A stretch of 64,000 bases of DNA, from NCBI GenBank assembly GCA_046482545.1, contig JAWOEX010000045.1, positions 1 through 64,000 of the forward strand, written 5' to 3'. Positions within the stretch are counted from its first letter, which is position 1; every line of letters starts with the position of its first letter. Of the stretch, positions 1 to 64,000 are shown piece after piece. Position numbers and translations under genes: made by a program. Below the pieces are notes generated by a model that was not told the origin of the DNA, searched no databases, and saw only the letters and a program-made list of their open reading frames with translations. This DNA comes from Candidatus Thorarchaeota archaeon (GTDB lineage: Archaea; Asgardarchaeota; Thorarchaeia; Thorarchaeales; Thorarchaeaceae).

Positions 1-450
<450 letters not shown>

Positions 451-798
451 TGAGCTTAAAGCGTCCGTAGCCTGTTCAGTAGGTCCCTGCTAAAATCCGG
501 CCGCCCAACGGTCGGAAAGGTAGGGATACCGCTGTACTTGGGGGCGGGAGACGACAACGGTATTTCGCAGGTAAGGGTGAAATCTTATGATCTGCGAAGG
601 ACCACCAGTGGCGAAGGCGGTTGTCGAGAACGCGCCCGACGGTGAGGGACGAAACCCAGGGGAGCGAATCGGATTAGATACCCGAGTAGTCCTGGGCGTA
701 AACCATGCCCGTTAAGTGTTGCTACGGCCACGAGCCGTGGCGGTGCTGCAGCAAAAGCGTTAAACGGGCCGCTTGGGAAGTACGGTCGCAAGACTGAA

Positions 799-828
799 AA
801 CACAGGTCAGTACGACCTGCGTCAGTTC
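799..828 (+). other. 30-nt 16S rRNA intron with canonical bulge-helix-bulge ends (after E. coli-equivalent A908)
   Basis: Exon stem AAG/CTT, bulge AAA (797-799), 4-bp helix ACTG/CAGT (793-796/823-826), bulge TCA (827-829), inner hairpin CAGGTC-agtac-GACCTG. Cutting after bulge nt 2 restores GACTGAAACTTAAAGG. Confidence 0.92.
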
Positions 829-867
<39 letters not shown>

Positions 868-1416
868 GCTTGCGGTTTAATTGGACTCAACGCCGGAAAA
901 CTTACCCGCCCAGACAGCCGAATGAGAGCCAGACTGATGATCTTGCTCGACGAGCTGAGAGCTGGTGCATGGCCATCGTAAATTCGTGCCGTGAGGTATC
1001 AGCTTAAGTGCTGCAACGAATGAGACCCTTGCCACCTAATTGCCAGCCGGGGGCTTCGGCCCTGACGGGGCACATTAGGGGGACTGCTAGCGAAAAGCTG
1101 GAGGAAGGTGAGGGCCACGGTAGGTCCGTATGCCGCGATATGGGCGGGGCCACACGCGTGCTACAATGGCGAGGACAATGCGTTACAACACCGAAAGGTG
1201 AAGTCAATCGCGAAACCTCGTCGTAGTCGGAATCGCGGATTGCAATTCATCCGCGTGAACCTGGAATCCCTAGTATCCGCGTGTCACTAACGCGCGGAGA
1301 ATACGTCCCTGCTTCTTGCACACACCGCCCGTCGCTCCATGCGAGCGGTTCTGGGGTGAGGCGCTGTCTGAAAAGGCGGTAACGAATCTTGGGATCGCAA
1401 GTAGGGAGAAGTCGTA

Positions 1417-1446
1417 AGCGGGTCACACTTCGTGACATGCCGATTA
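1417..1446 (+). other. 30-nt 16S rRNA intron with relaxed BHB/BHL ends (after E. coli-equivalent A1499)
   Basis: Helix GTCG/CGAT (1411-1414/1441-1444), two TAA bulges, inner hairpin GTCAC-acttc-GTGAC. Excision restores AAGTCGTAACAAGG. Confidence 0.88.
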
Positions 1447-1487
1447 ACAAGGTATCCGTAGCGGAAGCTGCGGATGGATCACCTCCT

Positions 1488-1627
1488 ACGCTCCCGCTTT
1501 CAGAGCGGGAACACTCGAGGTACAGACGGGCTGGGTTAGAAGAACAGGGAGTTTGCCCTCCTGACACTGTTGAGCACCTTCTATATTTTGCATATGTTTT
1601 ACAAAACTGAGTTGAGAGACCGTCTTT
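1488..1627 (+). repeat. Repeat R1: 16S 3' trailer, the master copy of a dispersed direct repeat
   Basis: Hairpin TCCCGCT-ttcag-AGCGGGA, then GTACAGAC...GGGTTAGA...AACAGGGAGTTTGCCCTCCTGACACTGTTGAGCACC...TTTTGCATATGTTTTACAAAA...; recurs at 13666, 15559, 16451, 21413 and 32723. Confidence 0.95.
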
Positions 1628-2725
1628 CTACTGACTATCTTCGATTTGCCTCAGCAACTCTTTTGCTGCTTCGAGTTCTGCACGAATACTATCACTGTCC
1701 CATTTCTCTAGGTATCCTTTGTAGATACCGATTGCTTCTTTCACGCGCTTCTTCGCTGGAGAGGATTTGCCGTTTTTGCATAATGCATCAGCGTATTCCA
1801 CCAGTGTTTCGGCTAGGTTTCTTGCTTCGACAGGATCTGACGCCGCCCGTTTTCGATGATACTCCACTTTGCGCTTCAACAGGTCAGCTCCACCTTCCTC
1901 CCCCAGTTCTTTGAAGATGATTTTTGGAATCAGTTCCTCGATTTTTCTCATCACATAGTCGTGGTTGACAAGCTTCTTTTTCCACTCGTCCTCGTCACAG
2001 TTGAAATAGGACTTGACGGGTTTCTTCACCCTTTCTTTTGCCACCTCAACTGAAGAATCGACATCTTCTGGTCCAATCATCTCTGTGAAAGTGAAGAGTA
2101 TAATCCTGTTTTCCCAATCTCCTGTAATGCTTGACTCAAAAGAGATTTCCAGCGCACCTTCCGACCGATGGAGTTCCCCGTGCAATGTTTCGCTATCTAA
2201 TTGCCAGAACGATCCCACCGGAACCCGTGCCAGTCCAAGAAGATTCGCCATCCTCCAGTCCTCCCTGAAAACGAACCCTTCTCGTGTGCTCGGGTCTGGC
2301 TTGAAACTAAGCTCGATGTTGTACAACTGTTGCTCAGAAATCAACCTTTTCGACTCAAGCATACTCAGGATATCCCCCGTATCTACAGGTTCACTGAACA
2401 TGACGCGCAATCGCTCATCTATGCAGGAATCAGGAACATTCACCTTCCAGCACATTCCGTGTTGATTAATTTCTCCAAGAACTGGACAGTATTCTTCCGC
2501 GTGGGTTACGGTCAATTTCACGGGCTGTTCGTTGGCCTTGATCAGTTCCGCACAGGTGAGAGGGAGCGGCGCATCTATTTCGATGTACGGTTCTTTGCGG
2601 AAAACATACGGCTTGAGAAGCGGCAGCTGTTCGAATTCTATGTCTTGGTAAGGGTCCCAAGTCATGTACTGGTTCGGATTGACCGAGCTCTGCAGAGGAA
2701 CCCCATCCACCACTGGCCGACGCAA
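1628..2725 (-). CDS. Hypothetical protein (365 aa) with a helical, TPR-like C-terminus; its 3' tail recurs across the array
   Basis: Long ORF convergent on the 16S; C-terminus ARNLAETLVEYADAL...AKKRVKEAIGIY is TPR-like; no recognisable catalytic motif. Confidence 0.8.
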   Translation of the reverse strand: MRRPVVDGVPLQSSVNPNQYMTWDPYQDIEFEQLPLLKPYVFRKEPYIEIDAPLPLTCAELIKANEQPVKLTVTHAEEYCPVLGEINQHGMCWKVNVPDSCIDERLRVMFSEPVDTGDILSMLESKRLISEQQLYNIELSFKPDPSTREGFVFREDWRMANLLGLARVPVGSFWQLDSETLHGELHRSEGALEISFESSITGDWENRIILFTFTEMIGPEDVDSSVEVAKERVKKPVKSYFNCDEDEWKKKLVNHDYVMRKIEELIPKIIFKELGEEGGADLLKRKVEYHRKRAASDPVEARNLAETLVEYADALCKNGKSSPAKKRVKEAIGIYKGYLEKWDSDSIRAELEAAKELLRQIEDSQ

Positions 2726-2758
2726 AAGTGATAGGACTTCCGAGGTGCGGTGAAGGTG

Positions 2759-3511
2759 TCATGTATCAACTGTTTCGCCCTCGTGTTCGAACTCAACGAG
2801 ATAATCCATATTATCTATGGAAAGGGTACATTGTACTGGGATGACCTCTTCAAGGTTTTCTGCAATCTCTTCTAGACTGCCCTTAACCCGTGCTTTCAAT
2901 CCTGGCGGTATGGCCGCTCCTCTTGGCTGCTTGATGCCGGACTTCTTCGTGTAGTCGATTCTCATCCCCCGTATCTCTGAGATGGCATCTCGCTTTCTTG
3001 GAATGATGCTCACTTCGCCTGATAGCTCCCATCCGCTATCCATCAACACCCACAGATACTCCACTCCACTAAGAGTCGCGACCATGATATTGTATACAGA
3101 ATCGGTGCTCATCGCTTTCTGAAGACTGGTGGCCATCACATCGTGTGCATTCGTGGCCCAGCTGAATGCTCCTCTGACATCCACCGGGATCTTGTTTTCC
3201 CAATAGCCATTCACAAGCTTGGTCTTATCATACTGGTCCTGTAGAAACACCCAGCACCCCTGTTCATCACAGTCCAGTAGGAGACCGTGTCGAACTTGGA
3301 TCTGTACAGGTACAGGACTCACGACAAGCTCCTTTGCCCGCTTGTTCAGGTTAGACCAGACACTTCTCATACCGAACTTGGGAATCAGTCGTTCGCGCGT
3401 TTCCTTGTCCCTGAGCTCGAATCCAAGATGGTGTAATTGCCAAGGGCGGAGAACATCCCAGAGGGTCTCTATATCAGCATCATCTAATTCCGGGTGAACA
3501 ATCTGACGCAT
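2759..3511 (-). CDS. Hypothetical protein (250 aa), probably co-transcribed with the 365-aa gene
   Basis: 250-aa ORF, same strand, 33 bp upstream of the 365-aa ORF. Confidence 0.75.
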   Translation of the reverse strand: MRQIVHPELDDADIETLWDVLRPWQLHHLGFELRDKETRERLIPKFGMRSVWSNLNKRAKELVVSPVPVQIQVRHGLLLDCDEQGCWVFLQDQYDKTKLVNGYWENKIPVDVRGAFSWATNAHDVMATSLQKAMSTDSVYNIMVATLSGVEYLWVLMDSGWELSGEVSIIPRKRDAISEIRGMRIDYTKKSGIKQPRGAAIPPGLKARVKGSLEEIAENLEEVIPVQCTLSIDNMDYLVEFEHEGETVDT

Positions 3512-3544
3512 CTAGACGTTTGGATTGATGAATTCAAACAATAG

Positions 3545-4269
3545 ATTTCGCTTGCGGAGAGTATCTGGAAATCAGATATACTAGGACACGAGAGAATTAC
3601 ATTCCTGCTCCTTGATAATTCTATAGAGTTTATGTCAAAATGCTATCTCAAAGTAATTCGTAATCTAGTTGGAACTAAAAAAGGCACAAAATAACTTCGA
3701 ATGACTGGGAAGATATCTCTAGGTATTTCGGGTATTTGATGGACATAATGAAGAAGCACTCTCCAATACCCCCAAAGACGATTGAATCCATTAAAGCCTA
3801 CCATCAGGTCAGGAATGATTTGTATCATACCTCAATTCCCATGGCTGTCACGAAATCACAATTCCGGGATGAACTCAAAAATGCAATCGAGGTCTTTGAA
3901 ATCTTATTCAATGCAAAATGCGAATCAAGTATCATTGATGTGCCCGCAGTTCTACATAAGAGACCATCACTACAAGATGCTATTTCTGTGGTAACAGGAG
4001 ATCAATATGTGCGAGTCGATATTCCCGATAATTGGTCACTTAGCCAATGCATTAGAGTAATTATCTATGGATACACGTCATCACTTGGTTTGCTTCCGAC
4101 ATATCAGCAGATTGAACAAGCACTCGCAATTTCAAATAGGCCTACCCCAAAGGACAAAATCCGCCAAGGGAATCATAATCTGAAATATCGTGGACATATC
4201 AAGGAGCCAACTGAAGGCAAGTACTCACTCACATCAGAAGGAAAATCTGCTGCCGAAGAACGTAGATAA
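3545..4269 (+). pseudogene. HEPN-like (RxxxxH) plus C-terminal winged-helix protein; frameshifted and lacking a start
   Basis: An upstream frame reads ERITFLLLDNSIEFMSKCYLK and shifts near 3680-3695 into the 177-aa ORF containing RNDLYH; the C-terminus KYRGHIKEPTEGKYSLTSEG is wHTH-like. Confidence 0.6.
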
Positions 4270-4294
4270 TGATTGAGAGGATAGAGAATTAGAC

Positions 4295-4771
4295 TCAGTC
4301 TTCCCCTTCAATAGTATCTTCTTCTCGCTCATCTGTCAGAAGAATATTCTGGAGGCGCTCCAATCCTGGTCCAGCTAACCGATGCCTAGATTTCTCAATT
4401 TCTTCAAACAAATCCCTATAATTTTCGTTTCCATAGTGAGCCGTAATGGTACTCACCGTTACCCCTAGAAGCTCGGCAATTTCCTGATTTCTTATACCCT
4501 TTCTTCCAGCTAGATGCATAGCTATGATAATTTGGTCAAGACGACTCTCGATTTCTGGACTGAATCTCGCGGAGCCATTGGGCAATATAGATACAAGATG
4601 ATCCAGGTTCTTACTAATCGGCTGATGCCATACGCTACTTGATTTTTTCAATACTTGTTCAATCGCTTCAAGTCTCTCATCGATTAGATTCTCTACATTT
4701 GATATTTCTTCATCTGAGAGCTCTATCGTGGCATCATAATGAACTCGATTTATGTGTATTTCAATATTCAT
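4295..4771 (-). CDS. Hypothetical protein with C-terminal winged helix-turn-helix
   Basis: GIRNQEIAELLGVTVSTIT HTH plus wing HRLAGPGLERL; likely start MNIEIH at 4771 within the 204-aa ORF. Confidence 0.65.
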   Translation of the reverse strand: MNIEIHINRVHYDATIELSDEEISNVENLIDERLEAIEQVLKKSSSVWHQPISKNLDHLVSILPNGSARFSPEIESRLDQIIIAMHLAGRKGIRNQEIAELLGVTVSTITAHYGNENYRDLFEEIEKSRHRLAGPGLERLQNILLTDEREEDTIEGED

Positions 4772-4960
4772 TGCTTTTCTACTCCCGTTCCCTAAGATAC
4801 GCTTTGTTAACTCAATATATCTATTGTTGAAAAAGCGACTCTGTGGAAAAAGTAGGCGGAATTGTTGTGAGAAGATCAAATGAGCTGTCAATTCGCTATT
4901 CAAACGCACGGATCCTGATAATCAGGAGCAATAATATGAATCACTCCGATATGGTGGTAT

Positions 4961-5317
4961 GACTTTTTACACAGGGCCTGTTGGAGAGTAGAGTAGCTGG
5001 GAGCTCTGGTGAGCTTGAGCTTATCGAGCAGGATGGGATTGAAGTTGACGAACGCGATGAACTCGCGATAGCTGAGCCCGGAGTCGAACTTCAAGCCTAG
5101 GAGGACAAACAGGGTGGGCAGAGGAAACTCAACAGGCCTGCCAAAGCTGGATTTTTTCTGTGGGATTGTATTGCTAAGCTTGATAAGGGAATCAAGCAAG
5201 AACTGGAAGTGGCGAGACTTGGCTGTATCATATGATGTGTAGTACGTCATGACTCGTGTGACCAGTCAGTCTGGCCACAACCCTTTGTATTACCTCATTG
5301 ACTTTTCACACAGGGCC
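4961..5317 (-). mobile_element. Truncated IS element (IS4/IS5-like transposase N-terminus) bounded by two same-orientation 18-bp IS-end-like sequences
   Basis: ORF 4900..5250 has GRPVEFP...LGLK...LSYREF...APSYSTL, typical of the transposase N-terminal domain, with no DDE core. GACTTTTTACACAGGGCC (4961) and GACTTTTCACACAGGGCC (5300) match at 17/18. Confidence 0.75.
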
Positions 5318-5374
5318 CAATGGATTGAATGATTTTAATACAAATCAGCAAGTTACATAGTATTTCTTAGATTA

Positions 5375-5402
5375 AAAAAAGAAACTACCCTCGAAGGGTA
5401 GC
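5375..5402 (-). terminator. Hairpin plus poly-T terminator of the 159-aa gene
   Basis: CTACCCT-cga-AGGGTAG, followed on the minus strand by TTTCTTTTTTT. Confidence 0.55.
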
Positions 5403-5475
5403 CAAATATTCAAACTGAAAGATGTCTATGAAGGCGTCGATATTTTCCTAAAGATATGTATAACGTAAGATTCCA

Positions 5476-5955
5476 TCAATATATCAACAATATGGGGACT
5501 GAGCCAAATTCCCATGTATGTTGTCCCTCGAACCATAGTCTGCTCTCATCTTCGAATTTAATCTGAAGATATGATGAGGTGGCGTCATCTATCTTATAGG
5601 TCTCGGCTCCAAATGTAAGACGAAGAGTGACAATATTTTTCCAAGAACCGCTACCGCCCCATCTGTATGAGACTACAAGTCCTTCATAATTATGCCCAGT
5701 AGGACTGACACTTTCGTAGTCTATTAGAACCCAATATGCATCACCATTAGTTGGAACGTTATTTATGTCCCATGTCATAACCAGCTTGTGAGTCCAGTCG
5801 CTCGCTTGTTCTGTGGACTTATTTGTGCTGCTATTCCAAGATCCATACGTACAATATGGAGTTTCATCATAGCGTTCAGTTACTGCTAGTACAGGTTTGG
5901 GCATTAGAAGTACAACAGACACGATTATGCCTACTATAATTACTCGTTTATCCAT
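5476..5955 (-). CDS. Secreted hypothetical protein (159 aa), beta-rich
   Basis: Signal peptide MDKRVIIVGIIVSVVLLMPKPVLA; SD GGAGGTGA upstream; W/Y/T/S-rich mature part. Confidence 0.75.
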   Translation of the reverse strand: MDKRVIIVGIIVSVVLLMPKPVLAVTERYDETPYCTYGSWNSSTNKSTEQASDWTHKLVMTWDINNVPTNGDAYWVLIDYESVSPTGHNYEGLVVSYRWGGSGSWKNIVTLRLTFGAETYKIDDATSSYLQIKFEDESRLWFEGQHTWEFGSVPILLIY

Positions 5956-6310
5956 TTTCTCACCTCCCTTATTACTATCTTGAGGAAAAACACCCTCCCA
6001 AGTGACATTATATTAGATAACATTCTATAAAAATATATCTCCCAACTTTCAAAGCCTTCTCCAATACCGTTCTGGGAATTGGGGTCTAAGATATCAGATG
6101 AATAGGCAAAGCTTTGTGATACTATTCGGGGTAATTTGTCTCTTCATAAAATTAGAGAAGATTAATTCATCATCGATATGAACAAAAGAACTAAATTGAG
6201 TCTATGATCCTCTGTAGCCATTCCTACAGTACGAAGAATGACGGAAATGTCTATAATACAAGGCGTCAAAAATGATGAACACCATTTAGCTAACTGGAGG
6301 GAGGTTAAGC

Positions 6311-9085
6311 TTGCTAGCTCCTGCTGTATATGAAGTATTTCATACTTGGAAACGCAAGGGGTTAACCTTGCTATGCCTCATGCTTGCAGCGGGTCTTGCT
6401 ATAGGACTCACCGCCTATGTGGATTCTTACTCCGTCCACGAATGGTCAAGAGTTGTCGATATTGGCCCGATTTCGATGCGTGTTGATGGCCCAGATATTG
6501 TAGATAGGATGGATGAAATTCGAGGGGTTGATGGTGTAGAAGAGGTTGGCTCCGTCAGATTCGTATCGCGTCAGTTGAGTGGAGCTATGGATACGTATTC
6601 GCGAGAATTTTTCGCTATTCCAGACTCGCATTTTCTTACAGTGTTTCCAACCGTGTTCCAGATGATTGAGGGACGCTATCCTGAAAACGGTGATGAGATT
6701 GTCATTCACTGGCAGAAAGCTCAGGAGGCAGGTATAGCCATGGGCGACCAAGTGAATTATACATCCGGAAATGGTGAGGAAATCCTAGGTACTCTAAGAG
6801 TTACTGGTATATTCGAACTTGGGGAGGGAGTACTTGTGACTAGATTAGATCGGGATTTCGTAGCTTTATGGAGCGCTATACAGTCCTCAATTGGAATCGT
6901 TCATCCTGTATCAATACCGGAGGATGCTGGATTTACGTCCATATATGTGGATATTGATAGATCCCGGCTATCCCCCTCAAATCCCGCTGGAGCATTGCAA
7001 TTTGTCCATAGTATCGAGGTGCAAGTCCGACTGCTAGATCCGCATCTAAGCCCCTACGAGACCTACCGGGATTCAATCTACGACGTGCGCAACCGCCTGA
7101 CACGAGCCATTTCCGATTATATGGATTACCTTCTGGAAATGAGAATCTTGCAGCTTCGACGGGCAGGTGGTCTAATCCTCCTGATTGTCGTTTTGGACTA
7201 TCTTGCTATTCGTTACAACTTCCACGAACGAGACACGGAATCGCTCCTGCTACAGGCGAGAGGTGCCTCGAAGCTTGAAACAGAACAGGCCATCGTACGG
7301 GAGCTGGCGATTTTATCAGCAGCAGGAACATTTTTAGGCCTCTGCTTTGGAATTCTGTTGAGCCGGCTTGCTCTTTCATCCACTGGCTATTTGCACTTCG
7401 ATTTCCATTTGTTCTTCACCGAACCGTTTCTGATCTCGTTAGAATCCCTGTTCCTATCCCTGATTGTTGGCCTGCTTGTACCTTTCTTCACGATGGGTGG
7501 GTATTTTGCAGTATATAGACTCAAGGAACCAGTCCAAGAAGCGGGGGGGAGACTAGAGAAGATGATTGAGGGGTTTAAGACAATACAGTGGGACGCTATT
7601 ATCCTCATCATATCAAGTCTGGTCTTGGCTTCGATGTATTTGTTTGGAACCACGAGCATTGAGAACCAGAACCTGAGGATTGCACTATCAGCAATGCCGT
7701 TTGTACTGTTCGTCTCATTGTCGAGTTTAGTCATCAAAGGGCTTCGCTGGGGGGCCTTGAGGATTTCAGACGCCTTTGAAGGTATAGTTGGCAAAATCCC
7801 GGCATCGATTGGAATTCGGAGGATCGGGAAGAAAGCATCTTCAGCCGCCCCTATAGTAATCGTCCTCGCTCTATCTATGAGCTTGGCTTGGAACATGGCT
7901 ATCGTTGATGCATCCCTTCCTGTGACCAAGGAAAACCATGCCAAGTTCGCCTTTGGTGGAGATATCTCTTTTAATCTCAATAATCATCATGCCGGGCTCT
8001 GGGATTCATTCTTTCAGAATGTATCACAACATCCCTCGACTGCCCAGACCAGTCTTGTCTCAACGGTGGATGTTCAGGTTTCAGCTGGTTGGGAGGGGCG
8101 TGTTAGTCTAACTGCAATCGATCCAACAACTTTCGTTCATGTGGGCTATGACTACAGGGGTACGAGATTGAATGAATCTGTTATCTTTTCGGGGATGATG
8201 GAAGATCTGCAGGCCGCTACATTTTCAGTAATCGTGACCGAGTACCTTGCTCAAAAATATGACCTCGAACTAGGAGATATAATCCAGACATCTTACAACA
8301 ACCAAAACGATACTCAGGTTTTTTCATTTGTAATTAAAGGAATCCTTGCGGGTCTATCTGACATGACAGACAAACGCACCGACTGGGGTAGATCAGATAT
8401 TGCACAGCGAGTTATGTGGATAAACAGAGAGGTCATTGCTTCTGATATCAATCTCACGGCCGAGGCCTACAATACCCTTTGCGTTGCCACGAAAGCTGGA
8501 ACCAACGAAACGAAGATTGCACGGGAGTTGATTGCGGATGGTGCCTCCAAAGTCTTGCTGAAAGGCGATATAATAGAGGAAGGATGGGTCGCAGTCTCCC
8601 ATGAGGTAGCGGGTTATGTCAACGTAGCCGAATATGTTATGAACCGAGCAACTGATACATTGAAAACACTAGGAACGTTGTTTGTTATAGTCGGGGTCTT
8701 CATTCTGTACGCTATCGAGGACCTGCAATCTTGGAAGCGTGAAGTAGCACTCCTGCGCTCCGTTGGAGGGAATACGTCACATGTGGTAAAAATCCAACTT
8801 GCCGAGCTGGTGGTTTTGGTATCAGTCGCGGTGAGTCTTCTTCTAGTCTATTCTCCTGTATCGATAGCAAATGCCTTGTTGCTACAAGAGAAAACACCTC
8901 TTGCTTTCCCAATCCGGTTCTTCGTTGTATTTCCTTGGTCCGATCTTTTTGCCATCTTTACGTTTTTCTTGGGATGTACCCTAGTCGTTACGATGATTAT
9001 CGCTGCAGTAAACACGAGAGTCAGCCTATCCAGGGCATTGAATGCACACTGGGCCGAAGCAGGACCATACAGAGGTGAACGATGA
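6311..9085 (+). CDS. MacB/FtsX-type ABC permease (two FtsX domains)
   Basis: 924 aa; LLQARGAS and REVALLRSVGG FtsX motifs, large extracytoplasmic loops, multiple TM segments. Confidence 0.85.
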   Translation: MLAPAVYEVFHTWKRKGLTLLCLMLAAGLAIGLTAYVDSYSVHEWSRVVDIGPISMRVDGPDIVDRMDEIRGVDGVEEVGSVRFVSRQLSGAMDTYSREFFAIPDSHFLTVFPTVFQMIEGRYPENGDEIVIHWQKAQEAGIAMGDQVNYTSGNGEEILGTLRVTGIFELGEGVLVTRLDRDFVALWSAIQSSIGIVHPVSIPEDAGFTSIYVDIDRSRLSPSNPAGALQFVHSIEVQVRLLDPHLSPYETYRDSIYDVRNRLTRAISDYMDYLLEMRILQLRRAGGLILLIVVLDYLAIRYNFHERDTESLLLQARGASKLETEQAIVRELAILSAAGTFLGLCFGILLSRLALSSTGYLHFDFHLFFTEPFLISLESLFLSLIVGLLVPFFTMGGYFAVYRLKEPVQEAGGRLEKMIEGFKTIQWDAIILIISSLVLASMYLFGTTSIENQNLRIALSAMPFVLFVSLSSLVIKGLRWGALRISDAFEGIVGKIPASIGIRRIGKKASSAAPIVIVLALSMSLAWNMAIVDASLPVTKENHAKFAFGGDISFNLNNHHAGLWDSFFQNVSQHPSTAQTSLVSTVDVQVSAGWEGRVSLTAIDPTTFVHVGYDYRGTRLNESVIFSGMMEDLQAATFSVIVTEYLAQKYDLELGDIIQTSYNNQNDTQVFSFVIKGILAGLSDMTDKRTDWGRSDIAQRVMWINREVIASDINLTAEAYNTLCVATKAGTNETKIARELIADGASKVLLKGDIIEEGWVAVSHEVAGYVNVAEYVMNRATDTLKTLGTLFVIVGVFILYAIEDLQSWKREVALLRSVGGNTSHVVKIQLAELVVLVSVAVSLLLVYSPVSIANALLLQEKTPLAFPIRFFVVFPWSDLFAIFTFFLGCTLVVTMIIAAVNTRVSLSRALNAHWAEAGPYRGER

Positions 9086-11908
9086 ATGTTCGTGTTGACC
9101 AAACTTGCATCTCAAAAGCGTCGAGTTCTGGCGACCTTACTCATTTTTGCCCTATCTGCAGGAGTCCTAGGTGGAGTGCTCTTCTACATCGACAGCATCG
9201 GCCCCTCGGTCCAGCACGACATGCTGGATGATGTGGCGGTTGACGCACAGGTTTCACTATCCTCTGGCTTCCATCAACAGAATGAGACCTCACTTGCTGA
9301 CCTACAGAGCACGATTCGCGAGCAAAATCATGTCCTCGGGACTGAAGGGGTGACTCTGGTGCAGTCCTATGACCAGGAGATAGACGACTATCGGTTTGAG
9401 GACCAGGTCTACCTTGGCGTAGGCGATGAGCTTCTTTCGCAATTCCCGGGTGCGTTCACCATCTTGGAGAGCACCGGGGAACTGGAGGATTCATCGTGTT
9501 ATGTGGAAACGAACACCCTCTCCTATCTCGGGCTTGGCATCGGTGACAACTTCACCGCAAAGGCCCGCACTACAGATGAAAGTGGGCAACCCGTGAACAT
9601 AACGCAGAGCTTCGAAATAGTCGGAACGTTCGAGAGCGATTTGTTCTGGCGAGAAGGGTATGGAGACCAGCCCGGCTTCACGACACTCCGGATGATTACG
9701 ACCAAACCTGGATTGGAGACTGCGTTCAGTCAGCTCGGGCATACAGGATGGGAGAGCATGAGGAACCAGATCTGGGTGGACATGGACGCTTCCGCCATCC
9801 TGTCCCAACAGGAAAACCGACCAGCACAGCTGGCAGATGACATTGGTGACCAGATCGAGCAAAGCATCCTACCTTTCGGTGTCGTCTCTCAGTTTGAACT
9901 CAGGCAGACCTTATCGGCTTATGAGACCTGGTCGAGCACCATGTCCTCGCTCTCACTCATCTTCTCCGTGCCCACCTTGACGATGGCCATCATGCTCGTG
10001 TACTACAATGCCACATTGCGTTCTGATGAGCAGCGGCGGGATGCCGGCACTCTCAAAACGCGGGGTGCGACAGGCTGGCAGGTCTTCAGATGGGTGCTTC
10101 TGCAATCGGTTGCGATAGGCTTCGTTGGGAGTATAGCCGCGGTCGGTACTGGCATGGTCTCAGCACTACTATCAGGTTCCGTACGCACGTTCCTTGAATT
10201 CAGCTTCCAGCAGCTCTCGTCGTTCGTGCTGCTTGTTGAGCTTGATGCTATCATGTTTGTGTTCTTGTTTGCGTTCGGACTCGGCGTGATAGTCTCGATC
10301 CCGATGGCTGTACAGGCATTGCTCATGTCCCCTGAGGAGGCTCATGGGTGGCTGGAGCGACAGGTCCTGGCAACAGGGGAACAGTTGACAAACCCGGTGG
10401 TTGATTTCGTGGCTGTGGGGGCATCTGCTTACTTGCTCTTCCCACTGATTGGAAACTTCGGGTACGCGTCATCAGCGCCTCAGCTTAGAACGTTCTACTT
10501 CTTCGTTCTGGTCATGGTGCTGATGGGGATGTTCGTGTTCTCTTTTGCACGGTTGCTTTCTCGAGGCGGTCCACGGCTCAAATCGGCTGTGTTTGGCAGG
10601 ATGCAGTCTGACAGGTATGCACCGGTCTCCAAGGTGCTCTCGCGCAATGTCAAGCTGTTCAGGAAAACAGATGCGCTTGGCATAGTGTTCATAGCCATGG
10701 TTTTCACTGCTGGAATCTTCAGTTCCCTTTCCGCGGAGACAGGTCGCAGCCATACCCAGCACCTGTACAAGTTTGAGGTCGGGGCAGATATCCATGCGAC
10801 TGTTCGTTCCGATGTAACCAATGTCACAGCAGATCTGGCTGAGGAAATCACTGCTATTGATGGAGTAGTAGCCGCGTCTGCTGTCCTCGAAACGAGAGGT
10901 CGTGTCGCCTATATCGAGGAGGAGCAGGATGGGGATAGACACTATCGGAATCAAAGCATCACGATTCTCGGGGTTCAACCTGAGGCGTGGGCCCAATCGG
11001 CGTTCTGGCTAGATTATTTCACCAAAGACCACATTCCCAGGCAAGCACTGCAGAAGCTTGCTGAGAGCAATCAGAACGTCATCACGTCATTCAAACCCGT
11101 GATAGGTTTTGGCGGAGGATTCTTGAGAAACGCACCGATATACGATGATGAAGTAACAGTCAGGATAGGTGATGCAGCAAACCACACGGTTTCTGAATAC
11201 CACATCGTCGATGTCATGTCTACGTTCTACCAAGGCGGCAAAGGATGTGTTCCGGGAAGGCCTGACCTTCTTCGCTCCTTTGTGATTATGAACCTGAACC
11301 ACCTTCAAGAGCAATTGAACACTACGAGGGTAACCAGTTTCTACTGCAACCTTGACCAATCCGCCAATGACACAGCGGTGTTAGAAGAAATCACAGCGCT
11401 GACTCCCGGTTTCGGAAACATGGAATCTTCCGAACAGCGGATTCAGAAAGCACTGGATTCAGAAGCAGCCCAGACCATCCACGGCATCTATACGCTCAAC
11501 GTGGTCTTCTCGTTCATCTATCTGACCGCTGGAATCGCTATCGTGACGGTCGTGAGAATCGATAATCTACGCAAGCAACTTTCGATGCTTCGGGCACTTG
11601 GAACGGACCGTGGCTCGATTATGGGGCCACTCCTTGCTGATGCTGTTGCAAGCGTCCTTGGAGCGGCCATTATCGGGTCCGTGGTTTCGTTGATCCTCGT
11701 GTTCTTCGCTCTACAGATCCCGCTTGCGTTCCTTGGACCAACATCGTCCTTGCAGTGGTTCCGGCTCCCGGTTCGAATCTCTGTCCCCATCGTACTCCTC
11801 ACGATTATTGTAGCTGTGACGCTGGTGGTTGTTGCTGTAACGGTGTATGTGGTGACGAAGTCCCACCTTGAGCGGAGTGTGGCTGAGGAAATCCAATATG
11901 TGAGTTGA
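9086..11908 (+). CDS. MacB/FtsX-type ABC permease (two FtsX domains)
   Basis: 940 aa; GTLKTRGAT and LSMLRALG motifs; abuts the neighbouring genes. Confidence 0.85.
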   Translation: MFVLTKLASQKRRVLATLLIFALSAGVLGGVLFYIDSIGPSVQHDMLDDVAVDAQVSLSSGFHQQNETSLADLQSTIREQNHVLGTEGVTLVQSYDQEIDDYRFEDQVYLGVGDELLSQFPGAFTILESTGELEDSSCYVETNTLSYLGLGIGDNFTAKARTTDESGQPVNITQSFEIVGTFESDLFWREGYGDQPGFTTLRMITTKPGLETAFSQLGHTGWESMRNQIWVDMDASAILSQQENRPAQLADDIGDQIEQSILPFGVVSQFELRQTLSAYETWSSTMSSLSLIFSVPTLTMAIMLVYYNATLRSDEQRRDAGTLKTRGATGWQVFRWVLLQSVAIGFVGSIAAVGTGMVSALLSGSVRTFLEFSFQQLSSFVLLVELDAIMFVFLFAFGLGVIVSIPMAVQALLMSPEEAHGWLERQVLATGEQLTNPVVDFVAVGASAYLLFPLIGNFGYASSAPQLRTFYFFVLVMVLMGMFVFSFARLLSRGGPRLKSAVFGRMQSDRYAPVSKVLSRNVKLFRKTDALGIVFIAMVFTAGIFSSLSAETGRSHTQHLYKFEVGADIHATVRSDVTNVTADLAEEITAIDGVVAASAVLETRGRVAYIEEEQDGDRHYRNQSITILGVQPEAWAQSAFWLDYFTKDHIPRQALQKLAESNQNVITSFKPVIGFGGGFLRNAPIYDDEVTVRIGDAANHTVSEYHIVDVMSTFYQGGKGCVPGRPDLLRSFVIMNLNHLQEQLNTTRVTSFYCNLDQSANDTAVLEEITALTPGFGNMESSEQRIQKALDSEAAQTIHGIYTLNVVFSFIYLTAGIAIVTVVRIDNLRKQLSMLRALGTDRGSIMGPLLADAVASVLGAAIIGSVVSLILVFFALQIPLAFLGPTSSLQWFRLPVRISVPIVLLTIIVAVTLVVVAVTVYVVTKSHLERSVAEEIQYVS

Positions 11909-12778
11909 ATGACAATGGAAGATTTAGAGACCATAGCGGAGGAAAACAAACTCGTCGTACGCGACCTCATGAAAGTATATCGCAGAGGACGGAAGGAGGT
12001 CATCGCCCTGAGGGGCATGGATTTTGAGGTGGACCATGGAGCGTTTATCTCGATAGTTGGGCCATCAGGATCGGGGAAGTCCACTTTGCTGAAGCTCATT
12101 GGGGCGTTGGACACACCCACCGCGGGCAAAGTGCTCTTCGACGGTCATAACATCACCCTTCTAGACGATAGGCGCGCGATGCTGTACCGACGCAAGAAAG
12201 TGGGATTCGTCTGGCAGGTGGGGAACCTCATTCCCGGTCTCTCTGCACTGAAGAACGTGAAGGTCCCCATGAAGCTTGCAGATGCACCAAAGGAGCACGT
12301 GGACAAACGAGCTAGGGAGCTCCTGGAGACGTTCAATCTTGAACACAGGATGGACCACAAACCGAACCAGTTATCCGGAGGAGAGAACCAGCGTGTGGCC
12401 ATCTGTGTTGCTCTCGCGAACCAACCGGAGCTGTTGCTTGCAGACGAAGTTACTGGCGAGCTGGATACCGAAACCGCAGCTATAGTCATGGACGCCTTAC
12501 GAAAGACAAACCGTGAATTCGGCACCACGATAGTCAATGTAACACATAACCCTCGCGTTGCTGAATATGCGGATAGGATATTGCGGATCAGGGACGGCCT
12601 CATAGAAGGCCAGAAGCATACCCTCTATGGTGATATCACGGAAATCGATGCCAAAGGGCGACTGGTTATTCCTGAAGCAGTCCGGAGGATGGCGGGGCTT
12701 GAAAAACGAGTCGTTCTGAGAGCGACCTCTGAAGGGTTGCTCATCAGGCCACTAGACACCGAGGAAGACATGGAATAG
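11909..12778 (+). CDS. LolD/MacB-type ABC ATPase with C-terminal AbrB/MraZ-like domain
   Basis: GPSGSGKS, LSGGENQR, LLADE; C-terminal EIDAKGRLVIPEAVRRMAGL. Confidence 0.9.
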   Translation: MTMEDLETIAEENKLVVRDLMKVYRRGRKEVIALRGMDFEVDHGAFISIVGPSGSGKSTLLKLIGALDTPTAGKVLFDGHNITLLDDRRAMLYRRKKVGFVWQVGNLIPGLSALKNVKVPMKLADAPKEHVDKRARELLETFNLEHRMDHKPNQLSGGENQRVAICVALANQPELLLADEVTGELDTETAAIVMDALRKTNREFGTTIVNVTHNPRVAEYADRILRIRDGLIEGQKHTLYGDITEIDAKGRLVIPEAVRRMAGLEKRVVLRATSEGLLIRPLDTEEDME

Positions 12779-12820
12779 CCTATGGAAAGGGGTTACTTGT
12801 AGACCAAATCCTTTTGCTAT

Positions 12821-13558
12821 CTATTCAACGCCCACGATTTCGCCGTCTCTCATGCGGTAGGTCTTATCCATTTGCTTACCGACTTCAGGGTCATGAGTAA
12901 CAGACACGAGTGTCCCGCCCTCTCCTTTTGTCAGATTAACCAACACATCGACAATTTCCTGTCCGGTTTGGGTATCGAGGTCTCCCGTCGGTTCGTCAGC
13001 TAGGACAACCACCGAACTTGCCGCTCCCTCTGGCTTAGCAAGTGCCCTGGCGATGGCGACGCGCTGCTGTTCACCACCGGATAGCTCATCAGGTCTGTGC
13101 TCAGCTCGTTCTGTCAATCCAACGAGACTCAGCAGGTGTTCTACCCTGTCTCTCCTCTGTTCTTCCTCGACACCAGCAATGAGCAACGGTAATTCTACAT
13201 TTTCGTATGCTGTCAAAACCGGCAAGAGGTTGAAGAACTGGAAGACGAAACTGATCTTATCCCGTCTGATGCGAGTGAGTTCCTTTTCTGACATCTCGGT
13301 GATGGCTGTTCCATCTATTACTACAGTTCCACTGGTTGGTCTATCAAGTGCCCCAATCATGTTGAGCAACGTAGTCTTGCCTGATCCCGAGGGTCCCATG
13401 ATTGCTATGGCTTCTCCTTGCTTCACTTCCAAATCTACACTACGTAGAGCTGGAACATCCACTTCGCTTGAAAGGCGATAGACCTTTGAAACATCACTCA
13501 ATTGTAGTATGTTGGATTCCAAAGAGTTTCCTACTCCCTCTATCGTAACATGCACCAA
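12821..13558 (-). CDS. LolD/MacB-type ABC ATPase
   Basis: GPSGSGKT, LSGGEQQR, LADEPTG, VTHD; the true start may lie slightly inside the ORF. Confidence 0.92.
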   Translation of the reverse strand: MVHVTIEGVGNSLESNILQLSDVSKVYRLSSEVDVPALRSVDLEVKQGEAIAIMGPSGSGKTTLLNMIGALDRPTSGTVVIDGTAITEMSEKELTRIRRDKISFVFQFFNLLPVLTAYENVELPLLIAGVEEEQRRDRVEHLLSLVGLTERAEHRPDELSGGEQQRVAIARALAKPEGAASSVVVLADEPTGDLDTQTGQEIVDVLVNLTKGEGGTLVSVTHDPEVGKQMDKTYRMRDGEIVGVE

Positions 13559-13665
13559 CCATCCCTTAATTGAGTTTCCTCTCTTCTTTCCATTAGAACC
13601 AAGAAGTGTCTATGGAATGTAGCCTAACATACAGACAGATTAATGCCGGAGTGGAGAAACAATTT

Positions 13666-13840
13666 CGCTTTCAGAGCGAGGCACCTTGTACAGACGAGCG
13701 GGGTTAGAGAACAGGGAGTTTGCCCTCCTGACACTGTTGAGCACCTTCTATATTTTGCATATGTTTTACAAAACTGAGTTGAGAGACCGTCTTTCTACTG
13801 ACTATTTTCGATTTGTTTCAGCAGTTTGTTTGCTGTTTCA
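13666..13840 (+). repeat. Repeat R2: near-identical copy of the 16S trailer plus the last ~14 codons of the 365-aa gene
   Basis: CGCTTTCAGAGCG...GTACAGACGAGCGGGGTTAGAGAACAGGGAGTTTGCC...CTACTGACTA; the minus-strand tail reads ETANKLLKQIENSQ*. Confidence 0.95.
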
Positions 13841-13912
13841 GGACCATTATGAAAATATCCTCCAAAACCGATGATATATATCTATATATGTATATGTAGA
13901 ATATGATGAACG

Positions 13913-14161
13913 ATGGTTTCTAAGACCATATCCGTCACTGAAGATGTGTATAACCTCCTCAAGAAAATGAAGTTACCTGGCGAGAGTTTCGGTGATACTA
14001 TAGCTCGACTCGCTAGAGGAAAGACTACAACATCGCTTCGAATGTGGGCGAAAACATCGGAAGGGTGGTCAGATTTGACGGATGCTGAAGATCGCAAGCT
14101 CGAAGAGACTCTAGAACAGATTGGAGAAGGCTTTGATTTGGAGCGAGTTGATCTGTCTTGA
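13913..14161 (+). CDS. vapB: VapB-type antitoxin (archaeal DUF217-like)
   Basis: KTISVTEDVYNLLKKMKLPGESFGDTIARL; overlaps the downstream PIN gene. Confidence 0.85.
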   Translation: MVSKTISVTEDVYNLLKKMKLPGESFGDTIARLARGKTTTSLRMWAKTSEGWSDLTDAEDRKLEETLEQIGEGFDLERVDLS

Positions 14162-14565
14162 TATTCTTGGATACGACTTTCCTCGTTGATGTTCTTCGAA
14201 AAGATGGTGCAGCGATTGAATGGCTTGACAGCTCAGAAGAGGAACCCCTGTATACTTCGGAAATCAACACATTTGAACTGTACACTGGGCTCTATAGAAT
14301 CTCTAAGGCTTCACGAGATAAAATCCAGAGACGCACAGAAGAATTGGAGCAGATTCTGGCCAGAGTTGAAGTCCTTCCCTTCGAGAGAGATGCATCACTT
14401 GAGTCCGCTAATATTCTTGCTGAGCTACTGAGCAAAGGCACTCCCATTGGCACCCGTGATGTAATGATTGCTGGAACTGCGTTGTCAAAGGGAATCAATC
14501 GTGTACTTACTCGAAATGTTCAGCATTTTGAGAGAATCTCAAGAATTTCTGTGGAATCTTACTAA
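14158..14565 (+). CDS. vapC: VapC PIN-domain toxin
   Basis: FLDTTFLVD...E...DVMIAGTA...LTRNVQHF. Confidence 0.92.
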   Translation: MIFLDTTFLVDVLRKDGAAIEWLDSSEEEPLYTSEINTFELYTGLYRISKASRDKIQRRTEELEQILARVEVLPFERDASLESANILAELLSKGTPIGTRDVMIAGTALSKGINRVLTRNVQHFERISRISVESY

Positions 14566-14635
14566 ATCTTACCATGGGGGGCATTGAGGATGGAATACAC
14601 CCTATGTTCGAGCTGTCAAACCCCCTTTTCATTTT

Positions 14636-15193
14636 TCATTTAGTTCCTTCTTGAAATTCAATCCACCTTTCGTAGATATCGAGGTTCTTGCACATCATCT
14701 CAATATAGCTGTAATCTAAGTCCTCTTCATTTCTAACAAGAATTCCTCGTGCATCACGAAGGTCCTGTTCTCCCCGGAAGAGTATCTTGTTGATGAGAGT
14801 GTCTTCTGCGGAACCCAAGTACACCTTCACCCCCGCAAACTCCACAGAAACTCTTCTCTCAAGAGTCATCTTGTCAAACTGGGAGCTTAACCCTTGAAGA
14901 TCAAGTCTGAGCAACCCATCTCCAACAAAGACGGTGCAATGAGTACCCTCTCTCAGGGCATCAGTCAGGTCTTTTTTCGAAACATCAACGCCTTCAGATT
15001 CCAAGAAAGAGGCGAACTGTTCGATTTCATAGTCCTCCAATCTTAGAATGAAATCAATGCCCACTGTGGTTCTTGGTACACCGTGGTACATCACCGCAAT
15101 TCCATCAACTATGACATATGCCATGTCATTTTCATTTAGATAACCACATACGAGGCGTAGCACTTCAACAATATCATCCACTATCTTTTGCAC
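14636..15193 (-). CDS. Nucleotidyltransferase-fold protein (DUF6036-like) with an altered catalytic motif
   Basis: YVIVDGIAV..HGVPRTTVGIDF, EDTLINK, QDLRDARGIL. Confidence 0.75.
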   Translation of the reverse strand: MQKIVDDIVEVLRLVCGYLNENDMAYVIVDGIAVMYHGVPRTTVGIDFILRLEDYEIEQFASFLESEGVDVSKKDLTDALREGTHCTVFVGDGLLRLDLQGLSSQFDKMTLERRVSVEFAGVKVYLGSAEDTLINKILFRGEQDLRDARGILVRNEEDLDYSYIEMMCKNLDIYERWIEFQEGTK

Positions 15194-15332
15194 CTGCCAT
15201 CTTCAAAGCTAGGTTTGACATTCTGATTCCGAGGGTCAAGGTCTCAAGACCTGTGAACCGTCTGGCTCTCTCAGCTGTCTTAATTTGATCCCTCTCACGC
15301 CGTTCTCTGACACTGTCCCTTGCTGATTTCAT
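15174..15332 (-). CDS. Small basic protein (52 aa), partner of the nucleotidyltransferase
   Basis: Read by hand, below the ORF-track cutoff: MKSARDSVRERRERDQIKTAERARRFTGLETLTLGIRMSNLALKMAGAKDSG*; overlaps the NTase start; GGTGAG upstream. Confidence 0.6.
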   Translation of the reverse strand: MKSARDSVRERRERDQIKTAERARRFTGLETLTLGIRMSNLALKMAGAKDSG

Positions 15333-15558
15333 TCAATCTCACCTATTATTCTAAGCGAGCCCTCATATGCTCTCCTTTTCATAGTGTTCCAATACCACCC
15401 TTACTTATGGACTCGAAAATGAAGAGAGACTTTGGCTTTCTATCAGACACATCATATGCTTTCCGCCTTACAGACAAAAAAGCGAGAGATATAGAACCAT
15501 GCTGGGTTAGTAGTGCAATTTAGGTTACTCAAGAAACTGAATCTCCCTTTCATGTGCG

Positions 15559-15650
15559 CTGTTGAGCACCCTCTATATTTTGCATATGTTTTACAAAACT
15601 GAGCTTAGATGCCGTTTCACTACTCGGCGTCTTTGATTTGCTTCAGCAGC
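15559..15650 (+). repeat. Repeat R3: 5'-truncated trailer copy plus gene tail
   Basis: CTGTTGAGCACCCTCTATATTTTGCATATGTTTTACAAAACTGAG...; the minus-strand tail reads LLKQIKDAE*. Confidence 0.9.
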
Positions 15651-15728
15651 CAAAACGAGTGTTCTTGTTGATTCTAAGGCATGAGTTTAAATGCTTTCAT
15701 GCACATATATACACAGAATGTGAACAGA

Positions 15729-15965
15729 ATGGGGTACAAGACAATCTCGCTCTCGGAGGAAGCGTACGAGATTCTCAAGAATGCGAAAAGAGAGAACGAG
15801 AGCTTCAGTCAAGTTGTCATCAGACTAGCAAGTAGACGGTCACTTGATGCTTTTGTCGGATGCATTTCCAAGGAATCGGTTGAAAAGCTATCAGATGCAA
15901 TGGACACGTTTCGGAAAGAGCGGGGTAAAATCTGGTCGGAGAGCATGGAAAAGATGGTAGGTTGA
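15729..15965 (+). CDS. vapB: VapB-type antitoxin
   Basis: MGYKTISLSEEAYEILKNAKRENESFSQVVIRL. Confidence 0.85.
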   Translation: MGYKTISLSEEAYEILKNAKRENESFSQVVIRLASRRSLDAFVGCISKESVEKLSDAMDTFRKERGKIWSESMEKMVG

Positions 15966-15972
15966 GATTCCC

Positions 15973-16365
15973 GTGATAGCTGATTCCTGTTTTGTTATAG
16001 ATCTCATGAGGGAAAATGAAGGCGCTTTGAAGAAGCTGGTTGAGATTCGGGAGAACAATCGCTTACAGTATATTGCATCGCCTACCGTCATGGAGTTGGC
16101 AGTTGGTGTTGCATTAGCTGGCCTCCCAACAAAAGAGCGGGAAGAAATCGACGAGATTCTTGCAGAATTCCAAGTCATTCCCCTTGATACTGATTCTGCA
16201 TGGCGCGCAGGAATAGAATTGGGCAGACTCCGAAAGACCGGGAAGATAACCGATCCGATAGATGGCCAAATCGCCGGGATTGCTCTTCAACATGATGAGC
16301 CCATAGTGACACGCAATGAGAAGCACTTTGAGTTGTTCGAAGGCCTTCAAGTTGAAACCTATTAG
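15973..16365 (+). CDS. vapC: VapC PIN-domain toxin
   Basis: IADSCFVID...ELAVG...DGQIAGIA...VTRNEKHF. Confidence 0.92.
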   Translation: MIADSCFVIDLMRENEGALKKLVEIRENNRLQYIASPTVMELAVGVALAGLPTKEREEIDEILAEFQVIPLDTDSAWRAGIELGRLRKTGKITDPIDGQIAGIALQHDEPIVTRNEKHFELFEGLQVETY

Positions 16366-16450
16366 TTCTCTTTGAACTAGGAGGGTCTAAGAGGCTATGG
16401 CGTAATCATGGAGATTGAATCAAACAGAGTTGACTACACGCTTTTCTCCC

Positions 16451-16606
16451 CCCTATATTTTGCACAAGATTACAACGCTGAGTCGACAGGCCGTTTGGCT
16501 ACTGACTATCTTCGATTTGCTTCAATAATTCAATCGCTGCTTTGAGTCCTAGTCGCGTATCATCGTCTCATTTCTACAGGTATCTTTCATAGATGGCGAT
16601 TGCTTC
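16451..16606 (+). repeat. Repeat R4: 5'-truncated trailer copy plus a degenerate gene tail
   Basis: CTATATTTTGCACAAGATTACAACG...CTACTGACTATCTTCGATTTG; the minus-strand tail EAIAIYERYL*K*DDDTRLGLKAAIELLKQIEDSQ* has internal stops. Confidence 0.9.
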
Positions 16607-17386
16607 CTACTTACCGTGGGTCTCGGTATATCTGATGACTAGTGAAAATGCCAGGCCGGCAGTCAGAAAGAATCCAAAGCTGGAAATAAGCGGCATTATA
16701 GAGGGACTGATATTCGTCATGAGAAAGGCATCAAGCAGCGATTTCTGAGCGTCAGGCAAGAATACGGACAATAGGGGGAGCAAAAAATGGAATAGACCGC
16801 TGCTACCAGAGCCCAAGAACGCATTCGGGATATAGAGCAAAAACAACATGAACACATGCACTATCATTTTTTGAATTCCTTGGCCGGGAAGGACATACAA
16901 TAGGAACCCTATTCCGGTAATAAGAAATAGGCTAGTCAAATGGAGAACCATCATCGCAAATCCAATTGAAAGGATTTCAACCGCGGTGACAGAAAGGAGC
17001 CAGTATTGGATTAGGAGACCCCCCTCAAAGAACAATATCACTAATGAAAGAACTACTATCTTCGTACCAATAAGAAGCCGTTTTGAAATGGGTTGCTGTA
17101 ATAGAGTGGCTTCAATCTTGTTCTGTTTTTCTGAGAGGAACAGCTGGTAAAAGAGACCTGCAAATATGAGCTGGATTATGAGGAACGTCCCACCCTGCAT
17201 GAACTCAATTTGGAGGACCATCCCCAAATACGGAAACGAATCCTCGAAGGGGAATTCGAGATATGCAACAGCTCTGATGATCCATAGTATTGCCATGGCA
17301 GTACCTGCGAACTTGAAACACTCTGTACTCCTGGCCAGTATGAATGCCTTGCGCGCTGTTAGCTTGACACGCCCCATCGATTTCAT
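16607..17386 (-). CDS. ABC-2 type permease
   Basis: Multiple TM segments, TLLQQPISK motif; ATGA overlap with the upstream permease. Confidence 0.75.
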   Translation of the reverse strand: MKSMGRVKLTARKAFILARSTECFKFAGTAMAILWIIRAVAYLEFPFEDSFPYLGMVLQIEFMQGGTFLIIQLIFAGLFYQLFLSEKQNKIEATLLQQPISKRLLIGTKIVVLSLVILFFEGGLLIQYWLLSVTAVEILSIGFAMMVLHLTSLFLITGIGFLLYVLPGQGIQKMIVHVFMLFLLYIPNAFLGSGSSGLFHFLLPLLSVFLPDAQKSLLDAFLMTNISPSIMPLISSFGFFLTAGLAFSLVIRYTETHGK

Positions 17387-18270
17387 CTCAAGAGTATTCT
17401 TCTTTGGATTTCTGTAAGGATTACAATGAACAATATACTTCCAATAATCCAAATATTGACTACTGTTCTGAGTGCTGATATAGGGACTTCCATCAAATTC
17501 CATACCGACCTTGCGTATCTCGCGTTGAATATGGGCTGATAGAACACATACAGCACAAGGAACTCAGAATGTCGAAGTCCAGCTCCTTCCACAGGTATCG
17601 TGTCCAAGTAATTGGAAAGAGGGGAGGGGAAGAACATCATATATGCTGTCACCGCTCCAAGAATCGGGTTCCTCAGTAGTTTCCCCAACAAGTAGGCCAA
17701 AGAAAACAGGAAGACATCATGAATCAGATAGACGAATACCGGAATCCCCATCGTCTGAATAAGCAACAGAGAAAACTCTAGATTCACGGATGCGATATTT
17801 ATTGAGTAGGTTACGATTGCTAGTACTAATAGACCTAAACGGCACGCAATCATGGGACCAATGGCGGCAAAAAATCGTGCGATAGAGAGAACTCGACTAC
17901 TAACTGGTTGAGTCATCAGTGTCTTATCCTCCGCTTCTATGGTATCGGTCAGGGCATGGAATATGACAAAGGTTTGAGCTGGAAGAATAAGATTCTGAAT
18001 CGAAGACTGAATTGATCGCATGCTGTACGCTAGGCCGTACATAGCATCACTTGGCATGTCGTGATTAGATATCTGTGTTATGTGATTCTTCATGAAACCC
18101 GGTAGAATCCGGAAGATGTCCCAAAGGCCCCAAACTATAATGAAGCCTAATGCTATCAGAAACAACCCGCTGATACTGTGAGATAGGGTCACTTTCATCA
18201 GAGCTAAAAACGATCTCAGTGACGACCGCAGTCTTGTTCCCAGTTTCCTCAGATTGCTCATATCAGTCAT
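17383..18270 (-). CDS. ABC-2 type permease
   Basis: TM-rich, TLMTQPVSS motif, downstream of an ABC ATPase. Confidence 0.75.
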   Translation of the reverse strand: MTDMSNLRKLGTRLRSSLRSFLALMKVTLSHSISGLFLIALGFIIVWGLWDIFRILPGFMKNHITQISNHDMPSDAMYGLAYSMRSIQSSIQNLILPAQTFVIFHALTDTIEAEDKTLMTQPVSSRVLSIARFFAAIGPMIACRLGLLVLAIVTYSINIASVNLEFSLLLIQTMGIPVFVYLIHDVFLFSLAYLLGKLLRNPILGAVTAYMMFFPSPLSNYLDTIPVEGAGLRHSEFLVLYVFYQPIFNARYARSVWNLMEVPISALRTVVNIWIIGSILFIVILTEIQRRILLR

Positions 18271-19243
18271 CACCCTCACCCTCTCCGAACATGATCCGTT
18301 CTAGTTCTCCTTTTGCAGGTTCAAATCTCTGCATGGTTAGTCCATGGTGGTGTACTCCCCTTGATACCAGATCGAAGAGGGTTTTCTCTTCACCCCTGAT
18401 ATACAATCGATGTCCATCTCTTGTTACTTCTTTTAGAGAGCCATTCTCCTGGAGATAATCGTAGAGCATCTCTGGTTTGTCTACCTCTACTAGGAATCTG
18501 GTCGGTCGTTTGATTTTACCAATCTCTGCCATGGTCCCAGCTGCTATGATCTCCCCTTTTGAGATGATCCATGCGTTCGTGCAGATTCGCTCCAAGTCAG
18601 CCAAGATATGACTTGAGATGAGAAAACTAGTGTTGTGCTCCTTGTAATATTGATTCACAGTCTCCATGAACAGCCTTCGCCCATCAGGATCAAGAGACTT
18701 TGTTGGCTCATCCAGAACCACAAAACGTGGCAATCCAACCAGCGCTACCGCAAGACCCAAACGTCTGCGCATTCCTGCTGAATACGTTGAGATTTTTCTG
18801 TTTTGGGCCCCCGACAACCCAACTTGATCCAAGAGGTTCTCTGTTTCCTTCTCAGATGAGCTTCCGTCAAACCCTCTTATTTCACATATATATTTCAGGT
18901 ATTTCCGCCCGCTTAGCGGAGGGTATTGTGGTTCTTCAAGTAGGAACCCCATTTCTGCCTTCATTCTTGTCGATTCTGACCACGGGTCATAACCGAGGAC
19001 TTCAAGATTACCAGAAGATTGATGCAACAACCCCGCAATTATCTTGATCAGCGTAGTTTTCCCTGCACCATTCGGCCCCACTAGCCCAAGAACGCCGCCG
19101 TCAAAGGAACCAGAGACGCTCACAAGCGCTCGCACTTGTTTCTGTCTCGGGATGAAGCCATCAAGAGTTATGTTTCGATAGGTCTTAGACAGGTCTTTGA
19201 GCTTGAGTAGAGAGTCACTACTCCTGCTTTCCGGTTTATTCAT
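18263..19243 (-). CDS. ABC-2 exporter ATPase
   Basis: GPNGAGKT, YSAGMRRR, LDEPT, SSHIL. Confidence 0.92.
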   Translation of the reverse strand: MNKPESRSSDSLLKLKDLSKTYRNITLDGFIPRQKQVRALVSVSGSFDGGVLGLVGPNGAGKTTLIKIIAGLLHQSSGNLEVLGYDPWSESTRMKAEMGFLLEEPQYPPLSGRKYLKYICEIRGFDGSSSEKETENLLDQVGLSGAQNRKISTYSAGMRRRLGLAVALVGLPRFVVLDEPTKSLDPDGRRLFMETVNQYYKEHNTSFLISSHILADLERICTNAWIISKGEIIAAGTMAEIGKIKRPTRFLVEVDKPEMLYDYLQENGSLKEVTRDGHRLYIRGEEKTLFDLVSRGVHHHGLTMQRFEPAKGELERIMFGEGEGDD

Positions 19244-19329
19244 TATATACCATCACCGCTTTCTTTGCACCTTGGAAATAAAAAGAGGGAATAGCTCCTT
19301 TCCATTGAAAAGAACTATATTCCTTTTAA

Positions 19330-19995
19330 CTAGTCTGGAGGGGTCTCTGACCATGTGATTTGATCGACCGTGAGTTCGGCAGGGGCGTAATGATTGGTTC
19401 GAGCGTTTACATCTATTGCACCGGAGTCGTTCATTACAGTGACTCTTAAGACAACAGCGAATTTGTATGTGTAACCGCTATACAGACAACAGCTGAATTC
19501 CTCAGTCTCGCTATCATCTGTATTGACATTCTCGTAATCATCCCAACTAAAAGCAGGGCCTGTGAATGTGTATGACCATGCGCTCTTGGATTGTTTTTCA
19601 TCCTCGTTTGCATCCATGACAAGAAAGCGGACCTCTATTTTTACTTTGCCACCCCATCCACAATTCAATCGAAAGTCGATATCCCATTGAGCTGTGAAAT
19701 ACCATGTAGCTGTAATAGTCTCAGACATTTCTACATCTTCAGCAACCCAAGCCTCTCCGTAGAGTCCTTTACCATACCAAAGGGGCCAAACCTTTGGATT
19801 CACTTGAATTTCACATATTCCTGATATTGCGTCAGCATCCACAGTATGGTATTCACCAGGTGTGGTTTCATATGTATCCGAATCGTCGTAAGGTGCGGTA
19901 GCATTACCGAACCATAGCGCTGAAACATCAGATACATTTGATGCTAGAATGGTAATTGCAACCATAACAAAGCATAATCTAACTCTTTTTCCCAA
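19330..19995 (-). CDS. Secreted hypothetical protein (221 aa), beta-rich and acidic
   Basis: Signal peptide ending ...VSDVSA; W/Y/D/T-rich; directly upstream of the ABC-2 operon. Confidence 0.75.
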   Translation of the reverse strand: MGKRVRLCFVMVAITILASNVSDVSALWFGNATAPYDDSDTYETTPGEYHTVDADAISGICEIQVNPKVWPLWYGKGLYGEAWVAEDVEMSETITATWYFTAQWDIDFRLNCGWGGKVKIEVRFLVMDANEDEKQSKSAWSYTFTGPAFSWDDYENVNTDDSETEEFSCCLYSGYTYKFAVVLRVTVMNDSGAIDVNARTNHYAPAELTVDQITWSETPPD

Positions 19996-20169
19996 ATTAC
20001 TACACTCCTAAGGATTATTGAAACCCTCATTTATAATTAAACCAAGTTGCTTATAAGCCTAACTTTCTTTTAAGAAACACGCCTGAACCTAATTTGATGA
20101 GACAATACAAACAATCAGAGAAAAGTGAGTGTGCCATATAGCTGCTATTCTCTCTTTCAAATCTTTCAA

Positions 20170-20473
20170 GAATTCTTTCGCTGCTTCAAGTTCCAGCCGT
20201 ATATTTTCACTCCCCCATTTTTCCAGTTGCTTTTCATAGATACTGATTGCTTCTTCCACGCGCTTTTTCGCTGGAGAGGATTTTCCGTCTTTCAACAAGG
20301 ACCTCAGCAAGGTCGGCCTGCTCAAGCGGGTCTGCTGAGGTTTGTTTCCGGTGATACTGGACTTTGCGCTTCAACAGGTCGACACCCCGTTCCTTTTCCA
20401 GCTCCGCAAAGATGATACTTGGAACCAGCTCCTCGATTTTCCTCATCACGTAGTCGTGGTTGACAAGCTTCTT
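20170..20473 (-). pseudogene. C-terminal ~100-codon remnant of a homolog of the 365-aa gene (frameshifted; no trailer repeat attached)
   Basis: KKLVNHDYVMRKIEELVPSIIFAELEKERGVDLLKRKVQYHRK...DGKSSPAKKRVEEAISIYEKQLEKW aligns to the 1628-1980 region, with a small internal deletion. Confidence 0.92.
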
Positions 20474-20505
20474 CCCGTAACCTGACTCTCATCAGAGCAG
20501 AGAAA

Positions 20506-20961
20506 TCATACAATATCACTTGGTGTAACAATGATATCCTGCAATCCTGCTTCCTTGAGGAACATCTTGAACTCGTCATCAATGGTGAGAAATGCGCAGT
20601 TATTTCTGAGAGAAATTGCATACAGAAGATTGTCAATCATGTCTGTATGTCCCTTCTGATAGAGCCTAAGCGCAAGCATATGGTCTTCAGCACTAGCATG
20701 GAGTACTTGGTACATCCCTGTCTTGGTAATACTCAACATACCACGTCTGAATACCTCTTCCTTGTACTTGTCTCTCTTCATTTGCCTGATGGCGAACCAA
20801 GTAGTTTCAAGCATACTTGGGTCTGAGTAGAATATTGATTGTTGCTCGAAATCCAGTGAAGATAGCGCCTTTATGACTTGATCTGTGACAGAAATACCAA
20901 ACGTTGGAAGAAGGAACGATGTATCAAGCAGAATCCTTGGTATACTTCGATTGCTCTTCAC
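20506..20961 (-). CDS. vapC: PIN-domain (VapC-like) toxin
   Basis: LLDTSFLLP...E...GHTDMIDNLLYA...FLTID. Confidence 0.88.
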   Translation of the reverse strand: MKSNRSIPRILLDTSFLLPTFGISVTDQVIKALSSLDFEQQSIFYSDPSMLETTWFAIRQMKRDKYKEEVFRRGMLSITKTGMYQVLHASAEDHMLALRLYQKGHTDMIDNLLYAISLRNNCAFLTIDDEFKMFLKEAGLQDIIVTPSDIV

Positions 20962-21178
20962 GGCTTATGCCCTCCATCTCCTCAAGTGTCATGGTAGCGA
21001 ATTTCTCTCCCTTAACAGCGAGAGTTACTGGGTCGAGGAGGGGCTCGATGATGATTTGATTTCCCTCGACCCTGATGAGGATTTTCATTCCCTCCTCCAC
21101 CTCGGTCTCTTCGACGACTTCTAGTGGAAGGTAAATTGTGTGTTTCTTTCCGATGCGACTTTCAGTTGTCAGGCCCAT
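20924..21178 (-). CDS. AbrB/MazE-family antitoxin
   Basis: SRIGKKHTIYLPLEVVEETEVEEGMKILIRVEGNQIIIEP. Confidence 0.85.
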   Translation of the reverse strand: MGLTTESRIGKKHTIYLPLEVVEETEVEEGMKILIRVEGNQIIIEPLLDPVTLAVKGEKFATMTLEEMEGISREEQSKYTKDSA

Positions 21179-21412
21179 ATTTATTCACCTGAATAAAGTA
21201 TTCTTACCGGACTATGATATAATATACTGAATATAGATTTAAACTCATGGTAATAAACGATTATCAGCACAAGTAGTCTTTGGTTTAACAAACCATGGTT
21301 TCCCAAAATCCGTAGAACATACAAGCGAAGTGATTGCTTAAGTTCCATAGACTTAATCTATCGAAAAACCAAAACCGACAAGCCTAGAGAATGTAATGAT
21401 AATTCCGAGCCG

Positions 21413-21535
21413 ACTTGAGGTACAGACGAGCGGGGTTAGAGGAACAGGGGTTTACCCAACTGACACTGTTGAGCACCCTCTATGTTTTGCACAAGATTAC
21501 AACGCCGAGTTGAAAGATCGTTTGACTACTGACTA
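21413..21535 (+). repeat. Repeat R5: diverged full trailer copy ending at the gene-tail stop codon
   Basis: ACTTGAGGTACAGACGAGCGGGGTTAGAGGAACAGGGG...CTGACACTGTTGAGCACCCTC...TTTTGCACAAGATTACAACG...CTACTGACTA. Confidence 0.93.
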
Positions 21536-21556
21536 CTGTCAATATTCATGAGAAAT

Positions 21557-22984
21557 TCAGTGTTTCTTGATTATCTTCCGCATCTCTTTCTCGATATCCT
21601 TGTCTAGCGGTTCAACTTCATGTGTTTCTAAGATTTCCTTCACCTTCTCTCTGGCTCTCTGAACCATGTCCTTCTTGCCTTTGGCTTCCCAATCGGGTCG
21701 AGAAGATCGGTCCGTGATTTTGGGGTGCCACTGTTCATTTTGTACATGTTTCATAGTGAATTCCAATCCTGCATCTGCTGTCAGATGGTTTGTCTCGTGT
21801 CCGACTGCTTCTATAACATCAACTGCCAGCGTTTCCTTTGTTACATCCATGCCTTTTGCCACACGCTTGATTGCTTCACATATGTCATTGCTTATTGCAA
21901 ATTGCTCGTAGCATGCGGTGACTCCAGCCTCCAAGATTCCATACACTCCATCATGGATAACATCTGCTCCAGCCAAGGTGGCAATAAGAGCATTCATGGT
22001 GTTTTCGTAGGCGGCTTGTGGGTCGGGTGCCTTTGAATCTACAACTCCCGCCGCACCATAATATGGTATTCCATAATAATTCGCCATTTGAATGAAGGCG
22101 GCATGGATCAACCCATTCTCAGGGCAACCATAGGCTGCAGTGCCGCCTCTTTGGTCCAGGATTGTACTGCATGAACCCCACATAATAGGTGTGCCGGGTC
22201 CTTCAAGCTGAGTTAGTACCACGACTGCGTGATTCTCTGCGATTCCCTGAACAACCATGCCAGCTAATGTGACTGGCCCGCTTGCACTTGCTAGTGCCCC
22301 TGTACTGATATCAAATGGAATTCTATACTTTGCACATTCAAGTATCATTTCAATAATGTCGTGTGAGTACTTCAAAGGTGGAACGTTGTTGAATCCAGTG
22401 TCAATGATGGATGGATGCTTGATGAACTCTTCTTCCCCTCCGGCTAGAATTTTCGCCATCTCTATGACATCTCTGAATCCTTCCGGAGTCAAAGCTAGAA
22501 CACTACAGTGTTTTTCGGTATTTTTGAACATAGAAAGGGCCATCTCTTGTTGCAGTACATCCTGGGAGAGATCTTGAGGCATAATATTCGGCTTGACGTA
22601 ATCAACAGTGGGGAAATAATCTGAAAGAAGAGTAAATTCATCGAGGTCATCTAGCGTTGCAAGCCTACGTTCTTGCGTTTCGAGATCTATGACATAGTGT
22701 GCCCCAAATGCATTTGTGAAATATGAGTTGCCATCACCAATCAGGATGTTGTGTTCCGGATTCCTAGCTCTGAGCAAGTCTCTGCTTGGCGTCCTTGTCA
22801 AAGCTTCACGGACAAGATACTCAGGAATCTTGGCGAGCTTTTTCTTTTCATCAACTATTGCACCGGCATCTTTGAGAATTTTGAGTGCTCGATCGTGTTG
22901 AATTCTAACTCCAACTCTTTCAAGAACTTCCATCGCCGCCACATGTATGTCATATACTTCTTCTTCAGTTAACAAGCTGAACAT
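21557..22984 (-). CDS. mttB: MttB-superfamily corrinoid methyltransferase (MT1), non-pyrrolysine
   Basis: GPVTLAG, TAAYGCPE, VVDSKAPDPQAAYE, HEVEPLDKDIEKE; no in-frame TAG; GAGGTGA SD. Confidence 0.9.
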   Translation of the reverse strand: MFSLLTEEEVYDIHVAAMEVLERVGVRIQHDRALKILKDAGAIVDEKKKLAKIPEYLVREALTRTPSRDLLRARNPEHNILIGDGNSYFTNAFGAHYVIDLETQERRLATLDDLDEFTLLSDYFPTVDYVKPNIMPQDLSQDVLQQEMALSMFKNTEKHCSVLALTPEGFRDVIEMAKILAGGEEEFIKHPSIIDTGFNNVPPLKYSHDIIEMILECAKYRIPFDISTGALASASGPVTLAGMVVQGIAENHAVVVLTQLEGPGTPIMWGSCSTILDQRGGTAAYGCPENGLIHAAFIQMANYYGIPYYGAAGVVDSKAPDPQAAYENTMNALIATLAGADVIHDGVYGILEAGVTACYEQFAISNDICEAIKRVAKGMDVTKETLAVDVIEAVGHETNHLTADAGLEFTMKHVQNEQWHPKITDRSSRPDWEAKGKKDMVQRAREKVKEILETHEVEPLDKDIEKEMRKIIKKH

Positions 22985-23047
22985 CAGTTTTTCACCTCTA
23001 TCAAACGGAGGACACTATAATTGCAGTTCGCATCACGCGAGAACAAG

Positions 23048-23701
23048 CTAGGCCCCCTCTTTGCCAATCAATTTCTTTGCAAGAGCTGCAGCAGTAACCG
23101 CATCCCCCGCATATCCGTCAGCTCCTATCTCATCTGCCCATTCTTGAGTGGTGGGCGCTCCCCCAATCATCACCTTGATATCATCCATTCCAGATTCTCT
23201 AAACGCTTTGATGACTTCCCCCTGTTTAGGCATTGATGAAGTGAGTAATGCCGATAATCCAACAATATCTGCATCGTGCTCCTTTGCTTTTTCAATAAAT
23301 GTATCGGCCGGTATATCTTCACCCAGATTGAGGACCTCGAAGCCATTAGCTTCAAGTAACGTTCCCACAATGTCCTTTCCAATGCTGTGGATGTCCCCCT
23401 CTACTGTACCAATAATTACTGTTCCCGCAGTTTCCATTTCTCTTCCTGAGGCCTTCACTTCCGGGAGTAGGACTGACATACCAGTTTTCATAGCTTTCCC
23501 TGAGGTTATCAGTTCGACAAGGAATACCTCACCCTTACCAAACTTATCTCCCACTTCTTTTACCCCTTTTGCCAATCCTTCAACAATGGCATCAAGGGGA
23601 GGAACACCACTCTTTAGTGCTTTCCGAGCCGCAGCTTCTGCTTTGTCTGAACTACCTTCAACAACTGATTTTCTTAGTTCTTCAATTATTTCTGACGACA
23701 T
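23048..23701 (-). CDS. Cognate corrinoid (B12-binding) protein, MttC/MtbC-like
   Basis: GTVEGDIHSIGKDIV (DxHxxG), SALLTSS, VMIGGAP. Confidence 0.93.
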   Translation of the reverse strand: MSSEIIEELRKSVVEGSSDKAEAAARKALKSGVPPLDAIVEGLAKGVKEVGDKFGKGEVFLVELITSGKAMKTGMSVLLPEVKASGREMETAGTVIIGTVEGDIHSIGKDIVGTLLEANGFEVLNLGEDIPADTFIEKAKEHDADIVGLSALLTSSMPKQGEVIKAFRESGMDDIKVMIGGAPTTQEWADEIGADGYAGDAVTAAALAKKLIGKEGA

Positions 23702-24207
23702 TTTTGAGCACTTCTCGTTTCGCTTTCTGTTTCAGTCTGTACAACGCCTTATTCCGTACTGTTTTCGAAAACCGGAAAGATTATTCAACCACTCAAATCC
23801 TCAAGAGCCTGAAGATAAGAACCTAGACGATGAGATTGTATGTACACAGTACTGAATCAGCCCAATTGCGATTTCTCTCATCATTCCACATTCCTATTTC
23901 GGAGTTCGACCAATTACTCTTTAGAAGTGGATGGCAATGCTTTCTTATATTTTTAATCCAAAGCTAAATTCCTTTCGGACACTCACTCTTAAGCTTCTTA
24001 TGTTTCTATTATGGCTACGAATTGAAGTGCAGCTAGTATTTGCCACGTCAATACTGATGTTTCGAGTGGGACAATCCGAACTTAGATTATGCGTAGAAAT
24101 CGGTAGTTGCATGCTTGTTTTTATACCCTTTCTACTCCCGGTTGGAAGTTGAAGAAAAAGAAAGGTGGGGGGCCAAGCCCCCCTGAGAGAACGCGATCTC
24201 TGAGCTC

Positions 24208-25821
24208 TTACTCTGGCGGTAATGAGCTATATACTGTCTCGACATCAATATCTTCTTTCTCAAGTTTACGACTGAATGCCACAAACCAGAGAGCAGAGAA
24301 GCCGTACTGGACACACATCGAAATAATCGATAGGAAGGCCGCCCCTTGGAAGAATCCAATCATAACAAAGAGCGATACCGGGAGTAAAATGATTCCCAAT
24401 AGCGAGACAACCGAATATCCAGCTATTTCCGGTTGCTCTCGTATGCTTCCTTTATACAGTGGTTTCTTAAGGTATGGAAGCCCTAAGGCTGCAATTGATT
24501 GAAAGATCATTTCAATGCCGTAGAGTCCAGTAAGCGATGTGACAACATTGATGAAGTTTCCGTAACCGGCTGCTAACACAAATGCGAAGGGTAATCCGAA
24601 GAAGAAGTAGTAGGCAATTGCGTATTTCGGCGTATGGAATCTAGATAGCTTAGCAAAGAACTCAGGCATCATTCTATCTAGGGACGCTTGGAAGAATCCT
24701 CGCGTAACCCAAGCCATATTCATTGGCGTTGCCGTAAGACCCACCACAACTGGCGACAGGAGAATCCATCCTGATATGATGGGATTGGATGCCAATACGG
24801 CTGTAAAAGTACCTAGTCCTGTCTGGAAATACGCCGGTTGCGTGAGATTCCCTGTTTGTGCGGCAACCGTATATGCGGTCGAAAAGCTCCCAAATGTGGA
24901 TTGGAAGAGCGCCGCAGCGGAGCTTAGCAGAACAGCCAAAATCCCTCCCCCAAGTACCTGTGTGAGTACTAAGTTCTTTGCTGGGTCTGATATTTCACCT
25001 CCATAATGGAGGATTAGGTACGGCCAGACCAATCCGATGGGCCACACAGTTGCCATGAGAGTCATCTGCAGGTTGAAACTGGCAGCAGAGAAACCAGCCG
25101 TAGAAGCCACATTCACAACTTCCTGATACGCTCCACTACCCCAAACTGCGTTCCATTGACCGGGAACAGCAGATGCAGGAGTTAGTAACAGAACAAAAAT
25201 AGCCATTACCCATCCAATTGTTGAGAACACCCCTCCGGCCATCTGGACAATTGGTTCCACTTTAAATAGTGGACCCAGATAGGCTACTAGGGAGAAGAGA
25301 GCCATTAGGAATATTGAAACACCAGCTAGTACCCAAGGGCTCTGATTGGAAAATGTAACACCCAGTGAAGTCAAGGTGGTGTTGTTTGTTACTCTACCCC
25401 AGTTCGCAAATGCTGAACCTAGGAAAACCAAAAAGAGGTAAAACTCACTCATCTTGATGATTGGATTGGCAATGATCCCACGCCAAACAGCAAGGATGCC
25501 AACAATGGGATTGACACCTCTTGCAGAAATCTGGTAAATTCCTGCAGAGCGTGGCATAGCCAATGATAGCAGGGTTATCATGACTGTATAAATGAGCATG
25601 AAACCCATGCCTATACTCCAAGTCATACCCGCGTTGATTCCCGGGTACATATCTTGAAGAGTGCCAACAAAGAGCCATTGGAACGTTCCCAAGCTGGCTC
25701 CTATCAATGCGAAGAGTGCAGTCCATGTACCAAAGTATTTGGTTAATCCTGAGGTTGGTCGCAAGAATAAAATCTTGGAAGAAGACGAGCTTTCCATTTT
25801 AATATCCTCAGTACGGTTCAT
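24208..25821 (-). CDS. APC-family amino acid/amine permease
   Basis: FLRPTSGL, AMPRSAG, GGEI, LDRMMPEFFAK; ~12-14 TM segments. Confidence 0.85.
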   Translation of the reverse strand: MNRTEDIKMESSSSSKILFLRPTSGLTKYFGTWTALFALIGASLGTFQWLFVGTLQDMYPGINAGMTWSIGMGFMLIYTVMITLLSLAMPRSAGIYQISARGVNPIVGILAVWRGIIANPIIKMSEFYLFLVFLGSAFANWGRVTNNTTLTSLGVTFSNQSPWVLAGVSIFLMALFSLVAYLGPLFKVEPIVQMAGGVFSTIGWVMAIFVLLLTPASAVPGQWNAVWGSGAYQEVVNVASTAGFSAASFNLQMTLMATVWPIGLVWPYLILHYGGEISDPAKNLVLTQVLGGGILAVLLSSAAALFQSTFGSFSTAYTVAAQTGNLTQPAYFQTGLGTFTAVLASNPIISGWILLSPVVVGLTATPMNMAWVTRGFFQASLDRMMPEFFAKLSRFHTPKYAIAYYFFFGLPFAFVLAAGYGNFINVVTSLTGLYGIEMIFQSIAALGLPYLKKPLYKGSIREQPEIAGYSVVSLLGIILLPVSLFVMIGFFQGAAFLSIISMCVQYGFSALWFVAFSRKLEKEDIDVETVYSSLPPE

Positions 25822-25930
25822 TATAACGCCTTCGCGTTATTTAAATGCACCGAGTTATCTTAAAGGATATTAAATTTAGATATGCCTTTCCTCGCAATAG
25901 AAGCGCATCTGGAGTAAATTGACGGCTGAA

Positions 25931-26614
25931 TTAAGTCAACTTCACAAGATAGTGCTTTCGCCAAGGTTTCGGTTCTTTAACAACCTCAATATGATTATAG
26001 TCAAGGAGACCAACCCCGACTAGATGATCTTCAGGATTTTCGTCTTTGTGACTAATATATTGACGCAATTGTTCAATTAACAATTGCACAGCTTTTCTTA
26101 CTTCCTTCTCACGGGCCTTATTGACTTCCGGATTCTCCTCGAAGAAGTTGTTTATGCGTTTTGAAATCATCCCGCCTATTATGTAGCGCGCTCCGACCCC
26201 AATAAGAATCGCGGCGAAAGTTGTAATCATGACATAGGGTGCTATAGCACCAACGAATGGAATATCAGGAAAGAATAGGCCCACAAACAACATTATGAAG
26301 AGTATAGGAACAGGTATCTGCCATAATGCTTCTGTATAGGTTTGGATAGTAGCCAGCCTAACCAAACCGGGAATCGATGAGGTCACTCTGGCCATCTTCA
26401 CCATTTTTCTTCGAAGCGGTTTCCAGATTTCTGCAAACTTCCTTCCCAGTGTCCGATTCTCGACCATCTTATCGATATGAGTTAGTTCGTAGAATGCATG
26501 CTGTCTATACCCATCAATGGCATAGATGGCTTTCCGGATATCATCTGGATCAAGTCTATCCATTCGGCGGTCTATTGCAGCACTATGCTTTTTTTCCCTG
26601 CTACGCTTTCTCAT
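25931..26614 (-). CDS. Membrane protein with two TM helices
   Basis: 227-aa ORF with two hydrophobic segments, downstream of the phosphoesterase. Confidence 0.7.
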   Translation of the reverse strand: MRKRSREKKHSAAIDRRMDRLDPDDIRKAIYAIDGYRQHAFYELTHIDKMVENRTLGRKFAEIWKPLRRKMVKMARVTSSIPGLVRLATIQTYTEALWQIPVPILFIMLFVGLFFPDIPFVGAIAPYVMITTFAAILIGVGARYIIGGMISKRINNFFEENPEVNKAREKEVRKAVQLLIEQLRQYISHKDENPEDHLVGVGLLDYNHIEVVKEPKPWRKHYLVKLT

Positions 26615-26639
26615 TGATTCTTCCCACAGATAAACTACG

Positions 26640-27593
26640 TTAGGCGGATACGTTTAGAGTTCTAACTTTCTCATCAGGTTTTTCTGGTAGATCTACAACG
26701 AAAGCGTTGAGCATACCTTGTATATAGATCGAACCCGGATTGAGACAAAGCGTTTTCCCGATGTATTCGGTTCCAGCCGACTCGTGGATGTGCCCATGAA
26801 GCCCAAGTAGAGGTTGATATTCCTCAATGGTTTCGCGGACACTTTTGCTTCCGACGCTTTCCATAGGTGGTCGACCAAAACGAACTTTGACTTGGAGATT
26901 CTCATCCAGTTTGGGCGCTCGGTCAACCCTAGTTCCATATGGTGGGGCATGAAAATTACAGATTAGGTTCTCGTGATTACTAACTCGGTTGAACTCCTTT
27001 TCAAGTCTATCCCTTAGCTCATCTTCTGGGCATTCTCGAGGCGTATTTTTCCAAGGCGTAGTGTTAACCCATGCACAGCTAATCATGGGATGATTCTCGT
27101 CTATTTCAATTGCCTTGTGAATCGGATAGATTGCTTTATCGCTTGCCTTTATCAATTCATCAATTGAAGCGTCATCATCATTGCCTGGAGAGACTATTGT
27201 TTTCACATCATCCGGTACTTCTTCTTCTATTACCTCTAACCACCATTTCATCCTTTCTAGCATGAGCTCTTCAAACAGCTTCTCAACCCGTTCTTCATCA
27301 GCCTGTAATTCACTCAGCTCATCTGGAGTGGTCAAAAACCAATAGAATCCTCTCTTCTCGTATTTCTTCTTCGCTTTGTTCAACGCGTCTTCTGACTTGT
27401 ATTCTTCTTTATCACCATAGGGTGCTGACCACCATTTGCCTTCTTCCTCTTCAACAATGGGCACGACCGCTTTCCCAGTAAGGTCGCCACACATCATTAC
27501 TACATCGCAATTGTACTTCTTATGCACTCTTGCCATTTTTCGGAGAACAGGCACACTACCATGAGCATCACAGGAGAAGAAAACGCGAGTCAA
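26640..27593 (-). CDS. Calcineurin-like metallophosphoesterase (Icc-related)
   Basis: DAHGS, GDLTGK, GNDD, HAPPY, GHIHES, NPGS; likely TTG start at 27593. Confidence 0.88.
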   Translation of the reverse strand: MTRVFFSCDAHGSVPVLRKMARVHKKYNCDVVMMCGDLTGKAVVPIVEEEEGKWWSAPYGDKEEYKSEDALNKAKKKYEKRGFYWFLTTPDELSELQADEERVEKLFEELMLERMKWWLEVIEEEVPDDVKTIVSPGNDDDASIDELIKASDKAIYPIHKAIEIDENHPMISCAWVNTTPWKNTPRECPEDELRDRLEKEFNRVSNHENLICNFHAPPYGTRVDRAPKLDENLQVKVRFGRPPMESVGSKSVRETIEEYQPLLGLHGHIHESAGTEYIGKTLCLNPGSIYIQGMLNAFVVDLPEKPDEKVRTLNVSA

Positions 27594-27682
27594 GGGTAAA
27601 CCTCGCGCGGATTGTTCGCAACAGATATTTAAGGATTTACTTATTGTCGAAAAAACAGTAACCCAATACTGAAGGATTTGCG

Positions 27683-28453
27683 ATGACCACCCGAACAAAA
27701 CAAGACGATTTCATCGATGAGGGAATGAGATTACTTGAAGAGGCTGAGAAACAAGATATCATTCTGAGAGTAATGGGTGCTATTGCAATCAGGCATCATT
27801 GCCCTGATTTTCGCGAGCTGCACCAAAAAATGGGTAGAGAGATTTCAGACATAGACTATGTTGGCTATGAGAAACAGAGCGATGAAATCGAGGATTTTTT
27901 CAAGGAACAGGGCTATAAAAGCCGAGTACTATCTTATAGCTATCGGCAGGTTGGCCGGATGATTTTCTTCGACGAAGCCACGAAGCGCCATGTGGATGTG
28001 TTTCTAGATAAGCTAGCTATGTGTCACACCATAGATTTCTCTGATCGGCTTGAAATTGATTATCCCACTATTCCTCTCGCAGAAATACTCTTGCAGAAAA
28101 CCCAGATTATTATGCTCAGCGATAAGGATGTCATAGACACAATGGTAATGTTCAGGGAGCACGATGTTGGTGCGTCTGATGAAGATATGATAAATATCGA
28201 TTATATCGCTGGCATTCTGGCCCGAGATTGGGGCTTCTATCATACGGTAACGACAAACCTCCAAAAGGTTAAGGACTTGCTACCTGACTATTATCTATTG
28301 ACCGATGAAGATAGGCAAATCATTGCAGACAGAATTGATAGGACTATTACAAGATTCGAAGAAGAGCCGAAGCGCCTAAAGTGGAAGATTCGTTCCAAGA
28401 TTGGTACTCGAATGAAATGGTACAAGGACGTGTACTCTGCACCAAAGGAATGA
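27683..28453 (+). CDS. Nucleotidyltransferase-fold protein
   Basis: LRVMGAIAI...REISDIDY...VDVFLD...LLQKTQI...KDVID. Confidence 0.7.
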   Translation: MTTRTKQDDFIDEGMRLLEEAEKQDIILRVMGAIAIRHHCPDFRELHQKMGREISDIDYVGYEKQSDEIEDFFKEQGYKSRVLSYSYRQVGRMIFFDEATKRHVDVFLDKLAMCHTIDFSDRLEIDYPTIPLAEILLQKTQIIMLSDKDVIDTMVMFREHDVGASDEDMINIDYIAGILARDWGFYHTVTTNLQKVKDLLPDYYLLTDEDRQIIADRIDRTITRFEEEPKRLKWKIRSKIGTRMKWYKDVYSAPKE

Positions 28454-28505
28454 CGGACATCCTAACTACGGCGAAGCTCTCTCACACAATCACTATTCTC
28501 TGACA

Positions 28506-29591
28506 CTAGTCCGGAAAGGTGATTTGTACCTTGATTGACTTTTCCTTTTCTTTATCGAGTGCAGCTGCGTAAGCATCATTAATTTCTTCTAAGGTATATC
28601 TGTGGGTTACTAGCTTCTCCGCATCTATCCTACCTTTGTAAAGCAAATCCATGCCCACTTCGAATTCTCTCCTATGGCTCCAGTATCCATATCCCCAAGC
28701 AGTCGTTACGTTAAGCTCTTTTGTCAGAAGCCCGAAAAGATCCGTTTCAATGGGTTCTACAAATATACCGGTTATGACTAGTGTGCCTTGAGGCCTTAGC
28801 ATGTTTATAGCATCATTAATGACTGTGGTCTTTCCTCCGACAGCTTCAATTACCTTATCTACCCCCTTGCCTTCTGTCATGTCAAGTATCTTCTCAACCG
28901 GATCTTCTTTTCTTGCATTGATTGCCGTCGTTGCCCCCACTTGCTCAGCGGCATCTACCTGAAAATCATGAGTTCCCACAGCATATACGTCTCTTGCGCC
29001 AGCGGCTTTAGCGGCTTGTACTGCAAATAATCCAATACTCCCAGCCCCTATAATCACCACATCGTCTTCGTTAGAAACACCAGCTTTCCTGATTGCGTGC
29101 TCTGCGACGGCAATACAATCACCGGTCGCAGCCTCCTGCAAAGAGATGTGTTCTGGCACCTTGAAACATTTCTCTGCCGGTACGGCACAGTATTCTGCAA
29201 AACCGCCCAAGTAGTAGAATCCTATCAATTTGTACTCCTTGCATAAATTGTAACTACCCGTTTGGCACCATTTACACACTCCGCACCCAACGATGGGTTC
29301 AACTACTATTCTGTCTCCTTTCTCAAATCCCTGTACATCTTCCCCAGTTGCCTCGATTGTCCCGGCAAATTCGTGACCTGGAACGTACTTTCCCTCACCA
29401 AGCACAGAATGAATTCCGATGGATGTTTTCTCCTTATACAGGTGTAAGTCACTGCCACAAATGCCTGCAGCTTTCACCTTTACGAGAACCCAGCCGGGTT
29501 CCAGAGCGGGAACTTTAAGCGTCTCTATTCTCATGTCTCTGGGTCCATGAAAAACCGCCGCCTTCATTTTTTCTGGATACATTGGAGTCAA
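28506..29591 (-). CDS. Zn-dependent alcohol/polyol dehydrogenase (MDR family)
   Basis: GICGSD, GHEF, CGVCKWC...C, GAGSIG. Confidence 0.92.
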   Translation of the reverse strand: MTPMYPEKMKAAVFHGPRDMRIETLKVPALEPGWVLVKVKAAGICGSDLHLYKEKTSIGIHSVLGEGKYVPGHEFAGTIEATGEDVQGFEKGDRIVVEPIVGCGVCKWCQTGSYNLCKEYKLIGFYYLGGFAEYCAVPAEKCFKVPEHISLQEAATGDCIAVAEHAIRKAGVSNEDDVVIIGAGSIGLFAVQAAKAAGARDVYAVGTHDFQVDAAEQVGATTAINARKEDPVEKILDMTEGKGVDKVIEAVGGKTTVINDAINMLRPQGTLVITGIFVEPIETDLFGLLTKELNVTTAWGYGYWSHRREFEVGMDLLYKGRIDAEKLVTHRYTLEEINDAYAAALDKEKEKSIKVQITFPD

Positions 29592-29908
29592 CTCAGTTCT
29601 ATTGATGTTTCTGCTCTACATAAGCATTCTTCTGAATCTTTTGAAATACTGTTCGAATCTATCAACTTGCTGCCTTGCTTGGCGGTCGTTTGGAGCATTC
29701 CTCACATAAGCCACTTGCTGGTTAGTTGTTGGTGGTTGTTCTAAGTGTCTCAGCTGGTATCATCCACAAGTTCTGGCTATTTCGAAGTCTTAAAATGCTA
29801 GAATGAGTAGCTTACGAACGTAACTGTGTTAGACTGGGCCTTAGCGCCCATCAAGGCTTGAATTGGAGGCCTTGTTTCAATTCCGCAGTGTCAGGTGCTG
29901 ACTAGACC

Positions 29909-30928
29909 ATGAATTCATCCCCTATTGATCTCATTAAAACAACTATTTCACATGAAGAGCCGGAACGCGTTCCTGTACTCCCTCTTGTCGGTTTACTTTC
30001 TGCCAAGCTTTCAAATGAATCAACATTGGAGCTTCTTAGAAATCCCGATGTACAAGCTAAATCTCTTCTTCATTCAATGGAGAAGTTTGGCTATGATGGG
30101 GTTTTTACCGTAATGGACTTGACTGTGGAGTCTGAAGCACTTGGTGCGGAAATCGAGTACGGTTCGGACAGATTTCCTTATGTATCTCGACACCCTCTGA
30201 ATGATTTGAGTGAAGTTTCGGATTTGAATATTTATTCCTCGGAAGAGAGTAGATTATCAGTTTTCGTAGGGGTGACGGAACGCCTCAGACAGTCTATTGG
30301 CAACACACATTTAGTAAGCAGTTATGTAGTGGGTCCTTTCACATTGGCAGGACAATTGTTCGGTGTTAGCACGATATTGGAGCGAACAGTCGATGATTCA
30401 GACTCCGTGAAGAGATGTATCCACGACTGTACTCGTCTTCTTCAACCGTATATCACCGACTTAATTGATGCAGGCGCGCATAATATCGTGATTTTGGAAC
30501 CAACTGCCAGTAATAACGTGATATCTCCCCAGTATTTCGAAGAATACTGTTCACCATATGTTCGGGACATGATTGAGTCAATACAATCAGCAGGTGCCAT
30601 CGCTACGCTTCATATTTGTGGAGATACAAATAGAATAATTGGGAATATGTGTGATACCGGAGCTAACGCACTTAGCATTGATTCTGCTGTGAATCTTGTC
30701 CAGGCAAAAAGAGTGGCTCGAAATAAGTCTACTCTGATTGGTAATGTGGACACAACGCTTTTGCTGAGAGGCACACATCAAGAGGTATTGAATGCGGCCA
30801 ACGAATGTTTAGAAGCAGCTTCGAAGGGTGGAGGTTTTATTCTTAGCAGTGGTTGTGATTTCCCTATTGAGACGCCACCAGCGAATCTTGAGGCCCTAGT
30901 ACAGGCGGCAACCACTCATGTTGCGTAA
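29909..30928 (+). CDS. MtaA/CmuA-family methylcobamide:thiol methyltransferase (MT2, UroD fold)
   Basis: DLTVESEALG, VGPFTLA, LHICG (Zn ligands), LSSGC. Confidence 0.85.
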   Translation: MNSSPIDLIKTTISHEEPERVPVLPLVGLLSAKLSNESTLELLRNPDVQAKSLLHSMEKFGYDGVFTVMDLTVESEALGAEIEYGSDRFPYVSRHPLNDLSEVSDLNIYSSEESRLSVFVGVTERLRQSIGNTHLVSSYVVGPFTLAGQLFGVSTILERTVDDSDSVKRCIHDCTRLLQPYITDLIDAGAHNIVILEPTASNNVISPQYFEEYCSPYVRDMIESIQSAGAIATLHICGDTNRIIGNMCDTGANALSIDSAVNLVQAKRVARNKSTLIGNVDTTLLLRGTHQEVLNAANECLEAASKGGGFILSSGCDFPIETPPANLEALVQAATTHVA

Positions 30929-30958
30929 GACCTTTCATGTTTGTGAAACTCTTCATAG

Positions 30959-32596
30959 GTGGAGTACAGATTGGAAAAGAAACTGCTGATTTTTGAGCCA
31001 TCTGGTGCAAGAATCCTAGTTGATGCGGAAGCGACCTATCTAAAAGCTATACGAGAAAGCGGAAGATATGTCCCTGCTGATTGTGGGGGGAAGGGCACAT
31101 GTGGAAAATGCCGCATAGTGGTACAACCTAGTCCATCCCCAACGAACTCCGATTTGGAGCACTTGTCCGAAGAAGAATTAGAGTCTGGAGTACGACTTGC
31201 ATGCCAGCATACCGTTGAGAATAATCGTCGAATCCTAATTCCTTCTGAAGCTGGAGAGGCCAAAATCCTTGTTGACGCTTTAATTTCCCGGCCGCTAGTC
31301 CCTGAGATTGGTGAAGCTGGAGACATCGGTATTGCGATTGATCTTGGTACGACGACAATTGTATGTTACTTCATAGAATTAGGATCTGGGACACAGATTG
31401 ATGTAAGAAGGGAGATTAACCCGCAGATTGCATTTGGCGAAGATGTGATAAACAGACTGACCTATGCAATGAACAACCCTGGCGGACTTCAGGAATTGCA
31501 GGATGTCGTGTGGTCCAAAATCGCCACGTTGGTGGAAAGCTTTCTTGAAGCAAGTGGAACTGAAAACATGAGACTGACAACCGGGGCCATGGTGGGGAAT
31601 ACAGCTATGCATCACCTAGCCTTGGCTCTACCTGTTGAATCACTATCTACAGCCCCGTACAAACCTACTGAAACCAAGTCTCGTATAGTACAAGGGTCAG
31701 ACTTGGGTCTCAGCTGCCTTCCTCAATGCGAATTCTACTTCGCACCTAATATATCGGGTTATGTGGGGGGTGACGCACTGGGTTTCATTCTGTCACAAGC
31801 ACTTCACGAGTATCAGGGAGTTGCGCTGGGGATTGACGTAGGAACAAATGGTGAGATAATTGGTGTTGATAATGGAGAACTTTATTGCTGTTCCGCGGCC
31901 GCGGGTCCTGCCTTTGAGGGTGCTAGAATCGCCTGCGGAATGAGAGCACAAGATGGTGCCATAGAGCATATGATAACAGCAAGTTCGGAGGCAGCACCAG
32001 AACTATCGGTTCTAGGGAATTCCAAGCCTGTTGGCATCTGTGGTTCTGGAGTTCTTGATGCAATAGCTGAGTTAAGAAAAGTCAATCTCATCGATAAATC
32101 GGGGAGACTTCTGGATGGAAAGCGTATACACAAAATCGGACAGCACGAGAAAGCCTACGTGATTGCATCGCAGAATGAGTATGGAATTAAAAAGCCAGTT
32201 TTCATCAGTCAGAAAGATGTGCGAGAAGTACAGCTAGCAAAGGCGGCAATTCGAGCTGGCGCTGAGATCGTTCTCGATAAGCTTGGCTATACCGCTACCA
32301 ATTTGGATGCCGTATTTTTGGCAGGTGCATTTGGGAACTACATGAAACCGGAAAGCGCATTGAGTATAGGGCTATTACCTCCAATAGACTCCGACAAGGT
32401 TGTACCAGTTGGTAACGCCGCAGGTGATGGCGCAAAGAGAATACTTGTGTCACATCATGAAAGAGAGACCATTGAACGGATTTCGGAGTCCGCTAAATAC
32501 ATCGAACTTGCTTCCCAGATAGAATTCAATGATCTCTTCTCTAGAGCAACTCAACTCACACCTGAAGTCCCGACTATAGACGAGCTTACATCTTGA
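30959..32596 (+). CDS. Corrinoid reductive activator (RACo/DUF4445): 2Fe-2S plus ASKHA ATPase
   Basis: CGGKGTCGKC...RLACQ, IDLGTTT, DVGTNGE, AAGPAFEG, QLAKAAI, AGAFG. Confidence 0.92.
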   Translation: MEYRLEKKLLIFEPSGARILVDAEATYLKAIRESGRYVPADCGGKGTCGKCRIVVQPSPSPTNSDLEHLSEEELESGVRLACQHTVENNRRILIPSEAGEAKILVDALISRPLVPEIGEAGDIGIAIDLGTTTIVCYFIELGSGTQIDVRREINPQIAFGEDVINRLTYAMNNPGGLQELQDVVWSKIATLVESFLEASGTENMRLTTGAMVGNTAMHHLALALPVESLSTAPYKPTETKSRIVQGSDLGLSCLPQCEFYFAPNISGYVGGDALGFILSQALHEYQGVALGIDVGTNGEIIGVDNGELYCCSAAAGPAFEGARIACGMRAQDGAIEHMITASSEAAPELSVLGNSKPVGICGSGVLDAIAELRKVNLIDKSGRLLDGKRIHKIGQHEKAYVIASQNEYGIKKPVFISQKDVREVQLAKAAIRAGAEIVLDKLGYTATNLDAVFLAGAFGNYMKPESALSIGLLPPIDSDKVVPVGNAAGDGAKRILVSHHERETIERISESAKYIELASQIEFNDLFSRATQLTPEVPTIDELTS

Positions 32597-32722
32597 TTAT
32601 ATGAATGATAAAATGTATGCAGCAATCATATTTCAGAGGCCTAATCATACTTGAAGAATTCATTCGAAAAGAAATGCAGCAAAGGCCCATAGCTGAGAAG
32701 GCATGGAATAAGTCAATCAGAA

Positions 32723-32927
32723 GTACAGACGAGCGGGGTTAGAGAACAGGGAGTTTACCCCTCCTGACACTGTTGAGCACCCTCTACATTTTGCACAAGA
32801 TTACAACGTTAAGTCGACAGGCCGTCCGGCTACAGACTATCTTCGATTTTTTTAACAATCCGTTTGCTATTTCCAATTCTATTCGCAAGTCCTCAGTATC
32901 CCATTTCTCCAGTTGTTTCTCATAGAC
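32723..32927 (+). repeat. Repeat R6: diverged full trailer copy plus a 32-codon gene tail
   Basis: GTACAGACGAGCGGGGTTAGAGAACAGGGAGTTTACCCCTCCTGACACTGTTGAGCACC...; the minus-strand tail reads VYEKQLEKWDTEDLRIELEIANGLLKKIEDSL*. Confidence 0.94.
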
Positions 32928-33049
32928 GCGGTAATTCTCCTTTGATACTGATTTATACTGAAGAGCAAAACTGGATTATTTTCATGAAAGATACAATGTT
33001 TTCGTCTATCAATATACAGAGGCGGAGAGTGTTATTGGATCTGTGATAT

Positions 33050-33139
33050 TCATCCCTTTCTCTTTGCTCGTTTCTTGATTATCTTGGCCATTTCTTTCTC
33101 GATATCTTCATCGAGAGGTTCAACTTGGTGCACCTCCAG
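33050..33139 (-). pseudogene. C-terminal remnant of a second MttB-like methyltransferase
   Basis: LEVHQVEPLDEDIEKEMAKIIKKRAKRKG* versus the intact LETHEVEPLDKDIEKEMRKIIKKH*. Confidence 0.8.
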
Positions 33140-33416
33140 ATAACCTGTTCCTTACAGTTGCGTAGACTGCATGAAACTTCTGTGTTCCACCCTTCCCCTG
33201 CCAGCGTCACCGCCCCCAAGGCTACCCGAAGGCCCGTGAGTCAGCAGGGGCTTTGTCCGCGTTCATTGGAACAGGGTTCCTCCCGCGGTCCTGGCTTCCG
33301 TCTCCTGTCGTTGCTCCGGGTCACACTCCCGGCGACAGCGAGGTCTTCCACAGTTCTTACCACGGCGTGGTCATGATCACCCATCTCAGCCTTGTCACCG
33401 TAGCCGAGAAGGTCCA

Positions 33417-33707
33417 TTACAGAACGGTGAACAGCCGCGGACTCTCCAGATAGACCTCTTTTTGGCTAGCCTCGATTTTCAGTTCTTCCGTTGCCTTGGC
33501 TGATAAGATAAGTCGACTGAATTCTCTAAGATGAATTGCGTTTCGGTTGACCTGATCTGAGAGATTATTTAGAACTTCCACTACATTCTTCTCACCTGAT
33601 TCTATTATAAGATTCAACGTAGCGATTCTTTCAGAATTGATGTAGAGTTGTTGTATTTCATCCTCCCTCATGCAATAATCTGCGAAAACATTACAGTGTT
33701 CAATCAA
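33417..33707 (-). CDS. Hypothetical protein (96 aa), possibly a fragment
   Basis: ORF only. Confidence 0.35.
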   Translation of the reverse strand: MIEHCNVFADYCMREDEIQQLYINSERIATLNLIIESGEKNVVEVLNNLSDQVNRNAIHLREFSRLILSAKATEELKIEASQKEVYLESPRLFTVL

Positions 33708-33853
33708 GCTGATGAAATTACAGAACGTAGTATTATGTATGAACGATCAATCGATAATGTGAGATGGTGAATCATTTGAATGGAGATTCATCTAGGCTAA
33801 CAGAATTTCGCTGAAGTGTAGCTCTTTTATCCCACACGAGACAATATTTCACC

Positions 33854-34729
33854 TTGATACATATGTCAAAACCTTTCAAAGAGCTTCTTGCAGAGAAATT
33901 GGCCTACAAGCTTACGAAAGAAGAGCTAAAAGCTTTACCATCCGGCTATCAACGGATCGGTGATATTCTCATAGTTCACCTACGAGCTAAGATTGCGGAA
34001 TACAAATCTTTGATTGGTGAGACTATTCTCAGATTGGTTCCGCATGTGAGAACGGTGTGTCAGAAAACCGGAGGAATTTCAGGAGCCATGCGTCTGCCAG
34101 AAATCGAGGTCATTGCGGGGGATCCAAATACTGTTACAGTGCATAAAGAGAACGGATGTCTCTTCAAGCTCGATGTCTCCGAAGTGATGTTTGCGAAAGG
34201 AAACATTACTGAACGGGCACGCATTGCACAAGAAGTTGGCGAAAACGAGACCGTTGTCGACCTGTTTGCTGGGATCGGTTACTTCTCCATCCCGATTGCG
34301 GTCTTGGCCAAACCAACCCGTATCTACTCAATAGAACTAAATCCAACGAGCTTCAAATTTTTGAAGGAAAACATCAAAATCAATGAAGTTGAAGACACCG
34401 TGACACCTTTACTCGGTGACTGTAGAGATCATGCAGTTCGACTGGCTGATGTTGCAGACCGCGTGATTATGGGATATCTGCCTGCGACCTATGAATTCCT
34501 GCCAGCAGCCTTTCGGTCTCTCAGTAAGCATGGTGGTATTATCCATTACCACGACGTCTTCCATGAATCTGAGATTTTCCAGAGACCCGTAGAGATTCTT
34601 GAAGAACACGCGGAGGAAGCGGGTTATCAGGTGGAACGCGTTCTGACAAAACGTGAGGTGAAAAGCTATGCACCAAGAGAGCTGCATGTAGTGCTTGACG
34701 TTGAATTTGCAGAATCGAACACACGGTAA
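33854..34729 (+). CDS. taw2: tRNA wyosine-pathway aminocarboxypropyltransferase Taw2/TYW2 (Trm5/TYW2 family)
   Basis: YQRIGDI, HKENGC, MFAKGNITERARI, DLFAGIGYF, DRVIMG, VKSYAP. Confidence 0.8.
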   Translation: MIHMSKPFKELLAEKLAYKLTKEELKALPSGYQRIGDILIVHLRAKIAEYKSLIGETILRLVPHVRTVCQKTGGISGAMRLPEIEVIAGDPNTVTVHKENGCLFKLDVSEVMFAKGNITERARIAQEVGENETVVDLFAGIGYFSIPIAVLAKPTRIYSIELNPTSFKFLKENIKINEVEDTVTPLLGDCRDHAVRLADVADRVIMGYLPATYEFLPAAFRSLSKHGGIIHYHDVFHESEIFQRPVEILEEHAEEAGYQVERVLTKREVKSYAPRELHVVLDVEFAESNTR

Positions 34730-35279
34730 GGATTTGAGAATCGACTTTCCGAACTACAGGTAGAGCTTCTTATCTACCATGAAAAATTATACGCGTCAAA
34801 CCATCAAATTTCAGCTTGGAGCTGATAATCTTCCTTTGAGCGGGAAATTCAATGAATCGGGGCGAGTGAGAGAAGGACCGCAGCCTGTGGCCCCTCTATC
34901 TCAGAGACTCCCAGCTTGTTCTCATCACAACAGACAGCACACTAGAAAGCGTACTATGGGCCAGAAGAATGCTTTCCGATATCCATTCTTGGACCGGGGT
35001 GCAATTCTACTGTGCATAGCAAATAAACAGGATATTCCTACCGCACTTACAGGGGAACGAGTAGGAAGTATCCTAGGAATTGAAACGATTCCACTAACAG
35101 CGCTCGATATGTTTGACTCCTTGGAGCGCTCAAGTCTCATAGAGAGGATAATCGATTTCCTTGGCCTTCGGCGCGATACTCCTCATCTGAGAGCAGTATG
35201 AACTTGTGTGGTCAGTACGTGGAAGAGATGGCCAAACAGATATTCCTTGACAATCTCATCTGTGTGGTATTTTCTCCTC

Positions 35280-35864
35280 TCAATAGCTCGTATAATGAAC
35301 CATGAAGTAGGCTTGGTCGTGGTCACACGCGGGACATTTCGGTGGGGGAGTATCCCCTTCGTGTCTATAACCGCAGTTGGAACAACGCCACTCGATTTTT
35401 TCATCCCGCTTGAGAAGAGTACCCTCCTTCAGTTGTTCAGCCAAACCAATGTAGCGCTCGTGGTGCCACGTTTCAGCTTTCGCAATCATTCTCCAGGCGG
35501 TTGCTATCGTGCTGAAACCCTCCTCCTCTGCTATATCTGCATAATCTGGATACATCTCGGAGAACTCATGCTTTTCTCCTTCAGCAGCAGCTCGCAGATT
35601 CTCTTCGGTGCTTGCAAGCGGACCGGAAGGGAAATCCCATTCAATTTTCAGCGTTGAGGTTGCTCCTCCTTCCTTTAAGAATTTGAAGAAGCGTTCAGCG
35701 TGCTCCTTTTCATGACCGGCAGTCTCTTTGAAAATATCTGCAATGTGGGGAAACCCCTCTTTCTTTGCTAGACTCGCGTAGAAGGTATACCTCATTCGAG
35801 CTTGGCTTTCTCCAGCGAAAGATGTCAGCAGATTCTTCTCGGTTTCTGTTCCTCTCAAATTCAT
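35280..35864 (-). CDS. rbr: Rubrerythrin
   Basis: FAGESQAR, EKEHA, EGEKHE, C-terminal CSNCGY...CPAC. Confidence 0.95.
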   Translation of the reverse strand: MNLRGTETEKNLLTSFAGESQARMRYTFYASLAKKEGFPHIADIFKETAGHEKEHAERFFKFLKEGGATSTLKIEWDFPSGPLASTEENLRAAAEGEKHEFSEMYPDYADIAEEEGFSTIATAWRMIAKAETWHHERYIGLAEQLKEGTLLKRDEKIEWRCSNCGYRHEGDTPPPKCPACDHDQAYFMVHYTSY

Positions 35865-36218
35865 CCGTGATTACTCCTTACCTTGCTGCTCTAGATACTT
35901 CCTGTTATCAATGCAGAGGTCAACAAGTATCCGTTTTCTCGTTGGTCTTCTAATAAGACTGGAGTTAGATACGCCTAAGTTTACAGCTAATCGACCTCGA
36001 CCTACGGGGCCCTATCCATGATTGATGCACTGTTTATGCTACTCAGCACAAGCGATTTGATTGTAGAACTGGGCCTGATTGTGGTTTGAGAATCATGTGT
36101 TAACCGTGTGTATGTTCTTGACCGTTTTTACTAGTACTTCGGGTGACTATGAACAACGACGGATATCGGTTGTTGGTGCTTTTATGATACACTACGATAC
36201 TCATTTGGGGAGCAACAA

Positions 36219-37370
36219 TTGGAACGTGACGAGCACATCATTGAAGCAGCAAAATGGCGCCAGTACGACCTTCTGAATCAACTGGTAGAACGAGAAATAT
36301 CTGAATGGGGATGGTTAAGCATCAAGAAGATATTCCTTGTACGCGAGAACAAGATTTCTCTTCCCCGGATTAGGGATGCTGTTCTTCATCTCTTGGGACT
36401 AGATAGTGTTCGGGGCATTGATACCGGTTACGAAACCCTGCTGCGCAATAGAGATGTAGGTGGCGAATCACTTGCCAAGGTTAGAGAGTCTGCTCATGAT
36501 ATTGCGAATGAAATACTCTCGGACATGATTGAGAACAGGAATACCTACCTCCTTGATATTGATGCTATGTCAATTGGACCCTTTGCAGTACTAATACCGG
36601 ATATACTGGATGCGAGAAGAGCCGAGATTCTTGACCTTCCTTCACATTGCACAGTCAGTAATATGGTTGAGACAGCCTATGGCTATTCTGTTCTCACAAC
36701 ATGTGGCTCCTTGACTTCAAGTAGGCAAGAGGGCTTTCAACGTATGAGGACAGCGATGAATGAGATTGCAGAAGAGATGGATACGGAAATTACAATCAGC
36801 TCCTCACCGCTGCAACTAGGCAACCGCATCTCTGGTTTTGAAAACTGCAGTCGCTGTACACGAGATGTCCTCTGGCACATTCTTAGGATGATGACTTACA
36901 GAGGTAAACAGGCTGTTCGGAAATCTGCCAAGTTCGTCAGAGATCATGCAGACTCCCGTTTCCTACCTTGGTTACATCGCTATCTATCCGATGCTAAGCT
37001 CTACTACACTGCTGTCAAAATCATGAAGGCACTAGGGAATATTGGACACCCCTCATCAGCTGACTACCTGCTTCCTTTTACCCGTCGTAGGGGCAACTGG
37101 GGACGAAGCTCAATCAATGCGTTAGCAAATCTCTCAGGCAATGATACTGCCAAACTGCTCATCAAGACTGTCAATACTCGATACCATCGTATCTATCGGC
37201 TTTATCGTCTTCTCAGTAACCGCCCTCCGGAAGAGGTTCTCCCACTCTTGGAACAACTGGATGACGATTCCAACGGTTACTCAAACCGGTTGATTAACCG
37301 TCTCAAGACACGGAAACAAAAGGAATTACACGAACGGGAAGCGGCTCTTGCGTCTCGTGAAAGAAACTGA
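36219..37370 (+). CDS. HEAT-repeat-containing protein
   Basis: C-terminal ALGNIGHP and ALANL repeats; paralogous to 48149..49324. Confidence 0.7.
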   Translation: MERDEHIIEAAKWRQYDLLNQLVEREISEWGWLSIKKIFLVRENKISLPRIRDAVLHLLGLDSVRGIDTGYETLLRNRDVGGESLAKVRESAHDIANEILSDMIENRNTYLLDIDAMSIGPFAVLIPDILDARRAEILDLPSHCTVSNMVETAYGYSVLTTCGSLTSSRQEGFQRMRTAMNEIAEEMDTEITISSSPLQLGNRISGFENCSRCTRDVLWHILRMMTYRGKQAVRKSAKFVRDHADSRFLPWLHRYLSDAKLYYTAVKIMKALGNIGHPSSADYLLPFTRRRGNWGRSSINALANLSGNDTAKLLIKTVNTRYHRIYRLYRLLSNRPPEEVLPLLEQLDDDSNGYSNRLINRLKTRKQKELHEREAALASRERN

Positions 37371-37527
37371 ATAGGAATCGAGTCCATCTTACTATCTGCT
37401 TCTTTTGACACCTATCTTCTCATTTGTTTGGTCACTGAGAAGCAGAATAACTCAGAAGACACATATCCTTTTCAGGAAGAATCATTTGTCACTGTAAACC
37501 ATACGTACCTGATTAGGGGAAGGTGCC

Positions 37528-38484
37528 TTGGTCAATCAAGAGTCAATAAGCGAGAACGCTGACCTAGACGAAATACAATGTAATCGGGACCTAGAGTATC
37601 AGCTGTTTAGAGTGAACAGTGATTATTTGATTGACAACACTTTCATCCTGAGGTCAGACAGCTCGCTTGAGATACTCCTTTCTCCTTGGATTGTAGGTGC
37701 AAATCTTGCTGGAAGCGCACAAATCAGCAGTGCTGAATTCCTCCGCGTCGCCTTCGAGATATGTCCTGAACTTCGAGAAGCAACCCTTGAACAGGTCGCT
37801 GAAATTGTTCCTCTTGCCGGTGCTCTATACTATCGTATGACACAGGCATTTCAGGAGATCTTTGGTGAGACACTTAACCGCTGTTTCGTAGGGGCCCAGA
37901 GAAGGAAGACCACGGATGGTTGGATTACGGACTTATCATATGAGAATTATGAAGCAATGCCTTCAAATGCGGTTGTACTGATTGGTGATACTATTGCAAC
38001 CGGGGGAACCCTGCAACGTATAATCCGCATGACTCTGAAACGCGGTTCTGATATTAGCGCTATAATCATATTCTCAATAGCAGGTGGTGTTAAGGGAGCG
38101 GCACGTATCAGCTGCTATAGTGAGACGATTGGAATTCCTGTTTATCAATTCTATTCCAACGCCATCTTCGGCGTGGCACCCAATGGTACTGACATGTCGT
38201 GGTTGCACCCAGCAACAATCTCTTCGCCTGAAGCTCTAGAACGGGCTATTGCAACATATGGAAGATATCTCTCTAAGAACTGGTGCACCGTGTGGGATTG
38301 GGGTGAAAGAGCAAAGCAACCAGTGAAACATCTTCAGCGGGTCTTGGCCGCATGTAAGATAGAGCGGCAACGGGATTTGTCAGCTAAAACCCTTTCCAAG
38401 ATTGAGAACATCGCTCAGAAAACACAGCATGTTTTGGACCACTGGAAGACCAAGCTTACAGAAATACGGAACACTCAATCCTGA
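37528..38484 (+). CDS. Phosphoribosyltransferase-fold protein
   Basis: PRPP-loop-like VLIGDTIATGGTL. Confidence 0.7.
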   Translation: MVNQESISENADLDEIQCNRDLEYQLFRVNSDYLIDNTFILRSDSSLEILLSPWIVGANLAGSAQISSAEFLRVAFEICPELREATLEQVAEIVPLAGALYYRMTQAFQEIFGETLNRCFVGAQRRKTTDGWITDLSYENYEAMPSNAVVLIGDTIATGGTLQRIIRMTLKRGSDISAIIIFSIAGGVKGAARISCYSETIGIPVYQFYSNAIFGVAPNGTDMSWLHPATISSPEALERAIATYGRYLSKNWCTVWDWGERAKQPVKHLQRVLAACKIERQRDLSAKTLSKIENIAQKTQHVLDHWKTKLTEIRNTQS

Positions 38485-38811
38485 AAACTAGTACCCAAAT
38501 TGAAGTCCAAGAAGGGACAATCCTGTGTATTCTATCATTGGTTTACTTGAACATCCCTGCCGTCAAAGAATACTTCGGTCAATAGAATGAGCCTAACTGA
38601 ACCGTACACTTCTTTCATTTGCTGTGTGGATATTTAGAACATGTGTTCTAAATAACTCAGTTCGAGTGCTGGCTTCACACAATTATCCCATGGATGTTCA
38701 TCGTATTGATGTCCAAAAGATTGAACTTCTATTCCTTCTCGCCCCACGATGTGTATTTGCTCAATTGGTCACATGACAGAGATTATTTTGAATTAGGCGA
38801 GAAAACCATCT

Positions 38812-39099
38812 ATGATTGACATTCGGCTTTATGGTAAGTTCCGCAAACTTGTAGATGGAAGCAAGGCAAGCGAAAACACAGTATTAAGGGTAGAATCCAA
38901 GATTAGTGAGACTTTTGGAGATTTGCTTAAACGATTGGGATTGGATTCAAGCGACATAGGTGATTGCTTCATCAATGGAAGATTGACAAAGCTCTCAGAT
39001 AAAGTGGAAGATGGTGACAGAATAGGCATCTTTCCTTTCAATATGAGACTAATTGACGGGGGTATGCATCTGAAGTACCATCCCCAGCGCCGGACATAG
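38812..39099 (+). CDS. MoaD/ThiS/SAMP ubiquitin-like protein with a C-terminal extension
   Basis: IRLYGKFR...FINGR...VEDGDRIGIFP; the GG is followed by 11 residues. Confidence 0.8.
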   Translation: MIDIRLYGKFRKLVDGSKASENTVLRVESKISETFGDLLKRLGLDSSDIGDCFINGRLTKLSDKVEDGDRIGIFPFNMRLIDGGMHLKYHPQRRT

Positions 39100-39101
39100 T
39101 G

Positions 39102-39989
39102 TTATTTGACAGTTTCAACCCGGGTTTCTGTTTTTGAGGATCTTGAAGGCGAAGCAGCAGAATCTCCGTTTTTCACTTTAAGGAAATAGATCGCCATTAT
39201 TAACAGATAGAGGAGGTATACGGTGACTTCCAATGCTGATGGATTTCCGTTGTATCCAAAGATGCTCTTTGCCAAGCTTCCAATAATACCATCTTCATGT
39301 AATGGGTGGACAGCACCTCCCGGTAACGAGGGTGGATTTATGTTCCATATCTCGAGAGGGCCAATAATAAGAAAACCTGCTTCCTGTAATTCATGTATGC
39401 CATATGCCAACATTCCTGCTGCAAATAGAATGAGGATGATAGATGTCCACTTGAAGAATGCACTGAAGCTAAGTTCAAGGGATCCTCGATAAATCCCCAC
39501 GCCTACTGCAGTTGCAAGAATGAGCCCAAGAGTAAGCCCAACGTACGTCTGATACCCCTCCCGGATTGCTAGCGCTACCGTGAATAGAACTATTTCCACT
39601 CCTTCTCTGAGAACTAGCGCGAAGCTTAGTCCTATGAGCCCCCATCTCCCATTTTCTTGCAAGCTACTGGTCATCGACTCTTCAATATCCAAAGATATTT
39701 CCTTCCCTTTTCTCTGCATCCACACAATCATCGTCGTCAGCAGAAGTGCCGCGATGATAACCAGCACACCTTCAAAAATCTCTAGTACTACCTCTTCTAC
39801 ACTACCCCAGATTACTACTACTCCCGCTCCAATCAGAATACTCACGATACCGGCCAAAACGAGACCCGAAAAAACATAGATGTTCATTGCGGATTGATTC
39901 GATTTGCGGAGATACGCAAGCATAATCACTATGACCAAAGCTATCTCCAATCCTTCTCTCAGAGCAATCAACAGTACTGCTATCAACAA
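39102..39989 (-). CDS. FTR1-family iron permease
   Basis: Two REGLE/REGVE motifs, HELQEAG. Confidence 0.92.
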   Translation of the reverse strand: MLIAVLLIALREGLEIALVIVIMLAYLRKSNQSAMNIYVFSGLVLAGIVSILIGAGVVVIWGSVEEVVLEIFEGVLVIIAALLLTTMIVWMQRKGKEISLDIEESMTSSLQENGRWGLIGLSFALVLREGVEIVLFTVALAIREGYQTYVGLTLGLILATAVGVGIYRGSLELSFSAFFKWTSIILILFAAGMLAYGIHELQEAGFLIIGPLEIWNINPPSLPGGAVHPLHEDGIIGSLAKSIFGYNGNPSALEVTVYLLYLLIMAIYFLKVKNGDSAASPSRSSKTETRVETVK

Positions 39990-40191
39990 ATGCCACCAAT
40001 CCCGTTCTGTTACTAGTGTACGTTATGAATAACTATAGTTAATTACACTTATGCCTTTGGATATGGTTGTTACAATAATCTTTCCAAATGTATTCCGGTA
40101 ATTTTCTACATTGTCATAGTTTAGAACACGTGTTCCAAATTTTCGACTCTATCCGAGCCAACCTGCCTGTTCTTTTGCTCGAGTTCTTTCA

Positions 40192-41145
40192 TTACTCTTT
40201 GAGTGAACTTTGGATAGTCGCTTTCCTCTTGGCTTGGCTGATTTGGATCAGGGTGATACTCAGGCCCAGCATTGCGAGTCCGACCCAGTCAAGAACCCTA
40301 GGCATCTCTCCGAGAAACACAACAGAAAGAATGACGATTTGAGGCAACATTGTGCTATTGATTAGTGAAATATCAACCGCCCGTAGCACACGCATGGCTC
40401 TATTCCAAAGGGTAAAGGCAAGGGCGGTATTCACAACCGCAAGCCAGAGCACATAGATTATGCTAACTGGTGAGATGGGAACCACTCCTTCCAGAGTCAG
40501 ACCCGAAAGAAGCAGGACGCCTGAACCAATGGCCATACTGAGAGTGGTGATTACGACAGGATGGACTGCACTGTTTCTATTGATTTTTCTTCCCAAGAGA
40601 GACGATAACGCATTGGCTATTAATTCCGCTACTGCGATAAGCAAACCAAGGGCCTGAACTATTGGCAGGTTCATTGGATAGAAATAGATCAGAACACCTA
40701 CTAGTCCAACGACAATAAGTAGTAACTGCCCTTTGGTGGGGGTCTCGTTCAAGAATAGGATGCCCATAAAGAGTACTACGACGGGTGTAAGGTTGAGTAG
40801 CATAGATTCCGTAATAGCTGGAAGAAGAGATAACGCAACGAAGTGAGCTCCCTGTGTAACGGATACGAAAATCACTCCATAAATTGCAATTATCATCCAC
40901 CACTTTCTCTTTCTCCCGGCAATCTGCCCTCGATACTCTCCTTGAGATAACACAAAACCGAGGAGGACTACGGACGCTATAGAATATCGAAGTCCTGAGA
41001 AAAGGAGCGGCGGTAACTCCTCAAGACCGATTTTTATGATTACATACGATGACGACCAGAGGATAGTCACGAGCAGCGCTTCAAGCGATGCCATAATATG
41101 TTCCGTGGATAGACTGTTTTCTTTGGTTGCATGGAGATTGGACAC
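40192..41145 (-). CDS. DMT/EamA transporter
   Basis: Ten TM segments, ILWSSSY...PPLLFSGLRY, FLGE. Confidence 0.9.
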   Translation of the reverse strand: MSNLHATKENSLSTEHIMASLEALLVTILWSSSYVIIKIGLEELPPLLFSGLRYSIASVVLLGFVLSQGEYRGQIAGRKRKWWMIIAIYGVIFVSVTQGAHFVALSLLPAITESMLLNLTPVVVLFMGILFLNETPTKGQLLLIVVGLVGVLIYFYPMNLPIVQALGLLIAVAELIANALSSLLGRKINRNSAVHPVVITTLSMAIGSGVLLLSGLTLEGVVPISPVSIIYVLWLAVVNTALAFTLWNRAMRVLRAVDISLINSTMLPQIVILSVVFLGEMPRVLDWVGLAMLGLSITLIQISQAKRKATIQSSLKE

Positions 41146-41222
41146 TTTGCAGCCCCCATCTGAAAATACGAAGAGTTATGACTGGGATGAAGATTTACCC
41201 GTCATAAGACGGGTGTTTAATA

Positions 41223-41879
41223 GTGATCCGAAGCAGCTTTGCAATCAGCGCGCGTGACTATTATTCTTGTGAACTCACTCGCAAGATACCTGTTCGTGTC
41301 TTGATTGTAACGATCAATGGTCCCACTGGTTTTGGAATTGTTGAGAGTCTCAAAGGCGAAGAAGAATCTATTGAGAAATATGTAGAGGGTCTCCATCTTT
41401 CTAAAAGCATCACTGAGGTTTCTGTGACCTACAGGTCATCAACAGCCTACTGGACCAAGGTAACCCACGATTTGGAATTTCCATCAATCTACGAGACCAT
41501 CCTTGAGTGTGGTTCTATGACTAGACTCCCCATCATAATCCAAGAAGGCACTCAGAAACATTTAGTGTTATCCCCTTCGAGGGAACGCCTTCGAGTACTC
41601 CTGAAAACACTACGCGAACGGTTTACAACTGCTAGGATAAGGTTGCTCAAGACGACCCCTTCCAGCCCATTCGAGCCACTCCTCACCGATAAACAAATGG
41701 AAGCCTTCTCTGCAGCGTACAATGCCGGCTATTACGAGATTCCTCATCGTGTTACTGTGCGAGAATTAGCCAGCGATATCGGTATCAGTAGAGTAGCAAT
41801 GCAGGAGCGTTTGAGAAGGGCGGAAATTCGTATTGTAGAGTCCTTTACAAAAGGCCTAAGCCATCATTCCGAGTTATGA
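41223..41879 (+). CDS. Bat-like (HTH_10) transcription regulator
   Basis: LTDKQ...AYNAGYYEIPHRVTVRELA...ERLRRAE; divergent from the EamA gene. Confidence 0.88.
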   Translation: MIRSSFAISARDYYSCELTRKIPVRVLIVTINGPTGFGIVESLKGEEESIEKYVEGLHLSKSITEVSVTYRSSTAYWTKVTHDLEFPSIYETILECGSMTRLPIIIQEGTQKHLVLSPSRERLRVLLKTLRERFTTARIRLLKTTPSSPFEPLLTDKQMEAFSAAYNAGYYEIPHRVTVRELASDIGISRVAMQERLRRAEIRIVESFTKGLSHHSEL

Positions 41880-42048
41880 TCTCACAATGGGCGTAAGAGA
41901 TGCTGAACCATGGGGAACCCCATAATTGAAACTGGCAATCATGCTTATCGACGTGATTGGACCATTTTTCAAATCAATCGAAGGTCTAATCCAGTAGCTC
42001 TAGTAAAGGAATCTCTTGTTTTGAAAGAAGATCCGAATAATAAGAATG

Positions 42049-43224
42049 CTATTTTCGTAGAGCGGTTGTCAGAACTAAGAACGTGATTAGAGCAAAAATA
42101 GCACCGAAAAGAAATGGCAGCGTCACTCCGCCTATTATAAAGGCTATTCCCATGATTGTCGGGCCTAGTGTTTGCCCCCCTCTAAGTGCCATTCCATTGA
42201 GTGACATCACAGCTGCTCGATATTCCTCTGATGAGGCCTCGGCAAGGAGATTTTGTCTTGTTGGAATATTCATACCCTGTGCAGCTCCAAATATGGTAAG
42301 TGGAATGAGCATTACCCACAGGCTATTCACAAACGGAATCGTAAGCATCACCACAAAGTAGAGGAGGAAAGCTGTCTGCAGGAGTTTGATTCCATCATAT
42401 TTGTGTCCATACCTTGCCAGAAACCAAGATGTAAGACCTGTTGCTACAGAGACACTTGACATAACGATACCAATCACCAGCGACGAGGAACCATATTCCT
42501 CATCTAACAGAATAGGTACGTACGTCTGGTGTGCCCCATATAGCAGAATGAATGTCATGATGCTCACAAAAAGCATGACAATGACCTCGGCATTCTTGAT
42601 GCCGTTCCACGCATTTTTCAGATAGCCGTGGAACTCGGGTGCCCCCTGTGGTTCAATGTCATCCAACTTCAATAGCACCAGACCGGCTATGGGGATGGCG
42701 AAAATTGCCAAAAGGAACGGAAAATGCCAGTTGAGGGACGCAAGGGCACCACCAATAGAAGGATATGAAGCAGTTCCGATGCTCAGCACGCTTGCATTGT
42801 ATAACATGGCTTTCTTCTGTCTTTTGCCTGAATACAGGTCCCCAACAAGTGTTATTGTCAACGAGCCCAGAGCTGCGCCTCCCACTCCTTGAATGAACCG
42901 AAGTATCAATAGCATTAGAAATGATTCAGCAAATGCGCAAGCAGTTCCTGCGAACCCGAAAAGCAACAGGGATGGCACGAGTATTTGTTTTCTCCCAAAT
43001 CGATCGGCTAGTATACCCAATCCGAATGTTAGGAAGATTCCAGGCAAGGTGAAGACTGTAATCAACAAGCCAACTTGCTCGGGTCCTATTTGAAGTGCGC
43101 GAGATATTTTTGGCAAAGCGGGAGAAATGCTTGATACACCCAGCACAGCCATGAGAGTGATGCAATAAACAACTCTGATCTTTGCATCAAGATAAAGCGG
43201 CTCATCATTCATATTGAGGTACAC
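42049..43224 (-). CDS. MFS transporter
   Basis: GILADRFGRK motif A, LRFIQGVG. Confidence 0.92.
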   Translation of the reverse strand: MYLNMNDEPLYLDAKIRVVYCITLMAVLGVSSISPALPKISRALQIGPEQVGLLITVFTLPGIFLTFGLGILADRFGRKQILVPSLLLFGFAGTACAFAESFLMLLILRFIQGVGGAALGSLTITLVGDLYSGKRQKKAMLYNASVLSIGTASYPSIGGALASLNWHFPFLLAIFAIPIAGLVLLKLDDIEPQGAPEFHGYLKNAWNGIKNAEVIVMLFVSIMTFILLYGAHQTYVPILLDEEYGSSSLVIGIVMSSVSVATGLTSWFLARYGHKYDGIKLLQTAFLLYFVVMLTIPFVNSLWVMLIPLTIFGAAQGMNIPTRQNLLAEASSEEYRAAVMSLNGMALRGGQTLGPTIMGIAFIIGGVTLPFLFGAIFALITFLVLTTALRK

Positions 43225-43902
43225 CTTGAAACAGCCTTATGGCCGGCGAAATTGGGCATATATTGCATTACGTATTTCGCCGGCATCTTACCCTAATAAT
43301 AGACTAGTGGTAGATGATATACCTGCAAACTTCAATTCTGCTCCAACATGAACCCTCATATTCTTCCGAATTGCCTACGAAACGCACTCATTGAATGGGT
43401 TGAAGAACTGCCTATCTTCAGGGAGAGTGAACCGACTGCGGCAAGAGACTGAAGACGACAAAGACGCGTCTACAACTGAGAACATCTTAGGAGTAATGGC
43501 TGATAAGATGCCCACTCCTGAGAAAGCTACTGAAAATGCAATATCTCTGAAGAATTGTTCACGCGTGTTAGCTCCAGGGTTAATTCCAATCTCTTCCTAG
43601 GTACATTCAAACTCCCAAGGGGGCATGGAATGGTGGCTTAAGATGCTTGAAGAAAGGCTCGACTTACTTGGGGTAGAGGAGGTTAGCATCACTATTGCGA
43701 ATCGCTTAGAGTATCCCGGCACATTTTGAATGAAGTTGTCCGAGAAACTAGGAGAAACGGCGCCTTTTAGTGCAAAATGTGCATAATGACCGCAAGGGGG
43801 GAAGGCCAGCTGTAAGGGTTACCCTACTACAGTCTCTTGCGATCAGTAGCTTGGTTGCCCCTTATGACCCCTCAATCCGAAAACCCGCCGCTGCTGCGAT
43901 AA

Positions 43903-44418
43903 CTAAAAGGTCCCTTCTTCGTTGAGAACGAATCGGAAAAGGTAAACAAGTATTCCAATAAGGAAGCCTATCGTGCAGAATGTATAGATCCCGCTCGCAG
44001 ATACAAGACCGTACAGGGGATTCCCAAGGAGTGGGAAGAACGGATTCATTTCAGCATACAGAAACGCATCCAGTAACACATGTAAGTAGGTTCCGAATAG
44101 ACTTGTGTAAATCAACCTGCCAACTTTCATATCTTGTTGTATTTTGAAAAGAGAGAAGATTTCTTGAACAGGCATTTTCAAGATGTAAATCAAAAGGGCC
44201 GCTAATATCCCCATGACCGTTGCTCCCAATAATGTGTGCAGGATGCTATGTAATGGTCCCGGAAAACCAAGAAAGATCACCCCGAATGGTTCTATGTCAA
44301 TTATTATACTGGAAAGCAAGAGTGCGGCAACATCAAAGAACGGGAAAAAGAGAAAGGCGAACAACATCGCAGGGCCAAAGTGAAACGGTGTGAACGGCAT
44401 TTCTAGGACAACATCCAT
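43903..44418 (-). CDS. Membrane-bound metal-dependent hydrolase-like protein
   Basis: MPFTPFHFGP, DIEP, LHSILHT, HVLLDA, NPFFP. Confidence 0.8.
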   Translation of the reverse strand: MDVVLEMPFTPFHFGPAMLFAFLFFPFFDVAALLLSSIIIDIEPFGVIFLGFPGPLHSILHTLLGATVMGILAALLIYILKMPVQEIFSLFKIQQDMKVGRLIYTSLFGTYLHVLLDAFLYAEMNPFFPLLGNPLYGLVSASGIYTFCTIGFLIGILVYLFRFVLNEEGTF

Positions 44419-44565
44419 GAATTGCTTGAATCGTCTAAAAGTGAAACTCTATCGCTTATCATCTTTTGCTACGATGGAGGGCCTTGGGATACTGAGATTT
44501 GATACCCTCTGGCCCCTCAAGGTGCCGCTTTTGATACATTTTAATAGCTGTTCAAGTATACAAAT

Positions 44566-44907
44566 ATGTTGGTGAAGACGTTGGAACCCCGAACAGAATC
44601 AATAACCACAGCCCCGGAGCTTGAACCTGAAGAAATTACCGAGATTGTGAAGATTTTCAAAGCGCTAGCGGATAGCTCAAGATTACAGATTATCAACACT
44701 CTGGCCGAAGATAGGCGTCTTTGTGTATCAGATATCGCAGAACAATTAGAGATGTCAGTAAGCAATGTAAGCCATCATCTGGGCAAACTTGATGATCTCG
44801 ATTTTGTTAGTTACAAGAAGCAAGGTAAGGAAGTCTACTACCGCCTTGATGACGAGTGTATCCGAGACATTCTCTGGAGAGCTAGAGACCATGTCTGCGG
44901 ACTCTGA
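44566..44907 (+). CDS. ArsR/SmtB (CadC-like) repressor
   Basis: FKALADSSRLQI, LCVSDIA, VSHHL, VYYRL. Confidence 0.92.
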   Translation: MLVKTLEPRTESITTAPELEPEEITEIVKIFKALADSSRLQIINTLAEDRRLCVSDIAEQLEMSVSNVSHHLGKLDDLDFVSYKKQGKEVYYRLDDECIRDILWRARDHVCGL

Positions 44908-46798
44908 TGCTTATTGTGCCTATTGTGCAGCCCAAGAGGCCAAAAGCACCCCTTCTGATTTCAAGTACAAGTATTCTATTATTGTGCTGTCAGCGATTGC
45001 ACTTGGCATTGGTGTCATGCTGGAGCTTGCTTCGCTTCCAATGCAAATTTACTATGTTGCATACATCATTTCTATGCTCTCAGCTGGCCGTTGGGTCATT
45101 CCAGCCGGGCTACGAGGTGCGGCAAGAGCACATCTGGACATCAGTTTCCTTATGACTTTTGCATCCATAGGTGCTATGCTCATTGGTGCTCCTGCTGAAG
45201 GTGCATCGGTTATGTTATTGTTCTTCATAGCAGAGGTTCTTGAAGAGAAGTCCAGTGAACGAGTACGGACTGAAATTGAAGATTTACTTGAATTGAAAAC
45301 TCCAAGTATCACAATAAAGACTCCTGAGGGTGAGAAATGTGCATCTCCTGAAGATATTGAGGTTGGAGAAATCATGGCTGTTCGGCCAGGAGAGAGAATT
45401 GGACTAGATGGTACAGTAGTTCGCGGTTCCTCCGCTGTGAACCAAGCGCCGATAACAGGAGAATCTGTGCCGGTGAGCAAGGAAGTGGGTGATGAGGTCT
45501 ATGCCGGCACCATCAACGAGAAGGGTTACTTAGAGATTGAAGTTACCAAAGAATCCGGCGATACTGTTCTGTCTAAGATTATTGATTATGTTGAACATGC
45601 ACGGAAGGAGAAGGCGCCCGCTGAACTGACAGTAAACAAGTTCTCCCATATCTATACTCCTGCTGTCGTAGGCTTCTCATTAGCTCTTACTATGATTAGC
45701 TTCTTGTTTGGTTTATCTCTTCCTGAGGCGGTCTATCGTGGTCTATCGTTACTTGTCATATCTTGTCCTTGTGCGTTCGCCATTTCCATTCCAGTCAGCA
45801 TGGTGTCCTCCATAACAGGTTCGGCAAGGGATGGCGTTCTTGTGAAGGGTTCAAAATACATCGAACAGTTGAGCAAAACCAAGACTGTGGCCTTTGATAA
45901 GACAGGAACGCTCACTCAGGCCAAATTAGAAGTCAAAGACATTCACGCTGTTAATGTCAGTGAAGAAGAGGTTCTCGCGGTAGCGGCATCCTTGGAACGT
46001 ATGTCTGAGCATCCTATCGCTGAGACCATTGTTAAGGAATCCAACAATCAAGAACTCAATCTCAGGACTGCATACAATTTCAGATCGCTACCTGGGAGAG
46101 GTATTCGTGCGCAAATTGACGGTGCTGTTTATCTTGTTGGAAATCGCAGGTTGATGGAAGAAGAATCAGTTGCCATATCATCCCAGGAAATGGGCACTCT
46201 AAGTGTAGGAACGTACGTATATGTGGCCAAGCAATCAGAACACATAGGAACATTGGTTCTTGCGGATGCCTTGCGCCCTGAGAGTAAAGCCACCATTGAA
46301 GCGTTAAGAGAGAAGGGCATACGAACCATCATGCTGACCGGCGATCACGCCGAGGTAGCAAGTGAGATAGGGACCGAATTAGGGATTGATGAATGGCGAG
46401 CAGAACTGCTCCCTCATGAGAAAGTTGAGGCTGTGAAAGAGCTTGGCAAGGACGGTCCTATTATCATGGTAGGTGATGGGATCAATGATGCACCTGCTAT
46501 GGCCGCAGCAGATGCAGGGATCTCAATGGGCGTCATATCAAGTGATATTGCCCTTGAAACCTCAGATATTGCGCTTATGGAAGATGACCTTTCTAGGATT
46601 CCTGAGCTTCTGGAGCGCTCGAAGAAGACCATGGGCATTGTTCGGAATAACGTCACCATCTCCATTGCAACAAAAGCGATATTGGGCGCACTGGCTATTC
46701 CTGGTTTGGTAAGTCTCTGGATTGCAATCGGTGTAGGCGATATGGGCATAACACTAGCAGTTATAGCTAATGCTCTCAGGTTGGCAGTGCGTCATTGA
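44891..46798 (+). CDS. zntA: Heavy-metal (Zn/Cd) P1B-type ATPase
   Basis: TGES, CPC, DKTGT, SEHP, GDGINDAP; N-terminal CAYC; likely start at ATG 44891. Confidence 0.92.
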   Translation: MSADSDAYCAYCAAQEAKSTPSDFKYKYSIIVLSAIALGIGVMLELASLPMQIYYVAYIISMLSAGRWVIPAGLRGAARAHLDISFLMTFASIGAMLIGAPAEGASVMLLFFIAEVLEEKSSERVRTEIEDLLELKTPSITIKTPEGEKCASPEDIEVGEIMAVRPGERIGLDGTVVRGSSAVNQAPITGESVPVSKEVGDEVYAGTINEKGYLEIEVTKESGDTVLSKIIDYVEHARKEKAPAELTVNKFSHIYTPAVVGFSLALTMISFLFGLSLPEAVYRGLSLLVISCPCAFAISIPVSMVSSITGSARDGVLVKGSKYIEQLSKTKTVAFDKTGTLTQAKLEVKDIHAVNVSEEEVLAVAASLERMSEHPIAETIVKESNNQELNLRTAYNFRSLPGRGIRAQIDGAVYLVGNRRLMEEESVAISSQEMGTLSVGTYVYVAKQSEHIGTLVLADALRPESKATIEALREKGIRTIMLTGDHAEVASEIGTELGIDEWRAELLPHEKVEAVKELGKDGPIIMVGDGINDAPAMAAADAGISMGVISSDIALETSDIALMEDDLSRIPELLERSKKTMGIVRNNVTISIATKAILGALAIPGLVSLWIAIGVGDMGITLAVIANALRLAVRH

Positions 46799-46895
46799 CA
46801 TTCATACACCTTGCCTTCCACGTTACCTTAATGAGCTTCAATTGTCATCAATTGGTGGAAGCAGCTTGGACGGTGACTTTCCAGGGGTACTCTGG

Positions 46896-47669
46896 ATGAC
46901 TCAAAATAAAGCGGACAATGATGAATTAGAGTGGCACGAAATGAAAGATATGTGGCAGTTGATGGCCCCAGTCGTATTTCCCCCGGGATTGCTTGACATG
47001 ACGAAATCTGAGGTTACGGGTTTGATCGAACTATTGGATATAGAAAAGAGTAACCGGATTTTGGACCTGTGCTGTGGATATGGAAGGCATGCCCTTGAGC
47101 TATCGAGGCGAGGTTACGATGTTGTCGGTGTGGACATCAACGAGCACTTCATTGAACAGGCAAGTGAAGCAGCCTCCGAAGAAGGCCTACCAGTAGAGTT
47201 TCGAATGGGGGACATGCGTGAATTCTGCGAACCCGAGTCTTTTGATGCTGCAATCAACATGTACGGCTCTTTTGGCTACTTCGCAGATTACAGTGATGAA
47301 CTACTTGTCCTAAGAAATATCTACAAGTCATTGTGCACTCCGGGGAAGCTGCTCATTGATCTCTGGGGCAAGGAAATCGTGTTGGAACTATTTCCAAGGG
47401 CAAGTGAGATAGAGTCGGAACGCGGCCTTCATGTTATTGAGAGCGACATAATCGATAACGAATCAAAGTTGGAGACTACTTGGAACTTGCTTGACAAGGA
47501 TGGCACGTGGCACGAATGGACTTCTGTTCAGAATCTGTATTCCGCTGCTGAGCTCGCGGATATGCTGGAGGAATGCGGTTTCTCGGGAATGAACGCCTAT
47601 GGCAGTTTCAAGGGAACCGAATACAATGAACATGCCGAGCGGCTTGTAATGACTGCCTTGAAAGAATAG
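46896..47669 (+). CDS. Class I SAM-dependent methyltransferase
   Basis: LDLCCGYGRH, GDMR, SFGYF. Confidence 0.88.
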   Translation: MTQNKADNDELEWHEMKDMWQLMAPVVFPPGLLDMTKSEVTGLIELLDIEKSNRILDLCCGYGRHALELSRRGYDVVGVDINEHFIEQASEAASEEGLPVEFRMGDMREFCEPESFDAAINMYGSFGYFADYSDELLVLRNIYKSLCTPGKLLIDLWGKEIVLELFPRASEIESERGLHVIESDIIDNESKLETTWNLLDKDGTWHEWTSVQNLYSAAELADMLEECGFSGMNAYGSFKGTEYNEHAERLVMTALKE

Positions 47670-47742
47670 AATCAGCTTATGAGGTAAACCAAAGTGTCTT
47701 AAAGCAGTGAAGGCTCCTTAAAAGTACAGGACGTGATTAAAA

Positions 47743-48051
47743 ATGCCCGAATTCGCAGACCCTTTTTCTGGATTAGCAAATGATCGAAAACTTAGCCATT
47801 CCGAACTTGTTCGCGCAATCAGATACATGATTTCAGCCGAGTACGAGGCCATACAACTCTATGTTCAACTTGCTGAGTCAACCGATAACGAACTGGCGAA
47901 AGAAGTACTGATTGATATTGCAGACGAGGAAAGGGTTCATGCCGGTGAATTCCTACGTCTACTCTATCATCTTGAGCCCGACGAGCAGGATTTCTATGCG
48001 GAAGGCATAGAAGAGGTAGAAGAGGAGATTGAAGAGTTAGGACTGGAATAG
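47743..48051 (+). CDS. Encapsulated-ferritin-like protein (EncFtn/Flp family)
   Basis: AEYEAIQLY, IADEERVHAGEF ferroxidase motifs. Confidence 0.85.
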   Translation: MPEFADPFSGLANDRKLSHSELVRAIRYMISAEYEAIQLYVQLAESTDNELAKEVLIDIADEERVHAGEFLRLLYHLEPDEQDFYAEGIEEVEEEIEELGLE

Positions 48052-48148
48052 TCATGTGACTACAGAGGAGAGGCACTGCCCTCTCTCACTTTTTGTGCCT
48101 CCATAACGTTATGTTTTTCATCTCATGCTCTGATTTTGGGTACCAACC

Positions 48149-49324
48149 TTGCCTGATGAACATATCATCTCTGAGCTAAAGCAGGACATTGCCTGCTTAC
48201 GCGTAAATAACCTTAGACAACGGATTACTTCCATATGTAGAGCTGGAAACGAAGGACAGGTCATTGAAGCCGTGAATGCCCTCTCTCAGAAAGAATTCAA
48301 AGACCGTTGGGGCTTTCTAAGACGTGTTCTTTTCGAAGCTCTGAACATACCTAATCTCAGCTGTATTGATAGGAATCCAATCAGCATACTAGTATCAGCA
48401 TTAGATGATGCTGGGTCCAATTTCCTTTCTCACATTGAAGAGGTAACAATGACCTCTCTCAGAAAACAGGTGGAACTGGGTAACACTTTCTTCATTGATA
48501 TAGAGAAACTCAGAAAGACACAAGCGGCAATTCTCATTCCGGAAATAGCTTCAACAAGGATTGAGAAACTGCGAGACATTTGCAGAGACAGTTTCGACCC
48601 TCGAAAATTCGTACAGACTTACTATGGTTTCAAACTCGTATCTTCCCGGGTTCGCAATGGGACCTTTGCCAAGGAACTACCTGGCGTTCTTGAAAAGTTG
48701 GGGGTGACAGTGCCGTCGGATATTTGTACTACCGTCTTCGATTTTGATACCGCGGGTCTAGAATTCGATAATGTTTCAGCTAGAACGCACGAGCTTCTCT
48801 GCGAAATACTTCGTCTCACCGGAAACAACTCCGGGGAACGGGCGAAGGCTGCTGAAACTCTGGGGATAATTGGTGATCCCCGTGCAGAACCGTATATCCG
48901 TGCGGCCACACAAGACAGGTATGTTTGGGTGAAAAAAGCAGCAATAGAGGCACTCGGAAAAATCCGGTTATCATCAAGCATTGATGCGCTGGTAGAGTGT
49001 CTCTATGATTTGGAGTCAAGTGTACGAGAAAAGGCTGCACGCAATCTTCCTTATTTTGGGAATGAAGTAGTTCCGCAGCTTGTCAGCGTGCTAGATCATG
49101 ATAGACAAGTACATTTCGAAAATGCCCTTGAGGAGGCCGAAGCATCCCATCCTCGCTCTCTGGACACTTTTGCTGCTGCTTTGTTGAACCGAAATTCAGA
49201 AGCAAAGCGGCTCGCCAGAGAAGTCTTGAGCGAACTCAATCATTCGGCTGAAGATAAGATAGGATTAAGCGGTTCAAATACAACCCTGAGTCAAACTAAT
49301 TCCCTTTCTGAGCCGATTGACTAG
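48149..49324 (+). CDS. HEAT-repeat (PBS lyase-like) protein
   Basis: AAETLGIIGD, VKKAAIEALGKI, VREKAARNL. Confidence 0.8.
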   Translation: MPDEHIISELKQDIACLRVNNLRQRITSICRAGNEGQVIEAVNALSQKEFKDRWGFLRRVLFEALNIPNLSCIDRNPISILVSALDDAGSNFLSHIEEVTMTSLRKQVELGNTFFIDIEKLRKTQAAILIPEIASTRIEKLRDICRDSFDPRKFVQTYYGFKLVSSRVRNGTFAKELPGVLEKLGVTVPSDICTTVFDFDTAGLEFDNVSARTHELLCEILRLTGNNSGERAKAAETLGIIGDPRAEPYIRAATQDRYVWVKKAAIEALGKIRLSSSIDALVECLYDLESSVREKAARNLPYFGNEVVPQLVSVLDHDRQVHFENALEEAEASHPRSLDTFAAALLNRNSEAKRLAREVLSELNHSAEDKIGLSGSNTTLSQTNSLSEPID

Positions 49325-49348
49325 TGGGCACCTTACTTGCCAGAAAAC

Positions 49349-51358
49349 CTATTTCTCTATCAGAGCTTTTGCTCTCTTGATGACATTGCTAACAGTGAAG
49401 CCATACTTCTCAAATATGACTTTGTAGGGTGCAGAAGCCCCAAATTTCTCAACCCCTATAATATCTCCCTTTTCACCAACCCATCGATTCCAGCCTAGTG
49501 GCACGCCGGCCTCAACTGCCAGTCGTGCTGTGACATCGGGTGGAAGAACAGACTTGCGGTACTTGTCATCCTGTTGTTTGAATAATTCCCAACTCGGGAA
49601 AGACACCAGTCTAACGTTGATTCCTTCCTGTGTGAGTTTTTCTCCTGCTTCTACAATAAGATGCACCTCTGAACCAGAAGCCATCAGTAACAAGTCGGGC
49701 TCCCCTTCGCCAAGGTCTGCAAGAACATAAGCACCCTTGTGCAGCCCTTCTGCTTCAGCATATTTCTCACGGTCAAGAATCGGGACTTTCTGACGAGTAA
49801 AGGCGAACGCTGTTGGCCCCTCTGTTCTCTTTATTCCCGCTTTCCAAGCTTCAACTACTTCATCTGCGTCACAGGGGCGAATCACTACGAGATTGGGAAT
49901 AGCTCGAAGGGAGGCTAGGTGTTCTACTGGTTGATGCGTCGGCCCATCTTCCCCTAATCCGATGCTGTCATGGGTGAATATCCACAAACTATTGTGACGA
50001 GAGAGCGCGGACATCCTGATTGCCGGGCGCATATAATCGGAGAAAATGAGGAATGTCGCGCCATATGGCCTAATCCCGCCATGGGCTGTCATCCCATTGA
50101 CAATAGCGGCCATAGCGTGTTCCCGTACTCCGAAATGGACGTTTCGACCTTCTGGGTTATCTGCTTGCAAAGATGTACTTTCGTCTATCCATGTTTTGTT
50201 TGAGGGTGTCAAATCTGCTGAACCGCCAATTAGCTCGGGGAGGTGTGGTGCGAGAGCGTTGATAACTTGCCCAGATGGTACTCTCGTTGCCAAATCCTTG
50301 TCATCTTTTGAGTAGCTCGGGAGATCAACATCCCACCCTTCGGGAAGCTCTCTTTCTACTCGGCGGTTGAATTCCTTCATGAGTTCAGGATACTTCTCTC
50401 CATACTCCCGAGTCCGAGATTTCCATTCCTTCTCTAATTCCTCACCCCGGGGTATCGCCTCTCTGAAGTGTTTCAGTACATCCTCAGGGACATAAAAGCG
50501 AGGTTCAAGGGGCCATCCGAGATTTTTCTTAGATTTTTCCAGTTCATCCTCCCCCGGAGGCTCTCCATGAGCTTTGGCAGTATCCTGTTTGTTTGGCATA
50601 CCGTATCCAATATGGGTCTTGCAAGATATCAGCGATGGTCGTGGATTTTCTTTTGCTTCTTTTATTGCCGCATCAATTGCTTCAATGTCATTACCATCTT
50701 CGACTGTCTGCACATGCCAGCCAAACGCCTGAAATCGCCTCTGCACATCTTCTGTAAACGTGATATCTGTACTGCCGTCAATAGAAATCTCATTATCATC
50801 ATACAGAACTATGAGTTTACCTAGCTCAAGATGTCCAGCCAGAGAACCCCCTTCGGAGCTTATTCCTTCCATCATGTCACCATCTGTTACCAAGACATAC
50901 GTATGATGGTCGATAATTTCATGCTCATCTCGGTTGAAGACTGCCGCCAAGTGCTTCTCTGCAATGGCCATTCCGACAGCATTTCCAAATCCCTGCCCAA
51001 GTGGTCCAGTTGTCACTTCCACCCCTGGAGTCAAATGACATTCGGGATGACCTGGAGTTGGACTGCCCCATTGTCTGAATTCCTTGATATCTTCCAAGCT
51101 AAGGTCATAGCCAGTAAGATAAAGTAATGAATAGAGGAGCATCGAGCCATGCCCTCCTGAGAGTACGAACCTGTCTCGGTCTACCCATTCCGGATTACGT
51201 GGGTTAAACCTGAGATGGCGCTTCCACAGCGTATAGGCGATTGTGGCGGTACCCATCGGCATTCCCGGATGACCGGAATTGGCACGTTGAACCGCATCTG
51301 CGGATAGAAAGCGAATTGTATTGATGGCTTTCTCATGAATGGATTCTGCTTCTGACAT
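49349..51358 (-). CDS. tkt: Transketolase (full-length, single polypeptide)
   Basis: [36 protein letters not shown]. Confidence 0.97.
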
Positions 51359-51616
51359 CTGTCAAATCTCCTCACTATTGGTAAATTAGATATTGTTCAA
51401 GCGCGGCTTGAAATCCTCTGTCGGCCAACTTCGGCTCGTTGCTTTTGGTTGTTGTGCTTTTTACTACTATCTCGAAAGTGACCCACTCGGGAATTGACTC
51501 AATCTTTAGAGATTTCCCCCGAAGATAAAGGTCTTACCTAGTCCACACTTGCAGCTGACAGCTTTCACAGATCATCAAAGAAATCTGCAGCCAAAGTACA
51601 GTATTGCTCTCTGAAT

Positions 51617-52183
51617 CTATCCCGCAATGGTTGAACCCGGTGGATAGTCTTCCATGAACTCATCTTTCAAGATGTCCATTGCCACAAAATCATGGAATTC
51701 GCCCTGTGTGTAAGCTGCTTTTCTGAATGTCCCGCACTTCTTGAATCCGGCCTTTTCATAGGCATTGATGGCACCCACGTTATGATCAAGTGTAAGCAAG
51801 AATATGCTATTGAGACCGAGTACATGAAATCCAATCCACAGCATAACTCGCGTTGCATCAGTGCCATATCCCTGACTGTGATTTTCTGGATTATGAATAG
51901 CAATTCCAAATTCAGCTCGGCTGTGTTGTTTTGATATATCCATGAGACTCACAGTTCCCAGAAATTCACCAGTCTCTTTGTCTTCAATCGCTAAGGTTAA
52001 ACCCCCATCTTTCCATGGTTGACTTTTGCTTGCGCTTTCCAGCCACTCTTTCTCTGTTCCCTTAGACATCGGAACCGCTGAGTACAGGAACTTCCTTGTT
52101 TGGTAGGTATTCCAATGCTTCATTATGCTGTCTAAGTCATCTATCTCTAGTGCCCGAAGCCGAACTTCCTTGCCGGAATACAT
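51617..52183 (-). CDS. GNAT N-acetyltransferase (RimJ/SpeG-like)
   Basis: HSQGYGTDA, NVGAINAYEKAGF. Confidence 0.88.
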   Translation of the reverse strand: MYSGKEVRLRALEIDDLDSIMKHWNTYQTRKFLYSAVPMSKGTEKEWLESASKSQPWKDGGLTLAIEDKETGEFLGTVSLMDISKQHSRAEFGIAIHNPENHSQGYGTDATRVMLWIGFHVLGLNSIFLLTLDHNVGAINAYEKAGFKKCGTFRKAAYTQGEFHDFVAMDILKDEFMEDYPPGSTIAG

Positions 52184-52337
52184 GATTTGACTCCTATTTT
52201 GATATATTCGTAATGCTACTATTTCGAGCAGGCGCTATCCTTTTAAATTACCGATTCGCCAGTAAGAACAAGAGGTATCGCTTGAGGAGGTTCTTACCAT
52301 ACTACAGTACGATTTACCGATTGGCATATCGCAAAGC

Positions 52338-52667
52338 TTGATCTATCTGGTGCTTCTGGCTGTCATATCACTGGTCATAAACGCTATCTTCCTAGGAATA
52401 GCACTCGGCTTTGTGAACGGCAAGAATAGAGATTTGGGAGATACGGTCGTTACAGCATTTTTCATGGCTATCGTGATGATTATTCCCTGCATAGGATGCA
52501 TTCTACAGTGGTGGATTATCAAATCACGCCATAAGATAGGATGGGGCAAGGCAATAACAGCTTGGATTATGACTTTTATAATTGAAATAGTCGTTTTCGC
52601 GGTCATTGCCATAGTATTCCTAGGTGGCTTAAGCGTTCTCTGGTCACTAATACCAATCAGCCCGTAA
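52338..52667 (+). CDS. Small membrane protein
   Basis: Three hydrophobic segments. Confidence 0.65.
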   Translation: MIYLVLLAVISLVINAIFLGIALGFVNGKNRDLGDTVVTAFFMAIVMIIPCIGCILQWWIIKSRHKIGWGKAITAWIMTFIIEIVVFAVIAIVFLGGLSVLWSLIPISP

Positions 52668-52717
52668 TACTGCATGGATGACTATAGTCAATCCGCGGTG
52701 CTCGGAAGGATTCCCGC

Positions 52718-53386
52718 ATGGAAGACGGTGGAAGTCCAAACGGGGTTCTACCCGACTCCCCTTCCGATATTGAAAGCAACGATTCTCTAAAGCCAGAGTA
52801 TCAAGAAATACTCACGCACCCAATACGATTTTTCCAGATTGCTTCACCCTTTCTCACGTCCCACCATCCTGCCTGCCCGGAATTTTCACTCCACACTTTT
52901 GAATTCAGAGGCCGTCATTGGTGTATAGGTTGTTTTTTCAATACCCTATCATTTGTAGTTGGCATCCTTGTATTATTCTCCCTCTGGCTAACTCAGATTG
53001 TATCTTTCAATCGGTTCTTTCTATTCTGGGGCGGAATTGTAGGAGTCCTAGTTTATTTACTGGCCAGTGCTCTTCACCTAACTGAGACTAAACGAATCAA
53101 GATACTATCCAAGTTTCTTCTTGGGGGGTCATTTGCAGCTGTTGTTTGGTCAATCCTCCTAGCTGATGGCCTTCTCTCAATGCTGCGGGAGAAAGTGGCA
53201 CTCATTTTTCTTCTCTATTTTATTGCCGTTGCCGCGTTAAGCATCAAACGAGTACTTGAGACGACAGATGTGTGTGAAAATTGTGAGTATGAAATGGATT
53301 GGCGAAACTGTCCGGGTTTTGAGCCAATAGTGCCCAAGCTGGTGAAGGAAGGGTTCCTTGTAAAGGAATCAAGGGCACACACCTGA
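52718..53386 (+). CDS. Membrane protein with Cys/His clusters
   Basis: SHHPAC...HWCIGC, TM core, CENC...C. Confidence 0.7.
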   Translation: MEDGGSPNGVLPDSPSDIESNDSLKPEYQEILTHPIRFFQIASPFLTSHHPACPEFSLHTFEFRGRHWCIGCFFNTLSFVVGILVLFSLWLTQIVSFNRFFLFWGGIVGVLVYLLASALHLTETKRIKILSKFLLGGSFAAVVWSILLADGLLSMLREKVALIFLLYFIAVAALSIKRVLETTDVCENCEYEMDWRNCPGFEPIVPKLVKEGFLVKESRAHT

Positions 53387-53418
53387 ATCTTGGTAAGCCA
53401 TACGCGGATAAAGCCATT

Positions 53419-54063
53419 TTGCGTAAATGCCAAGACCCTTTCACGTTCATTCGAGAGAGAACAGGTATGAATCCTTACAAGGAGGAATTCGATCCGCCCA
53501 TTGTGAAAGTTCCTGCTGAAAAGGTGCGCTTTCCAGATATCTGTCCGGTTTGCACTTCTGAGGCAACCAACAGAATACGGGTGTTAGCTTATCCCAACAA
53601 GGAACAGTATCTACGTCCTAGTTGGAATCCCGCCCACACTCCAAGTGCGAGAAGGCGGTTAGATATTCCCACTCCTGACTCAAGGACCTTCTTGGTTCCC
53701 GTTTGTAGCGACCACTACCATACAGGAAACATTGACTGGCGCTTGAAGATAATGTGTGTACTCGGAAATGGCATCAGCTTTTCTTTACTGTTTTTTGCTT
53801 GGTTGAACCTTGCCAATGCTCTAACGATGGAATCGAGGATTCAATTCTGGATATTCGGAGCTGGAATCTTCTTTGCGGCAACGATTTTAGCTATTCCCCT
53901 GGCATTTGGTAGGAATAAGTTGCGGAACTCTTTTCGAATCATTGGTTTCGACTCTGATGCTCAGAATGTTTGGTTTCAGTTGACAAATGATAATTATCGC
54001 GAAAGGTTCGTTGAAGAGAACGCTATGGACGCCGAGCTGGTCAACTGGGTGAAACGAGCCTAA
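53419..54063 (+). CDS. Zn-finger membrane protein
   Basis: FPDICPVC...PVCSDH plus two TM helices. Confidence 0.7.
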   Translation: MRKCQDPFTFIRERTGMNPYKEEFDPPIVKVPAEKVRFPDICPVCTSEATNRIRVLAYPNKEQYLRPSWNPAHTPSARRRLDIPTPDSRTFLVPVCSDHYHTGNIDWRLKIMCVLGNGISFSLLFFAWLNLANALTMESRIQFWIFGAGIFFAATILAIPLAFGRNKLRNSFRIIGFDSDAQNVWFQLTNDNYRERFVEENAMDAELVNWVKRA

Positions 54064-54114
54064 TTTGGATTAAGGATTTTGAGAAGGAGTTTCCTACCTG
54101 TGGATTAAAAAGGG

Positions 54115-54140
54115 CGATGTGGCCGGTACAGGCCACATCG
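54115..54140. terminator. Perfect hairpin between convergent genes
   Basis: CGATGTGGCC-ggtaca-GGCCACATCG. Confidence 0.6.
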
Positions 54141-54151
54141 TACCGTTTGTT

Positions 54152-54541
54152 CTACTTGACTTTCAGCTCTTTCTCGTCTTTCCAGAGTCCATGTATGTTG
54201 CAGTAACTGGTCGCAAGCAACTTACCCGGCTTCTCTGTCTTGAAAGCGAACGCAGCATACGGTTCACAGTATACAGTACTCGTGTCTGCTCCCTTTACTG
54301 ATGCACCATGTGAATCGAACGATACATAGCCGATTTCATACGGGAAATTCTCGCCTTCAGGCCAGAAGAAGAGGTCTGCCCACTTTATGTGGTGTGCTGT
54401 TGTGTTCGGGTGAGGGATTTCCTTGCCCACCTCTATTGTGACATGCACAACTTCTCCCTTTTTCACCGCATCAGGAGCATCAATCACCGGTACATGCTTT
54501 TCGTTCTTCCAGTCGTCACTTTGTAGCCAATTCCTATCCAT
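54152..54541 (-). CDS. sor: Superoxide reductase (neelaredoxin, 1Fe-SOR)
   Basis: EKHVP, HPNTTAHHI, YCNIHGLW. Confidence 0.95.
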   Translation of the reverse strand: MDRNWLQSDDWKNEKHVPVIDAPDAVKKGEVVHVTIEVGKEIPHPNTTAHHIKWADLFFWPEGENFPYEIGYVSFDSHGASVKGADTSTVYCEPYAAFAFKTEKPGKLLATSYCNIHGLWKDEKELKVK

Positions 54542-54701
54542 TTTGTCCCAACCTCAAGGGTCACATTTATGATATGACCAACGTAAATAACTAACGGGGA
54601 GTTGTTAAAATCCTTCCCTTATCACAGTAATCGCACCTTCTGGGCATGGTCAACGAAATGCTAGCTATCGGTTAGCCTGCGACGCCAAAGTTCCCGAATC
54701 A

Positions 54702-56192
54702 TTATGGCTTTTCTTCGAACCCCCCTAGCTTTTCAAGCGACCATTCGCCCTTTTCTGTGAGGGTGTAGTACTTCGTCTTGCGTGCGGCTTGTTCCATTTT
54801 CGTTGACGTGAGAAGCCCCTGTTCTTCCAGCTCTTTTAGGTGCTGATAAACTGTCGCCACGCGAATCTCAATTCCAAATCGCTCTGCGAGATCCTTCCAG
54901 AGCTGGTATCCGTATGATTCTCTTTCTGAAAGGAGTTTGAGGATTGAGAGTTTGGATCTTCCCAGCTTAGTGGTGAATTTCCGGTGCTCAACCTGATTGA
55001 GGATATTGCGGAGTTTTCGTTCTCCCTTGACCAGTTCTCGTGCCACTTCTGGGTATTTGAGCCCCATGCCTGTGATGACACAGACCACCGTTGAGTCACC
55101 CCCTATGATATCATCTTCACAGAGTTGTCGCAATGCAACCAGTGTTGTCGCAGAAGCAGGTTCTGCAAATACGCCCTCCTTCTTGGCAAGTTCTCCTACT
55201 GCAGCAAGCATGTCCTCGTCCGGCACTGAGAGAGCGAGCCCATCTGATTCCTTGAGTGCCTGAAGTGCAAGCTTTCCACATGAGGGATTCCTCATACTGA
55301 TGTCCATTGCCACCTCCGATACTCCAGCTGGCATCTCAATGTGTTCTAACCCCTCTTGAAAGGCGTTAACGATTGGTGCACATTCCTCAGCCTGTGTACC
55401 CACAAGCCGAGGGAGTCTCTCTATGAACCCAAGTGTATGTAGCTCTTTCAGCCCTTTCCAAATCATGGAAAGATGCCCGCCGTTTCCCATAGGGACAATC
55501 AGCCAATCGGGCGTTGACCATCCTAGCTGGTCACTGATTTCGTATCCAGTTGTTTTGAGCCCCTCAAGAAACCACGGATTATCGGGCCGCAATATGCGGC
55601 TATGATTTTCTCTGGATTTTGCCTTCCTCATCGCTTCTTTATGGTTTCTGGATACTTCAACTTCGGCGCCAAAGGCTATAATCTGGTATAACTTGCCCAT
55701 GTCTATGCTCCTATCACGTGGCAAATGGATTATTGGACGGATTGCAGCTCTGGCGCCATAGGCTACCAGTGATGCGGCAAGGTTTCCGCTAGATGCACAA
55801 TGTATCGATTTGAACCCAAATTCGCGGGCGACAGATATCTCAACTGCTGCCCCTCTGTCTATGAACGCTCCAGTAGGATTTGTTGTTTCATCTTTGAGAT
55901 ACAGCTTTGCGCAACCTAAGCTACTGGCAAGCCTTTCAGAGGTATGAAGTGGAGTTCCTCCTTCGCCAAGGGTGACGATTTCACTTCGCTCTGATAAGGG
56001 AAGCAGTTCATGGTACTTCCAAACGCTTGCTGGTCTACATAGTATGTCTTCTTTCTGCAAAACTTGTCCGATATGGTTCAAATCATAGCCAACCTGAAGA
56101 ACTCCACCGCATCCACTACAGTGAGTAACCATGGACTGGGCATCAAACTCGTCTCCACACTTCGTGCATACTAGCCTCGACACAAATACCAT
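54702..56192 (-). CDS. Threonine-synthase-like domain (PLP lysine absent) fused to a PadR winged helix
   Basis: LGEGGTP, NPTGAFIDRG (K replaced by I), SSGNLA, PMGNGG, EPASA; C-terminal SYGYQL...VYQHLKELEEQG...YYTLTEKG. Confidence 0.88.
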   Translation of the reverse strand: MVFVSRLVCTKCGDEFDAQSMVTHCSGCGGVLQVGYDLNHIGQVLQKEDILCRPASVWKYHELLPLSERSEIVTLGEGGTPLHTSERLASSLGCAKLYLKDETTNPTGAFIDRGAAVEISVAREFGFKSIHCASSGNLAASLVAYGARAAIRPIIHLPRDRSIDMGKLYQIIAFGAEVEVSRNHKEAMRKAKSRENHSRILRPDNPWFLEGLKTTGYEISDQLGWSTPDWLIVPMGNGGHLSMIWKGLKELHTLGFIERLPRLVGTQAEECAPIVNAFQEGLEHIEMPAGVSEVAMDISMRNPSCGKLALQALKESDGLALSVPDEDMLAAVGELAKKEGVFAEPASATTLVALRQLCEDDIIGGDSTVVCVITGMGLKYPEVARELVKGERKLRNILNQVEHRKFTTKLGRSKLSILKLLSERESYGYQLWKDLAERFGIEIRVATVYQHLKELEEQGLLTSTKMEQAARKTKYYTLTEKGEWSLEKLGGFEEKP

Positions 56193-56347
56193 GTATCTAA
56201 CATCCTTGGTTAGTGCCTATATATAGGTAGAAACTTATATATTGTTCTTTCAGAGAGTATAGTATGCTCAAAGCAATTGAACCGGTTATGGTGATGTAAG
56301 AAATTGCATTTCCGGCCCGATTGGTGTTCCACAAACTCCCTAGATAG

Positions 56348-56917
56348 GTGCAAACTACTATGGAATCGAACGAATATGCTCATGCCAGTAGAACAGTCTA
56401 CCTAGCAATCATGGCCATACTAACAGCTCTCACAACAGTTGCTACAGCTGTGTTTATTATTCCGTTCCCCACATCAACGGGCTATCTGAATTTTGGTGAC
56501 ATACTTGTTATGATCAGCGGTATTCTCCTTGGACCGGTTGGAGCGTTCTTTGCTGGTGGTGTCGGTTCCGCCACCGCAGATGCGGTAATGGGTTACATAC
56601 CCTTTGTTCCTATTACATTGGTAGTGAAAGGCTGCGAAGGAATGACTGTTAGTCTCATATCCCGGTTTCGAGATGGCGGTAGCAGTCTTCGCATTTTGGA
56701 TGTAGTCGCTCTTATTGCCGCTGCATCTGTCATGTTAACCGGCTATCTCCTCGGTGAAGTTTTCATAATTGGATTGACTTGGGAAGCAGCGTTTCTGGAA
56801 TTGATTTTCTTGAATCTGCTTCAAGTCATAGTAGGTGCCATAGCTGCGGCCATTATCGGTCCCATTATCAGGAGATATCTTCACCAAGAAATAGGGAAGC
56901 TGGAAATCAGTTGGTAA
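56348..56917 (+). CDS. ECF transporter S component
   Basis: IPFPTSTGYLNFGD, GVGSATAD, TLVVKG. Confidence 0.88.
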   Translation: MQTTMESNEYAHASRTVYLAIMAILTALTTVATAVFIIPFPTSTGYLNFGDILVMISGILLGPVGAFFAGGVGSATADAVMGYIPFVPITLVVKGCEGMTVSLISRFRDGGSSLRILDVVALIAAASVMLTGYLLGEVFIIGLTWEAAFLELIFLNLLQVIVGAIAAAIIGPIIRRYLHQEIGKLEISW

Positions 56918-57542
56918 GAACGATTTAAGCCCCTCATAAACCTATAGTGTTTTTATTGGCGATTGTCACCGATTCCAATGAACTTGGACGGAGCATCACA
57001 GCAATGTCTTCAAGAGATTGTATCTGAAACACGCTAGGATGGGAAGACAAGTAGAATCGTCAGTGATATCCGATATATCGAGGGCAAGTTAGAAGATACT
57101 GAACGGCGGCTGAAGGTCTTACTTGGCTAGCGCTCGGAGTACAACTGCTTGCTTCCAAACTTGAGTCCGAAATCAATGATTTGAGAATTGAATGTGGTTT
57201 TTTTGCGCGTTGGATTATGTAGAACATTCAGATGATACCATCTGCGGTCAGAAGAAGTGTTTGAGAATCACCACTAGCGTGGACAAGTTTATCAAAAAAC
57301 CAGCTTGGGGCAGAAATCAAACCGAGTGAAATCCCAGAAGAAGCAAACCGACTTCTTGTAAACGATTTTTGGTAAAGCCAGACTGTTTTCGTGTGATTAT
57401 CCCTCTTGTCCGAACCCCGCTTTGTGCCACTAGCCCCTTGTTACCATTCCGGCATAACGGCTTTTAGGATAGTTTCAAAAAGAAGAAACGGTTATGTATT
57501 AACATGAGTTGATACAAACTGTATTGACTGGAAGTATCCCCT

Positions 57543-58820
57543 ATGGACAGACGGAAGCTGAAGATAGACCCTAAGAGACTGGCTGAAATAAACGACCTAT
57601 TGGTCAGTGAAGACAATCCCCTAGTTGATGAATTACTAGAGGTGATCGAGAAACATGGTGGTGTTGAAGAAATAAATGCCAAGGCGGAAGAAGCCAGAGA
57701 GCTTGACAATTTAATGGCCCGTCTTCGTGATAAGGACTCGCCCTTTGTAGAAGACCTTGAATGGCTACAAAATGCACGGGACGATAGTGAGTTCATTTCT
57801 GTTCCGTCATACCGGCGTAAGGTTCTTGGTGACACATATGAAAGCATGACATTTGACGATGAACATGCAGTTACTCTTGAAATCAGTGCATGTCAGTTCT
57901 TCCCATGGGTGATACGAGAGGCGAGGAAGGCAATCGAGCATGAGGAGCTGATGCCCGGGAGATTCATCCGGGTGCGGTCAATGGAAGAGCAAGTGAAAGA
58001 CGATCATGTTCTCGCCTTCGCCGCCGCGATGCAGATTGTTGGTGCTTCGTACGTTGAGACGCTTGATACGAAGGGAACTCTACCTGGCCCTGATGGTCAG
58101 CCTGCTAACATTCATCTTGGTGGCCCTGACACGCTCACGGGCTATTTCGGTGGGGTCGGGATGCCTAACGATTTCGCTCTGAAATGGGCCGATGAATTCT
58201 TGCACTACTATACTGAATATGGAATCAAACAGGTTCTTAATATTAACCCTGGTAGTGTACTCGTTGGTTACATGATGCACAAGCTAGGCATCGACATGGA
58301 ATTCAAAATCAGTGTTTTCATGGGTAATGACAATCCATATGCTTGTTTGTGGACCCTGCTGACAGCCAAGCTGTTCAGTCGGAATGATGGAACAACTCCG
58401 CTGATAGGGTTCAACCTCAGCAATAGTGTGAACAAAGAGACCATTGAACTCGCGGCACAGATTCGTGAACACTTCGGTTTTGGTGATGTTGTGCGCATTG
58501 AGCATCACATAACTGAGACTTACAAGGGCATTGTAAGGCAGCCCTACGATCGCCTAGACGAGCTCGTTGAACTTGCAGGTCATGTGAAGAATATCAGTGC
58601 GAAACATGAGGGTGGAATTCCGGAAGTGGATGCTGCACGAGACCATCCCAGCAACATTTTGGAATACTTTCTCAGCAAAGAGGAGATAGAAGAGCGCGGT
58701 TTGATGCCTGATTTGCTGACGAACTACTTGGATAAACATGACGCTCTCAATCGCACAGCCAAGGTGCTGACCGAAAATGGGCTCAGTTTCGTGGCGGCTA
58801 GAAACCTACATCACAACTAA
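57543..58820 (+). CDS. Uncharacterised protein (425 aa)
   Basis: Long ORF with enzyme-like motifs (ETLDTKG, IHLGG..TLTGYFGG, IEHH, KHEGG); no function recognised. Confidence 0.8.
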   Translation: MDRRKLKIDPKRLAEINDLLVSEDNPLVDELLEVIEKHGGVEEINAKAEEARELDNLMARLRDKDSPFVEDLEWLQNARDDSEFISVPSYRRKVLGDTYESMTFDDEHAVTLEISACQFFPWVIREARKAIEHEELMPGRFIRVRSMEEQVKDDHVLAFAAAMQIVGASYVETLDTKGTLPGPDGQPANIHLGGPDTLTGYFGGVGMPNDFALKWADEFLHYYTEYGIKQVLNINPGSVLVGYMMHKLGIDMEFKISVFMGNDNPYACLWTLLTAKLFSRNDGTTPLIGFNLSNSVNKETIELAAQIREHFGFGDVVRIEHHITETYKGIVRQPYDRLDELVELAGHVKNISAKHEGGIPEVDAARDHPSNILEYFLSKEEIEERGLMPDLLTNYLDKHDALNRTAKVLTENGLSFVAARNLHHN

Positions 58821-58880
58821 GTGATGTAGAGAGGGAATCGCTTAGTATCCCAAACTCACACGGAGATAAGTGAGTGATTT

Positions 58881-59345
58881 CTACATCCACGGTGTGATAT
58901 TCTCATCGTACATCTGCTGTAGCCGATTCTTGTGGCTTTCCTCTTCCTTTGCCAAAGCTCGGAATATCGCTTTACTAGATGAATCCTCAGTCAGCTCGGC
59001 AAGAGCTGAGTAGAACTCGAAAGACGCTCGTTCGCGTTTCATTGCGACTATGAGTACGTCTTGAGGCGGGGATGACGGATTCAAGGGCACTTCTATCAGG
59101 TAGTCCTCCAGTGCGCGCTTCTCAACTTCCTCTATTGTACAGGCAAAAGTTTCACATATACCCTCATCAAGTGCCTTTTGCAACTTTTCCTTGTGGTTCT
59201 TTTCTTGTTCTGCAAGATCTTCAAGGAGTTTTTTCGATGCTGGATCTTCAGCATTTTCTACTCCATCCATATAGAAATCGTACGCTTCTTCTTCTCGCTC
59301 GATGGCTAGATTAATCATTTTCCTGAAGGCTGCTTGGACACTCAC
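58881..59345 (-). CDS. Ferritin-like/rubrerythrin-domain protein
   Basis: Duplicated AIEREEEAYDFY...EKNH and AMKRERASFEFY...EESH. Confidence 0.88.
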   Translation of the reverse strand: MSVQAAFRKMINLAIEREEEAYDFYMDGVENAEDPASKKLLEDLAEQEKNHKEKLQKALDEGICETFACTIEEVEKRALEDYLIEVPLNPSSPPQDVLIVAMKRERASFEFYSALAELTEDSSSKAIFRALAKEEESHKNRLQQMYDENITPWM

Positions 59346-59793
59346 TAGAGTTCCCCGCCATTCTGAGATAGTAATCGTGTTTTAAGCATAATGGCATGTC
59401 GTGTATTCATTGCCAGATTTCTGGTATGTGTACCTTTTTGGAGGGAGAAAAGTAGAACACAGAAGTTTCAGGCATTTTGAATTCACTCACCTATAAGAAA
59501 TATGTTATCTGGAGGATTTCGGAAATATACGGGGCACAACAATCTCTAGCTATTTCAGGGCAATAGAGAGGGATGAGTGGAAAGTTGCTGGAAAAAACCA
59601 GATGCGCGCATTGACGGCTGATTTCATTGTGAATTACGTTCAATGAGCTTTCGGATGGCTTATGGATATTTTCAGCAAGTAAAAGTTGCCTTCCTAGAGC
59701 AGTCTCCTAGCTTTTCGAATCATTTGTTAACAAAACAAAAGACAAATCAGGCACCATTCCTAGTGTATGCATAAGAGATTGAGGCGGCGAGAT

Positions 59794-60222
59794 ATGGACT
59801 TTTGGAGTGATGATTTTAAGGATGGCGAGGTCATTCCGGATAAATGCGCATACAAGAAAGACAACATCAATCCACATTTAGCGTGGAAGGATATTCCTGA
59901 AGAAACAGAAAGCTTTGCTCTAATTTGTAATGACCCTGATGCTCCGGTCGGCAATTGGCTGCATTGGCTTGTGCATGCAATACCACCGGATATACGGAGT
60001 ATTGCGGCAGGTGCTCCTGTTCCTGGCAAGGAAGTTGAGAATGACTACGGTGAAGGAACATACGGTGGCCCGGCACCTCCCTCAGGTACGCATCGTTATT
60101 TCTTCACCTTGTACGCCTTGGATACTTCCGAGTTGAAGCGTCCTAGCAAGGGAAACTTCCGTGATTTATGTGAAAAACACATGATAGAGAAAGCCCAAAT
60201 CATGGGCACATACTCAGCTTAG
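59794..60222 (+). CDS. YbhB/YbcL (PEBP) family protein
   Basis: DPDAP...WLHW, YGGPAPPSGTHRY. Confidence 0.92.
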   Translation: MDFWSDDFKDGEVIPDKCAYKKDNINPHLAWKDIPEETESFALICNDPDAPVGNWLHWLVHAIPPDIRSIAAGAPVPGKEVENDYGEGTYGGPAPPSGTHRYFFTLYALDTSELKRPSKGNFRDLCEKHMIEKAQIMGTYSA

Positions 60223-60312
60223 TGAAGATTAGTGGCTTTCCGAATTTTTAATTAGCTATTCGGGTCAAGCCTTTCATTGAGTTGAACTTGCTATCGAAGA
60301 GGACAGTATACT

Positions 60313-61086
60313 ATGTCAGATGCCAAATTACTGGAAATACGGGACTTGCGGGTGGAAGTAGAAGGAATTCCGATTCTGAAGGGCCTCGATCTGGGCTTCA
60401 GAGAAGATGGAGTATACGCCATATTGGGGCCGAATGCATCTGGAAAATCCACGCTTGCTAAGACTGTCATGGGGTTGCCGAGCTATGAAGTCACTGGTGG
60501 AGATATTCTGATGAGCGGTGAATCGATACTCGATAAGAGTATAGACGAGCGTGCCAACATGGGCATTGCCTATGCCTTTCAAAGCCCACCCAGTATACCT
60601 GGCGTCAAGCTGGAAGATTTCATCTGTCGTGTGTGCCCGGACTACGGCTGCAAGGAACCACAAAATCACCTTATGGGGAAGTCGTGTGCTGCACGACAGG
60701 AGCTCTATGAGAACTTCGAGCGGCTTGGTATAAAGAATCTGGCAAATCGCGACTTGAATACTAACTTCTCGGGTGGAGAGCTGAAACGGAGTGAACTGTT
60801 TCAAGTGCTATCACTCAAGCCGAGAATAATGTTCCTTGATGAACCCGATAGCGGTCTTGATTATGATTCGCTTAAGACAGTGGGTCGCGAGCTCAAGGCG
60901 ATGCGAGACGAGGGAACTTCAACGATGGTAATCATATCCCACCACAGATACGTGCTTGAGTACCTCGAGGTTGATACTGTATACATTCTTGAAAATGGGC
61001 GACTCGCCTATGTTGGAGGCATGAAAGATATACCCGTTTTAGAACAGAAAGGCTACGACCGCTTCTTGGCGGAGGTTGCCAATTAG
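60313..61086 (+). CDS. sufC: SufC/SmsC Fe-S assembly ATPase
   Basis: GPNASGKS, FSGGELKR, DEPDSGLD; precedes a SufB-like gene. Confidence 0.92.
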   Translation: MSDAKLLEIRDLRVEVEGIPILKGLDLGFREDGVYAILGPNASGKSTLAKTVMGLPSYEVTGGDILMSGESILDKSIDERANMGIAYAFQSPPSIPGVKLEDFICRVCPDYGCKEPQNHLMGKSCAARQELYENFERLGIKNLANRDLNTNFSGGELKRSELFQVLSLKPRIMFLDEPDSGLDYDSLKTVGRELKAMRDEGTSTMVIISHHRYVLEYLEVDTVYILENGRLAYVGGMKDIPVLEQKGYDRFLAEVAN

Positions 61087-61114
61087 GCTTACCGAAGAAG
61101 GTGGTGCAAAAGGG

Positions 61115-62347
61115 ATGGCAAGCGATAAGGATATCGAGAAACGCGCAAAAACAGCCAAGGACAAACGAGCGAAATACGGGTCTGATTTAGAACTCAACGA
61201 GTACGAATTCGAAGATAGGGGGAAGAGCGAGCTTGAAAGTCTGGACGCTCTGTCTGAAAATGACCGTAGCTTGGTTCAAGAGGTTGGGTTCGATCCCTCC
61301 GAACGGCAAGTCTCTGGATCATACCTGCAGATGGACAACGAGAGCATTCTCGCTGACGTGATGATGGACCAAGAAGGTCTCGAGCTTCTTCCCCTCTCAA
61401 AGGCATTGGAACGATATGATTGGTTGTCAGATTATCTGTGGAATCTTGTTGAGGTTGATGTTGACAAGTATACAGCAGAGAGTGCATTGAAATCGTACGA
61501 TGGATATTTCATCCGGGCAGAACCTGGCGCCAGAATAAAGATGCCGGTTCAAACCTGTTTGGTCTTGAAACGAAACCGGTCTATACAGAATGTTCACAAT
61601 ATCATACTCGCTGAGGAAGGGTCCGAAATGCACATCGTGACTGGATGTGCCACACCAACGAACACAGAACGCTCACTACACCTCGGTATATCCGAGTTCT
61701 ATGTGAAAAAAGACGCCAAGCTTAGCTTTACCATGGTGCACAAATGGAGCGAGCAGACTGATGTTCGACCTCGCTCTGCGGCTCTGGTAGAGAAATATGG
61801 AGTGTTCCTTTCGAATTATGCGATTCTCAGCCCCCTCAAATCAATTCAGACATTTCCGAAGGTACGATTGGCTGGAATCCATGCCAAGGCTGATTTGAAC
61901 TCCGTTGTATACGGGACAAAGGCTTCGCACTACGATGTTGGAGGGGCCCTGAGCCTTGAAGCACCGAGGGCAAACGGAAAGGTCCTTTCTCGGTCCATTG
62001 CAACTGAACAGTCTCATATTACTGCTAGAGGTGATTTGATTGGTTTATCGGAAGGAACGAAGGCGCGCCTAGAATGTGATGGATTACTCCTGAGTGATGA
62101 AGCTTCCATTACAGCTGTTCCTCAGTTGCAGGCACGCGCCGAAGGTTCTGAACTCAGCCATGAAGCAACAGTTGGCAAAGTAGGTGAAGAACAACTCAGT
62201 TACCTCATGAGCAGGGGGCTCGACGAAGAAACCGCCACTTCTCTCATAGTAAGCGGCTTTGTTCATCTGGACATCCCAGATCTTCCCGATGAACTCCAAG
62301 CATCTATAGACCAAGCGGTTGAAATGAGTCTCAAGGGCGGCATGTAA
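61115..62347 (+). CDS. sufB: SufB/SufD-family (SmsB) Fe-S scaffold
   Basis: QNVHN, VTGC, HLGISEF, LECDGL, SHEA..G, YLMSRG. Confidence 0.9.
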   Translation: MASDKDIEKRAKTAKDKRAKYGSDLELNEYEFEDRGKSELESLDALSENDRSLVQEVGFDPSERQVSGSYLQMDNESILADVMMDQEGLELLPLSKALERYDWLSDYLWNLVEVDVDKYTAESALKSYDGYFIRAEPGARIKMPVQTCLVLKRNRSIQNVHNIILAEEGSEMHIVTGCATPTNTERSLHLGISEFYVKKDAKLSFTMVHKWSEQTDVRPRSAALVEKYGVFLSNYAILSPLKSIQTFPKVRLAGIHAKADLNSVVYGTKASHYDVGGALSLEAPRANGKVLSRSIATEQSHITARGDLIGLSEGTKARLECDGLLLSDEASITAVPQLQARAEGSELSHEATVGKVGEEQLSYLMSRGLDEETATSLIVSGFVHLDIPDLPDELQASIDQAVEMSLKGGM

Positions 62348-62432
62348 TCGAGTCGGTGAGTAGTGTGTGGATCCAGCCGTCCAAATGGAGACCCTACAGT
62401 ATTAGGTAGATTGTCCCCTCAAATCATCGGCT

Positions 62433-63524
62433 TCATTGATTGAGTAGATTAGCATAGATGTCTTCAAGCAATCTGACCTGTGTTGTCCATGAATACTTAC
62501 TCTCTATTTTCTGCCTACATTTTACTCCCATTGAGCGGCGAAGGGCTTCATCCTCGCCAAGCATCTTCATCGCATTGTATATTGCGTCATCGTCATCTGG
62601 CTCAACAAGTATGCCTTCTTCAGAAGACAGAAGATTAGCTGTCTCCCCAATCTTCGTAGTGATGACAGGTAGTCCGCAGCTCATGGCCTCCATTACACTT
62701 AGTCCCAGCCCACCGATACTCTGCGGCAGAACAAAGACATCTGCATTCTGAAGCACTTTTGGTACCTTCGAGTGGTCTATCTGACCTAACCAACGGACAG
62801 AATCCCCGTCATATGATTTCTGAAAGATATGCTTCAGAATACCCTCTCCGACAAGAGTAAGCCGGGAATATGGATTATACTTGTGGTATTTCCTGAAGGC
62901 TTTCAGCAAGACATGAATTCCTTTCTCGACGCTTAGTCGCCCTACATATACAAACTCCACCCTTTCATTCGGCTTGGAATTGGTGTTTGGTATGAATAGT
63001 CTTGTATCTACTCCATTGGGAACCACAGTAAGTTTTTCCTCGCTCACTCCTAAACGGGTGAATATCGATTTCTGAGATGGGTCTACCAATACCACTCTAT
63101 CATACACTTTGCAAGCCATTACAGAAACCTTCCATGCAAATTCAAAGAAGGTTCTGATTAGAGGATTACCATCCGCATAAGCTAGGTGAAATGTAACAAC
63201 TATAGGGGGCAAAAAATGCTTGAAGATTGGTAGCAGGAACTCGGTGGTACTGGAGTTCATCTGAATGTGGAGTACATCTATCTCGTTTCTCTTGCATTCA
63301 TCTGCAATCATCTTGCCCACTCTAGGAGAATCCAACCAGAAATGGGGATTCACTTGAACTGCAGGAAAAGTATGGACATGAGAATCGGGAAGATTGGGGA
63401 CATCTGTTACTTGAGTGAACGCATGAACCTCGTGACCTAGGGTCACTAAACCATTCAGCACATGCTGAGATCGAACACACAGGCCATCTGCTGCGCCAAA
63501 CTTACTGATAAGGCCGATTTTCAC
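62433..63524 (-). CDS. GT4-family glycosyltransferase
   Basis: PNGVD, VGRLSVEKG, EAMSCGLPV. Confidence 0.9.
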   Translation of the reverse strand: MKIGLISKFGAADGLCVRSQHVLNGLVTLGHEVHAFTQVTDVPNLPDSHVHTFPAVQVNPHFWLDSPRVGKMIADECKRNEIDVLHIQMNSSTTEFLLPIFKHFLPPIVVTFHLAYADGNPLIRTFFEFAWKVSVMACKVYDRVVLVDPSQKSIFTRLGVSEEKLTVVPNGVDTRLFIPNTNSKPNERVEFVYVGRLSVEKGIHVLLKAFRKYHKYNPYSRLTLVGEGILKHIFQKSYDGDSVRWLGQIDHSKVPKVLQNADVFVLPQSIGGLGLSVMEAMSCGLPVITTKIGETANLLSSEEGILVEPDDDDAIYNAMKMLGEDEALRRSMGVKCRQKIESKYSWTTQVRLLEDIYANLLNQ

Positions 63525-63627
63525 GCTTCACCCACTCCATAACGGCTATTCGATAGCCTTGTGAGATTCTGAATCCTAGAGGAACTTTCCCGCTTTTATC
63601 CTCTTTCCTCAAACATCTCTAGTTTTC

Positions 63628-64000
63628 CTATTTGTCGGGATAGGGGCACAGTTCATTGACCGGACACTCAGAGCATTTTGGATTTCGTGATTTGCAGATT
63701 TGTCTGCCATGAGCCCCTATGACCCGAGCATACTCATCCCACATCTCTTGGGGCAATAAGTCCATGAGGTCCTTTTCTATCTTGTCACGTTTCTTCTCGT
63801 TCGTTAGCCCCAAGCGCTTCGTAACTCGCATAACGTGCGTATCCACCACAACGCCCTCCCTCTTATCAAACGCTGTACTCAAAATGACATTGGCCGTCTT
63901 CCTGCTTGCTCCCTTTAACTTAGTTAGATCTTTCATATTGGAGGGAACTTCCCCGTCAAATTCCTCGACTATAGTTCTTGCAGACTCACGAATATAGTCT
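63628..64000 (-). CDS. nth: Endonuclease III, 5' part outside the window
   Basis: HhH LKGASRKTANV, VDTHV, C-x6-C-x2-C-x5-C cluster motif. Confidence 0.93.
   Translation of the reverse strand, partial: DYIRESARTIVEEFDGEVPSNMKDLTKLKGASRKTANVILSTAFDKREGVVVDTHVMRVTKRLGLTNEKKRDKIEKDLMDLLPQEMWDEYARVIGAHGRQICKSRNPKCSECPVNELCPYPDK

Follow-up and report, generated by a model that had tools for sequence, protein, structure and literature searches.

A mobile 30-nt mini-intron of apparent BHB class in the 16S decoding region of Thorarchaeota, with a plausible RNA-guided vehicle

How does a 16S rRNA gene work when its decoding region is interrupted, and how does an insert with no room for an enzyme gene come to spread there? 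Both questions are raised by a 64,000-nt stretch of DNA from a Candidatus Thorarchaeota archaeon (GenBank assembly GCA_046482545.1, contig JAWOEX010000045.1, positions 1 to 64,000), which we call the window. It holds the 3' two-thirds of an archaeal 16S rRNA gene (405-1487, plus strand) with an intact anti-Shine-Dalgarno sequence, and a 30-nt insert at 1417-1446 on the same strand splits the universal 1492-1505 motif of this gene into two halves. The nucleotides on either side of the insert, A1499 and A1500, belong to the decoding-site helix and are close neighbours of m3U1498. The best overall explanation, which we hold with good confidence, is that the insert is a protein-spliced BHB mini-intron and a near-neutral mobile passenger, with homing in trans by a TnpB-like nuclease as a plausible vehicle. 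Such an intron would make protein-catalysed splicing obligatory for the decoding centre of the ribosome in an Asgard archaeon.

The insert is real. Independent assemblies from two DNA runs rule out an assembly artefact: a 347-nt contig from run X1 spans 1128-1474 with zero differences (289 nt on the 5' side of the insert and 28 nt on the 3' side), and in run X10, produced by a separate study, the exons are the same over 840-1478 and a 30-nt intron of different sequence occupies the same place. A first-pass annotation, made from the sequence letters, would have been refuted by DNA reads that fail to support the insert, and run X1 supports it. The idea that the insert is an artefact or belongs to a dead 16S copy draws on the chimeric start of the contig, where 1-404 is unrelated sequence, and on a second partial 16S gene on contig C33. 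However, another 18 genomes and 17 metagenome contigs have an insert at this site, the exons agree fully with RNA contigs, and C33 is itself chimeric, with a 5' part that matches the congeners. Against the support from X1 and X10, this idea is exceedingly improbable.

The chimeric parts can be described individually. Window positions 1-404 are GC-rich and hold a fragment of a gene for a monomeric isocitrate dehydrogenase; they join the 16S gene at the 515F site, in what is a misjoined contig start. The partial 16S on C33 (G000, about 32730-33800) has a 3' part that, together with its 908 intron, matches another genus, and C33 is probably a misjoin carrying this genome's true 16S 5' end. We considered two 16S paralogues and rejected them on the same chimera, whose 5' part is 2.2-2.5% from the congeners and whose 3' part is closest to the other genus.

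What kind of insert is it? A sequence check showed that the universal motif is regained if 30 nt are removed after any of 1414-1417. The BHB rule, under which each 3-nt bulge is cut behind its second base, singles out 1417-1446, and excision by this rule exactly regains the uninterrupted gene. Folding of the junction gives a central 4-bp helix between GTCG at 1411-1414 (the exon strand, G1494-G1497) and CGAT at 1441-1444 (the intron strand). This helix is flanked by TAA bulges at 1415-1417 and 1445-1447, with cuts predicted by the established BHB rule at 1416/1417 and 1446/1447. The intron stem-loop (1418-1440) pairs 1418-1426 with 1432-1440 in 9 bp that include one G.A and closes with a pyrimidine-rich 5-nt loop; the fold z is -2.3 for this one sequence. 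No local exon-exon pairing was found on folding, and the 1499 intron without an exon-side outer helix is not a strict, canonical BHB. The first-pass annotation had described a 30-nt intron after A1499, the GTCG/CGAT helix with its two TAA bulges, restoration of the universal sequence by the splicing-endonuclease rule, and a relaxed substrate whose exon-side stem does not pair locally. Folding and E. coli numbering, with A1499 counted from the 3' end of the E. coli 16S gene, bear this description out.

Other classes of insert do not fit. The insert has no Rfam group I match and is 30 nt long, against 200 nt or more for a group I catalytic core; on the group I criteria of a U before the intron and a G at its end, it is unlike the introns of loci L009 and L103. 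At 30 nt it encodes no ORF and is not a homing intron with its own endonuclease, and the only LAGLIDADG of the genome is in a 1221-aa frame elsewhere. Boxes C/D with antisense to helix 44 are likewise absent from the 30-nt 1499 form; such guide-bearing 1499 introns, a DPANN type, were seen only at about 100 nt. By every sequence-level test, the insert would be classed as an archaeal BHB-class mini-intron in relaxed form.

Comparison of variants supports the same structure. The 25 distinct 30-mers have a mean identity of 63%, and 96% of cells are paired. Compensatory changes occur in eight of the nine stem pairs, a figure equalled by 0 of 500 shuffles in a control that ignores kinship, and slid controls drop to 25-57%. 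The first two bases of the intron strand of the central helix, the helix-forming CG, are identical in 25/25 variants. The intron-side helix is conserved by covariation.

The genome appears to encode an EndA able to cut relaxed motifs, plus RtcB. The catalytic EndA subunit is most similar to the alpha chain of Aeropyrum pernix, keeps Y125, H133 and K164, and has the loop lysine K42, equivalent to K44. A second subunit without the catalytic histidine is non-catalytic, which points to an (alpha-beta)2 enzyme. The genes for the two subunits lie at L002:1219-1782 and L003:1450-2049. The loop lysine is needed for relaxed substrates of (alpha-beta)2 EndA (Hirata et al. 2011, PMC3241643), so this enzyme fits a substrate that is missing one outer helix. 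The relaxed (BHL-type) tRNA introns of that study share the missing outer helix and the loop lysine of the host EndA with our case, but here the substrate is an rRNA and its cleavage is predicted from sequence. The EndA dependence proposed in the first-pass annotation agrees with the conserved cut geometry and with the loop lysine of the host enzyme.

We propose that, in pre-16S rRNA, exon nucleotides 1494-1497 would pair with the 3' end of the intron and be closed by the 9-bp hairpin, that the (alpha-beta)2 splicing endonuclease would cut both 3-nt bulges, and that RtcB would join A1499 to A1500 to give a normal decoding centre. In the RNA data, the metatranscriptome contigs X3 and X5 agree with the exons in deep coverage between 443 and about 1330, but give hardly any coverage across 1369-1470, and no joint was listed. 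We infer with high confidence that the intron is cleaved out and its flanks ligated. It could instead be excised with the ends left unjoined, giving a fragmented 16S rRNA, or be retained in mature rRNA as an expansion. Such outcomes would be in keeping with the missing exon-side helix, and the spliced junction, spliced reads and circular intron are all unobserved among RNA contigs that barely reach this region. However, they sit poorly with an established position inside the decoding-site helix beside m3U1498, with the half of relatives that have the same exons and no insert, with conservation of precisely the EndA cut geometry, and with an encoded RtcB, and we consider them very unlikely.

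The intron also bears on amplification surveys. The first-pass annotation had it destroy the 1492R primer site. The site is indeed interrupted but it is not erased: on the genomic copy 14 of 19 primer bases match, including all nine 3'-terminal bases, with five mismatches, compared to one mismatch on the spliced form. Priming is likely lost on the intron-bearing copy, and the site is interrupted in about 45% of Thorarchaeota genomes. Thorarchaeota are reported to be virtually absent from SILVA (0 of 4499; PMC13617573). Because half of the genomes are without the intron, it is at most a contributing cause of this absence.

How widespread is the intron? An insert of 29-30 nt at 1499 is present in 19 of the 41 Thorarchaeota family genomes with a readable site and absent from the other 22, and 17 metagenome contigs add further 1499 loci. 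The first-pass annotation had suggested a survey of Asgard 16S genes for inserts at 1499; BHB introns occupy the site in about 45% of Thorarchaeota and in many Heimdallarchaeota, and in many DPANN as well. The same mini-intron design recurs at about nine 16S sites (908, 1340, 1347, 1364, 1376, 1388, 1499, 1517 and 1531, some of them +/-1), and ACTTC or ATTTC loops are common among the family's mini-introns. Outside the family, where all counts are lower bounds, we found at least 38 archaeal BHB-type introns at 1499, of 29-840 nt and some with LAGLIDADG ORFs; their hosts among the matches listed are Thorarchaeota, Aenigmarchaeota, Micrarchaeota, Woesearchaeota, Hadarchaeota and Heimdallarchaeota. 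Group I-type introns at 1498 number at least about 70 in bacteria and archaea.

Several loci in this survey have features of their own. The group I-type introns at 1498 occur in many Actinomycetota, Patescibacteria, Dormibacteraeota and Thermoplasmata-type genomes (L007, L020, L027, L035, L065, L009, L103 and others), and all would interrupt 1492R. Introns of about 100 nt at 1499 in Aenigmarchaeota and other archaea (L004, L016, L038, L043, L091, L105, L110, L116 and others) carry box C/D-like motifs antisense to helix 44 that point at C1402 and A1408; the first guide varies with host base 1400, with one exception, L110. Position 1408 itself (window 1326-1340) is G, the eukaryote-like base, in the window as in the Thorarchaeota loci read. 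A BHB intron of 30-33 nt lies after A1531, directly 5' of the anti-Shine-Dalgarno sequence, in nine loci (L128, L133, L135-L138, L140, L162, L163). We rejected the notion that relatives have 16S copies without an anti-Shine-Dalgarno sequence, as another intron sits after 1531. Genome G002 has three tandem 30-nt hairpins in the helix 45 loop at 1517 (L165, about 1240-1330, minus strand), with cores that resemble 1499 variants. In G024 an assembly gap falls exactly at the 1499 site (L170, about 1055-1155), possibly from a mix of intron-plus and intron-minus alleles, and the foreign, non-Thorarchaeota 16S 3' end in the bin of G011 (L214) is likely contamination.

Short hairpin BHB introns in 16S rRNA genes are known. 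Jay and Inskeep (2015, PMC4496867) described such introns of less than 50 nt at 13 loci in Thermoproteales, Desulfurococcales and Aigarchaeota, and the 1499 intron resembles them in its ORF-less hairpin, BHB geometry, conserved rRNA site and interference with primers. The window also has a second 30-nt BHB intron at their published locus 908 (799-828, plus strand), which is canonical, with an exon-side helix, and is missing from both congeners. Unlike their introns, however, the 1499 intron has an Asgard host, no exon-side helix, and a fixed 30-nt design shared by nine or more sites, and 1499 is outside their 13 loci, in agreement with the first-pass annotation, in which it is not known as a common crenarchaeal site. 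In Nanohaloarchaeota and Micrarchaeota, Nawrocki et al. (2018, PMC6125680) found a group I intron in the same motif, one base away at SSU/1498, and we found this intron again in archaea and bacteria. It is a ribozyme of 230-830 nt, whereas the window insert has 30 nt and no catalytic core. The literature searched, most of it non-subscription, contained no description of a 1499 BHB intron, of Thorarchaeota rRNA introns, or of TnpB guides against rRNA. This is a known kind of intron at a widespread, apparently unpublished site in a new lineage, and it adds an rRNA intron locus that we did not find in that literature. As a place where introns of the BHB and group I types sit at adjacent positions, the site lends itself to testing the proposed group I origin of BHB introns.

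The intron moves: lineages gain it, lose it and exchange it with one another, because neither its presence nor its sequence follows the 16S tree. On a tree built from exons only, intron presence needs eight changes, at least five of them forced by well-supported branches, and it is unclustered (78 of 500 shuffles were as low). G085 has the intron and G081 does not, and their exons are identical. Over 16 loci, intron distance is unrelated to exon distance (Mantel rho 0.0). The congener G078 differs from the window genome by 0.5% in the exons but by 40% in the intron, for which the nearest match is in another genus.

What could carry an intron this short between alleles? We searched the 86 family genomes for the intron-less junction sequence outside the 16S gene. 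Guides for 1499 are present in 9 of the 86 genomes, compared to the intron in 19. The junction matches lie just behind a TnpB-like gene (PF07282) in eight genomes (G015, G020, G031, G060, G071, G074, G077, G081), and G078 has the same array and flanks as these TnpB-linked arrays, which places both congeners (G077 and G078) among the carriers. A further match in G004 was rejected as a chance match within a coding gene. In five of the eight genomes the cassette lies downstream of the 16S gene at a distance of 6-13 kb; in G077 the TnpB-like gene and its downstream RNA span L157:6418-8300. In each mini-array, 12-24 nt of 16S sequence come after a short GGTCGG repeat, and six 16S target classes recur, each across a known intron site. 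Both orientations are targeted, so the targets would be DNA. In the 16S gene, four of the six targets come after GRAT, a motif chosen after the data were seen, which is where a target-adjacent motif would be expected. The 1499 intron enters the guide match at 7-9 nt and breaks it. Guides that fit the uninterrupted site and lose their match once the intron is present occur in relatives, including both congeners.

Most intact guides correspond to positions at which the genome carrying them also has an intron. All three in G060 do so, and G077 and G078 have one guide and one intron each. G081 has an intact guide for 1388, where it carries an intron, and a guide mismatched at its first base for 1499, where it has none. 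The exceptions, with a guide and no matching intron in the assembled 16S gene, are G015 (1499) and G020 (1517 and 1340/1347). This agreement is weaker than it looks, because all guide targets are confined to the last 210 nt of the 16S gene, where about half of 16-mers span an intron site, and the genomes compared are kin and not independent. Most intron-bearing genomes show no guide. The TnpB-like proteins keep both RuvC aspartates, with G332 in RuvC-II and E386 downstream. A glycine with a downstream glutamate is the arrangement of active rearranged TnpBs (PMC10530073), and the RuvC domain looks like this rearranged active type.

We propose RNA-guided homing as the means by which the 30-nt rRNA mini-introns of Thorarchaeota, the window intron included, are spread. 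A TnpB-like nuclease encoded beside the 16S gene with its multi-guide mini-array would cut intron-less 16S alleles in trans, repair from an intron-bearing allele would copy the intron, and each intron would shield its own site from cutting. The window genome would represent a late stage, with the intron retained and the driver gone. Its 45-contig assembly has no 1499 guide above chance, and the TnpB-like gene and guides are missing from it. The window does hold, at 1628-3511 on the minus strand, a broken remnant of the large gene that heads the G077 cassette of TnpB and 16S-matching array, with an in-frame stop near 2759 and the first approximately 346 codons missing; synteny with G077 holds to 3506. 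The evidence for lateral movement of the intron is good, and an RNA-guided vehicle is plausible but unproven; we put the chances of the full proposal, shielding and driver loss included, at about even.

The spliced BHB intron could also have decayed from a LAGLIDADG homing intron and have been moved by co-conversion or through the action in trans of protein homing enzymes, with TnpB guides that serve the element's own targeting and coincide with intron sites. BHB introns of 575-840 nt with LAGLIDADG ORFs at 1499 in Micrarchaeota and Aenigmarchaeota are a possible source, Thorarchaeota have 740- and 849-nt introns at 908, relatives have duplicated 16S 3' ends downstream, and co-conversion of a hairpin intron has been published for locus 1205 (PMC4496867). 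On the other hand, we looked for a long, endonuclease-bearing 1499 intron in Thorarchaeota and found none in 41 genomes and 17 metagenome loci, random decay would not give nine sites one uniform design of 29-33 nt and a common loop, and most intact guides match a site that carries an intron in the same host. We regard this origin as possible but somewhat doubtful.

Spread at the RNA level was reportedly proposed by Fujishima in 2010 for Thermoproteales tRNA introns. Here, excised circular mini-introns would re-insert into rRNA or tRNA and then be reverse-transcribed or recombined. The same hairpin cores do occur at different sites, as in the 1347 and 1499 introns of G010, which share a core, and in the tandem 1517 hairpins of G002 with their likeness to 1499 variants. 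But no second copy of the window core was found in its own genome, and the process accounts for new sites better than for allele replacement at one site. This route seems unlikely to us.

RNA-guided homing, our proposal, has parts with precedent. Collaborative homing (reviewed in PMC13565253) and TnpB-driven homing (IStrons, bioRxiv 10.1101/2023.11.20.567912) are known separately, and as in those systems the empty allele would be cut by a nuclease not encoded within the intron, or by an RNA-guided TnpB, and repair would copy the element. The proposal differs from them in that an array of several guides is directed against junctions in the host's rRNA and that the intron carried along, 30 nt long and protein-spliced, is a separate element; we found no published combination of such homing with BHB mini-introns in the literature searched. 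It makes the spread of introns too short to encode an enzyme testable, with the TnpB guides as a concrete, assayable answer.

The rRNA loci also show duplications and spacing of their own. Degenerate copies of the 16S 3' end, starting near 1498-1507 and spaced at kilobase intervals downstream, resemble attachment sites in six loci (L154, L155, L156, L157, L159, L161). In the window, a segment of 100-200 nt is repeated downstream of the 16S gene at 1534-1647, 13688-13839, 15556-15648, 21413-21552 and 32720-32926, and it is repeated in G077 too. At locus L001, the 16S and 23S genes are 79 kb apart on one contig, and the 23S peptidyl-transferase region (about 4077-4305) has some 218 nt extra relative to four relatives.

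Follow-up and report, generated by a model that had tools for sequence, protein, structure and literature searches.

The window, the whole 64,000-nucleotide stretch analysed here, covers positions 1 to 64,000 of contig JAWOEX010000045.1 from a Candidatus Thorarchaeota archaeon. A 16S rRNA gene near its start is the anchor and target of an array, in which blocks of cargo genes alternate with pieces of the 16S trailer and of a broken gene, as follows.

405–1487, plus strand: 16S rRNA gene (Rfam RF01959), its 5' part missing at the chimeric contig start
799–828, plus strand: 30-nt 16S mini-intron at about E. coli position 908, located by alignment to intron-less Thorarchaeota 16S; no known guide for the site
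1258–1274, minus strand: guide target S1, with GGAT as its 5' flank on the minus strand; intact here
1303–1319, plus strand: guide target S2, with GAAT as its 5' flank; intact here
1418–1447, plus strand: 30-nt 16S mini-intron splitting guide target S3, in the 1492R region (antisense)
1476–1487, plus strand: guide target S4 (16S 3' end), with GGAT as its 5' flank; intact here
1488–1627, plus strand: native 16S trailer R1, which supplies the 3' strand of the stem for pre-16S processing and has a T-rich end; source of the repeat
1628–2725, minus strand: 365-aa ORF, C-terminal piece of a broken aCas1 (about residues 1355–1714)
2759–3511, minus strand: 250-aa ORF, preceding piece of the same gene (about residues 1093–1340)
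3736–13558: block 1 cargo, two unknown ORFs, an IS fragment (4839–5250), a secreted protein and an FtsX ABC system
13666–13839, plus strand: displaced trailer copy R2 (89%), with 44 nt of aCas1 tail
13913–15193: block 2 cargo, VapBC and a DUF6036 nucleotidyltransferase
15559–15648, plus strand: displaced trailer copy R3 (83%)
15681–16365, plus strand: block 3 cargo, VapBC
16449–16606, plus strand: displaced copy R4 (75%), with about 110 nt of aCas1 tail
16607–19995, minus strand: block 4 cargo, a secreted protein and an ABC-2 transporter, 87% to sister species G001
20171–20473, plus strand: frameshifted aCas1 tail without trailer (72%)
20506–21178, minus strand: block 5 cargo, AbrB-PIN pair
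21413–21535, plus strand: displaced trailer copy R5 (82%)
21557–32596: block 6 cargo, MttB, corrinoid protein, permease, dehydrogenase, URO-D family methyltransferase and RACo activator
32720–32926, plus strand: displaced copy R6 with aCas1 tail (76%)
33135–33450, minus strand: 5'-truncated non-coding element, TnpB RNA scaffold and right end, closing the array

The 16S gene is 96% identical to that of the sister species from position 406 onward; positions 1–404 are not 16S and resemble a chimeric contig start. The closing element is flanked on either side by an 8-bp direct repeat, and the housekeeping gene TYW2 at 33854 ends the region, as read in the preliminary description. The cargo listed there (FtsX ABC, two VapBC pairs, DUF6036 nucleotidyltransferase, ABC-2, AbrB-PIN and the MttB/corrinoid/URO-D/RACo set) was recovered as well; the HEPN remnant that it named finds no support in Pfam.

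Copies of the sequence behind the 16S gene (window 1495–1978) recur on the same strand with BLAST E-values of 1e-61 to 5e-20. The recurrence noticed earlier is real, but the copies, described there as a sequence of about 140 bp, are partial (90–320 bp) and differ in their left edges, found 20, 92, 106, 181, 38 and 42 nt after the GCGGAT of 1470–1475. Variable gene tails adjoin them, though not in every case to a substantial length, R5 having merely about 10 nt of the aCas1 tail. Each repeat reproduces part of the native 16S trailer, often together with the 3' end of the gene that follows. The trailer is conserved across the family, and in G001 the 16S leader pairs with its own trailer at -86.9 kcal/mol. 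R2, with 96 bp identical to R1, is the youngest copy.

A genome-wide search confined the repeat to this locus and two decayed pieces on contig C9, and it is therefore no dispersed MITE, one of the possibilities raised in advance. Logan contigs from two samples of a single study, which may be the source, bridge R4, the solitary tail and the left and right junctions of both R2 and R3 (the RNA contigs among the matches are no evidence of transcription). They leave unbridged the 96 bp over which R1 and R2 are identical. The same junctions occur in two further species of the genus, so that independent assemblies agree on them and mis-joined strain variants are not indicated. Nor do relatives carry the cargo in fixed synteny without repeats: they have the repeats, and the cargo order differs. 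Block 2 is also present in G001 (92–93%) in a different order, block 5 with its junction stands earlier in the G001 array, and the block 6 cargo was not found in the G001 and G002 arrays. As the blocks stand in another order in G001 than in G000, with a fused copy of R3/R4 type in G001, recombination between repeat copies probably occurs. The role foreseen for homologous recombination is supported.

The 365-aa and 250-aa ORFs make up the last third of a broken Asgard Cas1 (aCas1) of about 1700 aa. A tblastn search with a 1717-aa aCas1 aligned residues 1093–1714 at 33% identity (E 8e-96). The 365-aa piece alone retrieved nothing from Pfam, a PDB sequence search or a search of 5.8 billion proteins, whereas genome searches did give its relatives. 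The window has lost the Cas1, nuclease and RecA-fold domains, tnpB and the guides. Among Thorarchaeota relatives aCas1 is intact and paired with TnpB, a divergent tnpB lying adjacent to it in G001, G004, G005 and many more. In a quick tree the window remnant clusters with all 16S-linked aCas1s, apart from the intact copies of its own genome (SH-aLRT 98). Residues 1–235 of a full-length relative, P0002, matched Cas1/casposase structures with Z 11.0–13.2 and rmsd 3.4–3.9 in the top five matches (173–194 residues aligned, a helical domain), including casposase 6opm at Z 11.0. Profile searches with the aCas1 N-terminal domain did not reach Cas1 by sequence; its assignment to the Cas1 fold draws on structure, motif and literature. 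The E/N/H/D/D residues are invariant, Glu69 being kept in 45 of 46 full-length proteins and the other Cas1 and nuclease residues in all 46. The C-terminal half, which includes the window's pieces, gave no clear fold match save for a TPR-like end, and neither half matched TnsB, TnsC or TniQ; the halves were folded whole. Retrotransposition with 5' truncation was considered and rejected, as no reverse transcriptase fold was found and sister MITEs have two defined ends.

In relatives, and at other loci of this genome, a GTTCACTCA-type motif lies 3' of tnpB, and in the relatives the TnpB RNA ends in short guides that match four sites at the 16S 3' end. Seventeen loci have a short repeat followed by 9–27 nt of 16S, taken from directly 3' of GGAT (S1, S3, S4) or GAAT (S2); up to four guides, on both strands, are retained. 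Guides in G004, G083, G105, G066 and others match S1, and those in G002, G005, G010, G026 and others match S2. TnpB keeps the Asp of RuvC-I and that of RuvC-III; the RuvC-II Glu is replaced by Gly, with a conserved alternative Glu 54–58 residues further on. This rearranged active site has been shown to be active in TvTnpB, which cuts at 21–22 nt (PMC10530073); ISDra2 cuts at 15–21 bp (PMC8612924). The predicted active site is thus plausible, and an initial reading of TnpB as nuclease-dead was withdrawn on account of the compensating Glu. We saw no Y1 TnpA, in whose place stands aCas1. Sister elements on C28 and C20 have MITE-type ends and matching 8–10 bp flanks, and sister elements show target duplications, unlike Y1 TnpA elements with hairpin ends; aCas1 is the only large candidate transposase within these clean-ended elements. 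The 16S-type loci are flanked by trailer copies.

Mini-introns coincide with the guide targets: 46 of 63 insertions, in 39 16S genes, fall inside four guide seeds, and in eight genomes all checkable guides are blocked by an intron or a mismatch. These counts overstate independence, since the genomes are related and both introns and guides favour conserved sites. The sister species G001 keeps the S3 guide and has its intron at the same position as the window. Guides of 13–17 nt match the genome's own intron-less site in G002, G014 and G024, and 12-nt self matches occur in G066 and G083, neither of which fits a cutting TnpB well; such guides could be due to MAG mixing or a dead TnpB.

Comparable arrays were found in at least ten relatives, and they follow the guide: the repeat is the 3' part of whichever gene the guide matches (16S, mvhD or tRNA). 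Loci with mvhD guides have truncated mvhD copies beginning at the guide site, and those with tRNA guides have tRNA 3' halves as copies. This genome has only two such arrays, the one at 16S and a guide-matched one at mvhD on C28/C38. Multiple copies of the 16S 3' motif are present in 11 of 43 genomes, and of a mid-16S motif in 1 of 42; a 23S control matched five genomes, and the 23S gene lies at a contig end in this one. The phylum-wide search used a Thorarchaeota-specific pattern, which put other Asgard groups beyond reach. Relative to the S4 motif, the range 0 to +19 holds the starts of two of the 46 displaced copies and +20 to +50 those of 19, with none before -36; left edges span -30 to +186, with no fixed insertion distance. 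The cluster of left edges could partly reflect a variable hairpin past the 16S end, a point against cleavage as its source, and S1 and S2 guides come without junctions, which also speaks against a cutting route. Copies are 60–95% alike, and those of G001 and G002 contain an intron that the 16S of these genomes lacks; displaced or foreign alleles would be expected to look like this. An element-end motif precedes 3 of 48 displaced copies, against 3.2 expected by chance. In the stretches examined, several arrays (G011, G027, G028 and G034) show no module, which counts against a cutting route.

These data suggest that an aCas1-TnpB element targeting the 16S 3' end left the region as its accumulated footprint, of which the window keeps a dead third of aCas1, and we consider it likely that this system caused the array. 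The identity of the remnant, the guides and their targets, the overlap with introns and the way arrays follow the guide are shown by the data; the mechanism is inferred. Together with the left-edge cluster and the diverged copies, these observations favour a route, held at roughly even odds, in which a new tail and cargo enter by one-sided recombination with related DNA after TnpB has cut close to the end of the 16S. TnpB with its guide RNA would cut an unprotected 16S allele about 15–22 bp past the GRAT motif. The 16S side would be repaired by homologous recombination with DNA arriving from a related cell and would take over the 16S end, the trailer and the genes behind it from that donor, and the far end would join the resected old end without long homology, so that the old trailer and whatever followed it (often an older aCas1 tail) would be left behind the new cargo. 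An intron in the target allele, or a mutated guide in the cell, may provide escape from re-cutting; later recombination between copies would delete and reorder blocks. The transposase that first placed the module would be aCas1, which may also help to form the far joint. Serial insertion at the 16S trailer, with older trailers pushed downstream, was already proposed in the preliminary description and is supported here. A site-specific system, its other option, also appears to exist, though not an unrecognised one, as relatives carry an aCas1-TnpB-guide module aimed at the 16S 3' end.

TnpB might instead mainly bind or mark the site while aCas1 joins an element end or cargo DNA nearby, the repeats being long target duplications or the trace of circles (target 3' part plus element) re-entering by one crossover. 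Such RNA-guided gene capture, in which TnpB and a guide mini-array would steer a Cas1-fold integrase to bring kilobase cargo to the 16S 3' end, mvhD or tRNA, with 16S mini-introns as a counter-measure, is the main rival, a tentative possibility that we regard as rather unlikely. It accords with the invariant catalytic residues, with aCas1 as sole large candidate transposase in elements with 8–10 bp duplications, with the many guides that match just 12–14 nt, with those few or more that match the intact site of the host, and with mvhD, where the module lies upstream of the intact target like an integrase beside its site. At L249 and L193 the element right end is joined straight to the displaced target, for which transposition is a better fit than cutting. 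However, the element end occurs at just these two joints and is otherwise at chance level, insertion distance is not fixed, the copies are diverged alleles and no exact duplications, and TnpB retains its plausible active site.

Host processes alone, the RadA option of the preliminary description, are an improbable source. The conserved 16S would then anchor homology-facilitated illegitimate recombination or single-crossover entry of circles, with aCas1-TnpB a passenger and its guides captured flanks. Arrays do persist where no module was seen (G027, G028), junctions lack element ends, the block order and fused copy in G001 point to probable recombination between copies, and guides start directly after one motif, as flank-derived guides would. 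Unexplained, however, are the switching of the repeat to mvhD or tRNA along with the guide, the restriction of this genome's arrays to 16S and guided mvhD, the introns within seeds and the retention of up to four guides on both strands. An artefact or ordinary MITE is very improbable, for despite the chimeric contig start, a second 16S piece on C33 (93% identical) and the unbridged 96 bp, the junctions are common to independent genomes and mostly bridged, the copies are too divergent to mislead an assembler, the repeat is not dispersed, and at least ten other genomes have comparable arrays.

The aCas1-TnpB pair is already published, its function being putative; overlap with Makarova et al. 2020 is possible, and we found no paper on 16S-targeted guides or such arrays. 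Cas1H-Asgard-1/-2, aCas1-associated TnpB loci (Altae-Tran et al. 2023, PMC10691335, where aCas1 is credited to Makarova et al. 2020), likewise have an Asgard Cas1-like gene beside tnpB and the same type of motif past tnpB, are repeat-flanked and were proposed to be transposons. That paper placed a possible guide upstream of the motif and named no target, whereas here guides lie downstream of it, grouped in mini-arrays; their matches are to 16S, mvhD or tRNA, they fall together with introns of the 16S and they accompany cargo arrays, the window module being a truncated relic. TnpB homing in IS200/IS605 (Karvelis 2021, PMC8612924) is similar in that an RNA directs a cut 3' of a short motif and recombination ensues, takes its guide from flanking DNA and has been likened to intron homing; the present system differs in showing no Y1 TnpA, in having several dedicated guides, in an outcome that is a growing array, and in a target that is an essential gene 100–400 bp from the element and not the donor joint.

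CASTs with delocalised homing crRNAs (I-F, V-K; PMC11656645) similarly direct a short repeat and short spacer against conserved genes (tRNA) beside the element. In contrast, no TnsB, TnsC or TniQ was recognised in the aCas1 halves, the effector is not clearly dead, the insertion distance varies and the 16S site has no 5-bp duplication. Integrons resemble the array in their repeat-delimited cargo rich in toxin-antitoxin pairs, front insertion of new blocks and an order that varies between relatives. Integron-like att sites are not borne out: the repeat is ordinary rRNA trailer, present also in genomes without a module in the array, its left edges are ragged with no fixed crossover point, blocks are multi-gene and in both orientations, and no IntI tyrosine recombinase is found among the 30 array ORFs (Pfam). 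Casposons share a Cas1-fold transposase, and the imperfect inverted ends of the sister elements, with their short duplications, are also like theirs; the 1700-aa multidomain protein and TnpB partner set the system apart, and no polymerase-sized ORF that could be a family B DNA polymerase was noticed among the listed ORFs of the loci.

For the aCas1-TnpB pair there are now concrete guides and targets, GRAT as target motif, element ends and a product to be predicted from them, and its function is therefore assayable. If aCas1 does integrate under RNA guidance, TnpB targeting would be tied to Cas1 chemistry, two ingredients of CRISPR origins, in a CAST-like system on a Cas1 fold; such an integrase would be programmable, would have no relation to Tn7 and could serve as a new insertion tool. 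The array offers a route by which these archaea may gather toxin-antitoxin, transport and methyl-transfer genes. It also offers a reason why 30-nt introns occur toward the 3' end of the 16S, among them those in the 1492R primer site, with consequences for amplicon surveys.

The window opens contig C2 of a Thorarchaeota genome. Self-comparison of the window and the genome returned the sequence following the 16S gene at 13666, 15559, 16449, 21413 and 32720, always on the same strand, and a tail-only copy at 20171. This confirms the recurrence in one orientation reported in the preliminary description, although the copies are partial (72–89% identity) and have ragged, differing start points. Genome-wide, two decayed pieces on contig C9 are the sole occurrences beyond the array. 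Most array junctions are bridged by Logan contigs, except for 96 bp common to the native trailer (R1) and the first displaced copy (R2), and several are common to two sister species. Gene annotation of the array ORFs bore out the cargo list drawn up earlier. The mttB gene, which is free of in-frame stops, contains an Rfam PYLIS_3 match at 21946-22045 that is probably coding similarity.

The repeat is the 16S gene's own trailer and not a dedicated recombination site; family members that lack any element conserve it too. It pairs with the 16S leader across ~60 bp and so makes up the 3' arm of the stem at which pre-rRNA is processed. The integron-like character proposed earlier was not upheld: the locus looks like an integron, and like a CAST homing site, but belongs to neither by membership tests. 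It would work similarly to TnpB homing. Window 1-404 is GC-rich and fused to the 16S gene, inflating the Rfam call to 258; we take it to resemble bacterial monomeric isocitrate dehydrogenase, and it is probably a chimeric contig start. A second 16S fragment (C33:33215-33800; 93% identity, same first intron site) likely reflects a sister population or contamination. The 23S gene lies ~80 kb downstream of the window's 16S gene on the same strand (C2:83500-83900); the rRNA genes are unlinked.

The 365- and 250-aa ORFs both match a single long frame, 1550-1960 codons in length, that dozens of genomes of the family carry; together they span residues 1093-1714 of a 1717-aa example of the Cas1-like protein aCas1. 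Structure modelling of residues 1-900 (pLDDT 86.5) predicts a Cas1/casposase catalytic domain at 1-235 (best five structure matches, Z 11-13) and a RecA/KaiC fold at 580-860 lacking the canonical Walker A lysine; a PD-(D/E)XK motif set occurs near 384-470. The predicted catalytic residues are nearly invariant among 46 proteins. In relatives the gene is mostly head to head with tnpB, the pair described in PMC10691335, whose function is as yet predicted. The window's remnant groups within a clade of 16S-linked aCas1s; its locus has lost the catalytic domains, tnpB and guides, while sister species G001 retains tnpB and a guide.

Downstream of tnpB lies a scaffold with a TTCACTC hairpin at its end; one to five repeat-spacer units follow, with repeats of 7-8 nt. 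The spacers of 17 loci begin with 9-27 nt of 16S, defining four sites near its 3' end (S1-S4, two per strand), each immediately preceded by GGAT or GAAT. The 39 Thor 16S genes compared hold 63 insertions, almost all of them 30 nt long: 46 fall within the four guide seeds, and 13 others occupy one unguided site. All checkable guides are blocked by intron or mismatch in eight genomes and partly in two; G002, G014 and G024 are unprotected from their own guides. The TnpB RuvC-II Glu is replaced by Gly with a conserved alternative Glu, a layout active in another TnpB (PMC10530073). At the unguided site, the insertion is 740 or 849 nt long in two genomes (L245, L036) instead of the 30 nt seen in others; the long forms are probably homing-endonuclease introns.

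At least 10 other genomes contain trailer or 16S-end copies together with cargo. A motif from the 16S 3' end is present more than once in 11 of 43 genomes, whereas a motif from the middle of the gene is so in 1 of 42. Loci with mvhD guides contain 2-3 mvhD copies truncated at the guide site, and tRNA-guide loci contain tRNA 3' halves; repeat identity follows the guide. The source genome has a second guided array, where an aCas1-TnpB pair, intact and carrying a guide to mvhD (C28:1-7476), continues into truncated mvhD copies flanking toxin-antitoxin genes (C38:1-2500); genome-wide self-comparison found no third array of the 16S/mvhD type. A search of literature other than the 2020 aCas1 paper found no report of the guide targets, intron overlap or arrays. 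At C23:117800-124400, as in L148 and L188, an intact aCas1-TnpB has tRNA-Gly between scaffold and guides. In G004, mercury resistance cargo (ArsR, MerA-like, MerB) lies between two 16S trailer copies (L029:2858-5654). In G040, of another Asgard family, the 16S 3' end and trailer are duplicated almost identically at distances of 14-16 kb (L032), so arrays of this kind may not be confined to Thorarchaeota.

Relative to the motif of S4, the target at the 16S 3' end, none of the left edges of 46 displaced copies lies upstream of -36 and 19 lie at +20 to +50, related genomes being non-independent samples for such counts. TnpB enzymes cut just before this cluster (PMC8612924, PMC10530073). The displaced copies are diverged alleles, some holding introns absent from their host, and no element ends were found preceding them. 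Because of these edges past the cut zone, diverged alleles and missing ends, we favour, with middling confidence, a guided cut at the 16S end, after which the 16S side would be mended by recombination with related DNA and the far side closed by a non-homologous joint. RNA-guided integration by aCas1, a less likely route, has in its favour two direct element end-to-target joints, guides that are short or self-matching, and the layout at mvhD. A host-only route without a guided system would account for ragged joints and block reordering but leaves the guide switch and introns unexplained, and is improbable.

The remaining aCas1-TnpB copies in the source genome are plain transposons with short duplications, sharing their ends with ~50 non-coding derivatives (560-bp elements and fragments with the TnpB RNA scaffold and TCNNGA-type duplications), each of which could supply a different flank-derived guide. 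Examples in the window:
33135-33450, non-coding derivative closing the array
59440-59515, another non-coding derivative

A displaced array piece at C9:194715-197340 (aCas1 tail, VapBC, tail plus trailer, FtsX remnant) is fused to the right end of a TnpB-RNA MITE, with no left end found nearby. Window 4839-5250 is a fragment of an unrelated IS, whose 140-bp end has multiple copies genome-wide.
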